Below, in pieces: positions 1 through 64,000 of a stretch of 64,000 nucleotides of DNA. Under the pieces are notes generated by a model, which was not told where the DNA came from, ran no database searches, and saw nothing but the letters and a program-made list of their open reading frames with translations. The DNA lies in contig QPGO01000030.1 in the NCBI GenBank assembly GCA_008632985.1, forward strand, positions 186,001 to 250,000. Direction: 5' to 3'. This DNA comes from Psammoneis japonica. Taxonomy: Eukaryota. The translations under genes and the position numbers were made by a program. Numbering within the stretch: the first letter of the stretch is position 1; every line of letters begins with the position of its first letter.

Positions 1-10
1 GAGGAAACCC

Positions 11-1857
11 ATGATTAACGGACGGCTTAATCTGCAACCCAAGAAATGGATGGACAGGACCCACATGCTGCCCCCGGCACCAGGACCGAACGATCCCCGA
101 GAGGTCAAGAGCGCCGTCCTAGACCACTCATTGCGCACCATTCGTGAAGGGGAAGGTGCTTGGCAAGCCAAGTGTGAACTGATGACCACTCATCTGGGCA
201 CACCGATGGTGATGACGCAAGCAAAACTTAGGATCGCCTCGTTCGACCTGTTGACACACCCCACCTGTGCATGCACGTTTGCAGGTGCAGTTGACTCAAA
301 CGTCAGAAACATCAACGTGCCAGCTGTCGACGGAGCAGCATTCCGGAACACAGCACGTCACGCAGTGTACGACGTAACCATCAACCCCGGCAACGCGGAC
401 CCAGTGCACGCACTTCGCACGCCAGTCCCAGCAGAGACGAGGCGCGTGTACGCGCGCTTGCCACTGATCGGAGGACAACTCCACCCGAACATCAACGGAG
501 CAACGATCCGATTCTTTGGACACGTGCACCAAACCATGCTTGCCGCAAACCAACCCATCGAGCTCAGCCTCAATGCGGAAACCTGCCTCAGCGAAGAGGC
601 CTTCCAAACATGGAAAAAAAGCATCTGCTGCAAGACGCTCTACGAGCACATAGCCCAACTCATGCCGTCCGCCTTCGTCGGAGATGGGGCAATCAAGTCC
701 GCCGCAAATCGATTGCAAGAATGCACCATGGTCACACAAGACCCAGTGACAGGAACCAAGAAAGGCAGATCCACCCAAGAGCATTTTGAGGCATTCTCCA
801 GCATCGCAGCAGAGCTCGACACGAACCACCCATGCCCAGTCAACCTCGCATGCACATGCTGCTACTCCTTGCCAATGAAATTGCAGGAAAAACTCCACAC
901 CAAGGGTCACAGCCCCCCTGAGGTGTGCAACGGGAATGAGGAACAACTGGCAAATCTCAACACAGCCAAGCAAAGGGCAACGGAGTGTGAACTCGAACTC
1001 AAGATAGAACTCGACACTGTCAAGAATGCGGCAAACAGACGAGGACAAAACCAGTCAGTGGTTATGATGGCTAACCCCAACATCGGAACTCACCAATTCC
1101 CAACGGAAACTCCAGCAAGCATTCCCGGATGCGCAGCCATGCCCAACCCTGCCGCCATTCCTGGATGCGCAGCCACCCCCAACAGCGCACACCCTGGAAC
1201 ACAATCGACCACCCCACAAACGGCACAGCCGACACCAGGAACATTGGCCCACAGTTCAGCAGTGCCAATGGCGACGTTCGGCCCAACGCAACTGTCCACA
1301 TTGCTCTCGGATGCAGCACAAAGAGCCCTCACACAAGATGTCAATGTCACCGACGACACCCCATGTGTCATGTTCCTGTCCACAGCCGAGCAAGCCATGC
1401 GCCAGGCCAGCGGCATGACAGCTCCATGCAAATGTTGGGGCTGCGATGGCATGCACAAATGGGCTGACTGTGACAAACGGAACGACCCCAACGCAAAAGC
1501 AAAAGCAATGGTCAAGATGCAAGAGTTGCGAGAACAATGGCGCGAGAAACGCAGGGCGAGGAACTCCTCACACCAACCAGCGTTGAAACGCACCATGTTG
1601 AGCGAACCAGAGGTGACGGAAAACTGGGAGAGGCTTGGATTCCCCAACAGCAAGGTGGCAAAACAGGTGCACACATTAGCTGCCCCAGAAACATCCAACA
1701 AGAGGCGCAAGCAGATCTGCAAGACCATGTCCACCTTGCTCGCCCAGAAAGACGAGGACAGCCAGATCCACGGAACCCCGGATGTCACACTGTTCACGAC
1801 AATTCGAGCAATGCAAGGCACCATCCCAAACGCACCACTCGACATGTCAGCGGATCT
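11..1857 (+). pseudogene. gag-like region of the Gypsy element
   Basis: Long ORF with a CCHC-type knuckle CWGCDGMHKWADC (~1433-1471), lying upstream of pol. It runs into the N-gap. Confidence 0.75.
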
Positions 1858-2184
1858 NNNNNNNNNNNNNNNNNNNNNNNNNNNNNNNNNNNNNNNNNNN
1901 NNNNNNNNNNNNNNNNNNNNNNNNNNNNNNNNNNNNNNNNNNNNNNNNNNNNNNNNNNNNNNNNNNNNNNNNNNNNNNNNNNNNNNNNNNNNNNNNNNNN
2001 NNNNNNNNNNNNNNNNNNNNNNNNNNNNNNNNNNNNNNNNNNNNNNNNNNNNNNNNNNNNNNNNNNNNNNNNNNNNNNNNNNNNNNNNNNNNNNNNNNNN
2101 NNNNNNNNNNNNNNNNNNNNNNNNNNNNNNNNNNNNNNNNNNNNNNNNNNNNNNNNNNNNNNNNNNNNNNNNNNNNNNNNNNNN

Positions 2185-5100
2185 CATCCCCTTTCTAAGG
2201 AAGACAAAGGGAATGTGGTCGTTCGATGAGCCTCCACAACTCCACATCCCGATGCTCAACGCCACATTCAACGTGACGTGTGTGCCACCGTCATGCAGGG
2301 ACCCGCCCCAACGTCGGAACATCCCGTCAATCTCGACCACGCTCTCAACCTGCTCAATTGAGGAAGGACTCGACATCAACGAGCAGGAATGACAACTGGA
2401 GCAGTGTCTGTCGCCGCCCTGTAGGAACCTGTTAATGAAATGCCCATTGCGCACGAGCAGACACAGATTTGGGTCGGTGTCGGCAACACAAGAGACACTG
2501 GCGACACTCAAGACTTGCCAACCTACGGGCATCAAGTCATTTGCGGCATCTTCAGTGACTACAAAGGAGACAGAGGCAGCCAAGAAAATGAGAGACGGTT
2601 CCAAACCTGTGGTGACCGAGAAACGACCGCACCGCCCCCCGATCAAAAGCACATGTGAAGAGCCAGATTGGGAGCCCGACGAATTCTCGCACATGGAAGT
2701 GTTGTTCAGGGAACATGGCAACGTCCCACATAAGAACAAACACGAGATCCCAACCCGAACTGACGTGATCAAATACGACGATCAAAAACACAAGACGGAA
2801 TTTGAAGAAATGATCCAGTGGGATGACTGCCCGGAAGACAAGCGACAGGATGTCGAACAGACACTCAAACAGCACTGGGACGTGTTCGCTCCCGAGGGCA
2901 TGAAAAAGCCGGTGTCAGGCTTCGAGTTTAACATCGATGCTGGACCAATCAAACCTGTTTGTTGCAAGGATCCAAGATGCGGACCACACGAATCAAGAAT
3001 TGTGACGCAGTTGGTCGAAGGTCTGGAGAAAAATGGAATCGTGGAAGACGATTACGGCCCCTGGGGAGCCCTGGTCGTCTTAGCAGCAAAACCGCACCAA
3101 GGACACAAGCATTGGTCAGAGTGCGTCTGGCGGCCATGCGTGTCATGCAGGGCACTGAACGCTGTCACGAGACCATTCGCCTTTCCAACGAGATGATGCG
3201 ATGACGCTGCGAGAGACATTGGGCCGTCCCGACATTTCATCACGATGGACTTACTTTGGGGGCATTGGCAAATGCCACTGTCCGATGCCGCCAAGGAAAA
3301 AAACGGCATTCTTCGCACCCAACGGGAAGAAACACTTCAACCGAATGCCAACGGGTGTCAAGAACGCATGCCAAGCACACCGCTGTGTCATCGAAGCTGT
3401 CAAAAAGGACTGGGAAAACACAGCACGGGAGTTGAACATGGGAGACGTAAAAATGATGAGTGGAAGAGACATCCCAGGATGCGGCAGTCAAAACATCATC
3501 GACGACATCATCTTACACTCCACGCAGACAACGCGGCTCCTCCAGTGCTTCAAAGTGGTCCTGGCGATGTTCCAAAAGTGTCGCATCACCGTGTCACTGA
3601 AAAAGTGTTGTTTCCTCCCGAAAGCAGCGGTGTTCGTCGGACTGGACATAGAACCAGAAGGAAACAAACCGGCAAAAGACAAACTTCCACTGTTTGAGAA
3701 CCTCAGGCTCAAGCGGCCTCTAACTTTTGGAGACCTGCGGTTGTTCATTGGGCTCCTGGGATTCTGCCAAGAATGGATGCCCCTGTGCGAGATCCGAACA
3801 GCACCGTGGCGACGACACCAAAAGAAGATGCCACCCGGCTTGCACACCCAAGAGGAGGAACGCGAGTGTTTAGAAAAGAACTGGTCAGAGAAGGACGAGG
3901 AACTCAGAATCGAATCGCTGGACGAGATCAAACAACGACCCACCTTGACAAGACCAAACTTCAACAGAAGGTTTTACCTCAAAACCGACTTCAGCAAGCA
4001 TGGCGCAGCAGCGGTCTTGTTGCAAGCCGACCCCGACGACCCGGAAGCGCCAGCCGAAGAAGAACGTCTCAAAACACGACCGGCCCCGCGAAGCAAATTC
4101 GAAATGAAACGCAACACCAAGAAACTGCGACTCCGACCCATTGCTTTCTTCTCACAACGGAGCACACAGGCACAAAGCGCTTGCCATTCGCACACAGGAG
4201 AAGTGTGGGCTGGTTTAGTGGGAATGAGGAAATTCAAACGACATTTGCTGGGAAGCGAATTTACCTGGCTTACGGACTGCAACGGAGCCCAAAAGTTCCT
4301 CCACCCCGTCACCGAAGAAATGCTCACGCACCAACACCAGCGATGGCGCATGGAAATGTCGATGTACGATCACACAGGAGAACACAGGGACAATTCCATG
4401 ATGGCCGAGCCCGACATCCTCACCAGATGCAATTGGTGGACGGAAACGTGGCGGTCAGGCGGCGCGGCACAACCGATTGAGACCCGAGAACCTTGCGGAC
4501 CTCATCCTTTCACGAGCATGCTGGCAACGGCAGCCCCCATAAAACACGACCCGATGCCTTTCAGCAACGTGAAGATGCAGGTGCACGGGCCAGCAACCGG
4601 AGCCAAAACACCACTGGCACAACAAGAGAGCAACTCACGAGCGATCACACTGCACAACGCCGCCACCAACAACACAGAAAGCGCATGCGAGGAAATTGGT
4701 GTAGAAGCACTAACAAGTGCACTCATCGAGGACCGAGTCGAACTCAAGTTCAACCCGAACTCCGAGCTGACACCAGCCGGTTGCGCACCCACAACAGAAT
4801 GGCTGGACCAAGTGAAGCAGGACAGCAACGAGCACACATCGCAGGTGGAGTGGCTCATCGCTGCAGACGGCGGAACACAAGACTTAGAATGGGACCAGAA
4901 AGAAATGGATGAATTCAAAGAATTGGCAATTACCTCCAAAGAAAAGCAAAACCTGCAAGCCCCAATCGTCTTTAGGGACCGACGAGACACACACCGAGTC
5001 ACCCCGGAAAACAACCCACACAAGTGGGTAGACACAGAACTCCAGTGGGACAGACTCGAGGTTAAACTGCAAGGCACACGACACGGCAGCCCCACACAAA

Positions 5101-8084
5101 GCTGCCACTCAGTGCTGACAGCAACAAAGGATCCCGAGGTTTTAGAGACGATGCAGTTCGAAGAACAAGAACCCGGCAGCATGTTGCCTTACCTGGAACA
5201 ATGGGACAGTTCCACCGACGACATCACGAGAGAACGCGAACTCGCCGAAGTCGAACGACAGCTGCCAGACGTGCTTCCAGACTCACCACACAAACCCAGA
5301 GCAACAAAGAGGGTGCAGAGACCCAACGAGGCAGTGTGGACACCAGTGTACGACGTCGAGCACCCAGCCCCACCCTTGCGGCTCAAGGAAAACACGTGGT
5401 ACGAAAGCCCATTCGCAATCGAAGTGCACGACCACTTCGAGCACGAAAGCGGAATCCGCAGGATCAGACTCCACGAGCTCGTCAACATGATGGGATTCCA
5501 AGGTGTCACGGCGGAAAGGCTCAAGCTGATGCATCACGACACAGTCCTCGACCACCCAGCGGTCACACCACCAAAACAAGTGGTCAGTGCAGCATTGCAA
5601 GGACTGATTTTAGCAGAGCAAAGGGCACAATTACGGACACAAGAGGTCTTGCCAGCCAGAGACGCAAGCCCAATGGAGATGCTGCTAACCGCACTCCAAT
5701 CTACACCGGCATGGGAGTTGAATGGCATTGCCACCCTTCCCTTGCCATCAAAGAGCGACTGGCAAGAAGCCTCCCAGCAAGAACCGGATGTCAAACCATG
5801 CATCGACGCACTAGAAGCGGGCACCAAGCTTGACAAGTCCAAATTAATGAACAAGGAGTTCAGCAAGGAATTCCAACACGGAAGACTCGGGACCGAGGAG
5901 GGTGTCCTGTGCCGGCACGAAGGGAAGAAGCAAAGCCTGTTGAGACAAATCAGGACAAGAGCAGTGCCAAAAAGATGCAGGCAGACCGTCTTCTCAGCAC
6001 TGCACGTCTCACCTTGTGCAGGACACTCAAGCTACGAAAAAACCTGCTGGAAGATCGCCGCGAGGTTTTGGTGGCCGGCAATGGCTGCAAATGTGAGGGA
6101 ATGGACGTTGGGATGTGCAATGTGCCAAGCAGTCAATGTCACTAGCCACGAAGCACAACAAATCATGAAGACCATGCAAGCCGACGCACCGTTCGACACA
6201 GCAGTTATGGACGTGTGGACACCTGGACGAGTGGCAGTGAGAAAGAATGCGGCAAATGCATTGGGCTGCCTAGACTCAATGACAGGATTCGCAAGCATCA
6301 CATTTCTTACCTCTTGCACCTCAGAGGACGCAGCAAGAGCCGCGTTCCACGCGTTCTTCGTCCCCCACGGTCTGCCGAGACTCGCACTCGTAGACGCAGG
6401 GCGACAGTTCGCCGGACTCGTGTTGCAGCTGTGCAGCCTGTTGGGCATGCAAGCCCACCCAGCAACAAGAGAGAACCACAAGGCCATTTTGTGTGAGAGG
6501 TTCTTTAGACACCTGAACAAGATGGAGCACATGCAAACGGCAGATTGCCAATCCTCAAACGAATGGACGCTCGGAGCTGCTTTCGCGACCTGCGCATGGA
6601 ACAGCGCACCGGTGGAAGGCACTGACATCGTGAGAAGCAGAGCAGCAATGGGACGCGACTTCCCTTTTCCTGTCGACACTCACCAGGAAGCAACAGTCCC
6701 AAGGGAGAACACCAATCAGGGAGAGCAAGTCCCAGAACACATGAGCGCGACCTTCCCTCTCCTTGCAAAGCAGCGACTCACATTGAAGCTGCTCACAGAA
6801 GACCGCAGAAACCATCACAGAACACTCGCCAACAAAAACCGTTCAGGAAACAAGTTCCAACCAGGTGATCTGGCAATCGTAAGGAAACAAGTGCAAACGT
6901 CAGAAAAAGGCCCGGGGAAACTGATGATCAAAGCAAGAGGGCCACACAGAGTGTTGGAGAAGATGCACGAAGGAGCACACAACATCCAACGAATGCCTTT
7001 CACAGAAGGCATCAGACGAGTTGGCAAAACATGCAAAGAAAGCTCAGCACGTGTGGAAGCCATGCCTTCGACGCTGGCACTCCATAAGACCACCAACGGT
7101 GCAGACACTCGCATGGCAACGATAGAACGCCCTGTGGTAAACCACCCCCTGGAGAACACGTTGGGCACAGTGGATTTCGGCAGATGCGCCAAGACGGCAC
7201 CAGAAAACAACTTCGCTCATGACAAGATTGAGGATGTGCACCCCACCTTCCAGATGTGTGACGACGACGACAACAATGAAAACAACGACAGGGACAATAG
7301 CGCCGCAACAACTCCAACTGTCAACGATGAAGCAGAAAATGATGCCAGCCGAAGCGACGGCAACAACGTCCTGCAGGATGCGCAGACAGACGACACCACC
7401 GAAACCGGCCCATCATCAGCATCCACAAGTGCATCACCAGAGACAGTTGCTGCCGACGCCGAAAACACCAATGCCAAGCTCAGACGATCAAACAGAAGGA
7501 AACGGACACCTTCGAAACTACAAGATGATGACGATGTCAGGAAACGAGGACGCGCGAACAACAGGGCGATGCACGAAAACCTGTGGAACAAGGTGCAAGA
7601 ATCTCGAGACAAACTGTTTTTCATCAGTCACACCGCCAAGGGAACCACTCGCCGTTGCTGGCATCTTGTTCAGGTGGACCCAGCAAACACCGACCCGACC
7701 ATGGCGAAGCATTTTGGACAATGTTGTGTGGTGTGGTACATTCGACACCAAGGGGACAGCACCACCAGAAAAACAAGAAACTGTCGGTTTTGGCCAGAGA
7801 CACACGAGCTTTGTACAGACAACACTCTTGGGCCTATGATGCAAGTCAAGCCAGGGAAAGCAAAGGCCTTTTTAGAACGGCACCCACACACGCACCAAGC
7901 CCACTCGGACGAAATAGATTTGACGAAGCAAAGCATCCTCGGGCCTTTCAACTTCGCACCACCAAAAGATCACCAACAAGAAAGCCACCGAATCAGTGAT
8001 GCACATTGGACAGAACTACAAGCCCTTGCACGACTGCAACACATGCGGACGGACGACACAGACGAAGTGATGCCATTGCGCTGA
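2185..8084 (+). pseudogene. pol: RT - RNase H - inserted MTase-like domain - integrase - C-terminal extension
   Basis: RT motifs GPWGALVVL, WRPCVSCRALN, FITMDLLWGHWQ, NIIDDIIL. RNase H motifs FYLKTDFS and FTWLTDC. Integrase HHCC zinc finger (H-x6-H...CAMC, ~6000-6125), core MDVW/VDAG/CERFF, and a GPY-like ARGPHRV. In-frame TGA at 2390 and 3194 (probably CGA->TGA), and a frame change in the A-run at ~3297-3303. Confidence 0.9.
4638..5620 (+). other. C5 DNA-methyltransferase-like domain inserted in pol, catalytically degenerate
   Basis: Motif order matches C5 MTases: ITLHNAATNNTESACEEIG (motif I position), VEWLIAADGG (IV), APIVFRD (VI), LQGTRHGSPTQSCHSVL (VIII), VYDVEHPAPPL (TRD), IRRIRLHELVNMMGF (IX), AVTPPKQVVSAALQGL (X). 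Confidence 0.65.
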
Positions 8085-8610
8085 GTGGTGAATCTGTGTG
8101 ATGGACACCATCATGCACCCTCGCGTCTCACCCGTTTGAACTTTTCCTTTGTGCTCACAATAACTTTAGGATAACTTTACATTGCTGGACGAGCATCCAC
8201 TAGACTGAGTGCTGTGCACACTGACCTTGTGGAGGTTGTTTGGAGCAGGCTGGAGGAGTCGACACTCCAAGCACGAAGCTGAGCAAGGAATGAGCCAGGA
8301 ACAGCTAAATCCCATGTCCCACTCCAGTCATCGCGATGACCTGCAAAAGGAGGCGCGAATCAATGGACAAACAACAAGTAAGATGACTTGCAGGTTGGCA
8401 CTTGTTGGTCCTGACGCGCAGCGACATTGTGCCGTGCACCCACGGACGGACCCTGGCTGGCTCATGAAAGGCTGTGACGCGGAAGACTTGGACAGCAGAC
8501 CTCTAAGCACCGCATTCACGACACTGGTGCCCCCTTGAGTAAGCTTAGTGTAGGGAGGAGAGGGACGCCTCAACTCTCATGACTTCGCAAGCGCCTGGGA
8601 ATACACTGGT

Positions 8611-8618
8611 AGAGGGGA
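8611..8618 (+). other. polypurine tract (PPT)
   Basis: AGAGGGGA immediately precedes TGTAACG. Confidence 0.7.
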
Positions 8619-9102
8619 TGTAACGTGACGCCTGTACTGCATCCGTCGGCTACGTGCAAGCCGTGTGATGTACAGACCGTGGGCTAGACAGCTCCGATCT
8701 CAGCCATCCCTTGCACTCTCACAACAACCATCCTCACCCTTTTGGCACAGGACACCTCATCGGATATCCCCTACCATGGCGTCTGACGATGACGCCCTGT
8801 ACGACTTGTACTGTGCTGATGGCACGCAACAGGCTCTTATTATTGCGGCCATTGCGGATCTCGGATCTTGGATGCGGGCGGATCTCGGATCTCACTCGTG
8901 ACTGCATGCCGTTAATCAATACCACAATCTCACGTAAACAGGACATGTCTGATCTACCAGGATCCTCGTACAATTCTTACGCAGGAGCTCACCACACCAT
9001 TCATTGAAATCTTCATCCATCAATCCATCCAGCCATCAGCCATCACATCGGATCATCTATCGGAGGCTTGCTGCGCGTCGTTCCGTTAGTCTTAACTTCA
9101 CA
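8619..9102 (+). repeat. 3' LTR; right end uncertain (CA at 9102 or 9123)
   Basis: Begins with TG directly after the PPT and has candidate CA ends before the next host gene. The 5' LTR is not in the window, so this cannot be confirmed. Confidence 0.6.
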
Positions 9103-9171
9103 ACCGCAACACTGTAACCTACAACCATCGAAGAAGGGATACCGTACTTACCATATCTGCCAGAAAGAAAC

Positions 9172-11218
9172 ATGAGAGTCACAAGCCAAGGGTTGTTATC
9201 AGGTCATTGGTTGGGTATGCTCCTTGTTGTTGTATTGTGCGCAACGAATATTTCGCCGACGTTTGTCCGTGCTTTTCTGATATCACCCGGTGGCATCAGG
9301 AGGAGGAGTCGTCGAGCTGTAGGATTTTTGCAACCATCTCGTTTTTCTCTTGGTGTTTCGACGGGCGATAGTAGTACACATTCCACTGAAACTGATGAAA
9401 CAATGGATGACAAAACGCTCCTCCAGACGGTCCCAGAATCGCAGCTTTCCGATTTGTGTGCCCAGTACAAACTTTCCAAGGACGGAACAAAGGAGGAAAT
9501 GTTGCAACGACTGAGAGATTTTGCCAATACACAAGCACAGCTAGAGGAGCAGCGACGCAAAGATAGAATAGCTCGAGTTGAGTCTGGAGGTCTAGATTCA
9601 AAAGAACGATACGAGATTGTCAGTGACTATCCAGAAGACGATGAGGAGGAGGGAGGCTTCTTTTATTTTCAGGTGGAATCAAAAAATGAAACTGTGGCTA
9701 ATCAGACAAAAGCTTCTAAGAACGCTTCCAAGAAAAAGCCTTCTCAGCACACTTACACTTCAAACTCTGCCATTTCTGCTCCCCCGCCACCAGCCGAACC
9801 GAACGAAGACGGCGAACGCGTCGTGACGGTGTACTCGACATCCGATCAAAACGATCTAACGGGTATTGCAGGTGCTCAGCCCGGACGATCGTTCAATGAT
9901 AATACCTTGATGAGTGGTGAAGCGTCCGCCCCAAAGGGTGCGGCGGCGGCTCCGTGGGACATGACGCAGCAAAAATCTGCCGCAAACAAGGACGAGTTGG
10001 ACGAAGCCAAAGAGGCCGTGGCGGAACTGGTGCACTCGTTGTTAGCCATGACGGGTGCTCCTGCCTTTCGAGAAGAGTTTAGTGAAGGCATTGCTCCGCT
10101 GTTGAATGCGCACAAGGCAGCACCCTCCGCGTCTCCCGAACAATTTGTTGGATTTGACCCGTCAAAGGTCACTACAGAAATACTGACAGCGTCGTCACAG
10201 GCGCTCCGAACAGGTCGGGGCCAGGTGTTGCAGGATGTTCTCCGTGATTATGAACTCCGGGCGGTTGGCCACGATGGCATGGCGGGTGATGATGTGGAAA
10301 AGGGAGGTGGGCACTACCGTGAGGTGTCAAAGGTTCGTGCCTTTTTGGAAGGATATCGTCGTGCCGAATTACGACGTGTGGCGCGCGAAACAACCACCAT
10401 GTTGCTCGACAAGATTGTAGCCGAAGGAGTGGATGGGTTGGATCTGACTCTGGCGTCCATGACGAGGAGCAGTGATGATACAAACGAGGCGGGAGAATTG
10501 AATGATGCGCTCCTTGACTTTTTGAACGACGCGATTCGTCAGCAGGAGAAAAAAGTGGAGCAGACGGTTGGTGCTAGCCTTACCGTGGCGACAGAAAACG
10601 AGGAGCATCCGGTAGAAGTAGATAAAACCTCACAGCTCTGGAACGTCACAACTGAAGATGGAGCAAGAGTTGAAACATTTGATCCGAATGACCCAAATGT
10701 GAAGAAGGCGTTTGAAGAGGCAAAATCAGGTGACAAATTGGTTGCAAACGCTCGTAAGACACCCGAGACGGCTTCAGAACAACTATTGTTCCTGCTTTGC
10801 CTACTGAGAGATCGAATCAAGGCGGAAGCTGCATTTGTGAATGATGAAAAGGGACGAAATCTACGGATCCTTGCGCATTGTCTTCATAGCCCGACTCTTG
10901 ATGAAACGGAGCAGATTATAACCAAGAATTTGGGCGCTTCGCTAGATGTATGTGCCTTGTGTTTATTGATATTGATGACATTGGCTTGCTTGTTCACCTC
11001 GTGTCTCACCCCCATGTTGTTCACAGCGTCTTGAATCCTTTTCGCAGTTGGTTGCGGCTTCAATAGAGTATGCGGAGAGTACAACCCACCAGTTGCAGCC
11101 TTCCAGAAATGGTGTACTGAATGTGAAGCAATTGCAAGGCATCAAAGAGTTGACAGAAGAACTACGCGAGAAACAAGCATGGCAGGCAGCTTCTGCGTCT
11201 TCAAATCTTCAGCCATAA
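9172..11218 (+). CDS. probable plastid-targeted SAP-domain protein (2 exons; intron 10948-11026)
   Basis: Signal peptide ending VRA-FL; SAP-like LSDLCAQYKLSKDGTKEEMLQRL. A GT..AG intron gives an open second exon ending TAA at 11216. Confidence 0.8.
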
Positions 11219-11321
11219 AAGGTGACAAAATAGTGAAGAAATGTTAATGTCTGACATAATTTTTAACCCCACATGTAAGGGTACATAGAAGAAGCCCATA
11301 ATACACGACAGTGAAAGATTA

Positions 11322-11849
11322 CTACTTGGATGCTTCCTTTTTCGCTGGCGCGTGAGCCTTGCCTTTTCCTGATTTCTGTGACGCCGTGTCGCTAATGTTG
11401 TGGTTTTCAGTCACGGGGCCAACCGGTCTTGAGAGAACCATAAGCAGCGTCCCGGTGTTATATTTCATACCACCCTTGACACTTTCATGGATAACAGTCA
11501 ATAGCTCCGTCCAATGCTTTTCTTCCGCTTCTGGCATTCGTGCATATCCCTTGTTGGCGATGTAGTTGAATGCTTCTTCGAAAAAATCAAAATAGACTCG
11601 ATTTCCCTGCTCTTCACGAACTAGAAAATCGCCCTTTGACGACCATGAGGAAGGAAAAAAAGATTGGATTGTCAGTCATGATCTAGAATTCGTAACACGG
11701 GATAGTTGACGGCAATACCATGCGTTGTGTTGAGTCCTGCTCTAACATACCTTTTCAAAACCGGCGCTAATTGTCGCAATGTTATAGGCCCCTGGCGCTG
11801 GCTGGAAAGAGCTATTCGTGCCGACATCAGAAGGTGATTCTTCGGCCAT
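11322..11849 (-). CDS. small hypothetical protein (2 exons; intron ~11635-11750)
   Basis: ATG at 11849 (MAEESPSDV...AGFEK), GTATGT donor, then GDFLVREEQGNRVYFDFFEEAF... to TAG. Confidence 0.65.
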
Positions 11850-12049
11850 TGTAAGAGTTCAGAGTGTCAAAAAGATTGCCAGAACCGTCGAAAGGTCGAC
11901 ACAAGTGCGGTGAGCGGTGATGGTACCGGTATTCAGTATTACACCAAAGGGTGATGAGTGATGATTGATGATGAGAACTGCAACAGAGTACAGAGTGCGT
12001 GACAGATGAGCGGAGATTTGGAGCACGAAACGAACGGACTGCGGACCGA

Positions 12050-14545
12050 CTACGGCGTCAATTCACGACACAATACAAACGCGACGACCGACACAGCTCC
12101 AGAGAACTGGCAGTCTCTGGTAGAGCCAGCTCCCACCTGCTGCATCCATAGAGTGGCAGGGGACAATGCACTGCTACACAGCTGGCACAGCACTTGTGCC
12201 CCCGTGCAGCACCTCCACCAGCAGGGCCCTGCTCCTGGCACTCTCTCTCAAGGGAGAGCAGACTGCTGCTGCTGTGCACAGAGCCAGAAAATGTGCAGTG
12301 TGCAAGAACGCACCATGAGCTGCTGCAACGTTGAAGCTGTGGGGACAAACAAACACAACAAACAAACACGTTTTGATCATTCTCAAATGCTGAGAATTCC
12401 AAAATGATGTTGAGAACCTCAGTTTGGAGAACTCTCACAAGAGCCCCAAGCTCGACAAGGCCATCATGATGCACACGGTTGCATGGGTGCAAAGAGTGGT
12501 CTCTCAACAAAAGATTTGGTGCTGGAATTTTTGTGGGAACCATGCATCATGAGACAAGTTTGCCAGCCTCTCTGTGAATCTTCAGCTGCTTTGGACTTCT
12601 GTTGGCGCAGCAAGTCGCCCCCAAGCACCAGGCAACAAGTGACATCAACCCATGAGTTCTTGCTGGGGCCGGAGGACAACTTGACTTTTTTGCTTGGGGG
12701 GGGGGCACAAGGTGCAGCTTTGTCCTTGCAAAGCACCAATCAATTGACAACAAGGGACAGGAAAGCTGGGGGGGGCAATTGATGGCCCCGCTCCCTTTTT
12801 CTCTTCTTTTTTTGCCCCGTTGATGTTTTCTGCTGGCAAGCAAGGAGTGGCCTTGCATCTTCCTTTTGCAATGCAGGCAGGGGACAATCTCAGGACATTT
12901 GGCACCTTGAAGTCTCTCCTCCTGTGCAGTGTTGATGTGAGAGGTGGAGGTGGCGCAGCATGATTGTTGAACTTTGGTGCTGGCGCGGGTGTGCCACGGA
13001 GCTGAGCAACTCTTTTGTGCTCACACCTTCAATGTGACAGTTGTTTTGTTGTTGTCACATTGGCTGTTTTCTTCTGGAATCTTGCTTGCTCCTCTGGTGA
13101 GTTGAGAGAGTGTCTGCGCATGACATTCTGGAGAGGAGCGTCAAATGACAGCATTTCCTGAGCTCTGGCTTGGGTTTTTTCTCTTGTGTCAAGACAAGTG
13201 CTGTCGCACCCCAAGTTCACACAAATTGTGCTGCAGCCATGACCCATTTGTGTGTGATCTTTTCTTTTTATTTTCCCAGCTGGTGATGCAAAGATGCTTC
13301 TTTGGCACGTGCAGTGGTCATGACATGTGGTTTGTCAAAGGAGAAGTCACAAGTGTGCACTGAAGCCATGTGGCTGGCAGCAAGCAACAAAGCCAACCAG
13401 AGTTGTTTCCAAGGAGCAGATGCAAGCCCATGACCTTGCTTCAACATTTGGCAGAGTTGGCACTGAGTGATTTGTGGCACATTTCAGCACAAGGCAAAAC
13501 ATGCAGGCAAATGAACTCTCCACATTTCCAAATTTTGCTTGCCACTCATGCAACACACCCCACAACACAACAAAAAAGTCTGTGGACAAGCAAACAAGAA
13601 ACATGAAGCACTCCACTGTGAAATTAGCTGCACACAGCAGCAGCTGTTTTTTGCCATGTGGCAACAAAAACAGAGCCATTGGAAGCAGCACATTTCATTT
13701 TTTGTTGCCGTCTCATTCTCTTGCCCTTGTCAAGGGGGAAGCAAGGAGCTCTGCTTCATTTTTCTCAAAGAAGAAGCGTGCACCTTTTTGTCATGAAGCA
13801 ATTTGCAAATGTGCACCATGGCAACCCAGCATGACAGCAATGTCATGTCTTTGTTGCTCATCCCCAGTTGCCTCCATGCAAGCTGTGTCCATGTTTGTGT
13901 TCGCCATTTTTTCATGGCCCCACCATCAATTTGATTGATGCAGCAAGGAGCCCATGCTTCTTTCATTGCATCTAAAGCAATGTCCCCTGTGTGATCATTT
14001 GATTGATTTTTGCTCCCTCTTTCTTGTGGTGTGTGGGTGGGAAGAGATGCTGCAGCCTGATCTTGTCCCTGGTGCTTGTGCTGGATTTTCACTGATGGTC
14101 AGTGCAGTTCTTGTGATTGAACCTGTGGCAATAGTTTGTGCATTTCTTCATTTGGGTTGCTGCGATGATGTGGTTGCTCTTTCCTCCCTTCTTTTGTCTC
14201 TCAATTGCAGAAGCAGCTTGAAAATGGAGTGTGGAGTCATTGCCCAAGCCAGAACTGACTTTTGGTCAAGATCTAGAGCTTTTCTGCTTGATCACTTGCT
14301 CCAACAGGATGTGTCTTGCTGTGACAGCTGTGCAAATTGCACTGAGATCCTTGAGAATGTCTTGGGAATGTTTTGGCGTCTTTGTCTTGGGAATGCTTTT
14401 GGCGTCTTTGCCATGTGCGGCACTTGCTGGCAGCCTTTTTTCTGCTGGCAGCCTCGTTTCCTGACAATGTCACACATGCCAAACTCTTCTCTCAAAGAGA
14501 CCGACAACTGGCTCCTGAAGAAACACCCGGTGGCGAGCATGGGTC
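12050..14545. other. TpA- and CpG-depleted hypermutated block of unidentified origin
   Basis: Only a handful of TA seen by eye (e.g. 13625, 13973, 14132, 14274). TG/CA-rich, with overlapping Cys/His-rich ORFs in all frames. Confidence 0.8.
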
Positions 14546-14786
14546 GCGTATTTTGTTTTTTGAGAAGATTTCTCTCGGCCTTTAGTAACAAACAAACAAG
14601 GTTACTGTAGGTTTTTTTTTAAACGGGGCAACATTGTGTGCAAGTGCAAGCAGGTTCTTAGACAACTGAGAAAGTTAATGTTCGTTTGCGGACTATGACG
14701 ATACCTGCCATACCGCCAAACCGAGTGAACGCGATTGAAATCGTCTCGTTCTCTATTTTACAAATACAGAAAGGTGAGAGGTGTAC

Positions 14787-15525
14787 TCATTTGCTAGGGG
14801 GGAGCTCAACGGCGTCAAGATATCCATCCAGCGCTTCTTGCGCTGTCTGAAAGGCGGCAAGAGTACCGGAAGCGCTCTTCTTCTTGACAGCCTTCTGCAT
14901 ATTGGTAACTTCTGCCTCAAACGCCTTCCATTTCTAAGGAGAACATTAGACAGAGAGTATGAGTGCACCGCAGAAAGTTATCAACGTAATAATTGCACCG
15001 CTATGAATCTATCATGGATTTGACACACACCTTAACGCTTGGAAGACGATCAGGAGGTGCGGTGGAACTCGTGCGAAACGCATTTGCGATTAAGTAACCC
15101 GCAGTGCTGAAATCCTTCCAAGTTCCTTCATCGTCGCCATCAAAGAATGCCTTTGCTTCACTGAGACTTCCACCCTCCAAGGATGGCGACAAGGCGAGAA
15201 AGCCCTTGACACCGCTCGAAACCCGTTGGTTGTATCGCTGTTTTGCGCTTAGTAGGTACGCCCCGCCCGCTGTCGCACCGCCTGAAGCAGCAACTGGGAG
15301 CGGTGATGAAAGTAAAACGCCAAAGCCAAGAGACGTTACAGCAGTCTCCTGGAGGAAACCCCTTCTCGATGGAGCTGAGATATCTTTTTCTTCATAATAC
15401 TGCGAATGCAGCCTGCTGTCAATCGCTAAAGTTGAAGGAGAAGAAAAAGTTGGTACGAAACAAGTGCCACGACGACAGAGTAGGAGACTGGATGAGAGGA
15501 AGAGGTAGATGTGAAGGCTTATCAT
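14787..15525 (-). CDS. plastid thylakoid-lumen protein, possibly PsbQ-like helical family (intron 14934-15030)
   Basis: Signal peptide plus CF, twin-arginine SRRGFL, hydrophobic stretch and AxA-like cleavage. Exon 2 reads KWKAFEAEV...LPPSK*. Confidence 0.75.
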
Positions 15526-15789
15526 GACACTGCGTTAGGTGGATCGGTCACTTGGTGCTGTCTTTGAGGATAGTAGGCAGTTGTTGCTTCGATATTCGAG
15601 AGCGACGTGTTGGGATTGATGTGATTGATCGTTGATCGTAACCTTTTTATCCTTGGTGTCGTGGTCCGATCAAAGATCCATCGCGCGACGTCACATACCG
15701 GTACGAGAAATGTGTAGGATTCCACGCCTCACGCACCGCGGATCTTTTCGTGTCAACTGCAACATCGAAATCTTGGGCACGCACAGTAG

Positions 15790-15865
15790 CTTTACCGGTA
15801 GGGCCCTAGATAGAGAGCTACGACCCTCTAGCTCTCTACTCTCTAGTAGAGAGAGTACTTGTAGC
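15790..15865. repeat. TAG/CTA-rich low-complexity intergenic repeat
   Basis: taccggtagggccctagatagagagctac...ctctagtagagagagtac; similar tracts at ~21050-21115, ~22580-22680 and ~38560-38645. Confidence 0.75.
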
Positions 15866-16104
15866 TATTGTAAACAGGTAGAGAGGGAAGAAAACATCGT
15901 ACCTTACTCCAGTCTCTCGAGAGAGACCTCCACGGCAACATTTTGAAGTCAACTTGTAACTCTTAATGAACATCGTCCTACCGGTAAGACAGTACAATAG
16001 GGGAATATTATGATAAGCGCATACCTGGTAGTTTTTTTACAACTTACTAGAAGTAAGTAACTAAAGTTGCGCAATCGAAACTTGCCAACACTCAGCTTGT
16101 AAAT

Positions 16105-17306
16105 TCATCCAAACCTCCTATTCAATGCAAGACCCATCAGACCCTGAACAACTCGTCCGCTATCACCACCTTCAAACAGCTGAGAAAGCAGCCCGAGAAG
16201 CGGACCAAAGTTGAAGTCTTCCACCGCCTCCATCTGTTCGTGTTCGCCGTCCGCGACAAACTGGAACGGAAGGTCCAGGACGGTCCCACTGTGACAACAG
16301 TCCATGACGCACGTAAGTTGCACATCACGAGGCATTGCTCCCACCAACGTGGTGAAGAGGTCGTCATCACGAATTTGACCTGCTCGCTGATAATCAAGCG
16401 GCACCAATGTCTCGTCGTAGCCATCCTCTGCAGTATAAACGACGCATGAATTGTCAGAATCTCAAAAAAGTATTGACAACAATTTCGCAACTCAAACGAT
16501 ACTCACTCTCATCGCCGTCATCATCGCGAACTTTTCCACCGTGGCCAGAGTAGTGTACGAAAGCCACGTCACCAGCCTCCGATTCACTGACGAGCTTCTG
16601 AAATGCGCCGATGATATTTTCCTTGAAAAGGAAATGATGTGAGTGCGCGGAACAAATATAATTTCACAAGAACACATCAACTGGTCGTACCTTTGTAGGA
16701 TCTGGATTCTCACCATCATCCATGAGAAACGTTATGTTTTCGTCCTCAAAGCCCCACACGTCCTTGATGTACTCGGCCATGTTTTTAGCGTCGTTCTGGC
16801 AACCACGAAGCTCGCCTTGTTGCCCGACGTAATTAATACCAATAATCACAGCGCGACGAGTGCCTTCGGATCCTTCGGGAACAATTTCAAACTGGCTCGA
16901 GACATCCAACGAGCGAGACGAAGTAAGTTGCGGGATCTGCGAGTAGCCAGATTCGCCCAGGATGCCACGAATGCTCAACAAGACATCCTGAAAGCTTAAA
17001 TCTTCGTCCGGCTTTTTGTGATCAGCGTAGAGCGTCTTGAGCATGGCGGAGGTGAGTGCTCCGCCGGCACGTCCAGCGGGATCAGGAAGCTGAAAGGCAG
17101 AGACATTGCTAACATCTAAAGAACAAGTCGAGACACAAGTTGTCATGATTCCTCTTCCTTTTTCTTCAGGTGGCACACACACACACACACGAGTAATGTA
17201 CAGGTACAACGGATTCCTTACCGGCACTGGTTTGCTCATCCTTACAGCCAGAGATCATGTGGACCTCAGCGGGGATGGCTTCGGCAGCTTGCTCTTCGAT
17301 GCTCAT
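16105..17306 (-). CDS. type III metacaspase (p10 domain N-terminal to p20), 4 exons
   Basis: N-terminal [13 protein letters not shown]...GGALT (p10), followed by [16 protein letters not shown] (catalytic His) and DCCHSG (catalytic Cys). GT-AG introns. Confidence 0.92.
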
Positions 17307-17722
17307 GGTGAGTCTCTTAGTTTCTAATACTGTCGGTGATTAGACTTATCTTCTGTTGTGACTGAGGTTCACCTCTCAGCTCAGCCCTGTGATCTTCGTT
17401 CTTTTTTTTCGTGCAGCCAGCTGTTGCGATGCGTGTGTTCCGTTCGTTGATCGCTCGACGTCGGATCCTGCTCAACCTTTCCATCCCGCCAAGATCCGAA
17501 TGACGTCACAAACGAAGGCTACGTAGGATTCCACGTTCGTTCAACGTTTTTACGCAACGCAGAAACCGCAGAAACCGCCACCAGACTGACGACAGAGCTG
17601 TCAAAAAGGAAACCCATCTCAAATCTCAACCTACCTTGTCATCAATTCTTGTCGATAACCTTGCTGGAGCAGCAGTCAGATCACTTCGAAAGAAAGAAAA
17701 TACATAACCTCTTGGCTTCAAA

Positions 17723-18319
17723 ATGAATCGATGCTGCAATAGCACCATCATCTTGTTTCTCTTCCACGCGATCTTCGTGCTCCTTCCAGAAGCCGATTCG
17801 TTTACCGTTTTTGCCAATAGATGCATCCCCGCCTGTTCTTGTAGAAGCACTTGTCGTTTCTTTGCCCAAGGAGGTTTTGCTATCGACGAAGAATTCGTAC
17901 CGTGCCCCAGCAGGGAATTTGATGGTGAAACTGTTGTGACACTCTGTATGGACGCCCTCATGTCAAACTCAAGTCCGTTTGACAACGCCGGCCTTGAGGT
18001 CTGCTTCAACTTTTCTTCCGACCGATGCCGAGCGTCGCGAGGGGGTAGTCTAAAACAATTTATACAGTACGCATCCAATCCCGTCTTTGCAAGCATGGTG
18101 GATGCGCATGGTTGGAAATTGAAGAAGAAGGGCCCGATCATACAGGGAACCACCACACGTGGTGCCATGCAGACCTTTCTTGTTCGCGTGACGCCAGCTG
18201 AAGGCAACGAGCGGAACTTTTTATGGACATTGCAAAAGGAAAGGAGACCTCCTCGACAGGACTGTTGGCTCGTCCATGAATGCATCTCCGTCGAAAAGGC
18301 ATACTGTCTAACTCTGTAG
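17723..18319 (+). CDS. conserved hypothetical protein, probably plastid-targeted
   Basis: Signal peptide ending DS-F; domain resembling small cyanobacterial/algal proteins (GLEVCFNFSS...FLWTLQKE..CWLV). Confidence 0.7.
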   Translation: MNRCCNSTIILFLFHAIFVLLPEADSFTVFANRCIPACSCRSTCRFFAQGGFAIDEEFVPCPSREFDGETVVTLCMDALMSNSSPFDNAGLEVCFNFSSDRCRASRGGSLKQFIQYASNPVFASMVDAHGWKLKKKGPIIQGTTTRGAMQTFLVRVTPAEGNERNFLWTLQKERRPPRQDCWLVHECISVEKAYCLTL

Positions 18320-18840
18320 GTGTTCCTATGTGCGTTGAAAGCGACTGGGTTTGTACCAGTTTGATAGGAAGCTCAGTGACCAAAGCAATCAAGGAACTTC
18401 CCCCCCTGTCAACTATTTACAACACCAGGTAGCACATGGCTCATTTCAATTGGTCGGTCGGATTTTGCAGTGTTTGGTAAGGTGCATCTCCAAAAGCTAA
18501 AACGATTATGTTGTGTCGAACGCACCTCTGAATCACAGACTCTTGACACCATCCGAGGAGTCCAAGGGCATCGAGAAGAAACTGTGTAGCAGGGAGCTTA
18601 GAGAAGCACTTCAAAGCTACCATACACTTGTGCAATACTTAAAAATAGCTGACGATATGTAGTCTACTATAATTTATAATTACACAGCAAAATATCCAGG
18701 ACAAAGACGGGCGCTGACCCACCGGGGGACCAAAAAGCCGCCCAAGTTATGTTACCCTGCTGCTATATTCTTCTCACTCTTCACCCTCTATTTCCAATCA
18801 ATGAGATAAAATGGTGAATGAAAGGCGTGCTCTGATTTCA

Positions 18841-19734
18841 TCAATTTTTTTCGATCCATTTTTTGTAACTCTCACAGAACAAACCGAGACTTGCTTCGGT
18901 ATCTTTGGACAGCGTCTTGAGTATTGCTGCGCTACCCTGCTCCTCGGCCTTTTCCTTTGATATTGGTAGCAATCGAAGCAAAAGAGAGGGAAAGTTTACG
19001 CCAATCTCAAGGATTGACGTGATGGAAAAGTCTACATGGTCGTCACCTGATTGCCCGATAGTCACCCTCGAAAGAGAATGAGCTGAACTACTACTGGAAG
19101 ACGAGCCGTCCTCCTTTCCAGATCCTGTAAGTTTATTGTAGATCCAGACCACAGGAGGTGCTCCTTCAGCCGTTCTTTGGTCTGTGATGAGGGTAAACTG
19201 ATATTCTGGGTAACTACTTGGAGAGGCTTGCAGCAATTTGCTTCCAATCAGCGCAACTGACACAAGTTTAAGACCCGGAAAGTTGATCCCACCTGTACCA
19301 ACCTTCAAAATAATATCGTCATCCGTTGGTTCGTCTGCTCCCATTCGAGCAGCTTCCGATATCCAGAGCTTCAACAGATCCGGCGTCGTTTCCACTTGCT
19401 TTACTTCTTGTTTCCCGCCACTCGACAACAACGAATTGCGGTAGTCGTCAACTTGCAAAAACTCGCACATTTTCTCAGGAGACACTTTGGGCACTGGCTT
19501 TGTCGCGAAAGTCTGTTCTCCGGTAAATGTTAGAGTAGCAGCGTTTGTCTTTTCTCGGGTTGCCAAAAAATGACGAGTGAGCGGCGACGGTCGAACATTT
19601 TGTTTTTGAGTGACAAAAGCAACTCTCTGAAACGATTCTACAAAACAAAGCTCAAGAAGAATAGTGCAAACGACGATGCACCATATTTTGGCGAGCCTCT
19701 TGGACTTGTAGTTGTTGGAGGGTGCTCTCGTCAT
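18841..19734 (-). CDS. hypothetical protein, probably plastid-targeted
   Basis: Single ~297-aa ORF with a hydrophobic leader ending ES-F and normal composition. Confidence 0.7.
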   Translation of the reverse strand: MTRAPSNNYKSKRLAKIWCIVVCTILLELCFVESFQRVAFVTQKQNVRPSPLTRHFLATREKTNAATLTFTGEQTFATKPVPKVSPEKMCEFLQVDDYRNSLLSSGGKQEVKQVETTPDLLKLWISEAARMGADEPTDDDIILKVGTGGINFPGLKLVSVALIGSKLLQASPSSYPEYQFTLITDQRTAEGAPPVVWIYNKLTGSGKEDGSSSSSSSAHSLSRVTIGQSGDDHVDFSITSILEIGVNFPSLLLRLLPISKEKAEEQGSAAILKTLSKDTEASLGLFCESYKKWIEKN

Positions 19735-19963
19735 CGTAGTCAACAACAGTGCTCAAAGCGGGAACTGGCAACTGACGCAAAAAGCTGATGACGACGTAGC
19801 GCGATGTCGCGCAGACCGTTTCTCTGGCGGGAACAGTCTGTCCTGTGCTACGAAGATTCAACTAACGCGAAATGAGCGCGACGCGCCACCACCACTCGCG
19901 CCACAAGCCCAACATCAGTAGAATAGCAGAAATCAGAAGCCACCAAAAGCACTCCTGTCGACC

Positions 19964-20901
19964 ATGGGCCGAAAGGGAAACAAAAAGGGAGGAGCCGCCT
20001 CATCGCAGCGCCGTACCAATGCGGGAAAGTCTGCACACCGTCGACACATGCAAGATGGAACGCCGATGGCAATTCGATTGAGGACATCAAACGCCGAAAC
20101 GAACAAGACTCCTCCTTTTGCCAAGAGGTTTCTTCAAAGAACAAGGCGTTGGATGGTTTGCGTTTGCGAATGTGGGATTTTGCTCAGTGTGATCCCAAGC
20201 GATGCACCGGAGCGCGTTTGATGAGACGCGGCTTGTTCCAGGGCATGCCGTTGAAGCAACCCTTTCGAGGGATTGTGCTGAGTCCAAAGGCAACTATCTC
20301 TGTCAGTCCAGCGGATGCTGATATTTTGGAACAACACGGCTTGTCCCTGATTGATTGTTCCTGGGCGCGGCTCGCAGAAATCCCCTTTCGTCAAATGCAA
20401 GCGGGTTACCATCGTCTACTACCCTTCTTGGTGGCTGCCAATACTGTAAATTATGGTCGTCCGAGCAAGCTTAGTTGCGCCGAAGCCGGAGCTGCGACGC
20501 TTTACATTTGTGGAAAGCCAGATGCGGCCATTGCTGTTCTGCAAGAGTTTTCGTGGGGAATGGAGTTTCTTCGTCTTAATCAAGAACTACTTGATCTATA
20601 TGCTTCCTGCAAAGATGCAGATGAAGTTGTAAAGCGACAAAATGAGTGGCTGGAGCTGGTAGAAAGCAAACAAGGCCACCTAGCGCACCAGGCACCCACT
20701 CGAAAGAAGAAATACTGGGAAGAAAACAGCGATAGTGATACAGAAAATGACGAATCAGTGGATCAGGGTCACTTGATTGAAACTGGGGAAGCTGGAGAGT
20801 TGCCACCAAGTGACGATGAGTATTATGAAGATTACGACTCCTCAGATGAGCCAGAGCTCGATAAATTTGGAAACATTATCGAGAAAGAAACGGCTGCATA
20901 A
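19964..20901 (+). CDS. TSR3: 18S rRNA aminocarboxypropyltransferase Tsr3
   Basis: MWDFAQCDPKRCTG, LIDCSWA, RLLPFLVAANTVNYGRPSKLSCAEA, FSWG and an acidic tail. One apparent 1-nt deletion near 20070 separates the ATG from the core frame. Confidence 0.93.
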
Positions 20902-21380
20902 GACCTTGTCCACAATAACCAACTGTAGGGATCTTTCCTATCATGCGCAAGAAGTTGAAAACGGGCGCGGGCGGGCGGGTAGGTACCGGTAGGTAGATAG
21001 GTGCGACCCAGTTTGGGGTCTGTCCATCAGCTGCATCATCCCCGATGTCTAGCTACTAGAACTCCCAGTAGTGCCTCTACCCTGCCTCTAGAGGTACCGG
21101 TACAGTAGAGGAGTATCTGTTACTTGAAGGCCCGCTCAATAGAATGAGTTTTTTTAAGATCGCAATGATGTTCAGTGACAAATGACTCCTCCTTGCTTCT
21201 TGACCCACCGCGCGCATCAAGAATCTAAATTCTACCGATCCCGCACTGTCTGGGCCTGTGAACGACGTTTTCTTTTCCTTCTCGCAAGCAAATGCATTTT
21301 GCCAAGTAAGGTTAGCAAACTGGCTATCCGAATTGCTTCATCCGTGTGTCTTTCCGTGGAGCGCGACTGATCGTCTAAGG

Positions 21381-22347
21381 TTACGACATTGCCTTTATCA
21401 AGCGGAACAAACTCTTTGGTTCCTCGGGATCAAACAGGATTGAGCGATAGCCTTTAATCCTGGCCTTCACTACATTGTTTCTATTGTCATCAATAAGCAG
21501 CACCCTGTCATTAGATAGATGAGATCCATTGACAGAAGTGGTGACTGTCGAAAAGTCCCTAACGGCGAGTCTCAGGTGCCTCTGACGTTTGCAAAACAGT
21601 GCGGAGCAGACACAAATTTGGTTGAGGCTCTCGCTGTATTTTGAGAAAAAAGTTGATGTTAGCTCATGTCGAACCTACCGTTTTGCCTGCAATCGAATTG
21701 AGGTTGTCGCCTCCATATACGGGAAGTCTCACCGACTGAGATGAGGGAACAGCTCGTTTCAGTACTTGAGAAATGAGTTCTTCTTGCATCGAAAACGTGA
21801 CCACGGCAATGTTCACCTGTTTTGTGTCGATCGATTTCTGAATCAGGCATTTCATCTCAGGACGAACATAGTGAGCGAGCTCGTCTGCCGATCCTTCCCA
21901 GATTCCACCTGTGCCGACTTCAACAATGGTGTCATCGAAATCTAAAGCTAGCAGCTGTATTCTCACTAAGTGTTCCACAGAAAAATGTGAGATGAAAGGT
22001 GGACATCGCATGTTTATCACCGCGAACACAACATGAGTCATTTCTCACTTACGTTCAATCAATCGGACAACCGCATCTTTGCAGGCAGAACTCCGCTCCT
22101 CCGGTCGAGCTTCGCGGTAGGCTCCAATGTCCATCTTATGCAGACTGAGAGGAGATGACAAACCGTTGAAAGCCATTTTAGAATCGTTTAGTTTTGTCGA
22201 AGAAAGAGATTGAGGCTTTGATGATGGATACGTCATCCAGGCTGCACCCATCCACAAGAACACAAAAACAACGAGAACGACAGATTGCCGCTGTCGACTG
22301 CTGTGTGAATTCGAGTTCCTTGTACGGATGTGAGTACTGTTCAACAT
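21381..22347 (-). CDS. membrane-anchored HAD-superfamily hydrolase (3 exons)
   Basis: N-terminal TM helix, motif I LALDFDDT, motif II VVTFS, Lys in GKT, and motif IV LLIDDNRNN in the last exon. Confidence 0.75.
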
Positions 22348-22579
22348 CCGAATCGACAACGCCAGTGTAGTTCGAACTACAATGATTCACAAACGCGAAA
22401 TAATTAGCGTCGCTGGTCGCCAGTCGTTTGAGATAAGGATAAGGGCGGGCTGAAGAATCAAGACGAGAGACGAGCCTCCCACCGACTTCATTAACTTCCA
22501 ACTTGGGAAGAAGTAACCTTTTCAACAGCGAGCGAGTGATGGCGGATCCAGTCGTGGATCCGCGACCAAGATTGCTTGG

Positions 22580-22680
22580 TGACTATTACTACTGTAGTGA
22601 CTATAATACTACTGTAGAGCTCTCTACTCTAGAGAGTAGAGTACCGGTAGAGCTACTCTAGCTAGAGTAGAGAGTAGAGT
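22580..22680. repeat. TAGAG/CTCTA low-complexity repeat
   Basis: gtagagctctctactctagagagtagagtaccggtagagctactctagctagagtagagagtagag. Confidence 0.8.
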
Positions 22681-23538
22681 GACGCCAAAGGGACCACGGC
22701 TCTGAAGATGATGATATTATGTATGGTACTATCCACTTTGGAACGAGAATTTGGAACACAAGAACAAGTACGTGAAACAACATGGATAACCATCGTGATC
22801 TAGATATTAGGCACAAGAACGAGTTTAGTGAGGTGAAGAAGTAGAAGGACGAATGGGATTAGCTCATTCTAAAATATATTGATCCTCTCACCAATCTCAG
22901 GATACGCGGTAGCTATTGGCGGGAGATCTGTGAAAACAAATCCAGACCCAATGATTAGAAGCCGTTGTTTCGATAGTTACGACCTTGCGTTGTAAAAAGA
23001 TTACGCCAATGGCCACCGCTGGCAAGACCCAAAACACCCTCGTTTATTGACGGCCAGCGCCTCATCTACGCAAAACTCGGTCAACGCAAAGCGACACAGT
23101 GTACCGGAGCGATCGTCAATTGGGTTGATTTTTTTTCAATGCACATAAGAAAGTCGATCATGAAATCTGGATGCCGGTAGAGAATCCGGTCACGCCAGCT
23201 TTGGAGAGGCAATGCAGGGCCTACTTGAAGGAAAAGTATGGAGGAGTCTTATTCTCCATTTTTCATGCTGATTGGACAGCCGATCCTGCATTTCAGCGAA
23301 CGAAAGAAGAGCTTTTTTTCTAACCCAGTAACGCTTACAGATGTATCAAATAGGAGTACAAACTTTGCTTTCAACGCCACAGCGCTTACATTTTGAGCTA
23401 CTGTATAGACAAAATGCAAGAAATACGTAAAACCGCACATTGTTGCAGCTGCAGCCGTTTGAACTGAAGGCGGGTTTCCTTGGCCATCGCATCCCGCGAA
23501 AAGCACCGTGTATGCGTATGTTATCTCAATCCCCAAGT

Positions 23539-24366
23539 TTATGCCCGAGATCTGGCTTCTGCTGCGTACTTCTCAAGCCCTTTATGAAATTCTTCAATCT
23601 GTAATCCTCTCGGTGTGCGTTGGCTGACGACGCCGAATGTGTTTGTGACGTCTTGGCAGTGATCGCCCCAGTTGCAATCTAAACTTCGCATTAATGAAAG
23701 CAGAAGGTTGAGATCATTCCGTGCAAAAGAAAATAATACCGGCGCAGCGATTGTGCTTACCGTCAAAGAATAACATTTCTTCAAATGGCACACCGGACTG
23801 TTCTTGCAACAACCGGAAATGGGATGTTTTTCTCGATGTCAGCTTTCCTGTTCGTCCGATCTGATCGTACCTGCACGAAAAGGCGCAGGAGCACAAGATA
23901 CTTGGATGAGATGATTAGCAATTTTGGAATCGTCAAAGCATTTTTTACTCCCTCACATGAACATGTCGCGAAGCGTTAACCCCGGAAGAATTTCCAATCC
24001 CTCAAGACACATATGTGAATATGTTGGCTCCAATGATGAAGACGCAGCTGCTAGAATTATTCCATTGTACTTTGGATTCATGGCCAGCTCTAACAAAGCT
24101 TCCCTCGCTCCGTCGAAGAGACGAACCGTCTGTCGTCTTCTTGGCACTTGCATCCCAACGACACCCATTAGTCGTTTTTCTGATTCGCGAGCGCTAGGAT
24201 TCAAGCAACCTTCCATAGGAATGGAGGGTTCATCGTAAAGCTCGTGCATTTCTGGTGTCCACAAACAGTCATCTAGATCGAAAATAATCATGGTTGGAAG
24301 GAGAGGGTCTTTCTCGCCGAGAGATCTCTTTGTAATATTGTGGGCCTCGGTGTTGCGGGCCGCCAT
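23539..24366 (-). CDS. MDP1: magnesium-dependent phosphatase 1 (HAD), 3 exons
   Basis: IIFDLDDCLW, AASSS, KTSHF, VPFEEMLFFDD across GT-AG introns. Confidence 0.85.
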
Positions 24367-24739
24367 CCTTCGTGGCGTCTAACTCTGCAGTGACGTAAAC
24401 AGCACGCTCCTGATAGCGAGTTGACTCTGTGAAAAATCAACACTCACACTACGACACCAAACACCAAGAGCGAAAGGCAGTTTTGAGTGTTGAATGTGTT
24501 TGTCGTTTGTCGGTACCGTAGGTACTTCTTCCTGTCTCTAGGTACAATATCCCCAAGGGACACTTCATTCATTCCCAACAGTCCAAGCAATGATGAGGTC
24601 AGTTTCAAGTTCTGTGAAGACGCGCCGTGCGTATCCATAGTGGCGCAGAGCGCGTGGCGCCGAAATCTCAGGTTCACTTCTATTTCTTATTCAATAAAAT
24701 TATATATAAAAATATGGAGCGCACCAACATACGTTGGAT

Positions 24740-26265
24740 ATGGTATGATCATTTTACTATGCGATTTTGTGTACAAAACCTGCCCGCCCGCTTTTGATTC
24801 GTGATAGACGGATGGTTTTGAACAAATTTATGACGATACATCGTTGGTTCGTAGAAACTACGTAACACCTGGTATGTCGAAGCAATCACATCCGAGCAAG
24901 CCTTTGAATCTCGATCACGTGGAAGCTCTCACAATTCGAAAGTTTGACCGATCAATCAAGCTAAGCATCGTCTTCCGTCTTTACCGTCAATCATCATGCA
25001 GGCCTCTCTTCTTCTCTTCACCATGACGCTCTTTACCATCTTCAGCGGCGCTATTCCATTCCCCATCGAACATGCGCTCTTTGCCTTTGCCGTCCTCATC
25101 GCGTTGAAGCAAGCCGTTCAACTTTCGAACGTCGACAAGACGTGCGTCGCGCCTTTCCGAGTCCCTGAGACCAAGCCATCCAAGTTGATTCCGATCCAGA
25201 TTCCCGCCGAGCAGTCGAACAATAGAAAGAGAAAGCGATCGAGCACTGCCAGCTGTTCTGACGATCTTGACGACTCTTCACGTGAAACGAAAGTGCCCAA
25301 AACAGCCATGACCACTTACAAACGCACCATCCGTAAAGTCCGCAAGACTAAAAAACGTTCGAAGGACAAGGAACGTGAATCACCCTTTGACCGTCGAAAG
25401 ATACAAGCGTTGGCACGTCAAAAAATCATCAACGAACGTCGCTTTGGCACAAGCGAAAAAGGCGAAAAGCCCGCTACTCAGAAGAAGCTCCGCCGACGTC
25501 GACCCGCCGAAGATGTTCCGCTTCTAATTCGCATGCGTCAAGAAGTGCAAGCCGCCAAGCGCAAGGAAAGGGTCTGGGCTAATCGTCGAAAAGCCGCCTA
25601 AGGACAAACAAGGATCAGTCAATATTCATCCTGCGGCAGAGTCTATTTGTGTTATGGCATCATTACATTTTCAAGACGGGTTCTCGAGGGAAGGATTGCA
25701 ACTTAGAATAGGATTGAATGGAGTTTCTGGTTTACCGATTCGCAGCAACTCGACGATTCCGCGGAAGAATTCTACTTCTTAAGAAGAGGTATCTCTGATG
25801 CCGTGATCCATTTTGGTGAAGCAACTGAAAAGAATCAGTCAGTTGTGACCAACTCACCGGATCATAGGGTTCAATATGCGGTTTGTATCGTTGTTGGGAA
25901 GTAAACATGTGAAGAATTCTACTTGACCGATTCACCGAATCACAGAATTCGCTATCGATTAGAAGTAAAAATCCAGAAAACAATTCAGAAGTTTAGAACA
26001 GAACAATAAGTACATAAAGCGATCCTACTCAAAACGACCATTCTTTCTTTTACTAAGACTCCTCAAAAGAGCTGACGTCGTAGTGTGTACCGGTACGGGG
26101 GACGTTTGTTCAACTCGTGTTTAAAAAATCCAGTTTTTTTGTCATCTTAGTTTCTTGCCTTTTTTATTTGTTATCACCCACATTCGTCAACGAGTATTGC
26201 AGAAGTACTTGCATCTTCGGTGCGCACCACTAGTTGATCTGTGGTCGTAGCTTGAACAAGGTACA
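24740..26265 (+). repeat. segmental duplication, copy 1
   Basis: Colinear, highly similar to ~38810-40252, including upstream, CDS and downstream sequence. Confidence 0.9.
24996..25601 (+). CDS. hypothetical protein, hydrophobic N-terminus and basic C-terminus (paralog 1)
   Basis: 201-aa ORF kept open in both duplicate copies, with an in-frame indel. Confidence 0.65.
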   Translation: MQASLLLFTMTLFTIFSGAIPFPIEHALFAFAVLIALKQAVQLSNVDKTCVAPFRVPETKPSKLIPIQIPAEQSNNRKRKRSSTASCSDDLDDSSRETKVPKTAMTTYKRTIRKVRKTKKRSKDKERESPFDRRKIQALARQKIINERRFGTSEKGEKPATQKKLRRRRPAEDVPLLIRMRQEVQAAKRKERVWANRRKAA

Positions 26266-26727
26266 TTTGATTAGGTGTTGCCGGTGTTTTGTTGACAAAT
26301 GCCCGAAAGATTGTCACAATCGTGCTTACTTTCTTCTATTTGCCAATCCATGTAGATATCCAGGTTGTTGGACTGCTCTTGGTCTTTGTTGTCGTCTATC
26401 TTAGGATGGTACCGGTATCCAAACATGGTAGTAGTAAGACGCAGAAACTGACGAAAAATGGGGCAAAGGAGGGACAAAATGGTCAAGAGCACCACGTCTT
26501 ATTAACGTATATTGGTGCATGACATCAACGTTTAGAGTTACGGGATCAGCTTGGGGACGAATGGGAGCTGACTTCCCGGTTACGAATGCATATCCAGTTC
26601 TCAGATGATTACCTCCGCGCATTCGTGGTGTTTGCCACATACTTGGGAGCCCAGAGCTTCTGTAGAGAGAGAAAAGCTGTTCTTGTTATTCAACTGATTC
26701 CGAGCAACGTTGACGTACATCTTTCCT

Positions 26728-27653
26728 TCAAACTCCTGGCTTATCCAAGAGTTCATTTGCTCGGGTAATTTGAGATTCCAATTCAGACAGAGCTTCCTTT
26801 CGTTCCACGAGCTGCTTCTCCAGGACTTCAATAAGAATCTCTCGAGCCTGGTGTTCTCGGAATTTGTTGCATTCTTCCAAAACAAAATAAAGGTTATCAG
26901 CGATACCGCACTGTCGAACTTGGAGAATTGCGTACCTGGTATTGCTTTCTCGAATCTTTATCACTTACCTTGCAGCATCAAGAAGACGTTATGCGACAGC
27001 TCATCTCGACATTTTCTATACAAGTAAAGCAGTGCAAGAACTTTAGCAAATTTTGTCGCCCACAACATACTTTGACAGACAATCGTTGAGAGCACTTACT
27101 TATTATCCAGCGGTCGATGCACCAATTCTTGCACAAGTTTTACAAAACCTCGAACTACTTCTGTATTTAATCTAGAGAGGCAGAATAACTTGAATGAATC
27201 CACTATGAAATAAACGAAGTTCCTCTCAAGATTTTTTTTGTCTCTACATCACACTTACCTGCTGACTTCGTCGCGTATCTTTGTAGGATCCTCGCAGGTG
27301 TCAGGAACTTGAACAAGCAGCGGATCCTCAACAATTTCTGAAAATACAGCGACAACATCCCCTTCTTCCTCCTCCTCTTTCTTTGTTACACCTCCTAGAA
27401 TGGCGTCTGTCTTGTCGGTATCTTCTTGCTGCAATCGCAGCCGTTCCGTTTCTGCAATGGCCGCAGCTGCTGCAGCTGCAACCTTTCGTGAGGCCAATTC
27501 CAGCGCTTCGGTGGGAATTGTGGGAGGCTCCAAGGACGAAGCATTACGATAATAGAATGGCGGTGGTGGGAACTCTGATACCAATAGGGCTGCCTCGCCA
27601 GTCTGCTCGTCCCCGCTGTTACCGACATCGTTGGCCGCCGCGCTTGTCGCCAT
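26728..27653 (-). CDS. MED7: Mediator complex subunit 7 (4 exons)
   Basis: SEFPPPPFYY, then VFLMLQECNKFREHQAREILI; three GTAAGT introns restore the frame. Confidence 0.88.
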
Positions 27654-30600
27654 GGTATGGTTGCTTTTTGCTCTTCTGAGTTTAGACTACCGGTAAAGTA
27701 CGGGTACCGGCATGGGGGGGGGGGGGGGGGCGGAGGTGTTCCATGCAGTTCCATGCATGTTTCCTTTGACCGACGCCAGCCCGACGACGCCGCACACATC
27801 ATAACATGCTGAAGGCGCATGCACGGGCGGACAGGGCCCTGCTCTAGCTAGATTGACAGACAACCGCGTCCTGCACAAAATGCGACACAGGACTTGCACA
27901 TCGCTTTTCTGACTGCTCCCAGACACACAGATTGATGGAAGGCAAGCTTGGATGAAAGATGATTTGCTGGCACTGGTGATGATTCCATCTCCAGCCCCAA
28001 TCTGGATGGCAGAGCCACCCAGCAGAGCAAGGGGGGCCAGAAGCTGGGGGGCAGCTGGCTCTGTTGTGCGGTTGCTCTGCTCTTTTCTTGCTCATCAACA
28101 AGAGTGAGTGGCTGCAAAGGCAGAAGAGAAAGCATGGCAGATGGCCAACAAGGAATCAACCAATGACTTCAGTGCGTGCTGATCAAGGGGTGGGTGGGTG
28201 GTCTGCACGCTGTCATCAGAGATGCTGCACGCGGTGCAAAGCTGGAGCGAGCAACACTTGCTTGCTCCTTTTCTTCTTGCTGCACTCGTGGCACCACACA
28301 CTGCAGACTGCAGATTGACATGGAAGGCAAGCCAACAAAGCAACTTTTTGCATGAAAGACAATTTGCTGACCCTGATGACTCCCTCTCCAGCTCTCAAGC
28401 TGGGCAGCAGATCTGGCCAGCAGTGCCCATGAGATGCCTTTGTCAAGAAGAGGCAGCACGGAGTTGGTTGGGAGAGAGGTGCTTTTGGGGGGGGGGGGGG
28501 GGCAAGAAATGCCCATGCTGGGGCTGAGGACAAAGGCACTGCCATTGAGCACATTTTGAGTGAGGTTGCACATGGCAGGTTGGCTTGTCACTTGAGCTTG
28601 GAGATGCCACAAACATCTTGCCCAACCCCCAAAAGCCAGCTGAGGCCAACCAGTGCACACCCACTGGCGGCCATGAGCAACTGGGCTGATGTGTCAGAGA
28701 GGTGAAAAAACCAGGTCAGCAGGGCCTGTGGTGGCAGCAGCAATCTTTTGCACTTCTGTGGTGTCAGCAAGGTGGCGACAGAGAGCGCCAGGTGCCATTT
28801 TCAAAGCAGGCCAGTGAAGAAGTGCCAAGCATCTGGAAGGGCCCTGCAAGCATGCTGCAAGTGTTGTGCGCGGCAAACAAGAAAAAATGCTGGGCAAAGG
28901 TTGGGGTTGTCTGATCTGCCAGAGCTGGCAGCCTTGCCTTGGATGGTGTTTTTTGTGCAGGGAATGTGTGAGCAGCTGCAATGAGGCAAGGGTGGCAGCA
29001 TTGAGGGCCAGGCTGGGTTGGGGGTGCCTGTCCAGGTGCAACTGGCTGGAACTGAGGAGCAGATTGATGGACCTGGGTGGCGTCATCTCCTGGACAGAGC
29101 AAAGAAAAGAGGCTGCTTTGTTGCTGCTGGAGTGGGTGGAAAAAGCTGTGGTGTGAATCACCCAGCATGGTGCCTGCACCCAGCACTGGTTTTGCTTGAG
29201 ATCCAGCAGTGCATCCCATCATTTGTGTTCTTGTTGCAGCAGCAGACTTGTCAGACAAGTCTGAAATCCTCCTCATTGCTGAGGGTGCTTCTTGGTGGCC
29301 AATCAACTGCAGGGGTGTCATCAGCTGTGTGCAAGCACATGCAGGGTTGTGCTGTGTGGGGCAAGCAGCACTCCAGCACAGACTCAGATGGGAGGCAAAC
29401 TTGCAGAGGGCCAACTTGGTGCAGAAGTTGGGCCAAGTGTGCCAGCAGGCACTGGGTGGCACTGGGTCTGCAATTGGCAACTCCAAATTGGGCAGCACAG
29501 TGGTGGGCAGCACTTCTCAATCAACCAGAGGTGCAATGTGGGCACTGGTGTCCAGGGGTGCTGCCAAGACTGGGCAGTCTGCTTTGGTGAGCGGAAGGCA
29601 TCAAAATGACAGAAGAAAGCAATGCCAGCAAGGCGTTGCAGGCAAAAAGCACCAGCAGTGCCAGCAGAGGCAGTTGAGTTGGCTGGCTGTGAAAATCATG
29701 GAGGATGAGGCCATTGTGACAGCTGTGCAGTTGATGAAAGGCTTGGCATTAGAGGAGCACTGCATCAGCCAGCATTGATCCATGCAGCACTCCAGGCTGT
29801 GCTGTGGGAACTTTGCATGCCCCACCAAGTGTTTGCTGGTGGGTGCATTGTGCCTTGGTTGCTGTGCAGAAAAATGGGGTTGGCAAGCTCTTTCAACCCA
29901 ACAGCAATGAGAGGCAGCTCCCCAAGCAGCAGCAAGAAGGGAGAAAGCAATGCATGGCTTTGCATGTCCTCAGGACAAACATGTCAAGGTGGCAAAATGT
30001 GTTGACAAAAGGAGTTCATGCACAACACATGGATGTTGTTGGCTTGCCCCATGTGGTTGCCACCTTGAGACAATGACCCAGCATCAGGTGCAAGGCAGCC
30101 ACATGATTTGTTGCTTGCGCCACTCCAAGTGCTTGTTCAAATGCCCGCTTGGAGCAAGTGCTGTGAACAGCAAGAGCTGGAGGTCTGAAAACAGCATGAA
30201 AACACGGCCACCTGCATTTTCACCCATGCTGTGTCAGAGTGTGCTGAAGGCCCAGCTGGGGTGAGAGCCTCAATGTGGATGTGAGCATCAGCTGGGCATT
30301 TGTGCTCCTGCTGCCAGTGTTGTGGCAATGAGTGCAAGCACTGCCACACCACTGAGCATCCACACACCTTGGGGCAACAAATCAATGGCATGTCAGTCAT
30401 TGATGACAGCCCTCTGCTGGTGGGAGAGTGGCTCCACATGCTCATTGCTCCCATGGCTGGGTTGGGCCCACCATGTGGTCATTGCCCTCGGGAAATGCAA
30501 CACATGCAGAAATGCGTGAACATGGCTGGCCACAGTCAGCAGCATGTTGTGATCCAGTTCAGCCACTCTTCCCAGCCACCAAGGGCATGCAAGGGTTGCA

Positions 30601-33120
30601 TCACAGTTGCACCTGACTGTGCCAGAGCTGCAAAGTGGGTTGAGAGTTCACACATGCGAGAGTGCCAGGGTGTGGCTGGGAAACAGTGGTCTGGGTGTTG
30701 CCACATGATCATTGCCTGAGGTGTTGGCAGGGATGTCAGCAGGCAAGGCTGGGGTGCCTGAGAGGTGGCTGTTCTGTGGGAAGTGCCACCAGCTTGCACT
30801 CTCAGATTGCTTTGGCACAGCATTGCAATTTGCAAGTTCAGCTCTTTGACAATCACTGCTTGCATGCCACACCAACACATTCCAACAACTTTCCCATGTT
30901 TTCCCAATTCTGGTTTGACACATGGCTCTTTCTTCCTGGGGATGCCCAACTCAAGAAAAGCACAAGCAGCACACTGGTGCTGTTGAGTGCAGCTCTGCTG
31001 GCCCTGTGTGTGCTGAAGCACCTCCTGAAGATTTTGCAAGATGTTGACAAGTGATGGAGCTCTTCTCAACAAAAAGACAGTCTGCCTGAAGACCCCCAGG
31101 AACCACCTGTCCCCAAGTTGCTGCTCAGCTCTTGTTGATGGCAACATTGCAGATGGTTGGCCCAACAACTCCATTGGTTTGGTCAAGACAGACAGCACCA
31201 GCATGTCATCTTGAGGCACTGCCACTGGTGGTGGTGGAGCAGGCAGTCCAACAGCAAGTGCTGCCATCACTGCACTGCAGGTGGTTGCTGATTTCTTTGT
31301 CAAGGTGGTCAAACAAGTTGTTTTTTAAGTGTGCCTCTGAACACTCATTCTTCTGCAACTGCCAAGCCCCCATCATGGTTGGCAGCATGGGCACTTTCAA
31401 CTCCAACTAAAAAGTGGCATGGTGTGCTGAAAGACTGAAGGTTGGCTCTCAGATCTCACCACTCAAACTGACCCAAAGTTCCCTGTGTGGTGCTGCTGCA
31501 CAGGGCACAAGTCAACTGAGAAGTCCAAGAAGGGTGGCAATTTTGACTCACTGGCTGCACTGTGGGCCATTCTTTTTTGATGCATCATGGTGGGATGGGT
31601 GCAATTTCACACCCCATGCCAGATCCCACTGGCCCAATGTGTGCACAGCTTGTTTCATCAAAGAGAAAAGAGAGTGTGCTTTTGACCATCTGTTGAAAGA
31701 GTCCAAGACAAGACAAGGACAAGATTGAGCTGCAGCTCACAAAGTGTGACAAGTGCAACAGCAACAATTGCCACAACATGGCAGCTCTCTGTCACAGCTG
31801 CACTGAGGCAACTCTTTTCAAAAGGAAGACAATGAGCCCTTTCCCACTCAGTGGTGGCAACTCTTTAAGATGTTTTGCACCCAAGTCATCACCTGTTTTC
31901 AGAAGGTCCAGGATGAGATCTGCAAAAAGCAACATCCTGCCACACCTGCAATCCAACAAAGAACCAGCTTTTCTCACTGTGGCCCCCCCACCCATGCAAC
32001 AACAATCTCACCTGGATTTCTTGAAATCCTCCCTTTTTCCTGGTGGGCCAGATGGCAAAGACTTTTGCTCAGGTCTCTGCACCAAACCAAGAACCTGCTG
32101 AAGAAAAAGTTGACAAAGAAAAAGTTGATGGAGCTTGCAAGTGTGCCAAAGGATGATGCAGATTGTGAGCCACTGGCTGACAACCTTGTCAGTGCCTCCA
32201 TTTTTGAGCTTGTCACTGACGGGTGCTGCGGGCAGTGCAATGAAAGCAAGTGGTTGTTGGCTTGCAATGCCAAGTGTGCAAAGATTCCACCTGGCAGTCT
32301 CAGAGCCCTCGTCATGTGTGCCAGCTCAGTGGAGCCACAGAGACACCTGAGATTGACTCACTTGTCCAGTGCAAGGTTGGCGTCAAGGTGTCATGGAGAC
32401 AATGACAAAATGTGGTGGCAGGCAGTTGTCACAACTGCTGCCACCAGGCACGTGAACATTCACAATCTGTCAGAGCCATGCTGCTGGCCATGGATTGGCT
32501 GGTGGACACCATGGCAGCAATGGTGGCAGCTGCAACAAGGGTGTGGTGGCAGCTGCAACAGAGTTGGGGCAACAACAGCAGCAGCAGCAATGATTGCTGC
32601 TTGACTCCAGCAACACAGGCATGGAATTCCCCCCCCCCCAACAGCCAGCACCAACCATGGCCAGCAACCCAGCGCACAGATGATTTGCTCCAGTCACATG
32701 CACAACAACAAAAGGAGGCAAAAATGGACATTTTGTGCATTGCTTTGCATGCTTGCTCCACATTGGTGGCTTCTTGCATCTCCTCCTGGTGCTGCATCTG
32801 TGAAAAAAAGCTTTTGTGCAAATGCAAACAATTTCTCTCCAGCACATGCAAGACCCTCCTCTGTTTGGCCACTGCAAAACACCCACTTTTCAATGTTTGT
32901 TTGTTTGAAAGGAGGAGGTGCACAACCCCAACAGAAACAGTCATTGACCTTGACAGCAAATCTGTCCCTGCCGTTGTTCTTGTGGGTGGAAAAATCAACA
33001 AAATTTTCCAAAAGCGTGTCAACAACAAGTGAGAAAATGGACATTTTTTGTGCTTTGCAAACAACAGCTTTCTGTCCAAGCAGACTCTGAGCATTGTGAC
33101 ATCATGCTTTGCCTGCTGCT

Positions 33121-34185
33121 GTGTCATGCTTTGTTGATCAAGTCTGCAGCCCTGCTTTTGCCCATGACATCATGCTTGCAAAGCTGGCTGCCTTGCGTGC
33201 AAAAAGTGTCTGCTTTCAAGATGTTCTGCCATGTGTTGGCTGGGCCAAGGAGGAAAAAGTGTGAAGAGCTTTTGACTGTGGTGTGCACCACAACTTTTCT
33301 TGTTGTTGCAAAAGAAGAAGGGGATGTCAAGCAAATGTGCTGTTCTCCCAATCTGCCTGATTTTGGTCTTTTTCCAAGATGCAACACAGCTTCTGCCACT
33401 TCCCACACATGGCAACATCATTTGCAATTGTTTCTCACTCAATGTTCCAGGTTGATTGGCACAACACAGCACATTTTGCAAGTGCTGGTGTGTCATGCTT
33501 TGTTCATCAGGTCTGCAGCCCTCTGTTTTTGCCCACAAAATGCCTGCAAAGCAGGCTGCCTGGTGTGCAAACAGCACCTGCTTTCAAAATGTTCTGCCAT
33601 GTGTTGACTGCACCAAGGAGGTAAAAGTGTGAAGAGCTTTTGACTGTGGTGTGCACCACAACTTTTCTTGTTTGCATGAAAGAAGTGCTGCCATCCCAAT
33701 CTGCCTGATTTTGTTTCTTTCCAGGATGCAGCACAGCTTCCACCACTTCCCACACATGACAACATCATTTGCAATTGTTTCTCACTCAACATTCCAGGTC
33801 AATTTGCACAACACAGCACACTTTGCAAGTGCTGGTGTGTCATGCTTGTTCATCAGGTCTGCAGCCCTCTGTTTGTGCTCATGAAATGCTTGCAAAGCAG
33901 GCTGCCTGGCATGCAAATGGCACCTGCTTTCAAAATGTTCTACTGTGTGTTGACTGCACCAAGGAGGCAAAAGTGTGAAGAGCTTTTGACTGTGTTGTGC
34001 ACCACAACTTTTCTTGATGGCACAAAAGAAGTGCTGTTCTCCCAATCTGCCTGATGTTGGTTTTTGTTTCAGGATGCAGCACAGCTTCTGCCACTTCCCA
34101 CACATGGCAACATCATTTGCAATTGTTTCTCATTCAAGAACATTCCAGATTGATTTGCACAGCACAGCACATTTGGCAAGTCATG
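33121..34185. repeat. three tandem copies of a ~350-370 bp unit
   Basis: Unit start gtgtcatgct(t)tgtt.atca.gtctgcagccc at ~33121, ~33490 and ~33837. Confidence 0.88.
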
Positions 34186-35500
34186 CAACACTCTTTTGTG
34201 AGTCCTGCATGCCAAGCAACAAGTGGAACATGGCACAACAATGGAGACCAGGACATCAGAAAAACAGGTGACAGCATGCCCTGTGCATGAAAAATTGAAA
34301 AGAAGATGCAAAATGTCAAAAGATCCACAACATCAAGCGGTTGCAAGAAAGTCAGTTGACAACGTTGTTGGAGATGATGAGATCAAAATGACTCCTGCAC
34401 CGGAAATGCAAAGAAACAGTCATTGGCATTTCACACACTTGCACCACAGGCTTGTGCATGAAATCAGCCTGGAACCCAAAGGCAAGCCACATGTCACATG
34501 CTCGTTCTGCCTTTTCAAAAGGACAAGCCAGCCATTCATGATGTCACCGGTGCAATCTCTCTGTTCTTCCCACTTGTGCACAACACGGGCTGACTTTCAA
34601 TGCTCCCATGGCAGCAGCGGTGCTTGTTCAATGGCTTGTCTAACAAGAGCCTGATGGGATCAATGCTCCAGCTCTCTGTTTCCATTGTGTCATTCTCAGA
34701 ATTGTGGAGGACAAATGCAACATGTTTGTTTTCATGCATCCACGTGCCAAAGGTCAGAATTGACAAAAACCAAATGCCCCACGAACCAAAGCATGGATTG
34801 GATGGACCACCAAGAGCACTGTTGATGCCAGTGCACTCACAGATGAACCACAAAAACAAACCCAAAACAGACATGGCACAAAAGCCTTCCACTTGTCTCC
34901 AATCCAAGTTCAGTTTCCAGCCTCAACAAAGATGAATTCTCAGTGGCTTGTTGGAAAGACAATGCACGCAAGTGACACTCAAGAGTGACACAACCATGGC
35001 AGAAAAGAATGTTCCCAACACCTTGTTCCATTCATGTTGTGGCACTTGCTGAACAACCCCTTCTAGCAAGATTTCCAATTCACCCCGATTTGTGTGGAGT
35101 TCTAGAATGGAACATGCCTCCACCAAACTGAAAACCAGGATGGGAGCACACCACCTGCAAATGGTTTCATGCTTGTTGTTTTGGACCATGTCGACAAGCA
35201 GTGGCAAGTTGGCACCCATCCTCCATGCACTGCCTGATGTTGACAGCCACACTGGCAAAGGCAATCAATGTTGCAAAGCAGGGCCCCAGACATTTGGAGC
35301 AACCTTGCCAGTGGAAAAGGTGCTGGCACAAATGTGCAAGGCACCTGTCCAAAAGAGCAGTGTGCCAATCAACAGGGCCAGTTCCCAGCAACTGCCATCA
35401 TGAAAGACAATGTTTCCAGAATGGTGGAAATGAGACCAAGTCAAAGTGAACCACCAAGACAAAGACTGACATGCCCACAGCTGCAGCCAACATGACCACG

Positions 35501-36089
35501 GCTCCATCTAACTTCCCACTAAAGAGCAAGTGCTGTCAGCACCAGAAAACAAATGATGGTCTTTCCACGAATTGATTGTGTCTCCAGGAACATTCTCACC
35601 AAATGCATGAGCAAATTTGCTGTCATTGTTTTCATTGCCATTGGTTTCTTCTTCCAACCCACATTGTCGCATGACTTGAACACTGTCCTTGTCATCACCA
35701 TCAACACAAAACCAGATGGCCAAGACAAGCATGACAACACTTGCCACCAACATGAACAGAGGTGTCCCTGCAACCATGGTGAACCCCAAATGTCATCATG
35801 GCTCCATCTGACTTCCCGCCAAAGAGCAAGTGCTGTCAGCATCAGAAAAAAATGACAGTCTTTCCACAAATCAATTCTGTCAATGTTCTCACCAAATGCA
35901 TGGGCAAACATGTTGTCATTGTTTTTGTCCCCCTTGGTTTCTTCTTCCAACCCATGTTGTCACACAACTTGAACACTGTCCTCATCATTGCCATTGACAC
36001 AAAACAGGATGGCCAAGACAAGCATGACAATGCTTGCCACCAACATGAACAGGCATCCCTGCAATCATGGTGAACCCCAAATGTCATCA
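35501..36089. repeat. two tandem copies of a ~300 bp unit
   Basis: gctccatct.acttccc at 35501 and 35801; both copies end in gaaccccaaatgtcatca. Confidence 0.88.
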
Positions 36090-36169
36090 CAACTCATGTG
36101 CTGCACTGCAGCAATTGATTGCTGCCAGCAGTGTGATGCAGGGAACAACAAAATCCAACCACACCTGCA

Positions 36170-36673
36170 GCGAGTGCCCCCACCGAATGATGAACCTGCT
36201 CCGCCAACAACGTCTGCACCACCTGCACAAATGCTGACTCCAGTGCCAACTCAGCTGCCAACTCTCAGGCCCTCCTCAACCCCCCCAACCGGTCACAAAT
36301 TTCAACAGCGTTGCTGACTTTAAGTCTGTCACCTCGTCCAACTTCTTCCCCGCTCACAAAAATGCCCACAGAAAAACTGACCATTGCACCTGCTGCAGAT
36401 CTGACTGCACCACCAACCAATTGGCTGACTCCTGAGCCAATGCCCTTGCCAAACAATGAGCCCACTCCGCTCCTGCCCACACCTGCACCCACTCCAGTGC
36501 CGACTCAACCACCAACTGTGCCATCATGTGTGCCATCCGCAATGTCAAGTGATGCACCCTCACATGTGCCGCCCATGACTCCATCATCTGCAATGAGCAG
36601 TGCACTGTCATTGACAACATCGGAGCTGCCAAGTGCAGTCCCAAGTGAAGTGCCATTGTCTGCTCCATGCTGA
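36170..36673 (+). pseudogene. relic of a Pro/Thr/Ser-rich (PTxxPT/PSxxPS) cell-surface protein
   Basis: PTPAPTPVPTQPPTVPSCVPSAMSSDAPSHVP...PSAVPSEVPLSAP. Confidence 0.6.
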
Positions 36674-37904
36674 CATTTTGAACCAAGCAATGTGCCATTG
36701 GTTTCTCACAAATCGCAAGTGTCAACACAGAAGATTCTGCAGAAACACAGCCTTCCAATCCATGGCAACATCCAAGTTCTTGACAAAACCTGCTCCACAC
36801 ATCACATGCGTGGAACAACCACACTCCAGGCAAAAGACAAATCAAGTGTCAGTTGATCAAGTGCAGACACACAACTGCTGGCACACAAAACAAGGTGCAT
36901 GGTTGCCACTTGCACCACTGCCTCTTCCTGATGGCATGGGTCCACTGACATGATTGCCATTTCCAAGACAAGCTGGTTGGCATCAACATGCAATGAATGA
37001 GTTGTCTCTGCCATGCACCGTGCTGCACGTGCACCATCACTCTGCTGCAAAATGATGCATGACAAGTCATCAACCGACATTCTGTCTTTATGGAGAACAT
37101 GATGCACCCCAGTGATCAGCAGCCTTTTGTCTCCACAGCAGATGAAATGGGGTTCTGATGACTCATGCAGCAACAATGCAGACCCCTGGGATGAGATGGA
37201 TGCAACAGACTCACAGTCATGGAGGTGATGGCTGTTTTCACTTTTGAATCAGAATTTTGTGGATTTCTGTGCACGTGCTTGCTGCTGCCCATTTTTTAAA
37301 ATGTCCTGGTCTCCATTGCACTGTCACATTTTGTGCACAAAACCAGCCAGCCCACTTTTTATCTGCTGCAATGGCTTGTCAATTTCAACAAATTCCTGTG
37401 GAGTCTGCACAGAGGCCAGTGTGTCAAAGCAACCCCCATCTGGGCAAGCCTTTGAGAAATGGCGATCATGCTGAACCTCTCACAACTCTCTCTCTCTTGT
37501 TGTCCAGCCAACCACAAGCATCATCTCATTGCTTTTCTTGCTGCCATCAATCCTTGTGCAGGCCTCTCTTTTGCTCTTTGCCGTGGCATTCTTTGTTGTT
37601 CTTGGTTTTGCAGCATCATGTCTCTGCAGCAGATGCCACCCAACTCACCAAAAAAAGCTGCTGAGCATGCCAATGCCAGCATCATGCCACCAGCATCCTT
37701 TGGATTTTCTCTTCAACTGCTGGACTGACAGAGACCATCTGATGGCTCCAGAAGTTGTCGGTGCAACATCATTTGTCAGGTGAGACAGCATCTGCTGAAT
37801 TTGTCAGTGTTCTTCTTGTTGTGGCACTGCCCCCATGCAGGTGAGCTCCACTGTGTTGCACCTGCTGGGGCTGTTTCAAGTGATGCAGAGGTTGCACCAA
37901 AACT

Positions 37905-38085
37905 GATGACAACCCAGCTTCTTCTGGATGATGGCAACATTCACAGTCATCTGCCAATGGCTGCTGTGTGGCTGCTTTGTTTGAGTTTGGGGGGGGAGCT
38001 GATGGCAACCCAAGAGCTTCCTCCAGATGACAGCAACATTCACAGTCTGCCAATGACTGCCATGTGGCTGCTCTGTGTGAGTGTG
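37905..38085. repeat. ~100 bp tandem duplication
   Basis: caacattcacagtc..tgccaatg.ctgc..tgtggctgct occurs twice. Confidence 0.7.
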
Positions 38086-38809
38086 TGGAGGTTTCTCTGA
38101 TGCAACCAGAAGAGAGCAGGTTGAAGCTGAAAAAACAGCTTTTTGATGGTGGCAGAGGCACAGCACGCCATTTGGTGGTTTTGCTCTGATGCAAAGAAGG
38201 ACTCACCTTTCAGTCAGCAGCAGCTTCTGCTCTGGAACAGATTGCTGCAAAACCAAAAGCCACAACTGAAGCTTTGCACACAAGAGCATGATGGGTGAGA
38301 AGGTCCTTCCATTGTCGACATGTTTTGGTGGCACAGCCAGTGGTGCTGCCTGCTTGCTGCTCGTCCACACATGGCAAGTGGGCATGAGATGTGATGTGAG
38401 CAATGCACAGCAACAAGCCAAAAGTTTGGTGGTCATGTGACGGCTCTGCTGAGAACAGTTGCAGCCACACATCAAAAAAAAAGAGAGCACACGGAGCTGA
38501 TGGTGTTAAATTGACACATTGCCAGCAGAGCCACTCTGCTCTCCTCTCTGCCGGCAGCCACTGCTAGCTCTACAGTAGAGCTAGCTAGCTGCTAGCTAGA
38601 GTAGAGAGCTAGCTCTAGCTAGCTAAGCTCTAGAGTAGAGAGAGCACCGGCAGCGGAGTCTACACACGGGCACACACATAATTCCGTTCCGAGAAAAAGT
38701 TCCTCCGCCCAATTCCCATGACCTTCCATTTTATTTTCTTATTCAACGTTGTATAGGCAGCATGCCTGGGACGAAATGCGTGTTTACGAAGTGTGATGCG
38801 TGTTTGTTG

Positions 38810-40252
38810 TATGATCATACTGTACTATCACATTTTGTGTACAAAACCTGTCCGCCCGCTTTTGATTCGTGTGATTGAAGGCGGGATGGCTTTGACGATA
38901 CATCGTTCGTCCGTAGAATCTACGTAAAGTCTAGTATGTCGAAGCAATCACATCCGAGCAAGCCGTCGAAACCGCCATCACGCTGAACCTCTCACAATTC
39001 CGAAGTTGACCACTTATCAAGCATCGACTTACGTCTTACTACTATCAATCATCATGCAGGCCTCCCTTCTTCTCTTCACCATGACGCTCTTTACCATCTT
39101 CGGCGGCGCTATTCCATTCCCCATCGAACACGCGCTCTTTGCCTTTGCCGTCTTCATCGCGTTGAAGCAAGCTGTTCAACTTTCGAACGTCGACAAGACG
39201 TGCGTCGCGCCTTTCCGAGTCCCTGAGACCAAGCCATCCAAGACGATTCCGATCCAGATTCATGCCGAGCAGACGAACAATAAAAAGAGAAAGCGATCGA
39301 GCACCACCAGCTATTCTGACGATCTTGACGACTCTTCACGTGAAACGAAAGTGCCCAAAACCGCCATGACCACTTACAAACGCACCATCCGTAAAGTCCG
39401 CAAGACTAAAAAACGTTCGAAGGACAAGGAATGTGAATCACCCTTCGACCGTCGAAAGATACAAGCATTGGCACGTCAAAAAATCATCAACGAACGTCGC
39501 TTTGGCACAAGCGAAAAAGGCGAAAAGCGCGCTGCTCAGAAGAAGCTCCGCCTCCGCCGACGTCGACCGGACGAAGATGTTCCGCTTCTACACCGCATGC
39601 GTCAAGAGGTGCAAGCCGCCAAGCGCAAGGAAAGGGTCTGGGCTAATCGTAAAAAAGCCGCCTAAGGACAAACAGGGGTCAGTCAATATTCATCCTGCGG
39701 CAGAGTCTATTTGTGTTGTGGCATCATTACATTTTCAAGAGGGGATCTCGAGAGACGGATTGCAACTTATGGTGGGATTGAATGGAGTTTCTGGTTTACC
39801 GACTCGTAGCAACGTGACGAATCTGCGGAAGAATTCTACTTCTTAAGAAGAGGTATCTCTGATACCGTGATCCATTTTGTTGAAGCAACTGAAAAGAATC
39901 AGTCGGTTGTGACCAACTCATCGGATCATAGAGTTCAATATGCGATTTGTATCGTTGTTGGGAAGAAATCAAAGGAAGAATTCCACTCTATTCAACAATT
40001 TGAAACAGAAAAAAGAAATATATAGAGCAATCCTACTCACAATCAAAACTACCATTCTTTCTTTTACTAAGGCCAGTAGAGCTGACGTCGTAGTGCGTGT
40101 ACGGGGAATGTTTTTCCAACTCGTGTTCGAAATATCCATTTTCCGTCATCTTCCTTCTTGCCTTTTCATCTGGAATCACCCACATTGGTCAATGGTAACG
40201 CCTTGAATCTTCGGCGTGCACTACTAGTTGATTTGTAGCTTGAAAAGGTATC
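38810..40252 (+). repeat. segmental duplication, copy 2
   Basis: Matches 24740-26265. Confidence 0.9.
39054..39665 (+). CDS. hypothetical protein (paralog 2 of 24996-25601)
   Basis: Near-identical translation starting MQASLLLFTM. Confidence 0.65.
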   Translation: MQASLLLFTMTLFTIFGGAIPFPIEHALFAFAVFIALKQAVQLSNVDKTCVAPFRVPETKPSKTIPIQIHAEQTNNKKRKRSSTTSYSDDLDDSSRETKVPKTAMTTYKRTIRKVRKTKKRSKDKECESPFDRRKIQALARQKIINERRFGTSEKGEKRAAQKKLRLRRRRPDEDVPLLHRMRQEVQAAKRKERVWANRKKAA

Positions 40253-40769
40253 TACCATAATTTTTAGCAATCCGATTTAGGCCGACTTATCATAGGCCAC
40301 GGTACGAGACATCCATATACATACTGCTAGAGAGCAGCCCCAACGCGTTATACAAAAGTAGAAACGAGACAAGTATTTACCGCTGTTGGAACTAAATCTC
40401 GGATCCAATTCGGTTTCTGTCTCTCTAGCCTCATTACAATCCTGATTCAAACCAAGGCATTGCCGCGCAAGCACTAGGTAGCATTTTCATAAGTTAGTCG
40501 TGCAATCTCTGTACTCATTTCGGGTAGTAATTGTACGCAAGAAGATACTTCTCCACCTTCGAAAATCGGTCACCGTGCGAGTCGAATCTTGACCTTGACG
40601 TGGGTGGGCGCGACAATACGAGAGGAGGGAATTTCGATGCTAGTCTTGGGTGATGTATCGTCAGGGATGTTATATCCTTCACCTCTACAACCTTGACTTA
40701 CGGCTGCTTTTGCTCATCATCATTACTCGTTCCAGAGACCTCGTGTCCACCACAATGTCTAAAGTTGTT

Positions 40770-41045
40770 CTATATTGCAACACTCTGTGCGTTGTGTCCT
40801 CTCAATTGCACCAGCTCTGTAGAATGACGCAGCACGTGGCCAGGGCGACGACGCTTCATAATGGTGGCTTCAGTGGTCGATCCCTGGCCACCATAGTCGC
40901 TGGGTAGATCAGAAGGTCGGACTAACTCCCGATGTCTCTTTCCCATCGCACTTCGACAAGAGAAGATAACCTCAATCTCGACAGCCGCTCGCGCATCTAC
41001 CCAGCCTTTCACCATCCTCCAAGTGTAGCAGATAAGAAACGGGGG
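40770..41045 (-). pseudogene. fragment of a CRAL-TRIO/Sec14 domain C-terminus
   Basis: TWRMVKGWVDAR...LRELV-like...LPSDYGG resembles the Sec14 C-terminal motif. No N-terminal part, and stops downstream. Confidence 0.55.
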
Positions 41046-41312
41046 GGGGGGGGGTGTTGACAATGATCATTTTGGGCATGATCTCTGGGAAGCAGAGTTA
41101 ATCAATGAATTGCTCGGCTTGAAGCTCTCCTTCGTAATGCCGCCGGGGGGCGGGGAGGGGGGACACGGATTGGCAATACTGAGGGACGGCCGCCATTCTG
41201 TTGCATTGATGTGGGCTCTACTTCAAAATCTCTTACTCTATGCTGCTTTTCGATCGTCTAGAGCATAAACATGGACGCTTGTCTTTGTGTCTTCCTGCAT
41301 AACACATTCAAA

Positions 41313-42525
41313 CTACTGCATAAAAACGTTGCAATAGGGATCAGGGATATCACTTTCGTACCATCGTGTAGCCATGTGTGGTGCCCTAGAGTTTGCTTTC
41401 CTTTCGTTGACATAGGGGTCAGGAGCGAATCGCTTGCTCCCATCGCCAATAATTGGTACCAATGCTGCTTTTATCGGATAAGCTAGTGGCCCAACGTTTC
41501 GGATTGCAATTGTGCTGCCACAGCAACCATTCCATTCATATCCTGGCGTTTCGATCACCTGTGTAAATGGACTTGCCAGGCCATCGTCAACGTAAACTTC
41601 TGCGACTTGCTGAACATTGGACGGCCCTTGCCACAATTCTATAACTGCCATGAGCGGCAGACCATCCGTGTGGAGATTCACTCGCACACTCTCCACCTCT
41701 TGCTGGAACTGAAACGTCTTTAGAGCCCCTCCATCAACGGTTTCGGACCGAATGTGTATTACATCATCTCTTCTAGCCAGATCTGCATCCTCAATCGTTG
41801 CTGTTGCTGGGAACTCCATAGCCCCTTTGTTTCTGATCTGCATGGTGCCAGGCATTCCCGACTTTCCCGAGTTTTCGAATTCAGCCTGAAATGGACGCAA
41901 CCATCCATCCATACTCCATGTCCTGACCCACTGTGGCGTGTTGTTTGGCCCCTGCCACAAGTAATGATAGAACCTGTATGGTTAGCAAAGTTTGAGAAAA
42001 ACTCATCACAGTACTCGCGCAGCAGAACGTGCATGCACTTACTTGCCACAATTCCACTTCCGCTTCTACAGGGCTGCGTCTGTCGCTCCCCAAATTCACC
42101 ATTGTTCTATCAGGCGACGCATGCCAAAATTCTCGGCTGCCTGCTCCCTGGATGTGTCGCGTTTGTGTTTTCTGTGGTCGGTCGCTCATTATTCCCGGGC
42201 GACCAGTCTTTGCTGGTCCTGCCGAAGGATCGTACCGGTATCCTGGTCGCTCTGGTGGTGGTCCCGGCTCTGACGGGTTATAGCGATACGACCTCTGAAC
42301 CACCGGAGTCTTTGAAGGATCGTATCGGTATATTTGTGGAGCGTATCGGCTACCCCCTGGCTTGGCAATTCCTGGAGGCGGAACATTATCAGTTCTGGTT
42401 GAAGTATCCACAGAAACCCTCTGCGAGTTCAATTGTTGACCCGAAGTTTTGCCGCTCAGCGTAGCAAACCCGCTTGCTCCGTGAGAAAAGACACAAAAGG
42501 CTACTAATGCATTCAAGACTCTCAT
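41313..42525 (-). CDS. diatom-type secreted or plastid protein with a duplicated 'ELWQGP' domain (intron 41952-42042)
   Basis: Signal peptide ending ASG-F. Two repeats: IQGAGSREF..VELWQGPNN and VDGGALKTF..IELWQGPSN. The intron restores the frame. Confidence 0.82.
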
Positions 42526-42645
42526 TATTGCCTTTGTTGTCGATTGAGCTGAATATGGCAACAACTTCAGAGTGTGTGTGATGTTTTTTGATGTCAAGTA
42601 GTGATGTCTTCGCCGGCCCGTTGGCCCGTTGGACGCCGGATGCAT

Positions 42646-42681
42646 TGACGTCAGTCAGTTCTTCCTAAACAACGCTGACGT
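42646..42681. promoter_or_regulatory. bZIP-type TGACGTCA / TGACGT elements
   Basis: TGACGTCA at 42646 and TGACGT at 42676, ~120-150 bp upstream of the ATG at 42525. Confidence 0.4.
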
Positions 42682-42769
42682 TGTTGCTTCCGTGATAAAG
42701 TACGTATGTACAGTGTGAATTATGAACACAGGAAATTATTTGTCATCACGTTGCAGCGATTCTTACTTC

Positions 42770-45700
42770 ATGTGACACTCATTGGGAGCTGACAAAATGG
42801 ACATTCTGCACAACACACTGTGCTGCCAGTGCCCAGAGTGGAGAGCACCTGCCACTGAAGCAGCAACTGCAACTCCTCTTCCACCTGACATGCCGCACCA
42901 TGCATCACACTGTGTCCTTCCCCACCCACCCATCTCACCTCTCTTCCCACTCTCTGCGTGCAGCAGCCCCACCCACACCACACCACCCACGCTGCACCGT
43001 GGTCAGCGCCCCCCCCCCAAGGGCTTGTTCATTTTTGGTGGCTGGGGCCTGGAGCAGAGAGCAGCCAGGCACAGCTCTCTTCTGCTGTTGGTGGACGACT
43101 CCAAGCAGCTGGCAGCAGGCTGCTGTGGTGGACAGCTCGCCAACAGGCACCGGCGGGCCCTGCTGCACATGCTGCAGTGTCACCATGCAGCATTGTGTGT
43201 TGCACACATGCAAACTCCCATCACAATGTGGGTGCTCCGTGACAAACTGTCACATCTGTGGCCAAACTCAGCAGTCACACACACACTCACTCAGTCAATC
43301 AGCTGCAAAAAAGACTTTGGCATCACTTGCTGGGCAGTCCTCAGTGACAAACAACTCAAAGACTGACACTTGTTGTGCTGCCAAATGGCTTCAACATTGC
43401 CCAAAGTCCACAAGAGGTCACCCGACTGGTGTGGATTGACCACATGAAACATGAACAGCAAAGTTGAAAGTGTCCCACCCTGCAGCACAAATGTCAAATG
43501 TCATTGTTGGTGCTGCCCAGCAGCCAGCCCAGCATGATTTTGCATTCCTGGCATTGTTGTTCTGCTTGCAGTCATTGGTGAGATTGGCGAGCTGCTCTCA
43601 TGTTGTTCAGCCAGGCTTGGAGGCATTCCGGGGGGGGGGGCATGCAGCAGTTCTTCCTGGGTTCCTTCGAATGACCTCCTGTTGATTTGTGGAATTTGCT
43701 GGGGGTGGCTGCCTGGAGCAAACACACCTCAAACCTGCTCATGGATGGCTTCAGTTTTTGTGCTTCTGTTGGCATTGCACTGGCCCGGGGGACTGCGCCA
43801 TTGCAGTGTTCCAATTGACCCCATGAGACATCACAGACCTTGACAATGAGTGATCTCACCCACCTTTGCCCTTGTTTCCTGGAGTTGCCCCCCACTGGCA
43901 GCAGGCATGCTGCGCAAATTTCCAGTCAAGTGAAAGACAGCCTTTGACAAACTTGTCCCATCCTGTCCAATCTTGGGAGTCTGCAGTGCACTGAACCAGT
44001 TCATCTCATGCTTGAACGTGCTGCGTTGGGGTGCCATTTTTCCATTCCCCAAGTCTCTGCAGGACAATTCCATGATTTCTGGGTTGGCCCCAGTCTTGTG
44101 CATCCATTCTTGGAGCATGTCCAGAGATTCATGCCATTCTTTTGCTGCGCTCTGCAACTGGCACTGCAACAGGCATGGGTCAAGTCTTCCACTGAGAAAA
44201 AGGTGCTGACTGAGGGCGTCACTGCACTGGGGATTTGCCCCACAAGTGCAGCATCTTGTTAACCCCGTGTGGCCCAGATGCATGCTTTGCCACCCATCGT
44301 TGTCTGGATGGCTTTAGATCCAATGTTGCTTTTGCTTGGGAGTCCCAACTGATTTCTCCAATGATCAGTGAAGAGAAACGGCCCTTGTCCATCCACCACT
44401 CTGCAAGAGTTTCCTGCCATCAATGGCATGATGGAGTGTGTCCGTTGTGTTGGGTGTGACTTTCCTGTTCCCAATCCAGAGCAACCACATCCCTTCTTCC
44501 TTCTTGCACTCTTTGTTTGGCAGGGATGCCTGGGGCATTGGCCACTCATTCTTTGGCCACAAGATCCATGTCAACATTCAATCTGGAGGGGCAATCCAAA
44601 TGAGTGAGCTGTTGACAATGCATTGCACTGTTTGTGATTTGTGGTGAGCTCACAGTCAAGGTTGTTGGAATTCTTTAAAGCCTGATGATTGTTGCAGCCA
44701 ATGGAGACATGTCCCTGGGTCACACCATGGAGGCTTGCCCCAGCCACCACCATGCCACAACAAGCAGAGTGCACACAGTGTGCAGCAGTGCTGCAAAATG
44801 TGTGATGCACTGCACAGTGGTCTCTTTTCTGCAGGACCAAGCAGTCCCTTGCCACCCTGGTCAAGTGATCTCAAAGTTTCTTTGTGAGTCACACATGAGT
44901 GAGTGGCTTCAACCCCACTCCCACCACAAACCATCCAGTGTGGTTTGCCACATGAAATCATTCATGAACATGATTGTTGCCCCGAACCACTGAGTGGTTT
45001 GCACAGTGCACCAAAAATGACCTGACACAAACGATGTGAAAAAACAAATGATGTGAAAGACAACAAGGGCATCACACAAGTCAACACAGTGGTGTTTGTT
45101 TGAAACAATGCACGCTTCATTTTAGCAGCTTGCTTGATTCTTAAAAGTCACTTTTCTGTCTTGGTTTCATGGCCGCACCCTCTGCATGTGTTTTTCTGCA
45201 GAAGCTCTGGCACAGATGTTGCCTTTCTCCGATGGTGTCACGATGGTTCCCACCTGCCTGTTCAGACCATTTCTTTTGTTGATGTGCCTTTGTTGTTTTG
45301 TTGTCATTGGCAATCTTGTGCAGTGGAAAATGATTGGCATTGAGCCCTTTTGGCTCCTTTGCTTGGCACTCTTCTCGGCGTTTTTGCTTCTCTTGTGCAA
45401 AGAAGTTTCCACACAAATTTCAGCACAAATTCTGCATTTTCTGCAAGTCATTTCAGAAGGACAACTTGGCAAAATTGCCAACTGCTCTCTCTCTCTCCAC
45501 ACCTTTCCTGTCAATGACCCCCCTGAGAAAGTGTTGAGCCTGCTGTGAGTGGCTTGACTTTCAGCCCAAGTGGGGCTGAGTTTGGCCACAGGGGTGCAAG
45601 AGTTGACAGCATGAAATCTGTGTTGTGGCTGGAGCTCACACATGATGATGCATGAGAATCTCAGCATCAACATGTTTGTAAGTTCTGAGGGGGTCGGGAC

Positions 45701-48700
45701 CTTGCATGGCAACTCCTCCCACAGACAAAAGGGTGGAAGTTTGGGCTGTCAGCAATGACTTTGTGCCACCCTTCATGCACAAAGACCATGAAAAGCAACT
45801 CCTCATTTTTGAATGTTGCATTTTCAGAACACTTGTTCTTGGGTTTCACACATGCACATGTGTGCACCTGACACCAGGTGCTCACAAGTGCTGCTTTGCT
45901 CAATCTGGCACAGTGCAGTGCAGCATGGAGTGTGTTGACCAGTGGTCAGTGCCTTCCCAAAGGGCTTGTTCCTGTCAGCCAACTCACTGCAGTGCTGCTG
46001 GCAACAGGTTGGTGCAGTGCATTGAAATGGCATGCTCCAGGAAAGAGCAAGTTTGCTGTGCTTTTTGTTTGGCATGTGCTGCTGGTGCAGAGCAGTCTCT
46101 TGCCATGGCATCAATTTTGAAAATTCACTCAGCCGGGCACCATCAAATGATTCTGGCCTTCAAAGCCACTGCCTTGTTGCAACAGCAAAAGTCACAAACA
46201 TGACAGATGCCATGCAGGGTTGAGCATGGAAAGGAGTGTGGGGGCACCCAGAACAGCAACTCATCTGGAGCATCATGGCCAAAACAGAAATGTTTTGACA
46301 AACCACATTTTGTGCAAAAAAATGTGATTGCTCTGACTGACAATGACGCCACCAGAAATGGGGTGCCAATGTTGACAATGTGCCAACCCAAAAAGACAAC
46401 ATGACAATTTCAAGTTCTCCAGAGCCCTGCAGGAGAAGAGTGCACCAAAGGCATTGATCAGTGCACACTTGACAAGCCAACTGAGAAGAGGCAGCTGATG
46501 TGGTGGAGACATCATGGTTGGGTTCACAAGGTCACACCTGAGGAAAATGTGAAAGGGGCATGGAAGCCACTTTGTCAGAGCAATGTGTGGCTGGATTCAA
46601 TGATGCCAGGGTGGAAACCTGGGGGTGCATTTCTCGTGCAAGGGTGACAATGTTGCAACTCACCATGTCAGCAGTGGGGGTGGAAGATTGGCCAGTGTGG
46701 TGCCCAAGAGCTGTGTGTTCTCAACTCTCTGATTCAGCAGATGTGTGAAGAGAGCCAATTGGTGGGTGAAAAAAAAAGCAGCCAATGGTGGTCACAAAGG
46801 GCAAAAGAACTCAGCATGCACTTGGCTCCCATCACCCAGAAGTCCCGTTGCAGCAGGAAGCTGGCTGTCCAGCAGAGTGTCTTTTGTTCTCCTGTCACCC
46901 AGTCCAGAGAAGTGGCGCAGACAAAAAGGTTTTTTGAGTGGATGTTTGGATGTGATGATTTGGACATGAGTCCTCAAGTGGTTGGTGGAGTGGCAGAATC
47001 TCGACATTTGGGGCAGCGTCACAGCCGCAGTGAGATTCTACACAACCAGCTCTTTCTCCATCACCATTGTCAGCCTCTGACTCTAGATGGCAATGCAAGC
47101 TGGACCACAGTGTCAAGTGATCTCAAACATTTCCTGGACTGTGATTTGGAAGATGTGTCTGGTTAGATCCCAAGTGTGAAGCTCTTGATTGAGGCACACT
47201 CAAAGGTCACTGTGTGGCTTGCAGCAGCTTGATGGACTCAATGTGCAGGCAGCAGCTGTGTGCAAGCAAAATGACATCTGCTGATGCATCTTACAATGTC
47301 ACAAACTGAATCGCCAGTTGGAAAAAGCTGTGAGTGCGCAAAGCTTTGGTTGCCAGTGAGGATGAGTGCTTTGAATCCTCAACGGGTTTCTTTGCTCTCT
47401 CCAACAACCATCTTGAGGTCTTTTTGGCTTTCTCTCAAATGGCTGAACAAGGTTTTCAACTGGATTTTGTCTTTTCTGATTCACTCAGACATGATCAAGG
47501 AATGTTGGACTCACTGCATTGAGGCACATTCAACAGTGCTAAGTTGCTAACATCAGCAGAGCAAGCAATTTTTCCAAAACTGGAACTCTTGGGAGAGCCA
47601 GAGCACTTCGCCACATGCAAAAATGCTGTTGCAGCTGTTGACACATTTGAATGTGCAGTCAACAAAAGCAATGATGCAGGTGCCATTTCACTTGCACTTG
47701 ACATGAGTTTTTTTGTCTTTGAGGACAGCATGAGAAACAAAACATCATCAGTCATGGGATCTCTTGCCTGTCCAAATGTTCTCATGATTCATTTGAGCAA
47801 GATTGAACAAAAGAAATAATTTTTCCCAACCGCAACTCTTTCTTTCTCAGAAACATCTTGTCTTGGTTGGCAGCAACTGTCAAAATGATGTTGTGATTTT
47901 GACAAAGGATTTCAAGGATGCTGGTTTCATGGTGCCCCCATTCCAGAATCTTTTGGACTTTTGTGGCCATGGGGGTTGTGGACTTGCTTGTTGAATGCAT
48001 GTGCAGAGGGCAATGTGGACTTGATGCTTTGTCAGCAATTCTGTTGGAGCAACATTTCCCAAAACTGGTGCTGTGTTGATCCCATGTGTGGAACAGACCT
48101 GGAGGTCTTGCCACAGATGCACTTGACTGCACTGCACAAGATTGTGAGGCAGGCACACAAGTGCATGAAATGCTGAAGGACTTGCCTGATCTTTCCACCC
48201 ATTTGAGGAAGGACAAGCTGAAGGTGGGGTTGGAGGCAGATGCACTTCCATGCCAAAAGACTGATGTCAAGCCAGTTTCAAGAGGCCAGATTGTCTGCTG
48301 CTCTGGCTGCACTGTGGCAGGATTGGAGAGCTTTTGGGTTCCCAAGTTTTGCTTGAGGTGATCAGCAGGCTGAAGCTGGACTCAGTTTGCCATTTGCCTG
48401 AGTTGGGAACAGACGGTGCAAATGAAACAGTGCACAACACAAGATTCACCCCCAGCAGAGGTGTCGCAACCTTTGCACGTTTCAAAATTAATGCAATGTT
48501 GAGGGAGGGATTCCTTTTGTCCCTGCAGAAGAATGCAGGTGGCTTTGTCACATGGCTGGGAAGCCTGGAGAAAATGAAACTGAGGCAGATGTGATGAGCA
48601 GAGCAACGAGCAGCCAAAAGATCAAATTTTGAATGTTTGCATGATGACATCAAGCCCTTCTGAGATGAACCCAGTGAAGCCTCTGATGGCAGGCCAGGCT

Positions 48701-50630
48701 GTGACAATTGAGAGTCAACAATTGATTCAGATCATGCATGTGCCACTGGCATGCTTGGACAAAAATCTGGAAGAGAGGGAAGTGAGAGACACAGAAGAAT
48801 CTGCAGAAGGTGTTGAGCACTTTGTCAATGACTCCAATGAGAACAGCAATGATGACAACTTCTCAGGGACCCTCCAACAAGAACTCCAGAAAAGAGGCTG
48901 CAAACCATGGGACACAGTGCAGTCTTTGATTGAGTCAGCAGACAAGCTGGCATGTCCAGTTGGGAGCAAATGTGGAGCCACCTTCTGTGATCAATGCAGC
49001 ATGTCTTGCAAATGAGGAGGCAAATGAGTGCAAGCCCAAGATGTTGTTTGCCAACTTTTGGGTGATGAGCTCCATTTCATGAGACATGTTTCAGCACCCA
49101 TGTGCCACAGCTGGGAAGCCACATTTTTGCATCACTTGCATGTTGCCATCTTTGCACATGAGGGCACAACAGAAAAAAGTTTGTGGCTTTCTTTCAAGCA
49201 AAGGAAAAACTTGGCAGTTCACAGCAGACCACAACTTTTGACACACACACCAGCAAATGAGTCTCGAGACCAGCCCCGCGACATCTGCTGTTGCTGCTTT
49301 GCCACCATGCAAAGGTTCTGTGTGACTGCTTCCAGGATGAGATTGACTCAGAGATCCAGATGCCTTTGTGCTCAATGTGCAGGCCTGAGCCAACGCCAAG
49401 TGTGTCTTGGAGGCTGTCTGAGACCCAAAATGCATGTCTCTTTTTGCACCCCAAGAAAGGACAGGGATGGGCTGCAGCTGCTGCACTGTTTTCAGGGAAC
49501 AGGAGCAGCTGAGTCCAGAGGCATTCTCAATGCATGCAATCATTTGGTCAAGATTGAGCTGGTTCAGCGCACTTGGTGTGCATGTTGCTCACAATTGTCG
49601 TCATTTTCAGAGCTTGCATTTTTCAGAGAAATGCTGCCCAGGCTTCCACAGGGCTCTGGTTCATGGCGCCGCCCAAATGCTCTGGCTGGGCATCTTGTGA
49701 TGAAGGCATCTCTGTCAACAGGTTCTCACATTGGGAGAGTCATGCCCCATCGTCACATTTTGAGTCAAGTGGCAGCCAATTGAGGGAGCCTTTCAAAGAG
49801 CTGCTGCCATCTTGGAGGCTCATGTCAAGGCCAATGGCCTCAGAATTGCCGCACACATCTCTTGTCACAGAAGGAAGAGTGGTGGCTGCCAAAGACACTG
49901 ACGCTGGAAAGGTTTGCGACTGAAAAGGTCAGAGTCCTTGAGTGCATGAGCAAAACCTTCCAAACCATGTGTGAAAAGTGGAGTTGACATTTTGTTGAGA
50001 CCCCACCTCAGCTGGAAAAGGCAAAGAACTTGAGATTTTTCCAAATTGTGTTGGCAACTCGATTCCTTGCTGCAAGCAGTGGCGGACAAATTTGAAGAAG
50101 GCTGCTGCAGCTGGAAAAGTGTTGGAGAGAATGAGGCACTTTGAAAGCTCTCGACCACAACCAGAGGATGGGACTCAAGTTCCCCAGCCCTTCTAACCAG
50201 AGCCTGTGAACAGACCAGATGGCCAAGAAGCAGTTGCCACATCAACAGATGCCCGTCAAGGCTCAACAGCTGCAGCTTCATCTCCTCATCAAAATTGGCC
50301 ACCAGGTGCCAAGGCTCTTGCCCAGATCCAAAACCTTGTCCACCAATGGTGCCAGTGTCATGCTTCCCTTTCCCCACATTGTTTCCAGTGCTGTTGCAAC
50401 AAGCCACAATTCTTCCACATCCATTCTTGTGCAACCCACACATGTCATCAAATGCAGCAGTTGGCTCAGAAAACACCTGAAAAGCATCGTAAAAGAGTGG
50501 CTCGCAAGAAATGACAGGATCCCCGATGCAAAGCACCACATGCACTTGGTGCACACAACCACTGGCAAATGCAGTTTCCTTCCTTTTTCCTCTTCTTCTT
50601 TGTTTCTCGCTTCTCTCGCTCCGCGCCACT
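42770..50630. other. TpA/CpG-depleted hypermutated block, probably nested elements
   Basis: Same composition as the other blocks; sharp edges. Confidence 0.85.
43500..47300 (-). mobile_element. decayed non-LTR retrotransposon (LINE, RNase H-bearing diatom type); boundaries approximate
   Basis: Minus strand ~43975-43790 reads QDWTGWDKFVKGCLSLDWKFAQHACCQW..SRKQGQRWVRSLIVKVCDVSWGQLEHCNG, typical of diatom LINE ORF2 C-termini. A Cys/His knuckle lies at ~44260-44200 and RNase H-like GHVSIGCNNHQAL at ~44715-44675. Confidence 0.7.
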
Positions 50631-51171
50631 AATCAAGTGCGTGCTCCAGCAGCACGGGATTTTTACCTTTCTGAGTGAAAACACACAAGATGCTTGTACG
50701 CGTACTTTAGCTATGATCGGTGCTGCGTACGGTAAGTGGCCGGCTTGTGCAAGGCATGCGTTGGGGAGTCGCCATGAGGGTGATTGGTGTGTTACAGTCC
50801 GTTGCTTAGGAAGACCGGCGGCAGAATGTGCGTAGGTATGATTGAAACAATGAAGAATGAAGTAACAGATCTCTCGGTACGCTGAAGATAAGGACGGCAA
50901 TTGTGGCCATTCTTGAACAGAGTAAAACGGCAATGAGTTTTTGAGATGCTATTTAATCCATGTTTTCGAGAGCCTTTCGTATCTGCTCCAATCATGACGG
51001 ATAACGTAGCTTGTAGATGATGGTAAACAGTACTCATCCAAATTGAGAATCACTACGGTAGGCTTGAGGTAGACGGCATTCTGAAGCACCTGTGGCCTTT
51101 GCATCTCGTTGTGATGGCTGACAACTTTAGAATTTCCCACGGGCTGTAATAGCAGGTGTTTCGGTTGGTAT

Positions 51172-51972
51172 TCATTTGCGACAAGCCTCGGCAAGACTCC
51201 CTAGGGCTGTCAGAAACCGATCGGCTCCTTGACGAGCAGACTCGTCATCTCGTGCTTGTTCAAGCATTGTCTCCATGTCGTTCGTTTCTTGTTCCAATGC
51301 ACGGGTTTTCGTCCGTAGCCCCACCAAGTCATCGCGCAACTTTGAAACTTTACTAGACATTTTCCGCGCTTCCAACACGAGATCAATGTTTTCCAAAATG
51401 ACATCGGACTGTTGTTGAATCTTCTTTCGCACTGCATTCACCCATGTTGTCAGTTGCCGCCGTTCTCCTCTAGACAGCGGCTCGGTCGTCGAGGTATCTT
51501 TATCGCCGCCACCTTCACCACTTTCTTTCTCATTTATGTAAAGACGGACTTCGTCCGCAAGAATCTGAGCTGCCGCTGACAGCTCTGTCCATTGGGGCTT
51601 CGGCTTTGATAATCTTGCTTGTTTTCTTTTCTTTGGCGATGGTTTCTTTGGTGGCGTCTCCAACTCAGGATCGACCTCTCTACCTTCAACAAGCGCCGCC
51701 GGCTTTCGTTCATCCTGGATATGTTCAAATTGTGATTTCCTTTTCATTTCTTCGGGCTCAACATACCTATCATCACCTGATGATTCTCCGTTCGAACTAT
51801 CGGAAGGAATTCGCGCCACGGGCGGGTGTTCCTCTCGGTTGCTTTCACGTCGTGGTGCCGCCCGTTGCTTTGGTCGCCGCCGCCGTTCGTTCTTGCGCTT
51901 TTTCTTAGCCTGAAGCTGTCGCCGATGATGCAGCAACGACATGGAGCGCTTGGGCGGTCGATGAGGAGCCAT
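51172..51972 (-). CDS. hypothetical basic/coiled-coil nuclear protein
   Basis: ORF from MAPHRPPKR with NLS-like stretches and a C-terminal coiled coil. Confidence 0.7.
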   Translation of the reverse strand: MAPHRPPKRSMSLLHHRRQLQAKKKRKNERRRRPKQRAAPRRESNREEHPPVARIPSDSSNGESSGDDRYVEPEEMKRKSQFEHIQDERKPAALVEGREVDPELETPPKKPSPKKRKQARLSKPKPQWTELSAAAQILADEVRLYINEKESGEGGGDKDTSTTEPLSRGERRQLTTWVNAVRKKIQQQSDVILENIDLVLEARKMSSKVSKLRDDLVGLRTKTRALEQETNDMETMLEQARDDESARQGADRFLTALGSLAEACRK

Positions 51973-52291
51973 ACTGTATTTTGGTAATGGCAAGAGTTCC
52001 CTCCTTCGGCTAAGTAAAGTAAGCAGTAGACTAGGGCCCCAACTCAATCTGAAATGAGCCAATCGCAATGCAAAAATCGAAAACAAAAAGCAACAAAAAG
52101 CCAGCAAAAAGCATCAAATTGACAATTGCCATAGAAGTCGCAACGACGCGCGCCTTCTTCGCCTCACAAAATCGCCCTCGACACCATACCGGCATCAGTC
52201 CTTACTACTTTGAACTTCTACAATTGAGTTTTGTAGAGTGTATCAGTATCATTATTTTGATATTTCTACTTTACGATAACTAGATTGGTAA

Positions 52292-54694
52292 TTATTTGAA
52301 AGTGTTGAAATCCCGCACTTCATTGACAATCTCCAAAGCTTTGCTGAGCAAGTCCTTCATTTCCACGCAAGTTTGACGTCGCTGGGCAATGTCCTCGGCC
52401 TCTTGCATGAGATTTCCCATCTCGGCGTCCCTATAGAGCTCCGAAACGAGCTCGTTTTGCATTGCATCTCGAACGTGGTTGACCAAGAAATACATGATTG
52501 TCTTGGGAACCATGTCAATAAAATTCTTCCGTACAATGCCAAAATACGAATGAATGAGAGACTTGATGATTTCCATCTCGACCTGTTCTCTATCGGTGGG
52601 TGGGACGTCAGTCTGGCGCATAGTGTCCGGGACCTGAGGCAAATGAACGATGGTAGGCGGTCCGTTCTCTTTGCTCTCTTGGGCATCATGAAATCCGGAC
52701 TTGGGTTTGTTGCCGCTACGAAAGATGAAGTTCATGATCCCGCCGCCGCCACTGACGTCGTAGGGAGGGGGCTGCAAAACACTACGTCCATTCTGCGTAG
52801 GAGAATCATCGCCAAGTGCATGGTCATCATTGGCCGGGTTGTAATAGTTGCTCAAGGATGACGATGATAACGGAGTTGCCCCAACGTCGACAGTGTTGTC
52901 GTTGCCATTCTTTCGCACCGACGCGTCTTGAACCGACACCACGGAGCGACGGCGCTCCCCCTCCTTTCCAATCTTTTCCATAAGACGTGCTACAGCACGA
53001 GATCCTCCAATAAAATCAGGGTGACTGGTGTTAATATACTAGAAACCAACAAGGCAAAACATATTAGGTAAAAAGAGACAGGCGTTTTCATGCAACTATA
53101 GGAATCGCACACCGTAAGCCACACTTACCGCAAGTTCAATTTTGACAAGATTAGAAACCATCATTTGAGTTGGTCCCACGCATCGTTTCAAGAGATTGGA
53201 TACAACTTCCACCATGCGTTCCCGCAAGACAGGGAAGCGCGTGAGCTCAGTGGGCTCTGACTGGCTGGAAATCCTTTGCAATTCTTCGTAAACCAGGTCG
53301 ACGCACTGGATGCCGGGCTCTTGAAGTCGACCAATCTGGCGCTTGACTAGAATGTCGAAACTTATTTCCGGGACAAAGAGAGCAGGTCTTGTGCCGTTGG
53401 CGTTGCAAATCGTGGTGCGAATCTCCTCGTCGCTCAGGCCATCGAAGGCGCCGACAGAATTCAAAGAAGACGAAAACACCTCTGTGAAAATGTAGGATAC
53501 ACGAGCTCCTCCAAAGAGCTCATTCATGGAGTTGTGCTTAGCGCTATTACTGGTATCATGACCGCCGCGACCTTCAAGGATCGACGCAAAGTTAGTGGCA
53601 AACTTCGATAGGAGTCCCAGCAGAGTACCGCCAATGGTTGATCGTGAAGAGTTCTGTGTTGGCGAACCAAGGGCTTCTAGTTCCGAAGACACGTCCGTCA
53701 TCATGAGTGTAATGCGATTCTTCAGCTCAGGTAGGCAATCTCGAATGTGATGCATGAGGATGTTGTTGAGAGTCTTCGCTAGTGGACGTGTACCACACTT
53801 GCTGGCGAGAGCTCGATCACGACTGTAAACGGTGTGTGTGCGAAAGAATTGCTCCTCCTTGCGTAGTCCCTCACGGATACTCAAGTCGGAATCAATGTCA
53901 CGTTGACCCCGGTTCACAACAGCAATGTACCCTCGTCGAAGAGGAATTATCTTGTTGTGAAGCATATCCGAAGCGTCGGTGCCAGGATCCATCAGATCAA
54001 GCTTCGTCAAAACACCAATAGTGCGATTGCCATAGGGGTCTACCGATTGGGCGAGCTTGAGCGCATCACTGTTTGCCAGGTCCGTGTTGGCTGAAGTAAC
54101 AGCAAGAATAATGGCGTTTGGATTAGAAATGTAGTGCAACGACATTTCACGAATCTGGTCCTCAATATCGGCAGGTTGGTCGCCGACAGCAACCTTGGCC
54201 ATCCCGGGTAGATCTACCATGGTCAATGCCAGGACTCGAGGTGAGAATACCTTGAGATGGATAGGAGTAGGATGGATACCTTTATTTGTACCAGTCAATC
54301 GCTCAGTTTCTTTGACGATCTCTTGGCGAATGGCTCCAAAATCATAAAACTTACGACCGGGTAGGTGAAGGAACTCTCCCCATTCCTCGCAGTCCTCCGG
54401 TACCTTTTCTTCAACGTCCACTTCTTCCTCTTCTTCGTTCTGAAATGAGTCATCATCAGGCGCTGCCCCACTTGGAGTTAACGTGTTGTAGAGTTGCAAA
54501 ATCAGGGGGCGTCTCGTGACAATCCCGTGTCCACGAGGAAGAAAGGACCTTCCAACGATGCCTTCTAACACACTAGATTTGCCTGAACTCTGTCCTCCTA
54601 CAACGACAATCTGTGGTAAATCAAGTGTCGTATTTTGGCCAAGAGCTCCCAAAACATCCTGAAGCTTCGATGCGATTGGAATCAGTTGCTCCAT
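52292..54694 (-). CDS. dynamin-related GTPase (Drp1/Vps1-like), intron ~53040-53128
   Basis: LPQIVVVGGQSSGKSSVLE, VDLPG, TKLD, middle domain, and GED (YFGIVRKNFIDMVPKTIM). Confidence 0.95.
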
Positions 54695-55139
54695 GGTGAC
54701 AACGATAGTAGCTTTGTCAACACGTGTCTTGTCTCAGAACAAATGAGTGTGTTTCGTGCTTCTCGGCGTTTTTTTTTGTTTTTTTCTGTTTGTCGTTTAT
54801 CTGCAGGATGTGAATATATTTATTCACATTTTAATATGGGATATACCTCAATATACGTTATTATATACTGAAGATACTACAATATTTAAATCCTGTGTGC
54901 CTGTCTGGCTGCCGGCCGCGCTCGCGCGCCATTCGACATCCTGAAAAAGCACATCCGACTATGCAGGAAACGTTTTTCTCAGAGTCAAGTTCAGCCCGTT
55001 GCGTTTTGGAGTTTGCATGGCATCAATCATCAATCTAGGGCCCCTACAGTACAGTATCTGTGTCCCTGTGTTGTTGTCGCTATTACCGGTATCTGTCTCG
55101 GAGGAAGCAGCGCAGTGTACCTCATAAGCCATAGACACC

Positions 55140-56611
55140 ATGACTGTTGCAGATCGACTGAAATCGTTGGATGCCAATGGTTCAGTGGCGAATGAATTCA
55201 GAGTGCGAACAGCTCAAGGTGCTGTGTTTAGCGTCGTCACGGTTGTCGGTATGTATGATTTTTCTGTGGATAAACACAAGCCCGTACCTTCATTGATACT
55301 GACTGCGTCGCATTATGTTGTTCCCCTTAGCCATTTTCTACTTGATATACACGGAACTCAGATTCAACTTTCAGACTACCGTGTTGGAGAAAGTGCATGT
55401 GAACGCCACGACGCCGGCTGGTCTGTAAGCTGAAAGTCGCAGCATTTGCCTTTTATCTTGTCTATTGTTGTTTTTCCAACTCCATTCTCTTGTCTATTGT
55501 TATTAATCGTCCGCAAAAATACAGAGAGATGGAGTTCGACATCACTCTGCATTCTGTTCCTTGCGCTCTTTTAAGCGTAGATGCAAACGACCCCACAGGA
55601 CAGCCGCAATCTCTTCATCTCGATAAGCGACATCACGTTTGGAAGCACCGAATGGATAAAGACGGGAATTTGATTGGAGCCCGCAGTCGATTGGAGTTTG
55701 GTAGCACACTCAAGAACGAAGAGCATTTGAGAGACCTTGCCGTCAAAGCGTCTAGTAGAAGAGATGAACAAGACGATGACGTGAATCAAGAATGCGGTAG
55801 TTGTTATGGAGCGGGGGACGAGGGCGAGTGCTGCAACTCTTGCGATGACGTTAAGAGAGCTTATATGCGAAAAGGATGGACGCTCGAAGAAGAAGCCACT
55901 GTGGAACAATGTAAGAACGAAAAGACTTCAGAGGAAGAAGAGGGAGAGGGCTGTAATGTGCATGGTGTTGTTGCATTGAGTACGGGGGGAGGTAACCTCC
56001 ATCTGGCTCCTGGACGTGAGTTGGAGGACTTTGGAAAGCATCAAAAGAAGGTTCCGACTATTATGGACTTTGTGCTTCGAACGTTTGAACAGTTCAATGT
56101 TTCTCACACGGTTCACAAGATTCGATTTGGCGCAGAGTATCCTGGACACTACCATCAGTTAGACGGGGTGGGTCGTAATGTAACTGATTCATACGGAATG
56201 TATCAGTATTACTTTCAGGTAAGCAATGCACTGCGTGGGAAGTACTGTCGTGGCTGATTGAATGTATTGCTCACGAGTGCTTTCCCGTTGCGTTCTTTTT
56301 TGGTATGGTAATGTCAGGTGGTGCCCACCCTTTACAAGTTCCTCAATGGAACGACCATACAAACAAATCAATACAGTGTTACGGAGCACATGAGACACGT
56401 TAATCCAGGCTCTGGTCGCGGCTTGCCCGGCGTCTTTTTCTTTTATCAAGTTTCTGCGTTGCACGTGGAAATCGAGGAGTATCGGCGTGGATGGGTCGCC
56501 TTCTTCACCAGTGTATGTGCGATTGTGGGTGGCGTTGTGACTCTCTTCGGAATGTTGGACCAGTATGTCTATTCTTCAATGGAAAAAGGAGGCCGCCAGT
56601 TAGCCTATTGA
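55140..56611 (+). CDS. ERGIC3: ER-Golgi intermediate compartment protein 3 (Erv46-like), 4 exons
   Basis: CGSCYGA..CCNSCDDVKRAY, EGCNVHG, YQYYFQVVPT, LPGVFFFY, CAIVGGV. Confidence 0.93.
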
Positions 56612-56677
56612 ATAAAGCGCAGCAAAGTGTAATTTTTGAAGCTCAAGCCTCCATCTACCTGGATACACTACTAATCT

Positions 56678-58400
56678 AGTTTCAAAAAATGAATATCGCA
56701 ACAAAACTTTATGTTTACTGAATCGGTTCAAGACAAGTCCAATAAAAGAAATAGCCAATTGAACTCCTACTGCCTGGCTCAAACCAATGATTACTGTTGA
56801 TGTCAGGAAACTAACGCAGCTAGTTGCGCCTTCGCTCTCCCAAACCGTCCAAAAGAAATTGAGGAGTATGTTTGAACCGGGAACCAAGAGATAGATCGCA
56901 GGAAGGATGCAAAACCACAAATCGCTAGAACTGCGTTGCACTTCTGGTACATTGATTTCAAATTCGTCGACGATCAGGACTCGAATCCGATCCCGTGAAG
57001 CGTGACATCTTCGCTGTCGGCATCTGTTTGTGAATCAATCACACTCTCTTCGGTCTTAAGATGGCGACGGTAACGCGCAACTCCTTAATGTTGAATGCTT
57101 CTCCGAGGATCAAGAGATTATGAGCACAAATTGTAGTGAGAAAAAGCTTGGCCAACATTGGAGATGATCACAGGTTGGCTCCACTTCTCCTCAGGAGGAG
57201 ATGCTGTGATCTGAAAGCAATGCCCTTCAACAGGAAGCTCAACAAGACATGCTGCTGCTGCATGCCAGCCACTGCACCACACATGGAAAACAGCAAAGGA
57301 AGCCACACACCATTTGTGTGCCAGTCTGGAACTTCCTCACAAGACTGACTCGCTGGCCTGATCATGTTTCACATCTGTCTTCACCGGTGTGCACTTCCCC
57401 CCAAAGCCCGATCCAAGCCCCAAAAGCGGCAAGAGCAAAGGAGCAATTTTTGTCAAAAACAAGGAAAAACTCCAATGGCCAGTGTGCTGCCAAAATCTGT
57501 TTTGTTAAGAGAAGCCACAAAAGTGTGCCCACGGAGAAGCCAAAACAGAGAACAGAGCACCACACAACCAAAAAGCACGTGTTGTCAGGAGGGAGAATCT
57601 GGGCTGCAGCTTCAGAGCTCAGGGGAAAGCAATGGGAGTGCCAATCAGCATTTCTGCCACAACTGCAACATGTGGATTATTCATCCAAGAATGCCAAAGA
57701 ACGGGGCTCAAAAGTGGAGCCCAACACTGAGAGTGGCAAACCCCGTTTCAGCTTGAGCTCCACTGAACACTGAAGTGTGTGTGCCAGAAGGAGATCATGA
57801 TGGCTGGTGTGAGCAAAATGGTTGAGTGTGCGCCAGTGTGTGTTTCTTGGCATGGTGTGCTGCCTCAGTCCAGTTGCAGAAGGCTTGCTTTCTTTGGCCA
57901 TGTCCACATTTTTTTTCAAAATTTTGCAAGACATCAGCACATGAACACAGCTTCAAAGTCTTGGCTCACTTTGCAGCAATGGTTGAGACAGACCATTTGT
58001 CCTTGTTCACTTCAGATGATGAAACGAGGAGCCAATGATCATCAAGCTTGATGCAACGAAATTCTGCAGTGCTGTTGGGGTTGTCACTTGAAAAATGAAA
58101 ACATTCACACATCACATTTACAAGACCACCACAGTGCACACCAGTGGAGATCAAACCTTCATGTGTGAAAGGCTTTGCAAACTGCCAGGTCTTTCGACAC
58201 AGGGGATTTGAGTTCATCAGGAATGACAGCTGGCAACAGAATGTCACGCCCTTGCTCTCGTCTGGGTCCGGTTTTGAGGCTCCACGCTAGTTGATCGATG
58301 TCGACATTCTTCCGGTGTCATTGTCGACTTTCTCAACTCGGATGGCATGACCCGAGCGCGACTGATGATGACATCCTACCTGCAATCCATGGGCACGAAA
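56678..58400 (-). pseudogene. multi-pass membrane protein pseudogene, possibly ThrE/DUF1212 exporter-like; central part hypermutated
   Basis: Unmutated 3' part reads FCILPAIYLLVPGS. Hydrophobic helices continue into the TA-less block (VVWCSVLCFGFSVG, FALAAFGAWIGL, WHTNGVWLPLLFSMCG) with stops and frameshifts. Confidence 0.45.
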
Positions 58401-58665
58401 TTGGCGGGAAACACGATTGCAGGGTCTGGCCGCCAACTGATCGGAGGGAGTTTTGCAGAAGGTGACGTGGCGGGCAATTGAATTCGGCATTCTGCCGCAA
58501 TGTCACGTCCCATTTTTTTCTTTCGTTGCGAGTTTCGTTGTCCGTGTTCACTGTGCTGGCGACTGCGTTAGATCGTAACACGTGCCCTTCATTCGCACGA
58601 CTTGGCAAACTTTCTGAAGAGGAAAAGAAGGACCGTGCAGTGTAGTGCCGAAATCCTTGGTCAAG

Positions 58666-59847
58666 ATGGTATTTGGTAGTTTTCGAAGCAGTCCCTCCAA
58701 GGCAGCTCCAAAGGAAAAGCCCGGTTTCATCACTACTCCAAATGCCGTCGCTCTCGTGACTGGATCCTCGGGATTGTGCGGCGCTCGGTTGGTGGAGATG
58801 CTGGTGGAACGCGGTGCCAAGAAGGTCATTTGTTTTGATCTGGCGCCGCCCGACAGTGTCTTGAAGGAGCGCTTCGCCAAGGTCCTCAAGGAGAACAGTG
58901 GCAGTGAAATAAAGATATTCTCTGGAGCGGAAGGAGATATCACCAATGCTGAGGCACTTGACAAGGCATTTGCAGCTGGACCGCCCACGGTTGTCTATCA
59001 TATTGCAGCATTAGTAGGACCCTTTCACGAAAAATCAAAGTACATGGCGGTTAACTATGACGGGACAATGCATGTCATTGATGCGTGTCGGAAATACAAG
59101 GTGCCACGGCTTGTGTTTTCGTCGTCACCCTCCACTCGATTTACAGGCGAGGATATTGAAGGATTACGTGAAGACGAATTGGAAATCCCCAAGACCTTTA
59201 TGGCTCTCTATGCAGAAACGAAGGCTTATGCCGAGCAAGCCGTGGCCAAGGCTTGCTCTGAAGATCTCATGACAGTGTCTGTGTCTCCTCATCAAGTCTA
59301 TGGACCACACGATGGGTTGTTCATGCCAAACTTGTTGGAGACTGCAGGCACTGGCCGTTTAAGGATCTTTGGGAAGGGTGACAAACTGATATCGGTCTGC
59401 TATGTTGACAACTATTCTCATGCTCTGATGTGTGGTGCTGACGCACTCTACAAGGATTCGCCGGCTCTTGGTCAGTTTTACATTATCACTGACACTGAGC
59501 CTCAACTTTTCTGGAAGATTATCAACAAAGCTGGAATGGCCATGGGCTTTAAGGATTTATACTCCAAATTCCATTTACCCCTCTGGCTCTTGTATTCGGT
59601 CGCATACTGCGCCAACGTTGTGGGCTTCATCATTAACAAAAAGTTCAAGCTGAACCCCTTCAACGTCAGGATGCTCTCGATGCATCGCTACTTTTCTCCG
59701 GAGAATTCTGCTCGTGACCTAAAGTACGAGCCACTCTTCCAATTTGAGGAGGCCTGGTCGTCTACTGTAGAATGGTTCCGTGTCCATTGGCTACCAAAGT
59801 TTTTGAAGGAGCTCGGCCGCGAGCCATCCGTCGACAAACAGGACTAA
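58666..59847 (+). CDS. NSDHL: sterol-4-alpha-carboxylate 3-dehydrogenase / 3-beta-HSD family
   Basis: VTGSSGLCG Rossmann motif, YAETK catalytic motif, VYGPHD, CYVDN. Confidence 0.85.
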   Translation: MVFGSFRSSPSKAAPKEKPGFITTPNAVALVTGSSGLCGARLVEMLVERGAKKVICFDLAPPDSVLKERFAKVLKENSGSEIKIFSGAEGDITNAEALDKAFAAGPPTVVYHIAALVGPFHEKSKYMAVNYDGTMHVIDACRKYKVPRLVFSSSPSTRFTGEDIEGLREDELEIPKTFMALYAETKAYAEQAVAKACSEDLMTVSVSPHQVYGPHDGLFMPNLLETAGTGRLRIFGKGDKLISVCYVDNYSHALMCGADALYKDSPALGQFYIITDTEPQLFWKIINKAGMAMGFKDLYSKFHLPLWLLYSVAYCANVVGFIINKKFKLNPFNVRMLSMHRYFSPENSARDLKYEPLFQFEEAWSSTVEWFRVHWLPKFLKELGREPSVDKQD

Positions 59848-59958
59848 TTTGTCTCCATGCAAGCAAATTGTCAACTCTAGCTAGCGAAGGCACAACTACT
59901 AGGGAATATGTAGACTTGAAACTATTCTATTATGATATAGATTGAAATTATTCCTTTT

Positions 59959-61472
59959 CTAGTGCACCACGCCTCTGATTGGGCCCGATTCTTTGATAGG
60001 AGTGCCCGTGAGAGTTTCGGATACCTTGTCGAGGGCCACAGCGAGTTGCTCAATGGCGATACATGTCTGAGCCTCGTCTGCCTCTTTAGCATCACCACAA
60101 GTTTCCCCTTTCTGTTCGCTCCTCGTTTCGGTTCCTTTTTCAGCCTTCTTGAGAAGCACTCCCGTTACTTGATCAATTTCTCCCTCCAATATGCCTTCCA
60201 AAATGAGACTAACGAGCAGACTCTCCACGTCTGCCACTGGTATATCATTGAGTTCCTTGGAAATAGCATTCAACGAGATACGGGTGTAAGGACGAATAAC
60301 ACGCCGAAGCACTTGAGTGCGAATAGTACGAAGCAAGTCTTCCACGTGCTCCCGCACAAACTCGTCGTCCATGATGCGGCCTTGGTTCTGGCGCAAGATG
60401 CGCTCAAAACTCTGAATCTCATTGTTGTGAAAAGCCTGAACCAGGTTGGTCATGGCGACAATTTCTGGATCGTCCCGGTAAGGCCTTGCTTCTTGCGAAT
60501 CAAACGGATTGATGGTGGAGGCGTGCAGCATGCTAGCCATGACAAGATACTTGAGGCACCGCAGTCGACTGGAGTCACCGGCTTCGTCGTAGCTCTTGAA
60601 GGCCTGGAAAAAGGTTTTCCCTGCCGCCTCGTACTCGCGGGCGGCCATGTGGCATTTGCCACCGAGCTCTTGAATCAAAGCCAAGGTCCTTGGTGGGGAA
60701 TACCACCCTGAACAGCCATGGCTTTGGAAAACACCTCGCGAAGCTTTTTGTTGTCTTTCTGACGAGAATACAGCTGGATCTGGAGAGCATAGATTTCCAT
60801 TAGATGCGTGGATGAACCGCTTGTTGTGCTCGAGGAGGGTTGCGAATCATTTGCAGTGAGATTCTTGAGATCCCGTAAAACCATTTGAAGCTTGGCGGTT
60901 TCGTTCATTTCGTACAGTAACTGTCCGTATTTGAGATTGGTTTTGAACCAAAGACGTTCGTTTGGCGAGGTTCCGGATTTTGGGTGGAAGAGGACAATCG
61001 TAGCATCATACACCTGTCTGGCCAATAGCTGAGGATCCATGTTTGGAGGTGCCTTACGATGAGATCCCTGGTAGAGAGAAGCGACCCGCTCGAGCATACC
61101 ATTGATACCCTTTTCCACAGCGTTGGGACTGACGGCTCCTTCGGCAATGCACTGAAGCAACCGGTTGTAGTGACGCATCATTTCGTCCCCGTTGCCACTG
61201 CTCAAGTGAAGCTTGACGAGTTGTTTCATGGCCTTGAAGGACCAAGGACCATAGTTCTTATTCTCCGACGATAGCTCTTGCTGCTCTGCCACGATCACTT
61301 GCTCAAACGCTTCTGCAGCCTCTGTAATGCTTGTGTCCCGCAGCCCCTTTGCGTTGTAGTAGGCGTTCTCCAAAGCTACTTCTGTGTCGTCAATTTCCTC
61401 GTCATCCGTATACTCAAAGTTGTCCTCCATATCTTCGTCCCCGTCCGAATACTCATACTCGTAATCCGACAT
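59959..61472 (-). CDS. CSN2: COP9 signalosome subunit 2
   Basis: LENAYYNAKG, NERLWFKTNLK, EIYALQIQ, INPFDSQEA and a PCI domain. One apparent 1-nt deletion at ~60692 (IPH-PR). Confidence 0.93.
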
Positions 61473-61617
61473 GGTTGCTGCTTATATTGACGGCAACGCC
61501 ACTCAAACCACAACCTTGCAATAGGATGATCTGCGGATCGCGGTGCTCGTTGCTCATTGCTCATGCTCCCAGCTTCCAGCTCGCCCCTCGCCCGTGCTGA
61601 TCCTGCTGATCTTTCTT

Positions 61618-62035
61618 TTTCGCGCGCGAAGCGAGCAGACCTTCTCTCGTGGCGTGTGGGGGACAGACGACAACAAATCGAATATTTGGTTATGTATTGC
61701 CTACATGACTGAATAAAATTTAGATATTGTATACAATTACAATGATTTAGTTATTTATGGATGCCTATCAATTGAATATACACATGTATGGCCACCTCCA
61801 CTGCTTGTTAATAATTTAAAATAAAAGATCTAATAAAAATATTTTCTGACAAACGTTAAATTTCTTTAAACGATGAAATAGTCGTTAATAAAAATGGATG
61901 GCTTGTCAGGTAGATAATATATATTCGTAGCTGCATGGATGTATGTGTAGATTGATATAATCATTATTATTCTTCCTATGTAAACATAACGTACATCTAA
62001 ACCGTTTCATTTTTCGCGCAAAAATTGTTTGGCGC
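61618..62035. promoter_or_regulatory. divergent CSN2/TOP2 promoter: AT-rich core flanked by E2F-like sites
   Basis: TTTCGCGC at 61618 and 62012, TTTGGCGC at 62028; AT-rich 61682-62010. Confidence 0.55.
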
Positions 62036-62175
62036 CATTTTATTTCCGTCGAGGGACCTTCGACGAGCGACGAGATCGAATACTTCTCTTTTGAAGCTTC
62101 GTTGTTGAAAGACTACGACCGCATACAACACTCTTATAAGGCAGCGCCTTATCAACGGCAGCAGCAAACACCACG

Positions 62176-64000
62176 ATGCTTGACGAGAGCGACTACGAGG
62201 AGGACTTCTTCAGCGGCGATGACTCTGACTTCGACGACGAGAACGAGCAGCCCGTCGTTGCGAGCAAAGTCAAGGCAACAACTGCCAAAGCGACGAAGGT
62301 CACCGTGGCAAAGAAGTCGAAGGCAAGCAAGTCGACATCTGCTCTTGTGGAGACCACGAACGCCGTCGTTGCGCCCAAGGCCGCAAAGTCGTCCAAGACC
62401 GTGGAGCAAATCTACCAGAAGAAGACTCAACGCGAGCACATCTTGATCAGACCCGACACCTACAGTGAGTTTCCACGTCATTGCCCGAGCTACAGTTGCT
62501 TTCGATTGCTCTGTTATCGCCACAGCACTAACATCGTCTATGTCTTAATCTGTATCAACAGTCGGTTCGGTCGAGCCCGTCACGCAACCAATGTTTGTGT
62601 TGGACGCGGAAACGAAGCGTATCGTTCAGCGGGAGATTACCTTCACCCCAGGGCTCTACAAGATCTTTGACGAGATCGTTGTCAACGCCGCCGATAACAA
62701 GCAGCGCGATTCCACTATGGACAAGCTCGACATTGTTGTCGACGCGGAGGACAACCTCATTTCGGTCAAGAACAACGGAAAGGGTATTCCTGTTGTCATG
62801 CACAAGGAGCACAACATCTACGTTCCGACCTTGATCTTTGGCCATTTGCTTACTGGATCAAACTTTGACGATAACGAGAAGAAGACTACCGGCGGTAGAA
62901 ACGGATACGGCGCCAAGCTCACAAATGTCTTCAGCACGGAGTTCACGGTTGAGTGCGTTGATGCCGAGCAAGGCCTCAAGTTCAAGCAAGTTTTCCGAAA
63001 CAACATGCTTGACGCCGAGAAGCCGATCGTGGAGAAGTGTAAGCCTATGGAAAAGAAGCAAGGCGACTACACCAAGATCACTTTCTCGCCGGACCTCGAA
63101 CGGTTCAAAATGGAGACTCTCGACAACGATACCGTGGCTCTTCTGTCCAAGAGAGCCTATGATATTGCAGGTAGCATGGCGAATCGTGCTGGAAAGCGCC
63201 TCGCCGTCACTTTGAATGGAGAGAAACTTCAGATCAAATCCTTTCGTGACTATCTCAAGCTCTTGGACGGAGTCAATCCCCCGACGCCTTTGAAAAGGTC
63301 GGTGATCGTTGGGAGGTCGGTATTTCTCTATCTGACGGCAGTCCCCAGCAGATCTCCTTTGTCAACGCTATTTGTACTTCCAAGGGCGGTGGCCACGTAA
63401 ATTATATTGCGGATCAGGTTGCGAGTCACCTTGCCAAGACTATCAAGAAGAAGAACAAAGGCGGCGTTCCAGTGAAACCCAACCAAATCAAGAACCAACT
63501 CTGCGTCTTTGTGAACTGCCTCGTCGAGAATCCAGCATTCGATAGCCAGACCAAAGACTTTATGACGACAAGCACAAGTCCTTTGGATCGAAGTGTGAGC
63601 TTTCTGCCAAATTCTTGAAGGCGGTGGACAAGAGCGGTGTTGTGGATGCAATCCTGTCGTTCGCAAAGTTCAAGCAAGGACAGGCCCTGAAGCGGAAGGG
63701 CGGGGTCAAGAAGAGCAAGCTGACCGGGCATTCCAAAGCTTGACGATGCAAATCACGCCGGTACTGCAAGTCGAAAGATTGTACCTTGATCATCACGGAA
63801 GGAGACTCAGCCAAGTCCTTGGCAATGTCGGGTCTCTCGGTTGTCGGCCGTGACTACTATGGCGTGTTTCCGCTGAAAGGAAAACCTTTGAACGTTCGCG
63901 AGGCCAAGCACGCCCAAATCATGAAGAACGATGAGATCAGTAACATTGTCAACATAATGGGGCTAAAGTACCACACGGAGTACGACGAAAACAACATCAA
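62176..64000 (+). CDS. TOP2: DNA topoisomerase II, 5' part (intron 62465-62561)
   Basis: EHILIRPDTYIGS, KIFDEIVVNAADN, GGRNGYGAKL, TEGDSA, FPLKGK. Several apparent 1-nt indels between ~63285 and 63775. Confidence 0.97.

Follow-up and report, generated by a model that had tools for sequence, protein, structure and literature searches.

Hypermutation directed at TpA in invading DNA has so far been described for one alga only, in one preprint, the accessible text of which does not name the enzyme. In mutation-accumulation lines of Bigelowiella natans, A>G and T>C changes restricted to TpA were measured in integrated giant-virus and virophage DNA, where the regional rate is raised about 1000-fold; A>G and T>C made up 230 of the 231 mutations in two viral regions, and every one of these 230 lay at TpA (Mettrop et al., bioRxiv 10.64898/2026.01.13.699255). 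Other processes also leave clustered transitions in selfish or silenced DNA. Fungal RIP is one, and diatoms carry DNMT4 enzymes related to fungal RID (PMC9998398). Decay of methylated CpG is another, and diatom transposons are CpG-methylated (PMC9998398, PMC2806351). Animal ADAR and APOBEC editing is a third; ADARs are described as metazoan in the preprint (bioRxiv 10.64898/2026.01.13.699255).

We analysed a 64,000-nt stretch of the diatom Psammoneis japonica (GCA_008632985.1 QPGO01000030.1:186001-250000), hereafter the window. An initial annotation had proposed five sharply bounded blocks poor in TA and rich in TG and CA, and had suggested that the responsible system might not yet have been described. 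The second suggestion is not borne out, as the 2026 preprint shows TpA-only hypermutation in Bigelowiella natans (bioRxiv 10.64898/2026.01.13.699255). The blocks themselves were recovered by a three-state HMM on YR steps, with borders within about 150 bases of those first drawn, and dinucleotide observed/expected ratios (O/E) were obtained by sliding window and per-block counts. The proposed loss of TA stood; what had been missed was the loss of CG in four blocks, block 1 having lost TA only. Log10 likelihood ratios (LR) against normal DNA accompany each block below.

10-8496: block 1, low in TA only (TA O/E 0.20, CG 0.83; log10 LR 77)
12177-14524: block 2, depleted in TA and CG (TA 0.05, CG 0.18; log10 LR 79)
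27872-38549: block 3, depleted in TA and CG (TA 0.02, CG 0.12; log10 LR 458)
42769-50601: block 4, depleted in TA and CG (TA 0.03, CG 0.14; log10 LR 296)
57137-58245: block 5, depleted in TA and CG (TA 0.04, CG 0.22; log10 LR 38), between an ERGIC-type gene and a 3-beta-HSD gene

Non-block DNA of the window has a TA O/E of 0.60 and a CG O/E of 1.01. TG and CA reach an O/E of 1.7-2.0 in blocks 2-5, and 1.11-1.14 in the DNA outside; G+C, at 0.496 in the blocks, is close to the 0.480 of non-block DNA. The five longest TA-free runs span 1901, 1756, 1705, 1576 and 1496 bases. Borders are sharp, the density of TA and CG flipping over about 50-100 bases, and at all eight edges of blocks 2-5 the two losses stop together, within about 100 bases; no common motif was seen at the edges of the window's five blocks. 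When TA>TG/CA and CG>TG/CA changes alone were simulated on the window's normal DNA, the 16-dinucleotide profile of the blocks was reproduced (r = 0.976), with an rmsd of 0.10 against 0.39 for unmutated DNA. The dense Cys- and His-rich open reading frames (ORFs) are explained by TA loss, as had been suggested, and long open frames cross the blocks because TA>TG/CA can never yield a stop codon. Such frames occur in all six frames.

Block 1 is the one block among the five whose DNA is demonstrably foreign, and its protein-coding frame allows substitutions to be polarised against relatives.

10-8496: Ty3/gypsy retroelement running past the left end of the window, with a run of N at 1858-2184
3159-8084, + strand: gypsy pol open frame of 1641 codons, comprising RT, RNase H and integrase

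Tyr accounts for 0.49% of this pol frame, as against 2.45% in 20 diatom relatives. At the 16 columns in which at least 70% of these relatives have Tyr, block 1 reads Cys at 8 (TGC or TGT), His at 6 (CAC), and Tyr and Phe at one each, whereas columns of other conserved residue classes are kept at 406 of 563 (Fisher p = 9e-8 against Tyr). With each of the 20 relatives as control target, Tyr was kept in 11-15 of 13-19 columns and Cys replaced it in none. Conserved Arg is kept at 44 of 55 columns, and block 1 therefore displays no CpG effect. The 85 tblastn matches of 38 diatom gypsy proteins to the window all fall within 2426-8081, and these proteins had no match in blocks 2-5. The TA-poor zone of block 1 ends about 410 bases past the pol stop; no LTRs were found in the loci of three relatives of the element.

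The element family is not already TA-free, an objection anticipated by the initial annotation and contradicted by 78 of 79 related metagenome loci, which have a TA O/E of at least 0.29 (median of the 79, 0.59) against 0.20 in block 1. In a related element from an unrelated metagenome assembly (L074), 12 of 24 conserved TA bases carry private changes, and 11 of these changes are A>G or T>C, while eight control relatives have private changes at 0-2 of 22-24 TA bases; the CG O/E of L074 is 0.96 despite its TA loss. Scanning 413 kb of related metagenome loci for the signature returned 4 of 1378 scan windows, all in L074, so the signature is uncommon among the relatives. As block 1 and L074 show, TA can be lost where CG is kept, and the coupling between the two losses is therefore not tight.

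For block 3, polarity was obtained from a local multi-copy gene family with copies on both sides of the block border.

33114-34181, 35497-36089 and 37903-38091: internal tandem repeats of block 3
37314-37606, + strand: hypermutated partial copy of the family's 5' end, inside block 3, reading 0 of 12 TA and 0 of 17 CG
38818-40240, + strand: family copy of normal composition, starting about 270 bases outside block 3; polarity reference
38928-39665: ORF of this normal copy, with a signal-peptide-like N-terminus
24764-26246, + strand: second copy of normal composition, 84% identical to 38809-40250; second polarity reference

The 12 TA common to both normal copies read TG at 6, CA at 3 and otherwise at 3 in the block 3 copy, and the 17 common CG read CA at 8, TG at 5 and otherwise at 4; thus, 22 of the 29 shared sites read TG or CA. 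By comparison, 19 of the 32 TG or CA common to both normal copies are kept. The block 3 copy also differs at 41 of 151 other positions and is therefore old, so that part of its TA and CG loss could be ordinary decay. Block 3 thus contains a dead member of an apparent host gene family; a word-indexed search found no relatives of ORF 38928-39665. By k-mer depth derived from contigs, a rough copy measure only, block 3 is single copy at 28.0-34.0 kb (word depth 66-86, the level of its flanks) and multi-copy at 34.0-37.3 kb, and the normal repeat at 38.7-40.0 kb, of a family of roughly 10 copies, reaches a word depth of 580-636, with normal TA. Substitutions polarised against relatives or normal copies show an excess of TA to TG or CA in block 1, in the block 3 copy and in L074. 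These comparisons establish the direction of a region-restricted A>G and T>C change, its specificity for TpA and its separability from CpG decay, as the initial annotation had proposed.

Blocks 2 and 4 hold no recognisable coding remnant. Blocks 2-5 contain 133 stop-to-stop ORFs that are 90 aa or longer; none reaches the Pfam cut-off, the sole weak match being CBP_BcsO at 20.2 bits against a cut-off of 27. The period-3 signal of these blocks is near background, with weak peaks at 30.3-30.9, 36.0-36.9 and 46.2-47.1 kb, and ORF 46648-47163 has no relatives among 1.84 billion representative proteins.

Both DNA strands were changed. The altered Tyr columns of block 1 comprise 8 TGY (sense A>G) and 6 CAC (sense T>C), and whether a site became TG or CA shows no correlation with the outcome at its neighbours. 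RTAY, expected at 27.8%, is absent among the 40 TA surviving in blocks 2-5 (p = 2e-6), of which 27 are YTAR; block 1 retains 64 TA, and RTAY accounts for 6 of them, a small count. The product ratio (YTGY+RCAR)/(YCAY+RTGR) is 1.47, compared with 1.12 in a random-outcome simulation (p = 4e-8). Survivors and products together suggest that 5'-TAY is preferred on each strand, which could equally be read as 5'-RTA if T is the target. A per-strand context drawn from tetranucleotide excess in block 1 was discarded as too noisy (values <0 and >1).

The blocks were also compared with the contigs that Logan assembled from run X1 (about 65x data; word depth 47-73), which match them and span three edges with 0-2 differences; one contig of 4799 bases has 2 differences from the window and the same depth as the flanks. 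Since an independent assembly reproduces the blocks and their junctions, mis-assembly is unlikely; the comparison, which addresses a concern attached to the first description of the locus, tests the assembler and not the reads because X1 may be the window's own source data. In the single-copy part of block 3, X1 has CG for CA at 28207 and TA for TG at 32982, differences that may be allelic and recent. Among the 36 block 3 differences listed (40 of 460 were listed overall), 28 have TG or CA in the window against TA (14) or CG (14) in other contigs; the reverse direction is seen in none of those 36, and in sequence so rich in TG and CA, transitions of any kind should give about 13 of the 36. Their direction is supporting evidence only for change from TA and CG to TG and CA. 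A further run, X2, may be RNA, since its alignment skips 27015-27259 in an intron-like manner with CT..AC ends; silence cannot be read from the parts that it leaves uncovered (28.0-34.0 kb and others).

In the account we favour, with a probability of roughly three in four, the five blocks would be discrete selfish or decaying DNA amid ordinary diatom genes, in which a DNA-level process using both strands would have turned almost every TpA into TpG or CpA. The process would act one site at a time, without single-strand runs, preferring 5'-TAY on the strand whose A changes, and at the block edges would cease over no more than about 100 bases, tracking position rather than sequence family. Conversion of CpG to TpG or CpA would be a second, separable process, near complete in four older blocks and not in the retrotransposon, and the CpG loss of blocks 2-5 is probably due to cytosine methylation. 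By analogy with B. natans, we infer that the TpA process is a genome defence working in situ on chromosomal DNA. A putative TadA/ADAT2-like DNA adenine deaminase is the candidate agent, and a targeting signal presumably marks the blocks.

The likeness to B. natans is close: TpA alone becomes TpG or CpA depending on the strand, within bounded regions (non-host DNA there), and the long-term footprint is poor in TpA, rich in CpA and TpG, and mostly unannotatable. Reverse-transcriptase domains are enriched among TpA-poor genes there, and block 1 is a retroelement here. The host, however, is a diatom and not a chlorarachniophyte, and it offers a sequence footprint where B. natans offers a measured rate. 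That footprint is saturated, with a TA O/E of 0.02-0.05 against 0.45 for the virus region of B. natans; its targets are an LTR-type retroelement and a block holding a dead local gene copy; and a TAY flank preference is seen in the diatom blocks. Four diatom blocks have also lost CpG (CG 0.12-0.22). TpA loss free of G:C>A:T change, as in B. natans, was found in block 1 and L074 but not in blocks 2-5, and as the accessible preprint text reports no CpG effect, the diatom CpG loss lies outside that precedent.

The better-known systems resemble the blocks in part. Like RIP, the diatom process is a defence-like transition hypermutation of particular stretches that ruins coding capacity; RIP, however, converts C to T, mostly at CpA, and creates TpA, whereas the diatom blocks destroy it (O/E 0.02-0.20). 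RIP is also triggered by repeats, whereas depth marks 6 kb of block 3 as single copy and the adjoining family of about 10 copies is untouched. Methylated-CpG decay matches the change of CG to TG or CA in blocks 2-5, which lacks flank preference (13 of 17 shared CG changed in this way, 0 kept), but such decay has no means of removing TpA, and block 1 and L074, both of which lost TpA, do not show it. ADAR and APOBEC editing likewise produces enzyme-type clustered transitions in selfish elements, and ADAR shares the liking for a 5' U. These enzymes, however, act on one strand of RNA or cDNA and asymmetrically, and both strands changed in the diatom blocks, where the preferred 3' neighbour is a pyrimidine; ADAR favours a 3' G. 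Reverse transcription of RNA hyperedited in the manner of ADAR would leave A>G on the sense strand only, which the 8 TGY against 6 CAC do not fit.

The target might instead be thymine. TET/JBP-type oxidation of T at 5'-RTA would give 5-hydroxymethyl- or 5-formyluracil, whose mispairing with G would produce T>C on either strand, with CpG lost through related 5-methylcytosine chemistry. 5-Formyluracil is known to mispair, and 5-hydroxymethyluracil occurs at TpA in dinoflagellates. By sequence, A>G on one strand is T>C on the other and the context reads equally as RTA, and both lost dinucleotides are self-complementary pyrimidine-purine steps in which the pyrimidine would flip. We nevertheless consider this unlikely, as block 1 and L074 lose TA but not CG, and the B. 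natans authors favour adenine deamination (bioRxiv 10.64898/2026.01.13.699255). That same uncoupling, with CG O/E at 0.83-0.96 and Arg codons kept at 44 of 55, makes it improbable that one system strips both self-complementary YpR steps, for example an A and C DNA deaminase guided to the same domains. Such a system would explain why TA and CG loss end no more than about 100 bases apart at each of the eight edges of blocks 2-5 and why both give only TG or CA, and ADAT2 of amphioxus and trypanosomes is reported to act on A and C in DNA (cited in bioRxiv 10.64898/2026.01.13.699255). The CG survivors, however, have no flank preference, methylated-CpG decay is simpler, and the B. natans viral-region mutations were A>G or T>C in 230 of 231 cases, with CpG not mentioned in the text available.

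Blocks that arrived already mutated, through APOBEC-like hypermutation of extrachromosomal DNA or cDNA before or during integration, would account for edges sharp to about 50-100 bases and for a TA-poor zone that, in the block 1 retroelement, reaches about 410 bases beyond the pol stop. This is distinctly unlikely given the near-equal use of strands (8 TGY against 6 CAC), unlike single-strand cDNA editing, and the local family copy in block 3 with a normal copy 270 bases outside it. In B. natans, moreover, mutations arise in place, in integrated DNA (bioRxiv 10.64898/2026.01.13.699255), and the X1 differences at 28207 and 32982 in single-copy block 3 may be allelic and recent. It is very improbable that modified DNA was misread in sequencing, base-calling or polishing. 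Misreading of symmetric TA and CG modification would give a mixture of TG and CA, X1 may be the assembly's own data, and its library type is unrecorded; however, the 4799-base Logan contig with 2 differences and the contigs over three block edges at flank depth argue against it, L074 comes from an unrelated metagenome assembly, and a read-level artefact would not leave blocks 2-5 without Pfam-level protein signal and with period-3 near background. Hardly credible is intrinsic composition, or selection against TA (and CG), with nothing mutated in the host: TA is mildly low throughout the window (0.60) and in relatives (median 0.59), but Cys or His stands in invariant Tyr columns, the TA O/E is at least 0.29 in 78 of 79 relatives, and the normal copies of the block 3 family retain the TA and CG missing from the block copy.

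Returning to TpA-directed hypermutation with separable CpG decay, the diatom is a new lineage for a barely known process, here saturated, on a retrotransposon and accompanied by CpG decay. A literature search found no report of the signature in diatoms, and it goes unmentioned in the accessible passages of PMC9998398, PMC2806351 and PMC6604790. The diatom footprint indicates that the process is no peculiarity of one species, and it offers a simple test for any genome: loss of TA with gain of TG and CA, Tyr replaced by Cys or His, and RTAY sites gone first. Gene callers will report frames from such blocks as orphan Cys/His-rich proteins. The suggested per-strand TAY motif narrows the search for the enzyme, and the question moves into a group with genetically tractable species, which the diatoms include. 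Tentatively, diatoms and chlorarachniophytes may share a defence in which a TadA/ADAT-like 5'-TAY adenine deaminase acts on position-defined domains and not on repeats; every TpA there would be erased soon after silencing, methylation-driven CpG loss would follow, and invaders would be left stop-poor, Tyr-free and unrecognisable. If true, this would be a natural eukaryotic editor of adenine in double-stranded DNA, of interest to genome engineers, and an old defence across a major eukaryotic supergroup.

In five blocks of the window, the observed/expected ratio (O/E) of TA falls to 0.02–0.20, versus 0.60 elsewhere, while TG and CA reach O/E values of up to 1.7–2.0 and TA-free runs extend to as many as 1901 bases. 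An HMM on pyrimidine–purine steps separated these blocks from normal DNA, the log10 likelihood ratio of each block lying between 38 and 458, and TA and CG densities change over ~50–100 bases at every block edge. The resulting coordinates lie within ~150 bases of those in the initial annotation, which had proposed TpA-to-TpG/CpA hypermutation in five TA-poor blocks. The loss of TA described there is upheld, and a second loss had escaped it: CG is depleted along with TA in blocks 2–5 (CG O/E 0.12–0.22), with no such loss in block 1 (0.83). The window as a whole is gene-rich diatom nuclear DNA, and the blocks are interspersed among the genes.

Blocks, tandem repeats and genes in the window (block coordinates from the HMM)
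10–8496, block 1
12177–14524, block 2
27872–38549, block 3
33114–34181, tandem repeat of period ~369, inside block 3
35497–36089, tandem repeat of period ~300, inside block 3
37903–38091, tandem repeat of period ~96, inside block 3
41316–41981, minus strand, diatom pyrenoid shell protein gene (Pfam DiatomPyrShell, E = 1.9e-43), between blocks 3 and 4
42769–50601, block 4
57137–58245, block 5
In normal-composition DNA of the window:
dynamin gene
ERGIC-type protein gene
3-beta-HSD-type dehydrogenase gene
Tsr3-like ribosome biogenesis protein gene
metacaspase gene
PCI-domain protein gene
gyrase-B/topoisomerase-II-like protein gene

The closest relatives of the dynamin are diatom proteins, with 89% identity to an unnamed one and ~70% to named proteins of Attheya, Nitzschia, Seminavis and Fragilariopsis. 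Contigs of sequencing run X2, listed as 'DNA?', omit 84 and 87 bases at 27015–27100 and 27171–27259; the CT..AC ends of these skips indicate GT..AG introns of a minus-strand gene, which makes X2 a probable set of transcripts.

The direction of change can be read from block 1, a Ty3/gypsy element with an open pol frame of 1641 codons. Its pol was aligned with 20 diatom relatives (31–38% identity), and the 16 columns with Tyr in at least 70% of them were taken as conserved. At these columns the window carries Cys eight times (TGC/TGT), His six times (CAC), and Tyr and Phe once each, whereas 406 of the 563 columns for other conserved residues are unchanged (p = 9e-8 versus Tyr). When each relative served as the target, Tyr was retained in 11–15 of 13–19 columns and Cys never appeared. 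Of 28 conserved Ile columns, block 1 retains only 10 and shows Met in six and Thr in two, matching the prediction for ATA>ATG/ACA; 44 of 55 Arg columns are unchanged, and the base before the sole conserved Tyr codon to survive is T. The replacement of Tyr by Cys or His, with Arg kept, implies that block 1 was once a normal, Tyr-bearing retrotransposon, in which TA>TG and TA>CA changes later struck both strands while CpG was spared. The direction originally proposed is thus supported against the relatives, and the block 3 copy described below concurs. Because TA>TG/CA can never create a stop codon, the long frame of block 1 remains open, which also explains the dense open frames recorded in the initial annotation. 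A family that was already TA-free, which would have undercut that proposal, was not what we found: the gypsy family of block 1 is not TA-poor, since the matched regions of 78 of 79 related metagenome loci have a TA O/E of 0.29 or more (median 0.59).

Among these loci, L074 (1–1760 of a metagenome contig; gypsy integrase region with one in-frame stop) has a TA O/E of 0.11 and a CG O/E of 0.96 across its entire 1760 bases. It was compared with 16 relatives of 68–76% DNA identity at columns with at least 75% agreement. Of its 24 conserved TA bases, 12 carry private changes (A>G or T>C in 11 cases), compared with 0–2 of 22–24 in eight control relatives, and its private-change rate at non-TA sites (0.089) is ordinary. 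L074 is a second element hypermutated at TpA only, and the sole such case among related loci totalling 413 kb (4 of 1378 windows). Another locus, L019, shows a CG O/E of 0.35 in its matched region (7–1734) with TA only mildly low at 0.43, and may represent CpG decay without TpA hypermutation.

As all proposed changes are transitions, the window was compared with itself in a purine/pyrimidine alphabet. Two copies of a local repeat, both of normal composition, proved homologous to 37314–37606 within block 3 (178 and 141 bits, versus 74 bits for the best match of a reversed-sequence control). Dinucleotides common to both normal copies were then counted in a three-way alignment. The block 3 copy retains none of 12 shared TA (TG 6, CA 3, other 3) and none of 17 shared CG (CA 8, TG 5, other 4), and keeps 19 of 32 shared TG/CA; it mismatches the normal copies at 41 of 151 other positions, which indicates that it is old. 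The repeat family has about ten copies by word depth (580–636 versus ~60), yet its TA is normal, and a normal copy starts ~270 bases beyond block 3. This argues for targeting by place, not by repetition.

Several further features were observed around block 3. It is flanked by the two normal-composition copies of this repeat family, a 1.5-kb direct repeat (24743–26263 and 38809–40250; 84% identical, 95% in purine/pyrimidine terms), whose word depth of 580–636 suggests about ten genome copies. The repeat contains an open reading frame at 38928–39665 with a signal-peptide-like start (MQASLLLF...), for which no Pfam match and no relative in a large protein search were found. Directly outside the right edge, a CTAG-rich low-complexity stretch (38565–38640) with TA every 4–6 bases is untouched, and two runs of 16–17 G lie at and just inside the left edge (27715–27731 and 28485–28500). 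Word depth is raised to 200–430 at 34000–37340, a part of block 3 to which further contigs from this sample align with ~86–90% identity; CG and TA are normal in the loose ends of these contigs, some of which belong to the RNA-like run X2. A Pro/Thr/Ser-rich open frame at 36194–36670 has the highest period-3 signal within blocks 2–5.

Simulated TA>TG/CA and CG>TG/CA changes alone, applied to the window's normal DNA, reproduce the entire dinucleotide profile of the blocks (r = 0.976; rmsd 0.10, versus 0.39 unmutated). Whether a site became TG or CA shows neither correlation with the next site nor over-dispersion in blocks 3 and 4, pointing to single-site events on either strand. Surviving TAs are non-random with respect to their flanks: RTAY is absent among 40 in blocks 2–5 (27.8% expected, p = 2e-6), where YTAR accounts for 27; in block 1, six of 64 are RTAY. 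If 5'-TAY is preferred on each strand, YTGY+RCAR should outnumber YCAY+RTGR; the ratio between them is 1.47 in blocks 2–5 and 1.40 in block 1, versus 1.12 when outcomes were simulated at random (p = 4e-8). Surviving CG shows no flank preference. TadA-type enzymes recognise a U-A-C loop, which the 3' pyrimidine preference in the window would resemble.

The correctness of the sequence was assessed with run X1 (~65x), which contains 99% of sampled words from 44.5–54.4 kb and whose Logan contigs agree with the blocks at word depths of 47–73. One contig of 4799 bases spans 28487–33284 with 2 differences from the window, and others bridge the edges at ~27.87, 38.55 and 42.77 kb with 0–2 differences at the depth of the flanking genes. 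As the assembly may itself derive from X1, for which no library type is recorded, this agreement excludes mis-assembly, though not strictly a read-level artefact. Such an artefact could account neither for the complete loss of protein and period-3 signals in blocks 2–5 nor for the same signature in the unrelated metagenome contig of L074. In the single-copy part of block 3, X1 reads CG at 28207 (window CA) and TA at 32982 (window TG); these two of four differences may be allelic remnants of recent events.

The blocks most likely reflect a hypermutation of TpA that acts on DNA and is targeted to regions, with ordinary methylated-CpG decay following it or running alongside. TA is lost with CG intact and a strong coding signal in block 1 and L074, whereas blocks 2–5 have lost both dinucleotides and any coding signal; this fits a TpA process that would be fast and a CpG process that would be slower, the order we infer. 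RIP, which is triggered by repeats, creates TpA instead of removing it, and RNA editing before reverse transcription would affect only one strand. The Tyr columns, the relatives and the normal-composition copies in the block 3 family all contradict a composition that was TA-poor from the start. The sequence data fit equally well with oxidation of thymine, T and not A then being the target.

The closest known system is the TpA hypermutation of Bigelowiella natans, described in a 2026 preprint (bioRxiv 10.64898/2026.01.13.699255). Of 302 nuclear mutations in its mutation-accumulation lines, 231 lay within an integrated giant virus and a virophage, nearly all of these being A>G or T>C and all at TpA, at a rate of ~6e-7 per site per generation. 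The same preprint reports 124 TpA-poor, CpA- and TpG-rich clusters in the genome, mostly unannotatable, and proposes an ADAT2-like adenine deaminase as the agent; its available part makes no mention of diatoms or CpG. The core of the initial interpretation, hypermutation at TpA, thus stands, while the suggestion that such a process had not been described does not. No report of the TpA signature in diatoms was found in the literature searched. The blocks are best filed as a new lineage of this recently described hypermutation, and they add to the B. natans precedent a saturated footprint, a retrotransposon as target, CpG loss with the same end points and a preference for TAY flanks.

Follow-up and report, generated by a model that had tools for sequence, protein, structure and literature searches.

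The question raised by this locus of Psammoneis japonica is what separates RNase H from integrase in the pol of a retroelement. The window, by which we mean the whole stretch of 64,000 nucleotides that was analysed, carries a 1641-aa ORF (3159-8084) whose Pfam domains identify it as the pol of a Ty3/Gypsy-type retroelement, and within this ORF 532 aa separate the Pfam match to RNase H, which ends at 4367, from the Integrase_H2C2 zinc finger, which starts at 5964. An earlier note on this DNA had placed a pseudo-DNMT in this gap. The gap opens with a conserved tether of ~30 aa (mean pairwise identity 57.5%) and closes with ~80 aa that form an N-terminal extension of the integrase, and a family profile including this extension matches the Ty3 Gag-Pol chain 7q5b_A (E 7.1e-16). 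Between the two lies a domain of 340-370 aa (Table 1).

Table 1. Coordinates of the retroelement features and of the motifs within the inserted domain
Feature	Position	Strand	Basis or remark
gag-like ORF	2..2392	+	ORF list; cut by window start; stop codon 2390-2392
Reverse transcriptase, N-terminal half	2393..3296	+	three-frame translation against homologues P0004, P0008 and P0018
Reverse transcriptase, C-terminal part (RVT_1)	3297..3644	+	Pfam RVT_1, aa 47-162 of P0001
RNase H domain	3882..4367	+	Pfam RT_RNaseH_2 (E 6.4e-14) and RT_RNaseH (E 3.1e-13), together aa 242-403
Conserved tether after RNase H	4368..4454	+	family alignment; consensus HRP..mm.E.D.L.RYN..T..WR
Pseudo-methyltransferase domain	4545..5657	+	371 aa modelled; C5-MTase fold ~4626-5645
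Strand 1, degenerate loop NAATNN at the FxGxG position, helix A, strand 2	4635..4733	+	DSSP of model
Strand 4 (VEWLIAAD) and loop GGTQD at the Pro-Cys position, no Cys	4842..4880	+	column conservation
Motif VIII-like loop LQGTRHGSPTQ with G181	5067..5099	+	between strands at model residues 169-176 and 187-194
Small-domain (TRD) motif VWTPVYDVEHPAPPL	5334..5378	+	best-kept stretch of the small domain
Motif IX-like IRRIRLHELVNMMGF	5454..5498	+	R305, E311 and G317 invariant; hhalign
Motif X-like TPP, then long last helix	5559..5645	+	helix at model residues 344-367
Integrase N-terminal extension (LPLP...W..A...D.D...)	5727..5963	+	family alignment
Integrase: H2C2 zinc finger (5964-6137), catalytic core, SH3-like C-terminal part	5964..7148	+	Pfam, profile match
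Conserved C-terminal domain and stop codon (8082-8084)	7569..8084	+	kept in 8 relatives

The remaining modules are those of a Ty3/Gypsy-type element, and the copy in the window is dead. Its reverse transcriptase begins in another frame than the long ORF, is broken by an in-frame TGA (3194-3196) where relatives carry Arg, and changes frame at or near an A7 run (3297-3303). The RVT_1 match (E 2.1e-06) is slightly short of the curated Pfam cut-off, RT_RNaseH matches aa 267-403 of the 1641-aa ORF, and Integrase_H2C2 is found at aa 936-993 (E 1.7e-15). Integrase domains were also detected by Pfam among 29 relatives (rve in 5, SH3_Tf2-1 in 9 and Integrase_p58_C in 6), and the family profile matches PFV integrase at E 2e-20. 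Upstream, the translated gag-like ORF contains a Cys-His knuckle-like motif, with a weak coiled-coil match as its sole Pfam result, and it is interrupted by a scaffold gap (N run 1858-2184) in which the protease was probably located. At the other end of pol, the C-terminal domain is confidently modelled by AF2 (pLDDT 88.5), with no Foldseek match at E <= 0.001 and a best VIA-align Z of 4.5.

Structure prediction identified the insert. The AF2 model of its core reached a pLDDT of 88.3 and a pTM of 0.90, all five models lay at pLDDT 86-88 without templates, and Foldseek returned 127 matches at E <= 0.001, led by M.MpeI and M.HhaI (best E 2.5e-11), of which the best 50 are all C5-MTase-fold proteins; the matches listed include M.MpeI, M.HhaI, M.HaeIII, DNMT2, DNMT5, DNMT1, MET1 and DIM2. 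In VIA-align, for which the tool quotes a background of Z 7-8, M.HhaI superposes at Z 23.6 (rmsd 3.8, 297 of 327 residues), with model residues 30-366 running end to end along chain residues 10-327; M.MpeI reaches Z 22.0, DNMT1 Z 19.8 and DNMT2-type tRNA methyltransferases Z 17-18. The two-lobed fold shared with M.HhaI and M.MpeI over 297-304 residues is complete, with its Rossmann-like catalytic lobe, its small lobe for target recognition and the motif IX/X return, and the likeness extends to M.HaeIII, Dcm, DNMT2 and the catalytic domains of DNMT1, MET1 and DIM2. The interval to which the pseudo-DNMT had been assigned, 4638-5620, falls within the part that superposes on methyltransferases, and we are highly confident that the insert is a C5-MTase-fold pseudo-enzyme domain.

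Sequence searches, on the other hand, would have missed it. Pfam and PDB profile searches detected no methyltransferase in the insert or its family, and PF00145 matched just one of 29 members, at E 0.81, so that the HMMER check proposed earlier, taken alone, would wrongly have led to rejection of the idea that the AlphaFold and Foldseek comparison upheld. In hhalign, motif IX was the only stretch aligned to real C5-MTases, with probabilities of 2-14% over the comparisons. It was placed on residues 394-416 of Dcm at E 0.021 and on a profile of 40 Dcm-like sequences at E 0.0019 (probability 14%); R305, E311 and G317 of the insert fall on R400, E406 and G412 of Dcm, three positions that do not vary in the Dcm alignment. 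These silent profiles and low hhalign probabilities are what could be said for a chance resemblance of motifs with a model that is a structure-prediction artefact. This reading is hardly credible and was rejected, given the agreement of five confident template-free models, a Z score over the full length of M.HhaI far above background, and the conservation of the region across polyproteins only 15-36% identical to it.

The domain is a property of the whole family. The homologues found at E <= 0.001 comprise 53 cluster representatives, 33 of them spanning at least 100 aa of the domain and 17 at least 300 aa, and the order reverse transcriptase, RNase H, domain, integrase recurs in P0004, P0006, P0008, P0014, P0018, P0176 and locus L083; the insert expected from the earlier note is therefore both present and conserved in sister elements. 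The domain evolves about twice as fast as its enzymatic neighbours with its fold kept, mean pairwise identity being 20-24%, where RNase H reaches 53% and the integrase core 48%. This is modestly above the linkers (14-18%), and constraint beyond keeping the fold is therefore weak. In the literature searched, no published description of such a domain was found.

Conservation within the domain was read against catalytic positions mapped from secondary-structure order and alignment ranges. The residues kept family-wide are structural signature residues, namely the strand 1 Arg (R32, in 13/15), the acidic residue that closes strand 2 (E62-D63, motif II-like; position 62 is E in 12, D in two and Q in one of 15), the Asp-Trp of strand 4 (D/E102 in 16/16, W103 in 14/16), the motif VIII loop Gly, the R..E..G of motif IX and the Pro-Pro of motif X. 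Five residues, G181, P276, R305, E311 and G317, are invariant in all 16 members. In the small lobe, VWTPVYDVEHPAPPL retains P267 (13/16), D270 (12/16) and P274 (15/16) besides P276, and the motif X region retains P343 (12/16), A357 and E358 (14/16 each). The four motifs cited by the earlier note, LQGTRHGSPTQ, VWTPVYDVEHPAPPL, IRRIRLHELVNMMGF and AVTPPKQVV... (5559-5600), were found at their places, which are also where the family alignment is best conserved.

The catalytic residues are missing throughout. In the catalytic lobe, PC, EN[VIL] and [FYLIV]xGxG occur in none of the 16 aligned members (window plus 15 relatives), which bears out their reported absence, and the search for sister elements with intact FxGxG, PC and ENV found none. 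Cys is present in at most 4 of 14 members at any column, the loop at the Pro-Cys position varies among members, and the single PC that follows the DW motif by no more than 22 aa, in P0050 among 21 proteins compared, was judged to be chance. Because the residues are missing family-wide, decay of the copy in the window does not explain their loss, and on this the earlier note was right. Cytosine methylation by the canonical mechanism would be impossible for such a domain, which is very likely non-catalytic. A SAM-dependent or other transferase using non-canonical chemistry and other catalytic residues might still be envisaged from the conserved Asp-Trp on strand 4 and from the acidic residue that closes strand 2, a position that binds the cofactor ribose in Rossmann methyltransferases, but the glycine-rich loop, Pro-Cys and ENV are absent in 16/16, no Cys is conserved and the would-be active-site loops are the variable ones, making this a very remote prospect. 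We infer that the domain descends from a captured methyltransferase whose catalysis was lost before the family diversified.

Compared with bacterial-type C5-MTases, the insert has the same order of elements and keeps the motif IX R..E..G and the non-catalytic signature residues, but it lacks FxGxG, Pro-Cys and ENV, stays below all sequence-profile thresholds, is acidic where they are neutral to basic, and is embedded in a retroelement polyprotein. Active DNMTs encoded by retrotransposons have been described as KnitGypsy-Dnmt3, SymbioLINE-DNMT and SymbioDIRS-Dnmt3, which keep the key catalytic residues and some of which methylate CG de novo in yeast (available text of PMC5890265), and as the EpiLTRs of Cymbomonas and Euglena (available text of bioRxiv 10.64898/2026.05.21.726589). 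Captures extend beyond the LINE and DIRS elements named in the earlier note, since the Gypsy-borne KnitGypsy-Dnmt3 of the charophyte Klebsormidium was already known (PMC5890265). In all these cases a C5-MTase-fold domain was captured into the pol ORF, and KnitGypsy-Dnmt3 and the EpiLTRs share a Gypsy-type host element with the present family. As far as the available text of these sources goes, however, their catalytic residues are kept whereas here all are lost; the Cymbomonas EpiLTR has its DNMT attached to the 3' end of pol, not placed between RNase H and integrase as in the present family; and those enzymes are DNMT3- or DNMT4-related, whereas the nearest structures here, among the best 50 listed, are full-TRD enzymes. 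No DNMT3 occurs among the best 50 VIA-align matches listed for the insert model, which is not decisive. The word 'diatom' does not appear in the available text of either source. GyDi, the Ty3/Gypsy elements of diatoms, resemble the present family in Ty3/Gypsy-type pol, PR-RT-RH-IN order and marine protist lineage, and are a possible home clade for it; the available text of PMC2806351 calls the order of their domains typical and speaks of no additional one.

Charge bears on what the domain may do. It is acidic in 16/16 members (pI 4.85-5.92, net charge -8 to -25), whereas 40/40 Dcm-like methyltransferases lie above pI 6 (6.05-9.69, median 8.8), pI being a crude measure and the comparison set a single bacterial/phage subfamily. 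With a net charge of -4.2 per 100 aa, negative in 11/11 members, the domain stands apart from the other modules of Pol, none of which is net-negative (RNase H +0.9, integrase core +0.8). The domain could clamp nucleic acid, whether DNA (CpG, methyl-CpG or flipped bases), cDNA ends or RNA such as the tRNA primer in a DNMT2-like manner, and so guide integration or reverse transcription; the whole DNA-embracing architecture with its target-recognition lobe is kept, conservation is highest in the small-lobe motif and in motifs IX and X, and tRNA methyltransferases are among the structural matches. Yet the nucleic-acid-binding C-terminus of integrase carries +7.8 per 100 aa, and no Arg column is conserved in the motif VIII region. 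A local basic groove may lie beneath the overall charge, but we regard nucleic-acid binding as improbable, and the plain DNA or methyl-CpG binder of the earlier note is disfavoured because the charge is uniformly acidic.

The weak sequence constraint on a preserved fold, the fold-holding kind of residue that is invariant, and the position between two enzymatic units would also suit a module that has a structural or assembly role and no partner in the host, a dead fold serving as folded spacer or scaffold that might fix how RT-RNase H and integrase are arranged, control processing by the protease or aid integrase multimerisation. Such a role seems unlikely, though less so than nucleic-acid binding: a two-lobed domain of 370 aa is a costly spacer, most Ty3/Gypsy pols do without one, and the uniformly acidic surface and conserved small-lobe motif suggest a specific interaction.

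Our preferred reading, put forward tentatively at somewhat under even chances, is a protein-binding adaptor that acts with integrase or the host methylation machinery. It is inferred from charge, position and rate alone, because the domain is the sole acidic module of Pol, evolves fast with its fold kept and lies directly N-terminal to integrase. Weighing against it, the best-kept parts (small-lobe motif, motifs IX/X and strand 2 acid) correspond to cofactor- or DNA-holding sites in real enzymes and could also be a retained ligand pocket. A precedent is DNMT3L, a catalytically dead DNMT paralogue that acts by protein binding; it is a truncated host gene without the C-terminal motifs and the partner of DNMT3A. 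Like the insert, DNMT3L and other dead DNMT paralogues keep the MTase fold after loss of catalytic motifs, and they function through protein-protein contact, but the insert is best kept in its small lobe and in motifs IX and X, and its carrier is a transposon. LTR-element integrases usually select their targets via protein tethers (Ty3, Ty5, Ty1, MLV and HIV). The chromodomain of chromoviruses is likewise an accessory non-enzymatic domain fused or next to a Ty3/Gypsy integrase and a candidate for steering integration, although it differs in fold, size and position (~50 aa, at the integrase C-terminus), and its targeting role is demonstrated whereas that of the insert is hypothesised; the available introduction of bioRxiv 10.64898/2026.05.21.726589 mentions this integrase-linked module of LTR elements.

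What the family carries, hidden from ordinary domain searches, is a pseudo-enzyme that may travel with integrase and serve, without catalysis, as an adaptor for protein binding. Such an adaptor could link the pre-integration complex to the factors by which a host DNMT is normally recruited or partnered, providing integration targeting, or alternatively could titrate such DNMT-linked factors, with an anti-silencing effect.

The 3' part of a retroelement occupies the first 8.1 kb of the window on the + strand, and the order of its pol domains, reverse transcriptase, RNase H and integrase, is the Ty3/Gypsy arrangement. The family profile matched the Ty3 Gag-Pol chain 7q5b_A (E 7.1e-16) and PFV integrase (E 2e-20). 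No direct-repeat pair involving 1-9100 was found, and the element extends past the window at its 5' end, so that LTR pairing is not visible here. A Cys-His knuckle-like motif is visible in the translation of the gag-like ORF, in which Pfam gave no match for a gag zinc knuckle or an aspartic protease; the protease region probably falls within the run of N. This copy is not intact and its reverse transcriptase is broken: an in-frame TGA stands at a position where relatives retain Arg, and the reading frame shifts at or near an A7 run, a change at a homopolymer that could be an assembly error.

Coordinates of the features in the window
Feature	Position	Strand	Remarks
gag-like ORF	2 (window edge) to stop 2390-2392	+	ORF listing; contains scaffold gap
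N run (scaffold gap)	1858-2184		inside gag-like ORF
Reverse transcriptase, N-terminal half	2393-3196	+	in the frame of the gag-like ORF
In-frame TGA	3194-3196		in reverse transcriptase
Remaining pol	3159-8084	+	single open frame of 1641 aa
A7 run	3297-3303		in reverse transcriptase
RVT_1	aa 47-162 of the 1641-aa ORF		Pfam
RT_RNaseH	aa 267-403 of the 1641-aa ORF; match ends at 4367		Pfam
Insert proper	about 4545-5657		
Integrase_H2C2	aa 936-993 of the 1641-aa ORF; zinc finger starts at 5964		Pfam
C-terminal pol domain	7569-8081		about 170 aa
Direct-repeat blocks	24831-25787 and 38893-39851		three collinear blocks
Stretch of low CpG and TpA	31100-53100		22 kb
Tandem repeats and a spaced repeat pair	33132-34195 and 35593-36052		tandem repeats of period about 347 bp

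The base composition of the window is uneven. TpA is strongly depleted in the element (1-8084; observed/expected 0.20), where CpA and TpG reach 1.32 and 1.61, respectively, and the strands are asymmetric (A 30.7%, T 15.4%). A mutational process, editing and a codon effect are candidate causes of the uneven composition. In the 22-kb stretch further downstream, CpG observed/expected is 0.40-0.41 and TpA 0.20-0.25, and TpA is 0.46-0.53 elsewhere in the window. In addition, there are three collinear direct-repeat blocks of 78-300 nt, 88-95% identical, with a spacing of about 14,060 bp; another large element, with these as its LTRs, or a segmental duplication could account for them. The tandem repeats, present in three copies of 63-90% identity, are accompanied by a 293-bp-spaced repeat pair.

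The RNase H match and the integrase zinc finger are separated by 532 aa, of which the first 30 or so form a conserved tether after RNase H and the last 80 or so an N-terminal extension of the integrase. The insert proper is directly upstream of this extension and contains the segment 4638-5620, which an earlier note, made from the sequence alone, had read as a DNA cytosine-methyltransferase-like domain; the four motifs quoted there were all found where it had placed them. A structure predicted for the 371-aa stretch of the window, aligned with 28 relatives (alignment A1), was of high confidence (pLDDT 88.3, pTM 0.90; all five models pLDDT 86-88). Foldseek against the PDB returned 127 matches at E <= 0.001 (best E 2.5e-11), and the matches listed among the best 50 of the 127 were C5-methyltransferase-fold proteins throughout. 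Those listed include M.MpeI, M.HhaI, M.HaeIII, prophage and Shigella Dcm-like enzymes, DNMT2, DNMT5, DNMT1, MET1, DIM2 and a C5-carboxymethyltransferase. VIA-align, for which the tool quotes a background of 7-8 for models without a true match, gave values far higher than this: Z 23.6 with M.HhaI, 22.0 with M.MpeI, 19.8 with DNMT1, 19.0 with M.HaeIII and about 18 with DNMT2. The superposition on M.HhaI (rmsd 3.8; 297 of 327 residues; model 30-366 on chain 10-327) takes in the entire enzyme, small target-recognition lobe included. The predicted model thus has the two-lobed C5-methyltransferase fold, with a Rossmann-like catalytic lobe, a small lobe and a motif IX/X return. The comparison with M.HhaI and DNMT2 had been set beforehand as a test, and the proposal was to fall if no match to the fold were found; since the structural match is strong, the fold assignment stands. 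Structurally, M.HhaI, M.MpeI and DNMT1 come closest; no DNMT3 is among the 50 best VIA-align matches listed, and the domain may yet descend from the DNMT3 or DNMT4 clade. A homodimer prediction with two copies of the domain scored 0.00, which makes no call either way.

Profile searches gave a different result. The comparison with PF00145 (DNA_methylase) that the earlier note had suggested did not detect the domain, the insert of the window remaining without a match to it even at E <= 10, and only one of 29 family members matched this profile (E 0.81). A profile of the domain alone, built from 16 members (alignment A2), gave four matches at E <= 10 among PDB sequences, none of which was a methyltransferase. 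With hhalign, the sole local match to E. coli Dcm joined model residues 299-321 to residues 394-416 of this enzyme, the motif IX stretch (E 0.021, probability 2.3%), and the same match was obtained against a profile that combined 40 diverse Dcm-like enzymes from viral contigs (E 0.0019, probability 14%). R305, E311 and G317 align to Dcm R400, E406 and G412; none of these three residues varies among the Dcm orthologues, a close set, as the homologue search gave only orthologues of at least 74% identity. At the level of sequence, the trace of homology is weak, yet it is the correct motif at the correct place.

The canonical motifs of C5-methyltransferases are FxGxG (motif I, the SAM-binding loop, after strand 1), Pro-Cys (IV, the nucleophile, after strand 4), ENV (VI, after strand 5), RxR (VIII, after a conserved Gly loop), IX and X. 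They were sought in the 16-member domain alignment, whose columns were assigned to methyltransferase elements by secondary-structure order and alignment ranges, not by residue-level structural alignment. Neither [FYLIV]xGxG nor a PC dipeptide occurs in the catalytic lobe of any of the 16 members, and EN[VIL] is found nowhere in their domains; the window copy reads NAATNN at the FxGxG site and FRDR at the ENV site. At any one alignment column, at most 4 of 14 members have Cys, and the loop following strand 4, where the nucleophile would stand, is variable. In the motif VIII region G181 alone is conserved, and the conserved columns listed for model residues 170-216 of this alignment include no Arg, so that RxR is absent as well. 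The absence of FxGxG, PC, ENV and RxR that had been seen in the window is therefore family-wide, and this wide loss bears out the earlier view that CpG-type decay of the window copy does not explain the missing residues. The pattern suggests that catalysis was lost in the ancestor of the sampled family, and a non-canonical enzymatic activity of the domain seems very improbable.

A Pro-Cys within 22 residues of the Asp-Trp motif of strand 4 was found in one of 21 proteins, a 473-aa homologue (P0050), and was judged a chance occurrence and not a real motif IV, the other catalytic motifs being absent and a close relative (P0012) differing there. The same homologue appears without the small-lobe and motif IX region.

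The positions that are conserved are spread over both lobes. In the catalytic lobe they comprise R32 of strand 1 (13/15), E62 at the end of strand 2 (12 E and 2 D of 15), D/E102 and W103 of strand 4 (16/16 and 14/16) and G181 of the motif VIII loop (16/16). A small-lobe motif consists of P267 (13/16), D270 (12/16), P274 (15/16) and P276 (16/16). The family also carries the motif IX pattern R..E..(L/M)G(F/Y), with R305, E311 and G317 each in all 16 members, followed by P343 at the motif X position (12/16) and by A357 and E358 in the last helix (14/16).

An exhaustive phmmer search with the 532-aa stretch against 1.84 billion cluster representatives (cut-off E <= 0.001) returned 53 proteins; E was <= 1e-10 for 14 of them and <= 1e-30 for 4. 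Coverage of the insert proper reaches at least 100 aa in 33 of the 53 and at least 300 aa in 17, and 11 matches are confined to the integrase-proximal tail. The order reverse transcriptase, RNase H, insert, integrase recurs in five polyproteins (P0004, P0006, P0008, P0014 and P0018), and likewise in a further homologous protein (P0176) and a homologous DNA contig (L083). Because the long relatives share this order, the insert is a character of the family and not an oddity of the window copy, and its expected presence in sister elements is confirmed. That the domain is an artefact has next to negligible probability. Word-indexed searches returned no match with the insert as the query and only three, all from ENA/JGI, with the domain profile, and a metagenome scan with a five-sequence alignment gave one confirmed locus (L083) from 41 pattern matches.

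Fold, family presence and motif loss together support the core of the earlier reading, a pseudo-DNMT fused into a Gypsy-type pol between RNase H and integrase. The insert is best read as a family-wide pseudo-enzyme, a methyltransferase presumably captured by a retrotransposon and here in a new position. We propose that an ancestral element would have acquired a methyltransferase whose target-recognition lobe was complete, and that catalysis would then have been lost while the scaffold was retained for a non-enzymatic job.

The rate of change and the charge of the domain bear on what this job may be. Among the 11 long members, mean pairwise identity is 53% in RNase H, 48% in the integrase zinc finger and core, 20% in the catalytic lobe of the insert, 24% in its small lobe with motifs IX and X, and 14-18% in the flanking linkers. 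The surface of the domain changes quickly while the fold is retained. A purely structural or assembly module is an account that we hold to be somewhat unlikely. The domain is acidic in all 16 members (pI 4.85-5.92, net charge -8 to -25), the 40 Dcm-like enzymes, a comparison set from one bacterial/phage subfamily only, having pI values of 6.05-9.69 (median 8.8). With a net charge of -4.2 per 100 aa, negative in 11 of 11, the insert is the sole net-negative module of the polyproteins, the values being +0.9 for RNase H, +0.8 for the integrase core and +7.8 for the C-terminal part of the integrase. This acidity argues against a nucleic-acid binder, a role that would be favoured by the DNA-embracing architecture still present and by conservation of the small lobe, and which we consider decidedly unlikely.

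Our preferred reading, held with a little less than even confidence, is that the domain is a protein-binding adaptor travelling with the integrase. Such an adaptor might anchor integration on host factors whose normal dealings are with DNMTs, or might titrate those factors. We prefer it because an acidic surface lends itself poorly to clamping DNA, because the integrases of LTR elements generally reach their targets through protein tethers, and because dead DNMT paralogues such as DNMT3L act through protein contact.

The integrase is not followed directly by the end of pol. After it and an acidic/basic spacer, the extreme C-terminus carries a conserved domain that is kept in 8 relatives, with W31, C72, R73, P76, E77, P95, G125, P126, W147 and P169 invariant. 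Its predicted structure, a confident one (pLDDT 88.5), found no solved structure at E <= 0.001 with Foldseek (best E 0.095) and reached at best Z 4.5 with VIA-align, the weak matches being mostly BAH, Tudor, chromo or PWWP-type readers and MazF barrels. This domain is a second lineage-specific module and may have a new chromatin-reader-like fold.

To our knowledge, the few DNMT captures by retrotransposons have come to light recently and were all described as catalytically competent. In the available parts of the reports, SymbioLINE and SymbioDIRS elements and a Klebsormidium Gypsy-type element carry captured DNMTs that retain the key residues, evolve under purifying selection and, in some cases, methylate CG de novo in yeast (PMC5890265); a 2026 preprint describes LTR elements with adenine methyltransferases, 'EpiLTRs' that carry a DNMT too, and a Cymbomonas DNMT appended at the 3' end of pol (10.64898/2026.05.21.726589). 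The present element resembles KnitGypsy-Dnmt3, SymbioLINE/DIRS-DNMT and EpiLTR in having a methyltransferase-fold domain inside the pol ORF. However, KnitGypsy-Dnmt3 and SymbioLINE/DIRS-DNMT, as described in the available text of PMC5890265, keep the key catalytic residues, which the present family lacks. The word 'diatom' is absent from the available texts of these two sources. For diatoms, the accessible part of PMC2806351 gives a typical domain order for the Gypsy elements (GyDi), and that of PMC9998398, on diatom DNMTs, contains no mention of a transposon-borne DNMT. No account of a retrotransposon pol with a catalytically dead methyltransferase domain came up in a full-text literature search, and the supplements of PMC5890265 and 10.64898/2026.05.21.726589 may list further DNMT-bearing elements.

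The domain escapes Pfam and HMM searches and was revealed by structure prediction only; pseudo-enzyme domains in transposon polyproteins are thus probably under-counted. A bolder and, in our estimation, unlikely proposal is that the pseudo-methyltransferase is a transposon-encoded mimic of the host DNMT, whose acidic, catalytically dead copy, adjoining the integrase, would engage the factors that recruit or activate host DNMTs. If so, insertions might be steered into already methylated, gene-poor chromatin, or the methylation complex might be poisoned so that fresh cDNA evades silencing. Such a mimic would be the first transposon-borne dominant-negative or decoy of the 5mC machinery, and the fast evolution of the domain would reflect an arms race with the host. 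In a whole Gypsy-type family the fold has been kept long after the chemistry was lost, which points to a second, non-enzymatic use of the DNMT scaffold by a genomic parasite, in targeting, mimicry or as a decoy.

Follow-up and report, generated by a model that had tools for sequence, protein, structure and literature searches.

Conserved tyrosines replaced by Cys and His in a dead diatom Gypsy element: a probable case of region-targeted TpA hypermutation

Introduction

Hypermutation at the TpA step has been described in the alga Bigelowiella natans. According to the available text of a preprint, integrated viral DNA in mutation-accumulation lines of this organism undergoes A>G/T>C changes exclusively at TpA, the reverse transcriptase and transposase coding sequences of the genome are TpA-depleted as well, and a comparison with RIP is drawn (Mettrop et al., bioRxiv 10.64898/2026.01.13.699255). 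At the RNA level, the excerpted account of Escherichia coli TadA reports mRNA editing at TACG, names tRNA A34 as the target of TadA and ADAT2-3, and shows that 12 of 12 edited ORF sites in E. coli recode Tyr TAC to Cys TGC (Genome Res 2017, PMC5630033). CpG methylation of diatom transposons is documented in the available parts of two papers (PMC2806351, PMC9998398). A report of TpA>TpG/CpA hypermutation in a diatom was not found in literature searches. Here we analyze a window of 64,000 nucleotides from the diatom Psammoneis japonica.

The Gypsy element

Judged by its coding content, a diatom Ty3/Gypsy (GyDi-like) LTR retrotransposon occupies position 1 to about 8530 as a degenerate, dead copy. 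In Pfam the matches to reverse transcriptase (RT), RNase H and the zinc domain of the integrase follow the order typical of Gypsy. The element protein has 31 homologs, the best of which is 43% identical and one of which is named Fragilaria crotonensis; the nearest matches of the host dynamin are named diatoms. Its gag-like and pol reading frames lie on the forward strand. The gag-like ORF (2..2392) is open at the window start, has a TA observed/expected ratio (o/e) of 0.11-0.22 per kb and contains a CCHC knuckle (1433-1471); 327 N of unassembled sequence (1858-2184) split it. The N-terminal part of pol with the first RT motifs (2528..3296, frame 2) was delineated by tblastn of relatives and translation. 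A 1627-aa ORF (3201..8084) encodes the remaining part of RT together with RNase H, both the zinc domain and the core of the integrase, and a C-terminal region that is conserved. The non-coding 3' end (8085..8530) is a candidate 3' LTR; TA is sparse up to about 8504-8540, and a repeat-depth contig ends nearby at 8648.

Pol is broken only twice: by an in-frame TGA at 3197..3199 (+), where relatives have Arg, i.e., a CpG-type nonsense change CGA>TGA, and by a frameshift from frame 2 to frame 3 in a run of seven A (3297..3303, +). The sequence-only reading had overlooked this stop and the frameshift, as well as some 22 kb of saturated DNA with CpG loss elsewhere in the window and the 2026 precedent.

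Loss of conserved tyrosines

That reading proposed that conserved tyrosines of Gypsy pol are systematically Cys or His. All seven motifs on which it was based are present on the forward strand: PRCGP (2972-2986), CVSCRALN (3137-3160), RHFITMD (3230-3250) and WGHWQ (3257-3271) in frame 2, all within the N-terminal part of pol, and LLGFCQ (3753-3770), GPHRV (6939-6953) and WHLVQV (7659-7676) in frame 3. The Cys and His codons are TGC/TGT or CAC/CAT, as claimed, and the 1627-aa ORF, for which about 8 Tyr had been counted by hand, contains exactly 8. Its Tyr share is 0.5% compared to 1.6-4.0% in 31 relatives.

Tyr is indeed the expected residue in five of the motifs. Among non-gap relatives it occupies the PRCGP column in 15 of 15; the corresponding figures are 13/15 for VSCRALN, 22/22 for LLGFCQ, 20/21 for GPHRV and 15/20 for WHLVQV. 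The other two are weak examples, since the columns of WGHWQ (Phe 9, Tyr 8) and RHFITMD (Tyr 6, His 4, Phe 4, Cys 1) are mixed in relatives.

A leave-one-out control used the 17 columns in which at least 70% of 22 relatives have Tyr. Only one of these positions is still Tyr in the element; Cys is found at 10, His at 5 and Phe at 1. Ten similarly divergent relatives, each left out in turn, kept 130 of 191 Tyr in total, with 0-1 changes of Tyr to Cys and 0-2 of Tyr to His per relative (Fisher p = 5e-7). When the threshold is lowered to at least 50% Tyr, 39 columns are available, and the element has Cys in 13, His in 12 and Tyr in one. Active relatives sharing the same Cys and His residues would have contradicted a loss of Tyr; the attempt at refutation fails because relatives have Tyr at the conserved columns.

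Direction of change and open reading frames

The element differs from its relatives at 158 conserved columns, and 70 of these differences are explicable by one transition: 31 at TA (19 TA>TG and 12 TA>CA), 11 at CG and 28 elsewhere. The direction TA>TG/CA and the action on both strands, which had been predicted, are borne out by this codon table. The accompanying changes Ile>Met/Thr, Val>Ala and Leu>Pro/Ser are present as anticipated, yet they are rarer than Tyr>Cys/His.

By the rules of the genetic code a TA>TG/CA change cannot create a stop from a sense codon; it removes TAG and part of TAA. The density of TAA plus TAG on both strands is 12.3 per kb in the element versus 35.8-38.5 in host DNA. 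The proposal that the element was inactivated by missense while its ORFs stayed open is correct in principle, but pol does carry the TGA and the frameshift described above.

TA and CG depletion in the element and in four blocks

The element (1-8530) has a TA o/e of 0.204 and a CG o/e of 0.82; host parts of the window have 0.54-0.65 and 0.97-1.03, respectively. In the element the loss of TA is estimated to be about 6 times faster per site than that of CG (31 TA-type versus 11 CG-type changes, with site frequencies taken from relatives). Having lost TA with little CG loss, the element demonstrates that the two erasures are kinetically separate.

One may ask whether such a composition is intrinsic to the family, i.e., whether the lineage works with Cys/His where Tyr is expected and is selected to avoid TA. 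A-richness and T-poverty do run in the family: 25 of 39 related loci have A 0.26-0.36 and T 0.16-0.25, the remaining 14 being C- and T-rich. Against this, the pol DNA of these 39 loci has TA o/e values of 0.41-0.73 with none below 0.41, and none of 804 1-kb segments among 77 related loci falls below 0.25. Further, all 22 relatives keep the Tyr residues in question, this copy has a stop and a frameshift, and the same loss affects non-coding blocks. We regard an intrinsic composition as hardly credible.

The blocks in question are four further regions, 22 kb in total, with TA o/e of 0.02-0.06 and CG o/e of 0.12-0.46: block 2 (12180..14548; TA 0.033, CG 0.23), block 3 (27850..38564; TA 0.024, i.e., 16 TA in 10.7 kb, CG 0.12), block 4 (42765..50629; TA 0.032, CG 0.155) and block 5 (57135..58568; TA 0.055, CG 0.46, with CG density normal from about 58247). 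Each is sharply delimited, to within tens of bases, and the limits of TA erasure are mostly no more than about 50-300 bp from those of CG erasure. In mixed contexts the blocks lost 49.3 TA plus CG per kb and gained 49.6 TG plus CA per kb. With TA and CG gone, TG and CA are the only pyrimidine-purine steps left.

Block ORFs gave no Pfam match (0 of 73), and searches of the blocks for a Gypsy pol remnant or LTR pairs found neither. Without recognizable transposon or viral content in the blocks, mobile DNA is demonstrated as a target only for the Gypsy element.

Changes in place within the window

Purine/pyrimidine self-comparison and alignment revealed a hypermutated copy of the start of a host paralog pair inside block 3 (37314..37646, +). 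It was compared to the two unmutated paralogs outside the blocks, 24743..26263 (+), which served as reference and control, and 38809..40250 (+), just outside block 3. All 9 TA were changed (6 to TG, 3 to CA), as were 9 of 11 CG (5 to CA, 4 to TG); at 167 other sites there were 25 transitions and 13 transversions. The two outside paralogs pair over about 1.5 kb at 84% identity, differ by 90 transitions and 68 transversions and are not hypermutated. Duplication alone is therefore not the trigger.

Two tandem arrays in block 3, with units of about 365 bp (33087..34209) and about 300 bp (35419..36224), display TG<->CA pair differences between units. Such double differences amount to 28 per 1078 aligned nt compared to 1 per 1424 in the host paralogs (p = 8e-10). 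The process acted on DNA in place.

These data bear on the possibility that the Gypsy copy was edited prior to integration, by ADAR- or ADAT-like editing of RNA, a sense/antisense duplex or cDNA, and fixed by reverse transcription, the blocks being unrelated. Deaminases classically act on retroelement RNA and cDNA, a 5' U preference suits A-to-I editors, the TadA motif agrees, and TA depletion stops about where the element ends. However, with 13 Tyr>Cys and 12 Tyr>His the two strands were affected to about the same extent, so that editing of plus-strand RNA alone cannot explain the pattern. Moreover, the tandem units and the gene fragment in the blocks changed after duplication at the DNA level, and the same dinucleotide and hierarchy of flanking bases prevail in blocks which lack retroelement content. 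Pre-integration editing is thus quite unlikely.

Flanking-base preference

Relative to host density, TA survival in the element is 0.085 for RTAY, 0.225 for mixed contexts and 0.51 for YTAR; in the blocks it is 0, 0.026 and 0.18. The ratio RTAY:YTAR is 0:26 in blocks versus 369:206 in host DNA (p = 7e-12). The predicted products YTGY plus RCAR gained 33.4 per kb versus 16.2 for the other class (p = 2e-4). Per strand, 5'-TAY is preferred over 5'-TAR about 3.5-fold, which fits the surviving TAs. The TAY rule fails where a pyrimidine now precedes the Tyr codon: these six codons have become Cys (2) or His (4), an outcome with a chance of about 0.02 if Cys is expected at 78%. With relatives taken as the baseline, the product asymmetry of the element, 15.3 per kb, is near the top of their own spread (-7.5 to 13.2). 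TAT is depleted no less than TAC.

Read-level evidence

Other copies in reads of the same organism differ by 323 transitions and 73 transversions. Among the 40 of 401 differences listed, 14 of the 15 transitions inside the element are interconversions of TA, CG, TG and CA, including two TG<->CA pairs.

A sequencing or assembly artefact, in which modified bases of silenced DNA are miscalled and TA and CG are read as TG/CA, appears very unlikely. Contigs built independently from 31-letter read words reproduce the element with 0-6 other letters per contig and positions 8802-20000, block 2 included, with 17 other letters and 8 gaps, although the read platform is not on record and the window may have been assembled from the same sample that gave the confirming run. 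Miscalls at a palindromic step would not split cleanly into TG here and CA there, and both the pattern at the protein level and the differences among copies make sense as real mutation.

Proposed explanation

We consider it probable, at roughly 0.77, that a dead Gypsy copy was subjected to region-targeted TpA>TpG/CpA transition hypermutation, a process which went to completion in the four other blocks. The element would have been struck as chromosomal DNA, the palindromic TpA being turned into TpG or CpA regardless of strand. For the codons this means that Tyr (TAY) becomes Cys/His, Ile (ATA) becomes Met/Thr and Val (GTA) becomes Ala, and that a stop is never produced. In the four sharply bounded blocks CpG has decayed to TpG/CpA as well, most simply via deamination of methylated cytosine. 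The comparisons above show the direction of change, its occurrence on both strands, its restriction to regions, its action in place, its greater speed than CpG decay and its TAY preference.

As to the chemistry, a TadA/ADAT2-like enzyme that is directed to silenced mobile DNA may convert adenine in the DNA to hypoxanthine by deamination, as has been proposed for B. natans; we put this tentative attribution at somewhat less than even odds. A different chemistry at TpA, also in place, would start from the other base: the T in 5'-RTA might be enzymatically modified or oxidized to a 5-hydroxymethyl- or 5-formyluracil-like base by a TET/JBP-type enzyme, mispair with G and yield T>C. The signature is strand-symmetric and does not distinguish A>G at TAY from T>C at RTA of the opposite strand; in addition, if CG is methylated, TA and CG alike consist of a 5-methylpyrimidine followed by a purine, and both are erased from the same blocks. 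Evidence for such a thymine modification in diatoms was not found, the only experimental precedent is discussed as adenine deamination, and TA and CG loss are kinetically separate in the element. Thymine chemistry is unlikely.

Comparison with known systems

The closest match is B. natans. The available text of the preprint describes TpA>TpG/CpA changes on both strands in discrete regions of an otherwise normal genome, a rise of TG and CA as TA falls, RT and transposase sequences among those depleted, and an adenine deaminase acting on DNA as the proposed agent; all this resembles our locus. The differences are as follows. The host here is a diatom, i.e., a stramenopile, and not a chlorarachniophyte; the identified target is an LTR retrotransposon instead of integrated viral DNA; TA o/e in the blocks is 0.02-0.06 compared to 0.45 for the giant-virus insert; and the evidence is historical, whereas that from B. 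natans stems from mutation-accumulation lines. A 3'-pyrimidine preference is seen here; the words flanking, context and trinucleotide are absent from the available text. Nor does this text mention CpG, which here is erased in the same blocks; two separate processes may therefore be superimposed.

RIP of fungi likewise is a transition hypermutation which leaves mobile DNA full of missense and with a dinucleotide signature. Yet RIP acts on C, converting it to T chiefly at CpA, and creates TpA and stops, whereas here TpA is destroyed and stops disappear, and host paralogs of 84% identity over 1.5 kb escape when outside the blocks. With TadA, as far as the excerpted account goes, the locus shares an edited A which follows T/U and precedes a pyrimidine, and the same Tyr>Cys recoding. 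TadA and ADAT2-3, however, act on RNA loops, while the changes here are fixed in DNA on both strands and have depleted TAT no less than TAC.

The animal enzyme ADAR has a 3' G preference. Its hyper-editing of repeat-derived dsRNA, as the preprint discusses it, agrees with our locus in A>G, 5' U preference and aim at repeats; here, in contrast, a 3' pyrimidine is preferred and the loss is near total, confined to TpA and continued after duplications at the DNA level. CpG decay by 5-methylcytosine deamination matches the CG>TG/CA changes, which are found in the blocks and to a lesser degree in the element, but it cannot account for TA loss.

The signature as such is already known from B. natans (2026), and CpG co-erasure, saturation and a 3'-pyrimidine preference are added here. 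The replacement of conserved tyrosines by Cys and His matches a targeted DNA hypermutation for which a single other alga has been reported to date.

Identity of the element and its host

The plus strand of positions 1 to about 8530 carries a degenerate Ty3/Gypsy LTR retrotransposon, the 5' end of which lies outside the window. A gag-like ORF precedes pol at 2-2392; it is interrupted by 327 N of assembly gap (1858-2184) and contains a zinc knuckle, C-x2-C-x4-H-x4-C, at 1433-1471. On the same strand pol runs from 2528 to 3296 in frame 2 and from 3201 to 8084 in frame 3, the latter as an ORF of 1627 aa. In this ORF Pfam identifies RT_RNaseH (residues 253-389) and Integrase_H2C2 (922-979); RVT_1 (33-148) scores just below the cut-off (28.0 vs 29.6 bits) because the first RT motifs are located in the other frame. 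The order of RT, RNase H and integrase zinc domain is that of Gypsy pol. The integrase core, PF00665, was not reported by Pfam for the 1627-aa ORF at E ≤ 0.01; according to a precomputed list it is carried by some relatives only. The invariant acidic columns D1004, D1065 and E1099 are retained, and we read them as a putative DDE triad.

A database search returned 31 homologs of the 1627-aa ORF, the best with 43% identity over 98% of the query; one named homolog among them is from the diatom Fragilaria crotonensis. Relatives bearing Gypsy domains could be aligned to 98% of the ORF. Among diatom Ty3/Gypsy elements it is a member of the group named GyDi in PMC2806351. A dynamin gene of the host (minus strand, 53096-54694) shares 64-71% identity with named proteins of the diatoms Attheya, Nitzschia, Chaetoceros, Seminavis and Fragilariopsis; with these as its nearest proteins the window is therefore diatom DNA. 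Further host genes encode SAP-domain, Tsr3-like ribosome biogenesis, ERGIC/ERV and HATPase_c proteins. RNA-like contigs from one run of the same sample define minus-strand introns of 69-117 nt (GT..AG) in host genes at 11.3-12.0, 14.7-15.6 and 16.4-17.2 kb (within 8700-20000). The run does not cover 1-8671 or 12007-14674, and such missing cover is not evidence.

Replacement of conserved tyrosines in pol

The sequence-only reading had claimed that the conserved tyrosines of Gypsy pol are replaced by Cys or His through TA>TG and TA>CA changes on both strands. Its seven motifs are located at the positions it had assigned, and the residues in question are coded by TGY or CAY. Its hand count of about eight tyrosines was accurate: exactly 8 are found among 1627 residues (0.5%), compared with 1.6-4.0% in the 31 homologs. 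Relative to the homologs, Cys is increased (2.5%) and Ile decreased (3.0% vs mostly 5-7%). All or most of the relatives carry Tyr at five of the motifs; RHFITMD and WGHWQ are weak examples because the corresponding columns are mixed (Tyr, Phe, His).

The two frames of pol were joined, the stop was written as X, and the product was compared with 22 relatives in an alignment. Tyr is present in at least 70% of the relatives at 17 columns, where the window has Cys ten times, His five times, and Tyr and Phe once each. With a looser cut-off (at least 50% Tyr, 39 columns) the residues are Cys (13), His (12), Phe (6), Trp (3), Tyr (1) and others (4). In a leave-one-out control, ten relatives of similar overall divergence retained 130 of 191 conserved tyrosines (p = 5e-7); their replacements were mostly Phe, with 0-1 Tyr>Cys and 0-2 Tyr>His in each. 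The observation is genuine and greatly exceeds what chance would give, and the interpretation put upon it is supported.

At 158 conserved columns the window departs from the consensus of the relatives. A single transition explains 70 of these departures, 40 need a transversion and 48 more than one change. The single transitions comprise TA>TG (19), TA>CA (12), CG>CA (9), CG>TG (2) and others (28); where several ancestral codons were possible a TA or CG explanation was given priority, which favours these classes somewhat. The claimed direction of change is thereby borne out, with both strands affected about equally. The predicted side effects, Ile>Met/Thr, Val>Ala and Leu>Pro/Ser, are present as well, yet they are rarer than Tyr>Cys/His. 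A few first-base codon changes after T are likewise seen in pol.

The observed/expected ratio (o/e) of TA in the element is 0.204, that of CG 0.82. The pol DNA of 39 related metagenome loci has values of 0.41-0.73 and 0.66-1.24, respectively. In 25 of these 39 loci pol is A-rich and T-poor; such a composition is common in the family, therefore mutation is not needed to explain it.

Two further features of pol are recorded here. The fate of Tyr shifts along the gene (2600-8000), from Cys 9 and His 2 up to position 4428 to Cys 4 and His 10 in the 3' part (Fisher p = 0.015, with the split picked post hoc). This could hint at a strand bias switching along the element; a runs test on all TG and CA gave no support for clustering. 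On the coding strand (2528-8081) inferred G>A changes (14 outside CpG, 9 at CpG) greatly exceed C>T (3 and 2, respectively). The excess may reflect the A-richness common in these retroelements or a separate minus-strand process.

Four blocks depleted of TA and CG

Beyond the element four blocks of the window are poor in TA: block 2 at 12180-14548 (TA o/e 0.033, CG o/e 0.23), block 3 at 27850-38564 (0.024, i.e., 16 TA in 10.7 kb, and 0.12), block 4 at 42765-50629 (0.032 and 0.155) and block 5 at 57135-58568 (0.055 and 0.46). The host stretches of the window have TA o/e of 0.54-0.65 and CG o/e of 0.97-1.03. In the per-kilobase profile TA and, unlike in the element, also CG are nearly absent from the blocks, and TG and CA reach 1.65-2.0 times expectation. 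Together with the Gypsy element the four blocks make up about half of the window; by a criterion of ≤3 TA per 300 bp, TA-poor DNA amounts to approximately 31 of 64 kb. The blocks are sharply delimited, to within tens of bases, and their borders for TA mostly agree with those for CG to within about 50-300 bp. G+C stays near 0.49-0.50, as expected if the gain from TA>TG/CA and the loss from CG>TG/CA cancel.

The blocks yielded no recognizable origin. None of 73 ORFs of at least 110 aa from the blocks had a Pfam match at E ≤ 0.01. A tblastn search with 31 Gypsy pol proteins found no pol remnant past position 8600 better than E = 0.1, and in a purine/pyrimidine-recoded self-comparison no LTR-like pair scored higher than the shuffled control, whose maximum was 96.8 bits.

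Several local features were noted along the way. Two patches, 36275-36550 in block 3 and 58247-58568 at the right edge of block 5, have normal CG and lack TA, the same state as the element; a 3-beta-hydroxysteroid-dehydrogenase-like gene (58645-59847) is situated just downstream of the second. Close to the left border of block 3 there are two G runs of about 18-20 (27712-27731, 28485-28503) and a short motif of about 70-100 nt repeated at 27927-28025 and 28327-28423. TA survive in small clusters, one in a TA-containing repeat of approximately 5-6 bp precisely where block 3 ends on the right (38565-38636), the other in two 10-bp direct repeats where the 3' non-coding part of the element begins (8160-8180).

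Open reading frames and stop codons

Only two breaks interrupt pol, both on the plus strand: an in-frame TGA at 3197-3199, where the relatives have Arg (CGA>TGA at a CpG), and a frameshift at a run of seven A (3297-3303). By the genetic code TA>TG/CA generates no stop from any sense codon. TAY becomes TGY or CAY, NTA becomes NTG or NCA, and a TA across a codon border results in a third-position T>C or a first-position A>G. Further, TAG is removed, and TAA is converted to CAA or TGA. For these reasons long ORFs are open on both strands. The earlier assertion of missense changes which leave ORFs open is thus right for the TA changes; it does not cover the CpG-type stop and the frameshift.

Counted on both strands, TAA plus TAG amount to 35.8-38.5 per kb in host DNA, 12.3 in the element and 2.4-3.5 in the blocks. 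Fungal RIP is a functional analogue with the opposite chemistry: it changes C>T at CpA and creates TpA and stops. We reject RIP as the cause, as TA is depleted here and TAA and TAG have decreased.

Direction and place of change

Purine/pyrimidine recoding of the window hides transitions and reveals mutated copies. It uncovered at 37314-37646, inside block 3, a copy of the start of a pair of host paralogs. These paralogs (24743-26263 and 38809-40250; 1.5 kb, 84% identity, normal TA and CG) are located outside the blocks and bracket block 3. In each an ORF of roughly 200 aa is present (24996-25601; 39006-39665), for which Pfam gave no match, and a fourth, weak match is present at approximately 27234-27437, just left of block 3 (104 bits vs a control maximum of 96.8). 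A three-way alignment was scored where both outside paralogs agree. In the inside copy all nine TA sites are changed, six to TG and three to CA; the 11 CG sites have become CA (5), TG (4) or something else (2). The 167 other sites show 25 transitions and 13 transversions.

The outside paralogs diverge ordinarily (90 transitions, 68 transversions). A RIP-like trigger by duplication alone was rejected because this one pair diverged normally in spite of its similarity.

The tandem units in block 3 differ by 7, 7, 11 and 3 paired TG<->CA exchanges, 28 in 1078 aligned nt, compared with a single one in 1424 between the host paralogs (p = 8e-10). Tandem duplication is an in-place DNA event; therefore the ancestral TA and CG were resolved independently in each unit, in chromosomal DNA. 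ADAR-type editing of an RNA intermediate is consequently rejected for block 3, where the tandem units and the gene fragment were changed after a duplication at the DNA level; for the Gypsy element itself such editing is a possible route.

The balance of dinucleotides points the same way. At mixed flanking contexts the blocks have lost 49.3 TA plus CG per kb and gained 49.6 TG plus CA compared with host DNA. Read contigs of the same organism include 86 with copies of the element, 31 of them less than 90% alike; against the window these copies show 323 transitions and 73 transversions. Among the 40 differences listed of 401, 15 are transitions in the element: six of CG type, four of TA type, four in two TG<->CA pairs and one other. 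Strand-coordinated clusters resembling the 'showers' of single-strand deaminases were not detected by runs tests of TG vs CA in the element and the blocks (z -1.8 to +1.3).

These results show a transition process specific for TpA which affects both strands of chromosomal DNA in sharply bounded regions, one of which is a retrotransposon. They further show that it outpaces the decay of CpG: only about a fifth of the CG is gone from the element, the loss of TA there amounts to roughly two thirds to nine tenths, and the blocks are left with almost none of either.

The influence of flanking bases

The survival of TA depends on its neighbors. Relative to host density, survival in the element is 0.085 for RTAY, 0.225 for the mixed classes (RTAR, YTAY) and 0.51 for YTAR; with the relatives as a baseline the values are 0.09, 0.33 and 0.69. 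In the blocks no RTAY is left where about 255 are expected, and survival is 0.026 in the mixed classes and 0.18 for YTAR. The RTAY:YTAR ratio is 0:26 in the blocks and 369:206 in host DNA (p = 7e-12). Two independent strand-wise rates fit these data because survival in the mixed class is approximately the geometric mean of the other two. Compared with an A before a purine, an A before a pyrimidine disappears at about 3.5 times the rate.

This rule predicts the products at mixed sites, i.e., YTAY>YTGY and RTAR>RCAR. In the blocks the predicted class has gained 33.4 per kb and the other class 16.2 (p = 2e-4), and five of six mixed sites in the three-way alignment obey the rule. The asymmetry in the element, 15.3 per kb, is barely above the spread of the relatives (-7.5 to 13.2), which are too noisy as a baseline. 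Counter to the rule, which predicts mostly Cys, the six Tyr codons that now follow a pyrimidine have become Cys twice and His four times. The preceding base does not decide between Cys and His at Tyr codons: after a purine the counts are 11 and 8.

Proposed mechanism and implications

The process is one which acts in place on DNA, is confined to regions and prefers 5'-TAY, with complete CpG loss in presumably older DNA. We suggest that TpA is lost by deamination of adenine to hypoxanthine in DNA; a thymine-directed chemistry would leave an identical signature. The CpG loss may be ordinary deamination of methylated cytosine. CG>TG/CA is seen in the inside copy and in the composition, and methylation is not readable from sequence; CpG methylation of transposons in diatoms is stated in the available texts of PMC2806351 and PMC9998398. 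The blocks would then be older insertions, past recognition.

A broader reading, to which we assign roughly one chance in three, is an old genome defence shared within SAR by diatoms and chlorarachniophytes. A DNA adenine deaminase derived from TadA/ADAT2 would read 5'-TAY and would be steered to silenced mobile or foreign DNA. Combined with the decay of methylated CpG this would remove all palindromic pyrimidine-purine steps and produce 'TG/CA-only' DNA. Such DNA could occupy much of a diatom chromosome region (here, about 31 of the 64 kb) and would conceal ancient insertions from any homology-based annotation.

So far, TpA-directed hypermutation has been described for one chlorarachniophyte, in one preprint of 2026; the diatom is a distant second host with a much deeper record. 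The responsible gene can now be sought by comparative genomics as one shared by both lineages and absent from unaffected algae. For any deaminase put forward as a candidate, the approximately 3.5-fold preference for 5'-TAY over 5'-TAR supplies a definite biochemical expectation. Further, TA and CG near zero with TG and CA doubled marks ancient mobile or viral insertions which are invisible to homology searches. This matters for transposon annotation, mutation-rate estimates and gene prediction in diatom genomes; such DNA contains long spurious ORFs because TAA and TAG stops are nearly absent.

Comparison with known systems

In the literature searched, mostly outside subscription journals, we found no diatom report of TpA-directed hypermutation or of joint erasure of TA and CG. 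In related elements the signature was seen in none of 804 1-kb windows from 77 metagenome loci, a scan which selected against mutated copies because its search patterns demanded an intact Tyr-containing motif. The viral contigs scanned contained no relatives of the element.

With its strict 5' T and preferred 3' pyrimidine the target resembles the anticodon-loop context of TadA/ADAT enzymes; this is a likeness, not a test of membership. According to the available text of PMC5630033, the mRNA target of E. coli TadA is TACG, and at each of the 12 sites in ORFs editing recodes Tyr TAC to Cys TGC. Here, the loss of TAT equals that of TAC.

The closest parallel is the TpA hypermutation of Bigelowiella natans, reported in a bioRxiv preprint of April 2026 (10.64898/2026.01.13.699255), to the main text of which the following refers. 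In mutation-accumulation lines 231 of 302 nuclear mutations were located in two integrated viral regions; every one of these affected a TpA, nearly always as A>G or T>C. They accrued at approximately 6e-7 per site per generation, and a process of this type is characterized by de novo rates of about 1e-7 to 1e-6 in culture lines. Of 211 mutations in the hypermutable region, 210 were AT>GC, so that GC>AT was almost missing. In addition, 124 TpA-poor clusters were described in this genome, as were 324 CDS depleted of TpA, in which domains of reverse transcriptase and transposase are over-represented; an ADAT2-like protein was proposed as the agent. Diatoms, retrotransposons, CpG and flanking bases are absent from this main text; supplements and figures may hold data on the last of these.

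As far as this text goes, B. natans and the window have in common that TA is decreased and TG plus CA increased in discrete regions while the remainder is normal, and that TA>TG and TA>CA occur on both strands, here demonstrated by the protein consensus and the three-way paralog alignment. The target class in B. natans is integrated foreign or mobile DNA; here, the affected DNA comprises the Gypsy element and four blocks of no recognizable origin. GC>AT is nearly missing in B. natans; here, CG-type changes make up 11 of the 70 single transitions in the element, and CG loss is near-total in the blocks. The historical record preserved in a genome can include a slow CpG decay which is invisible to a one-year experiment.
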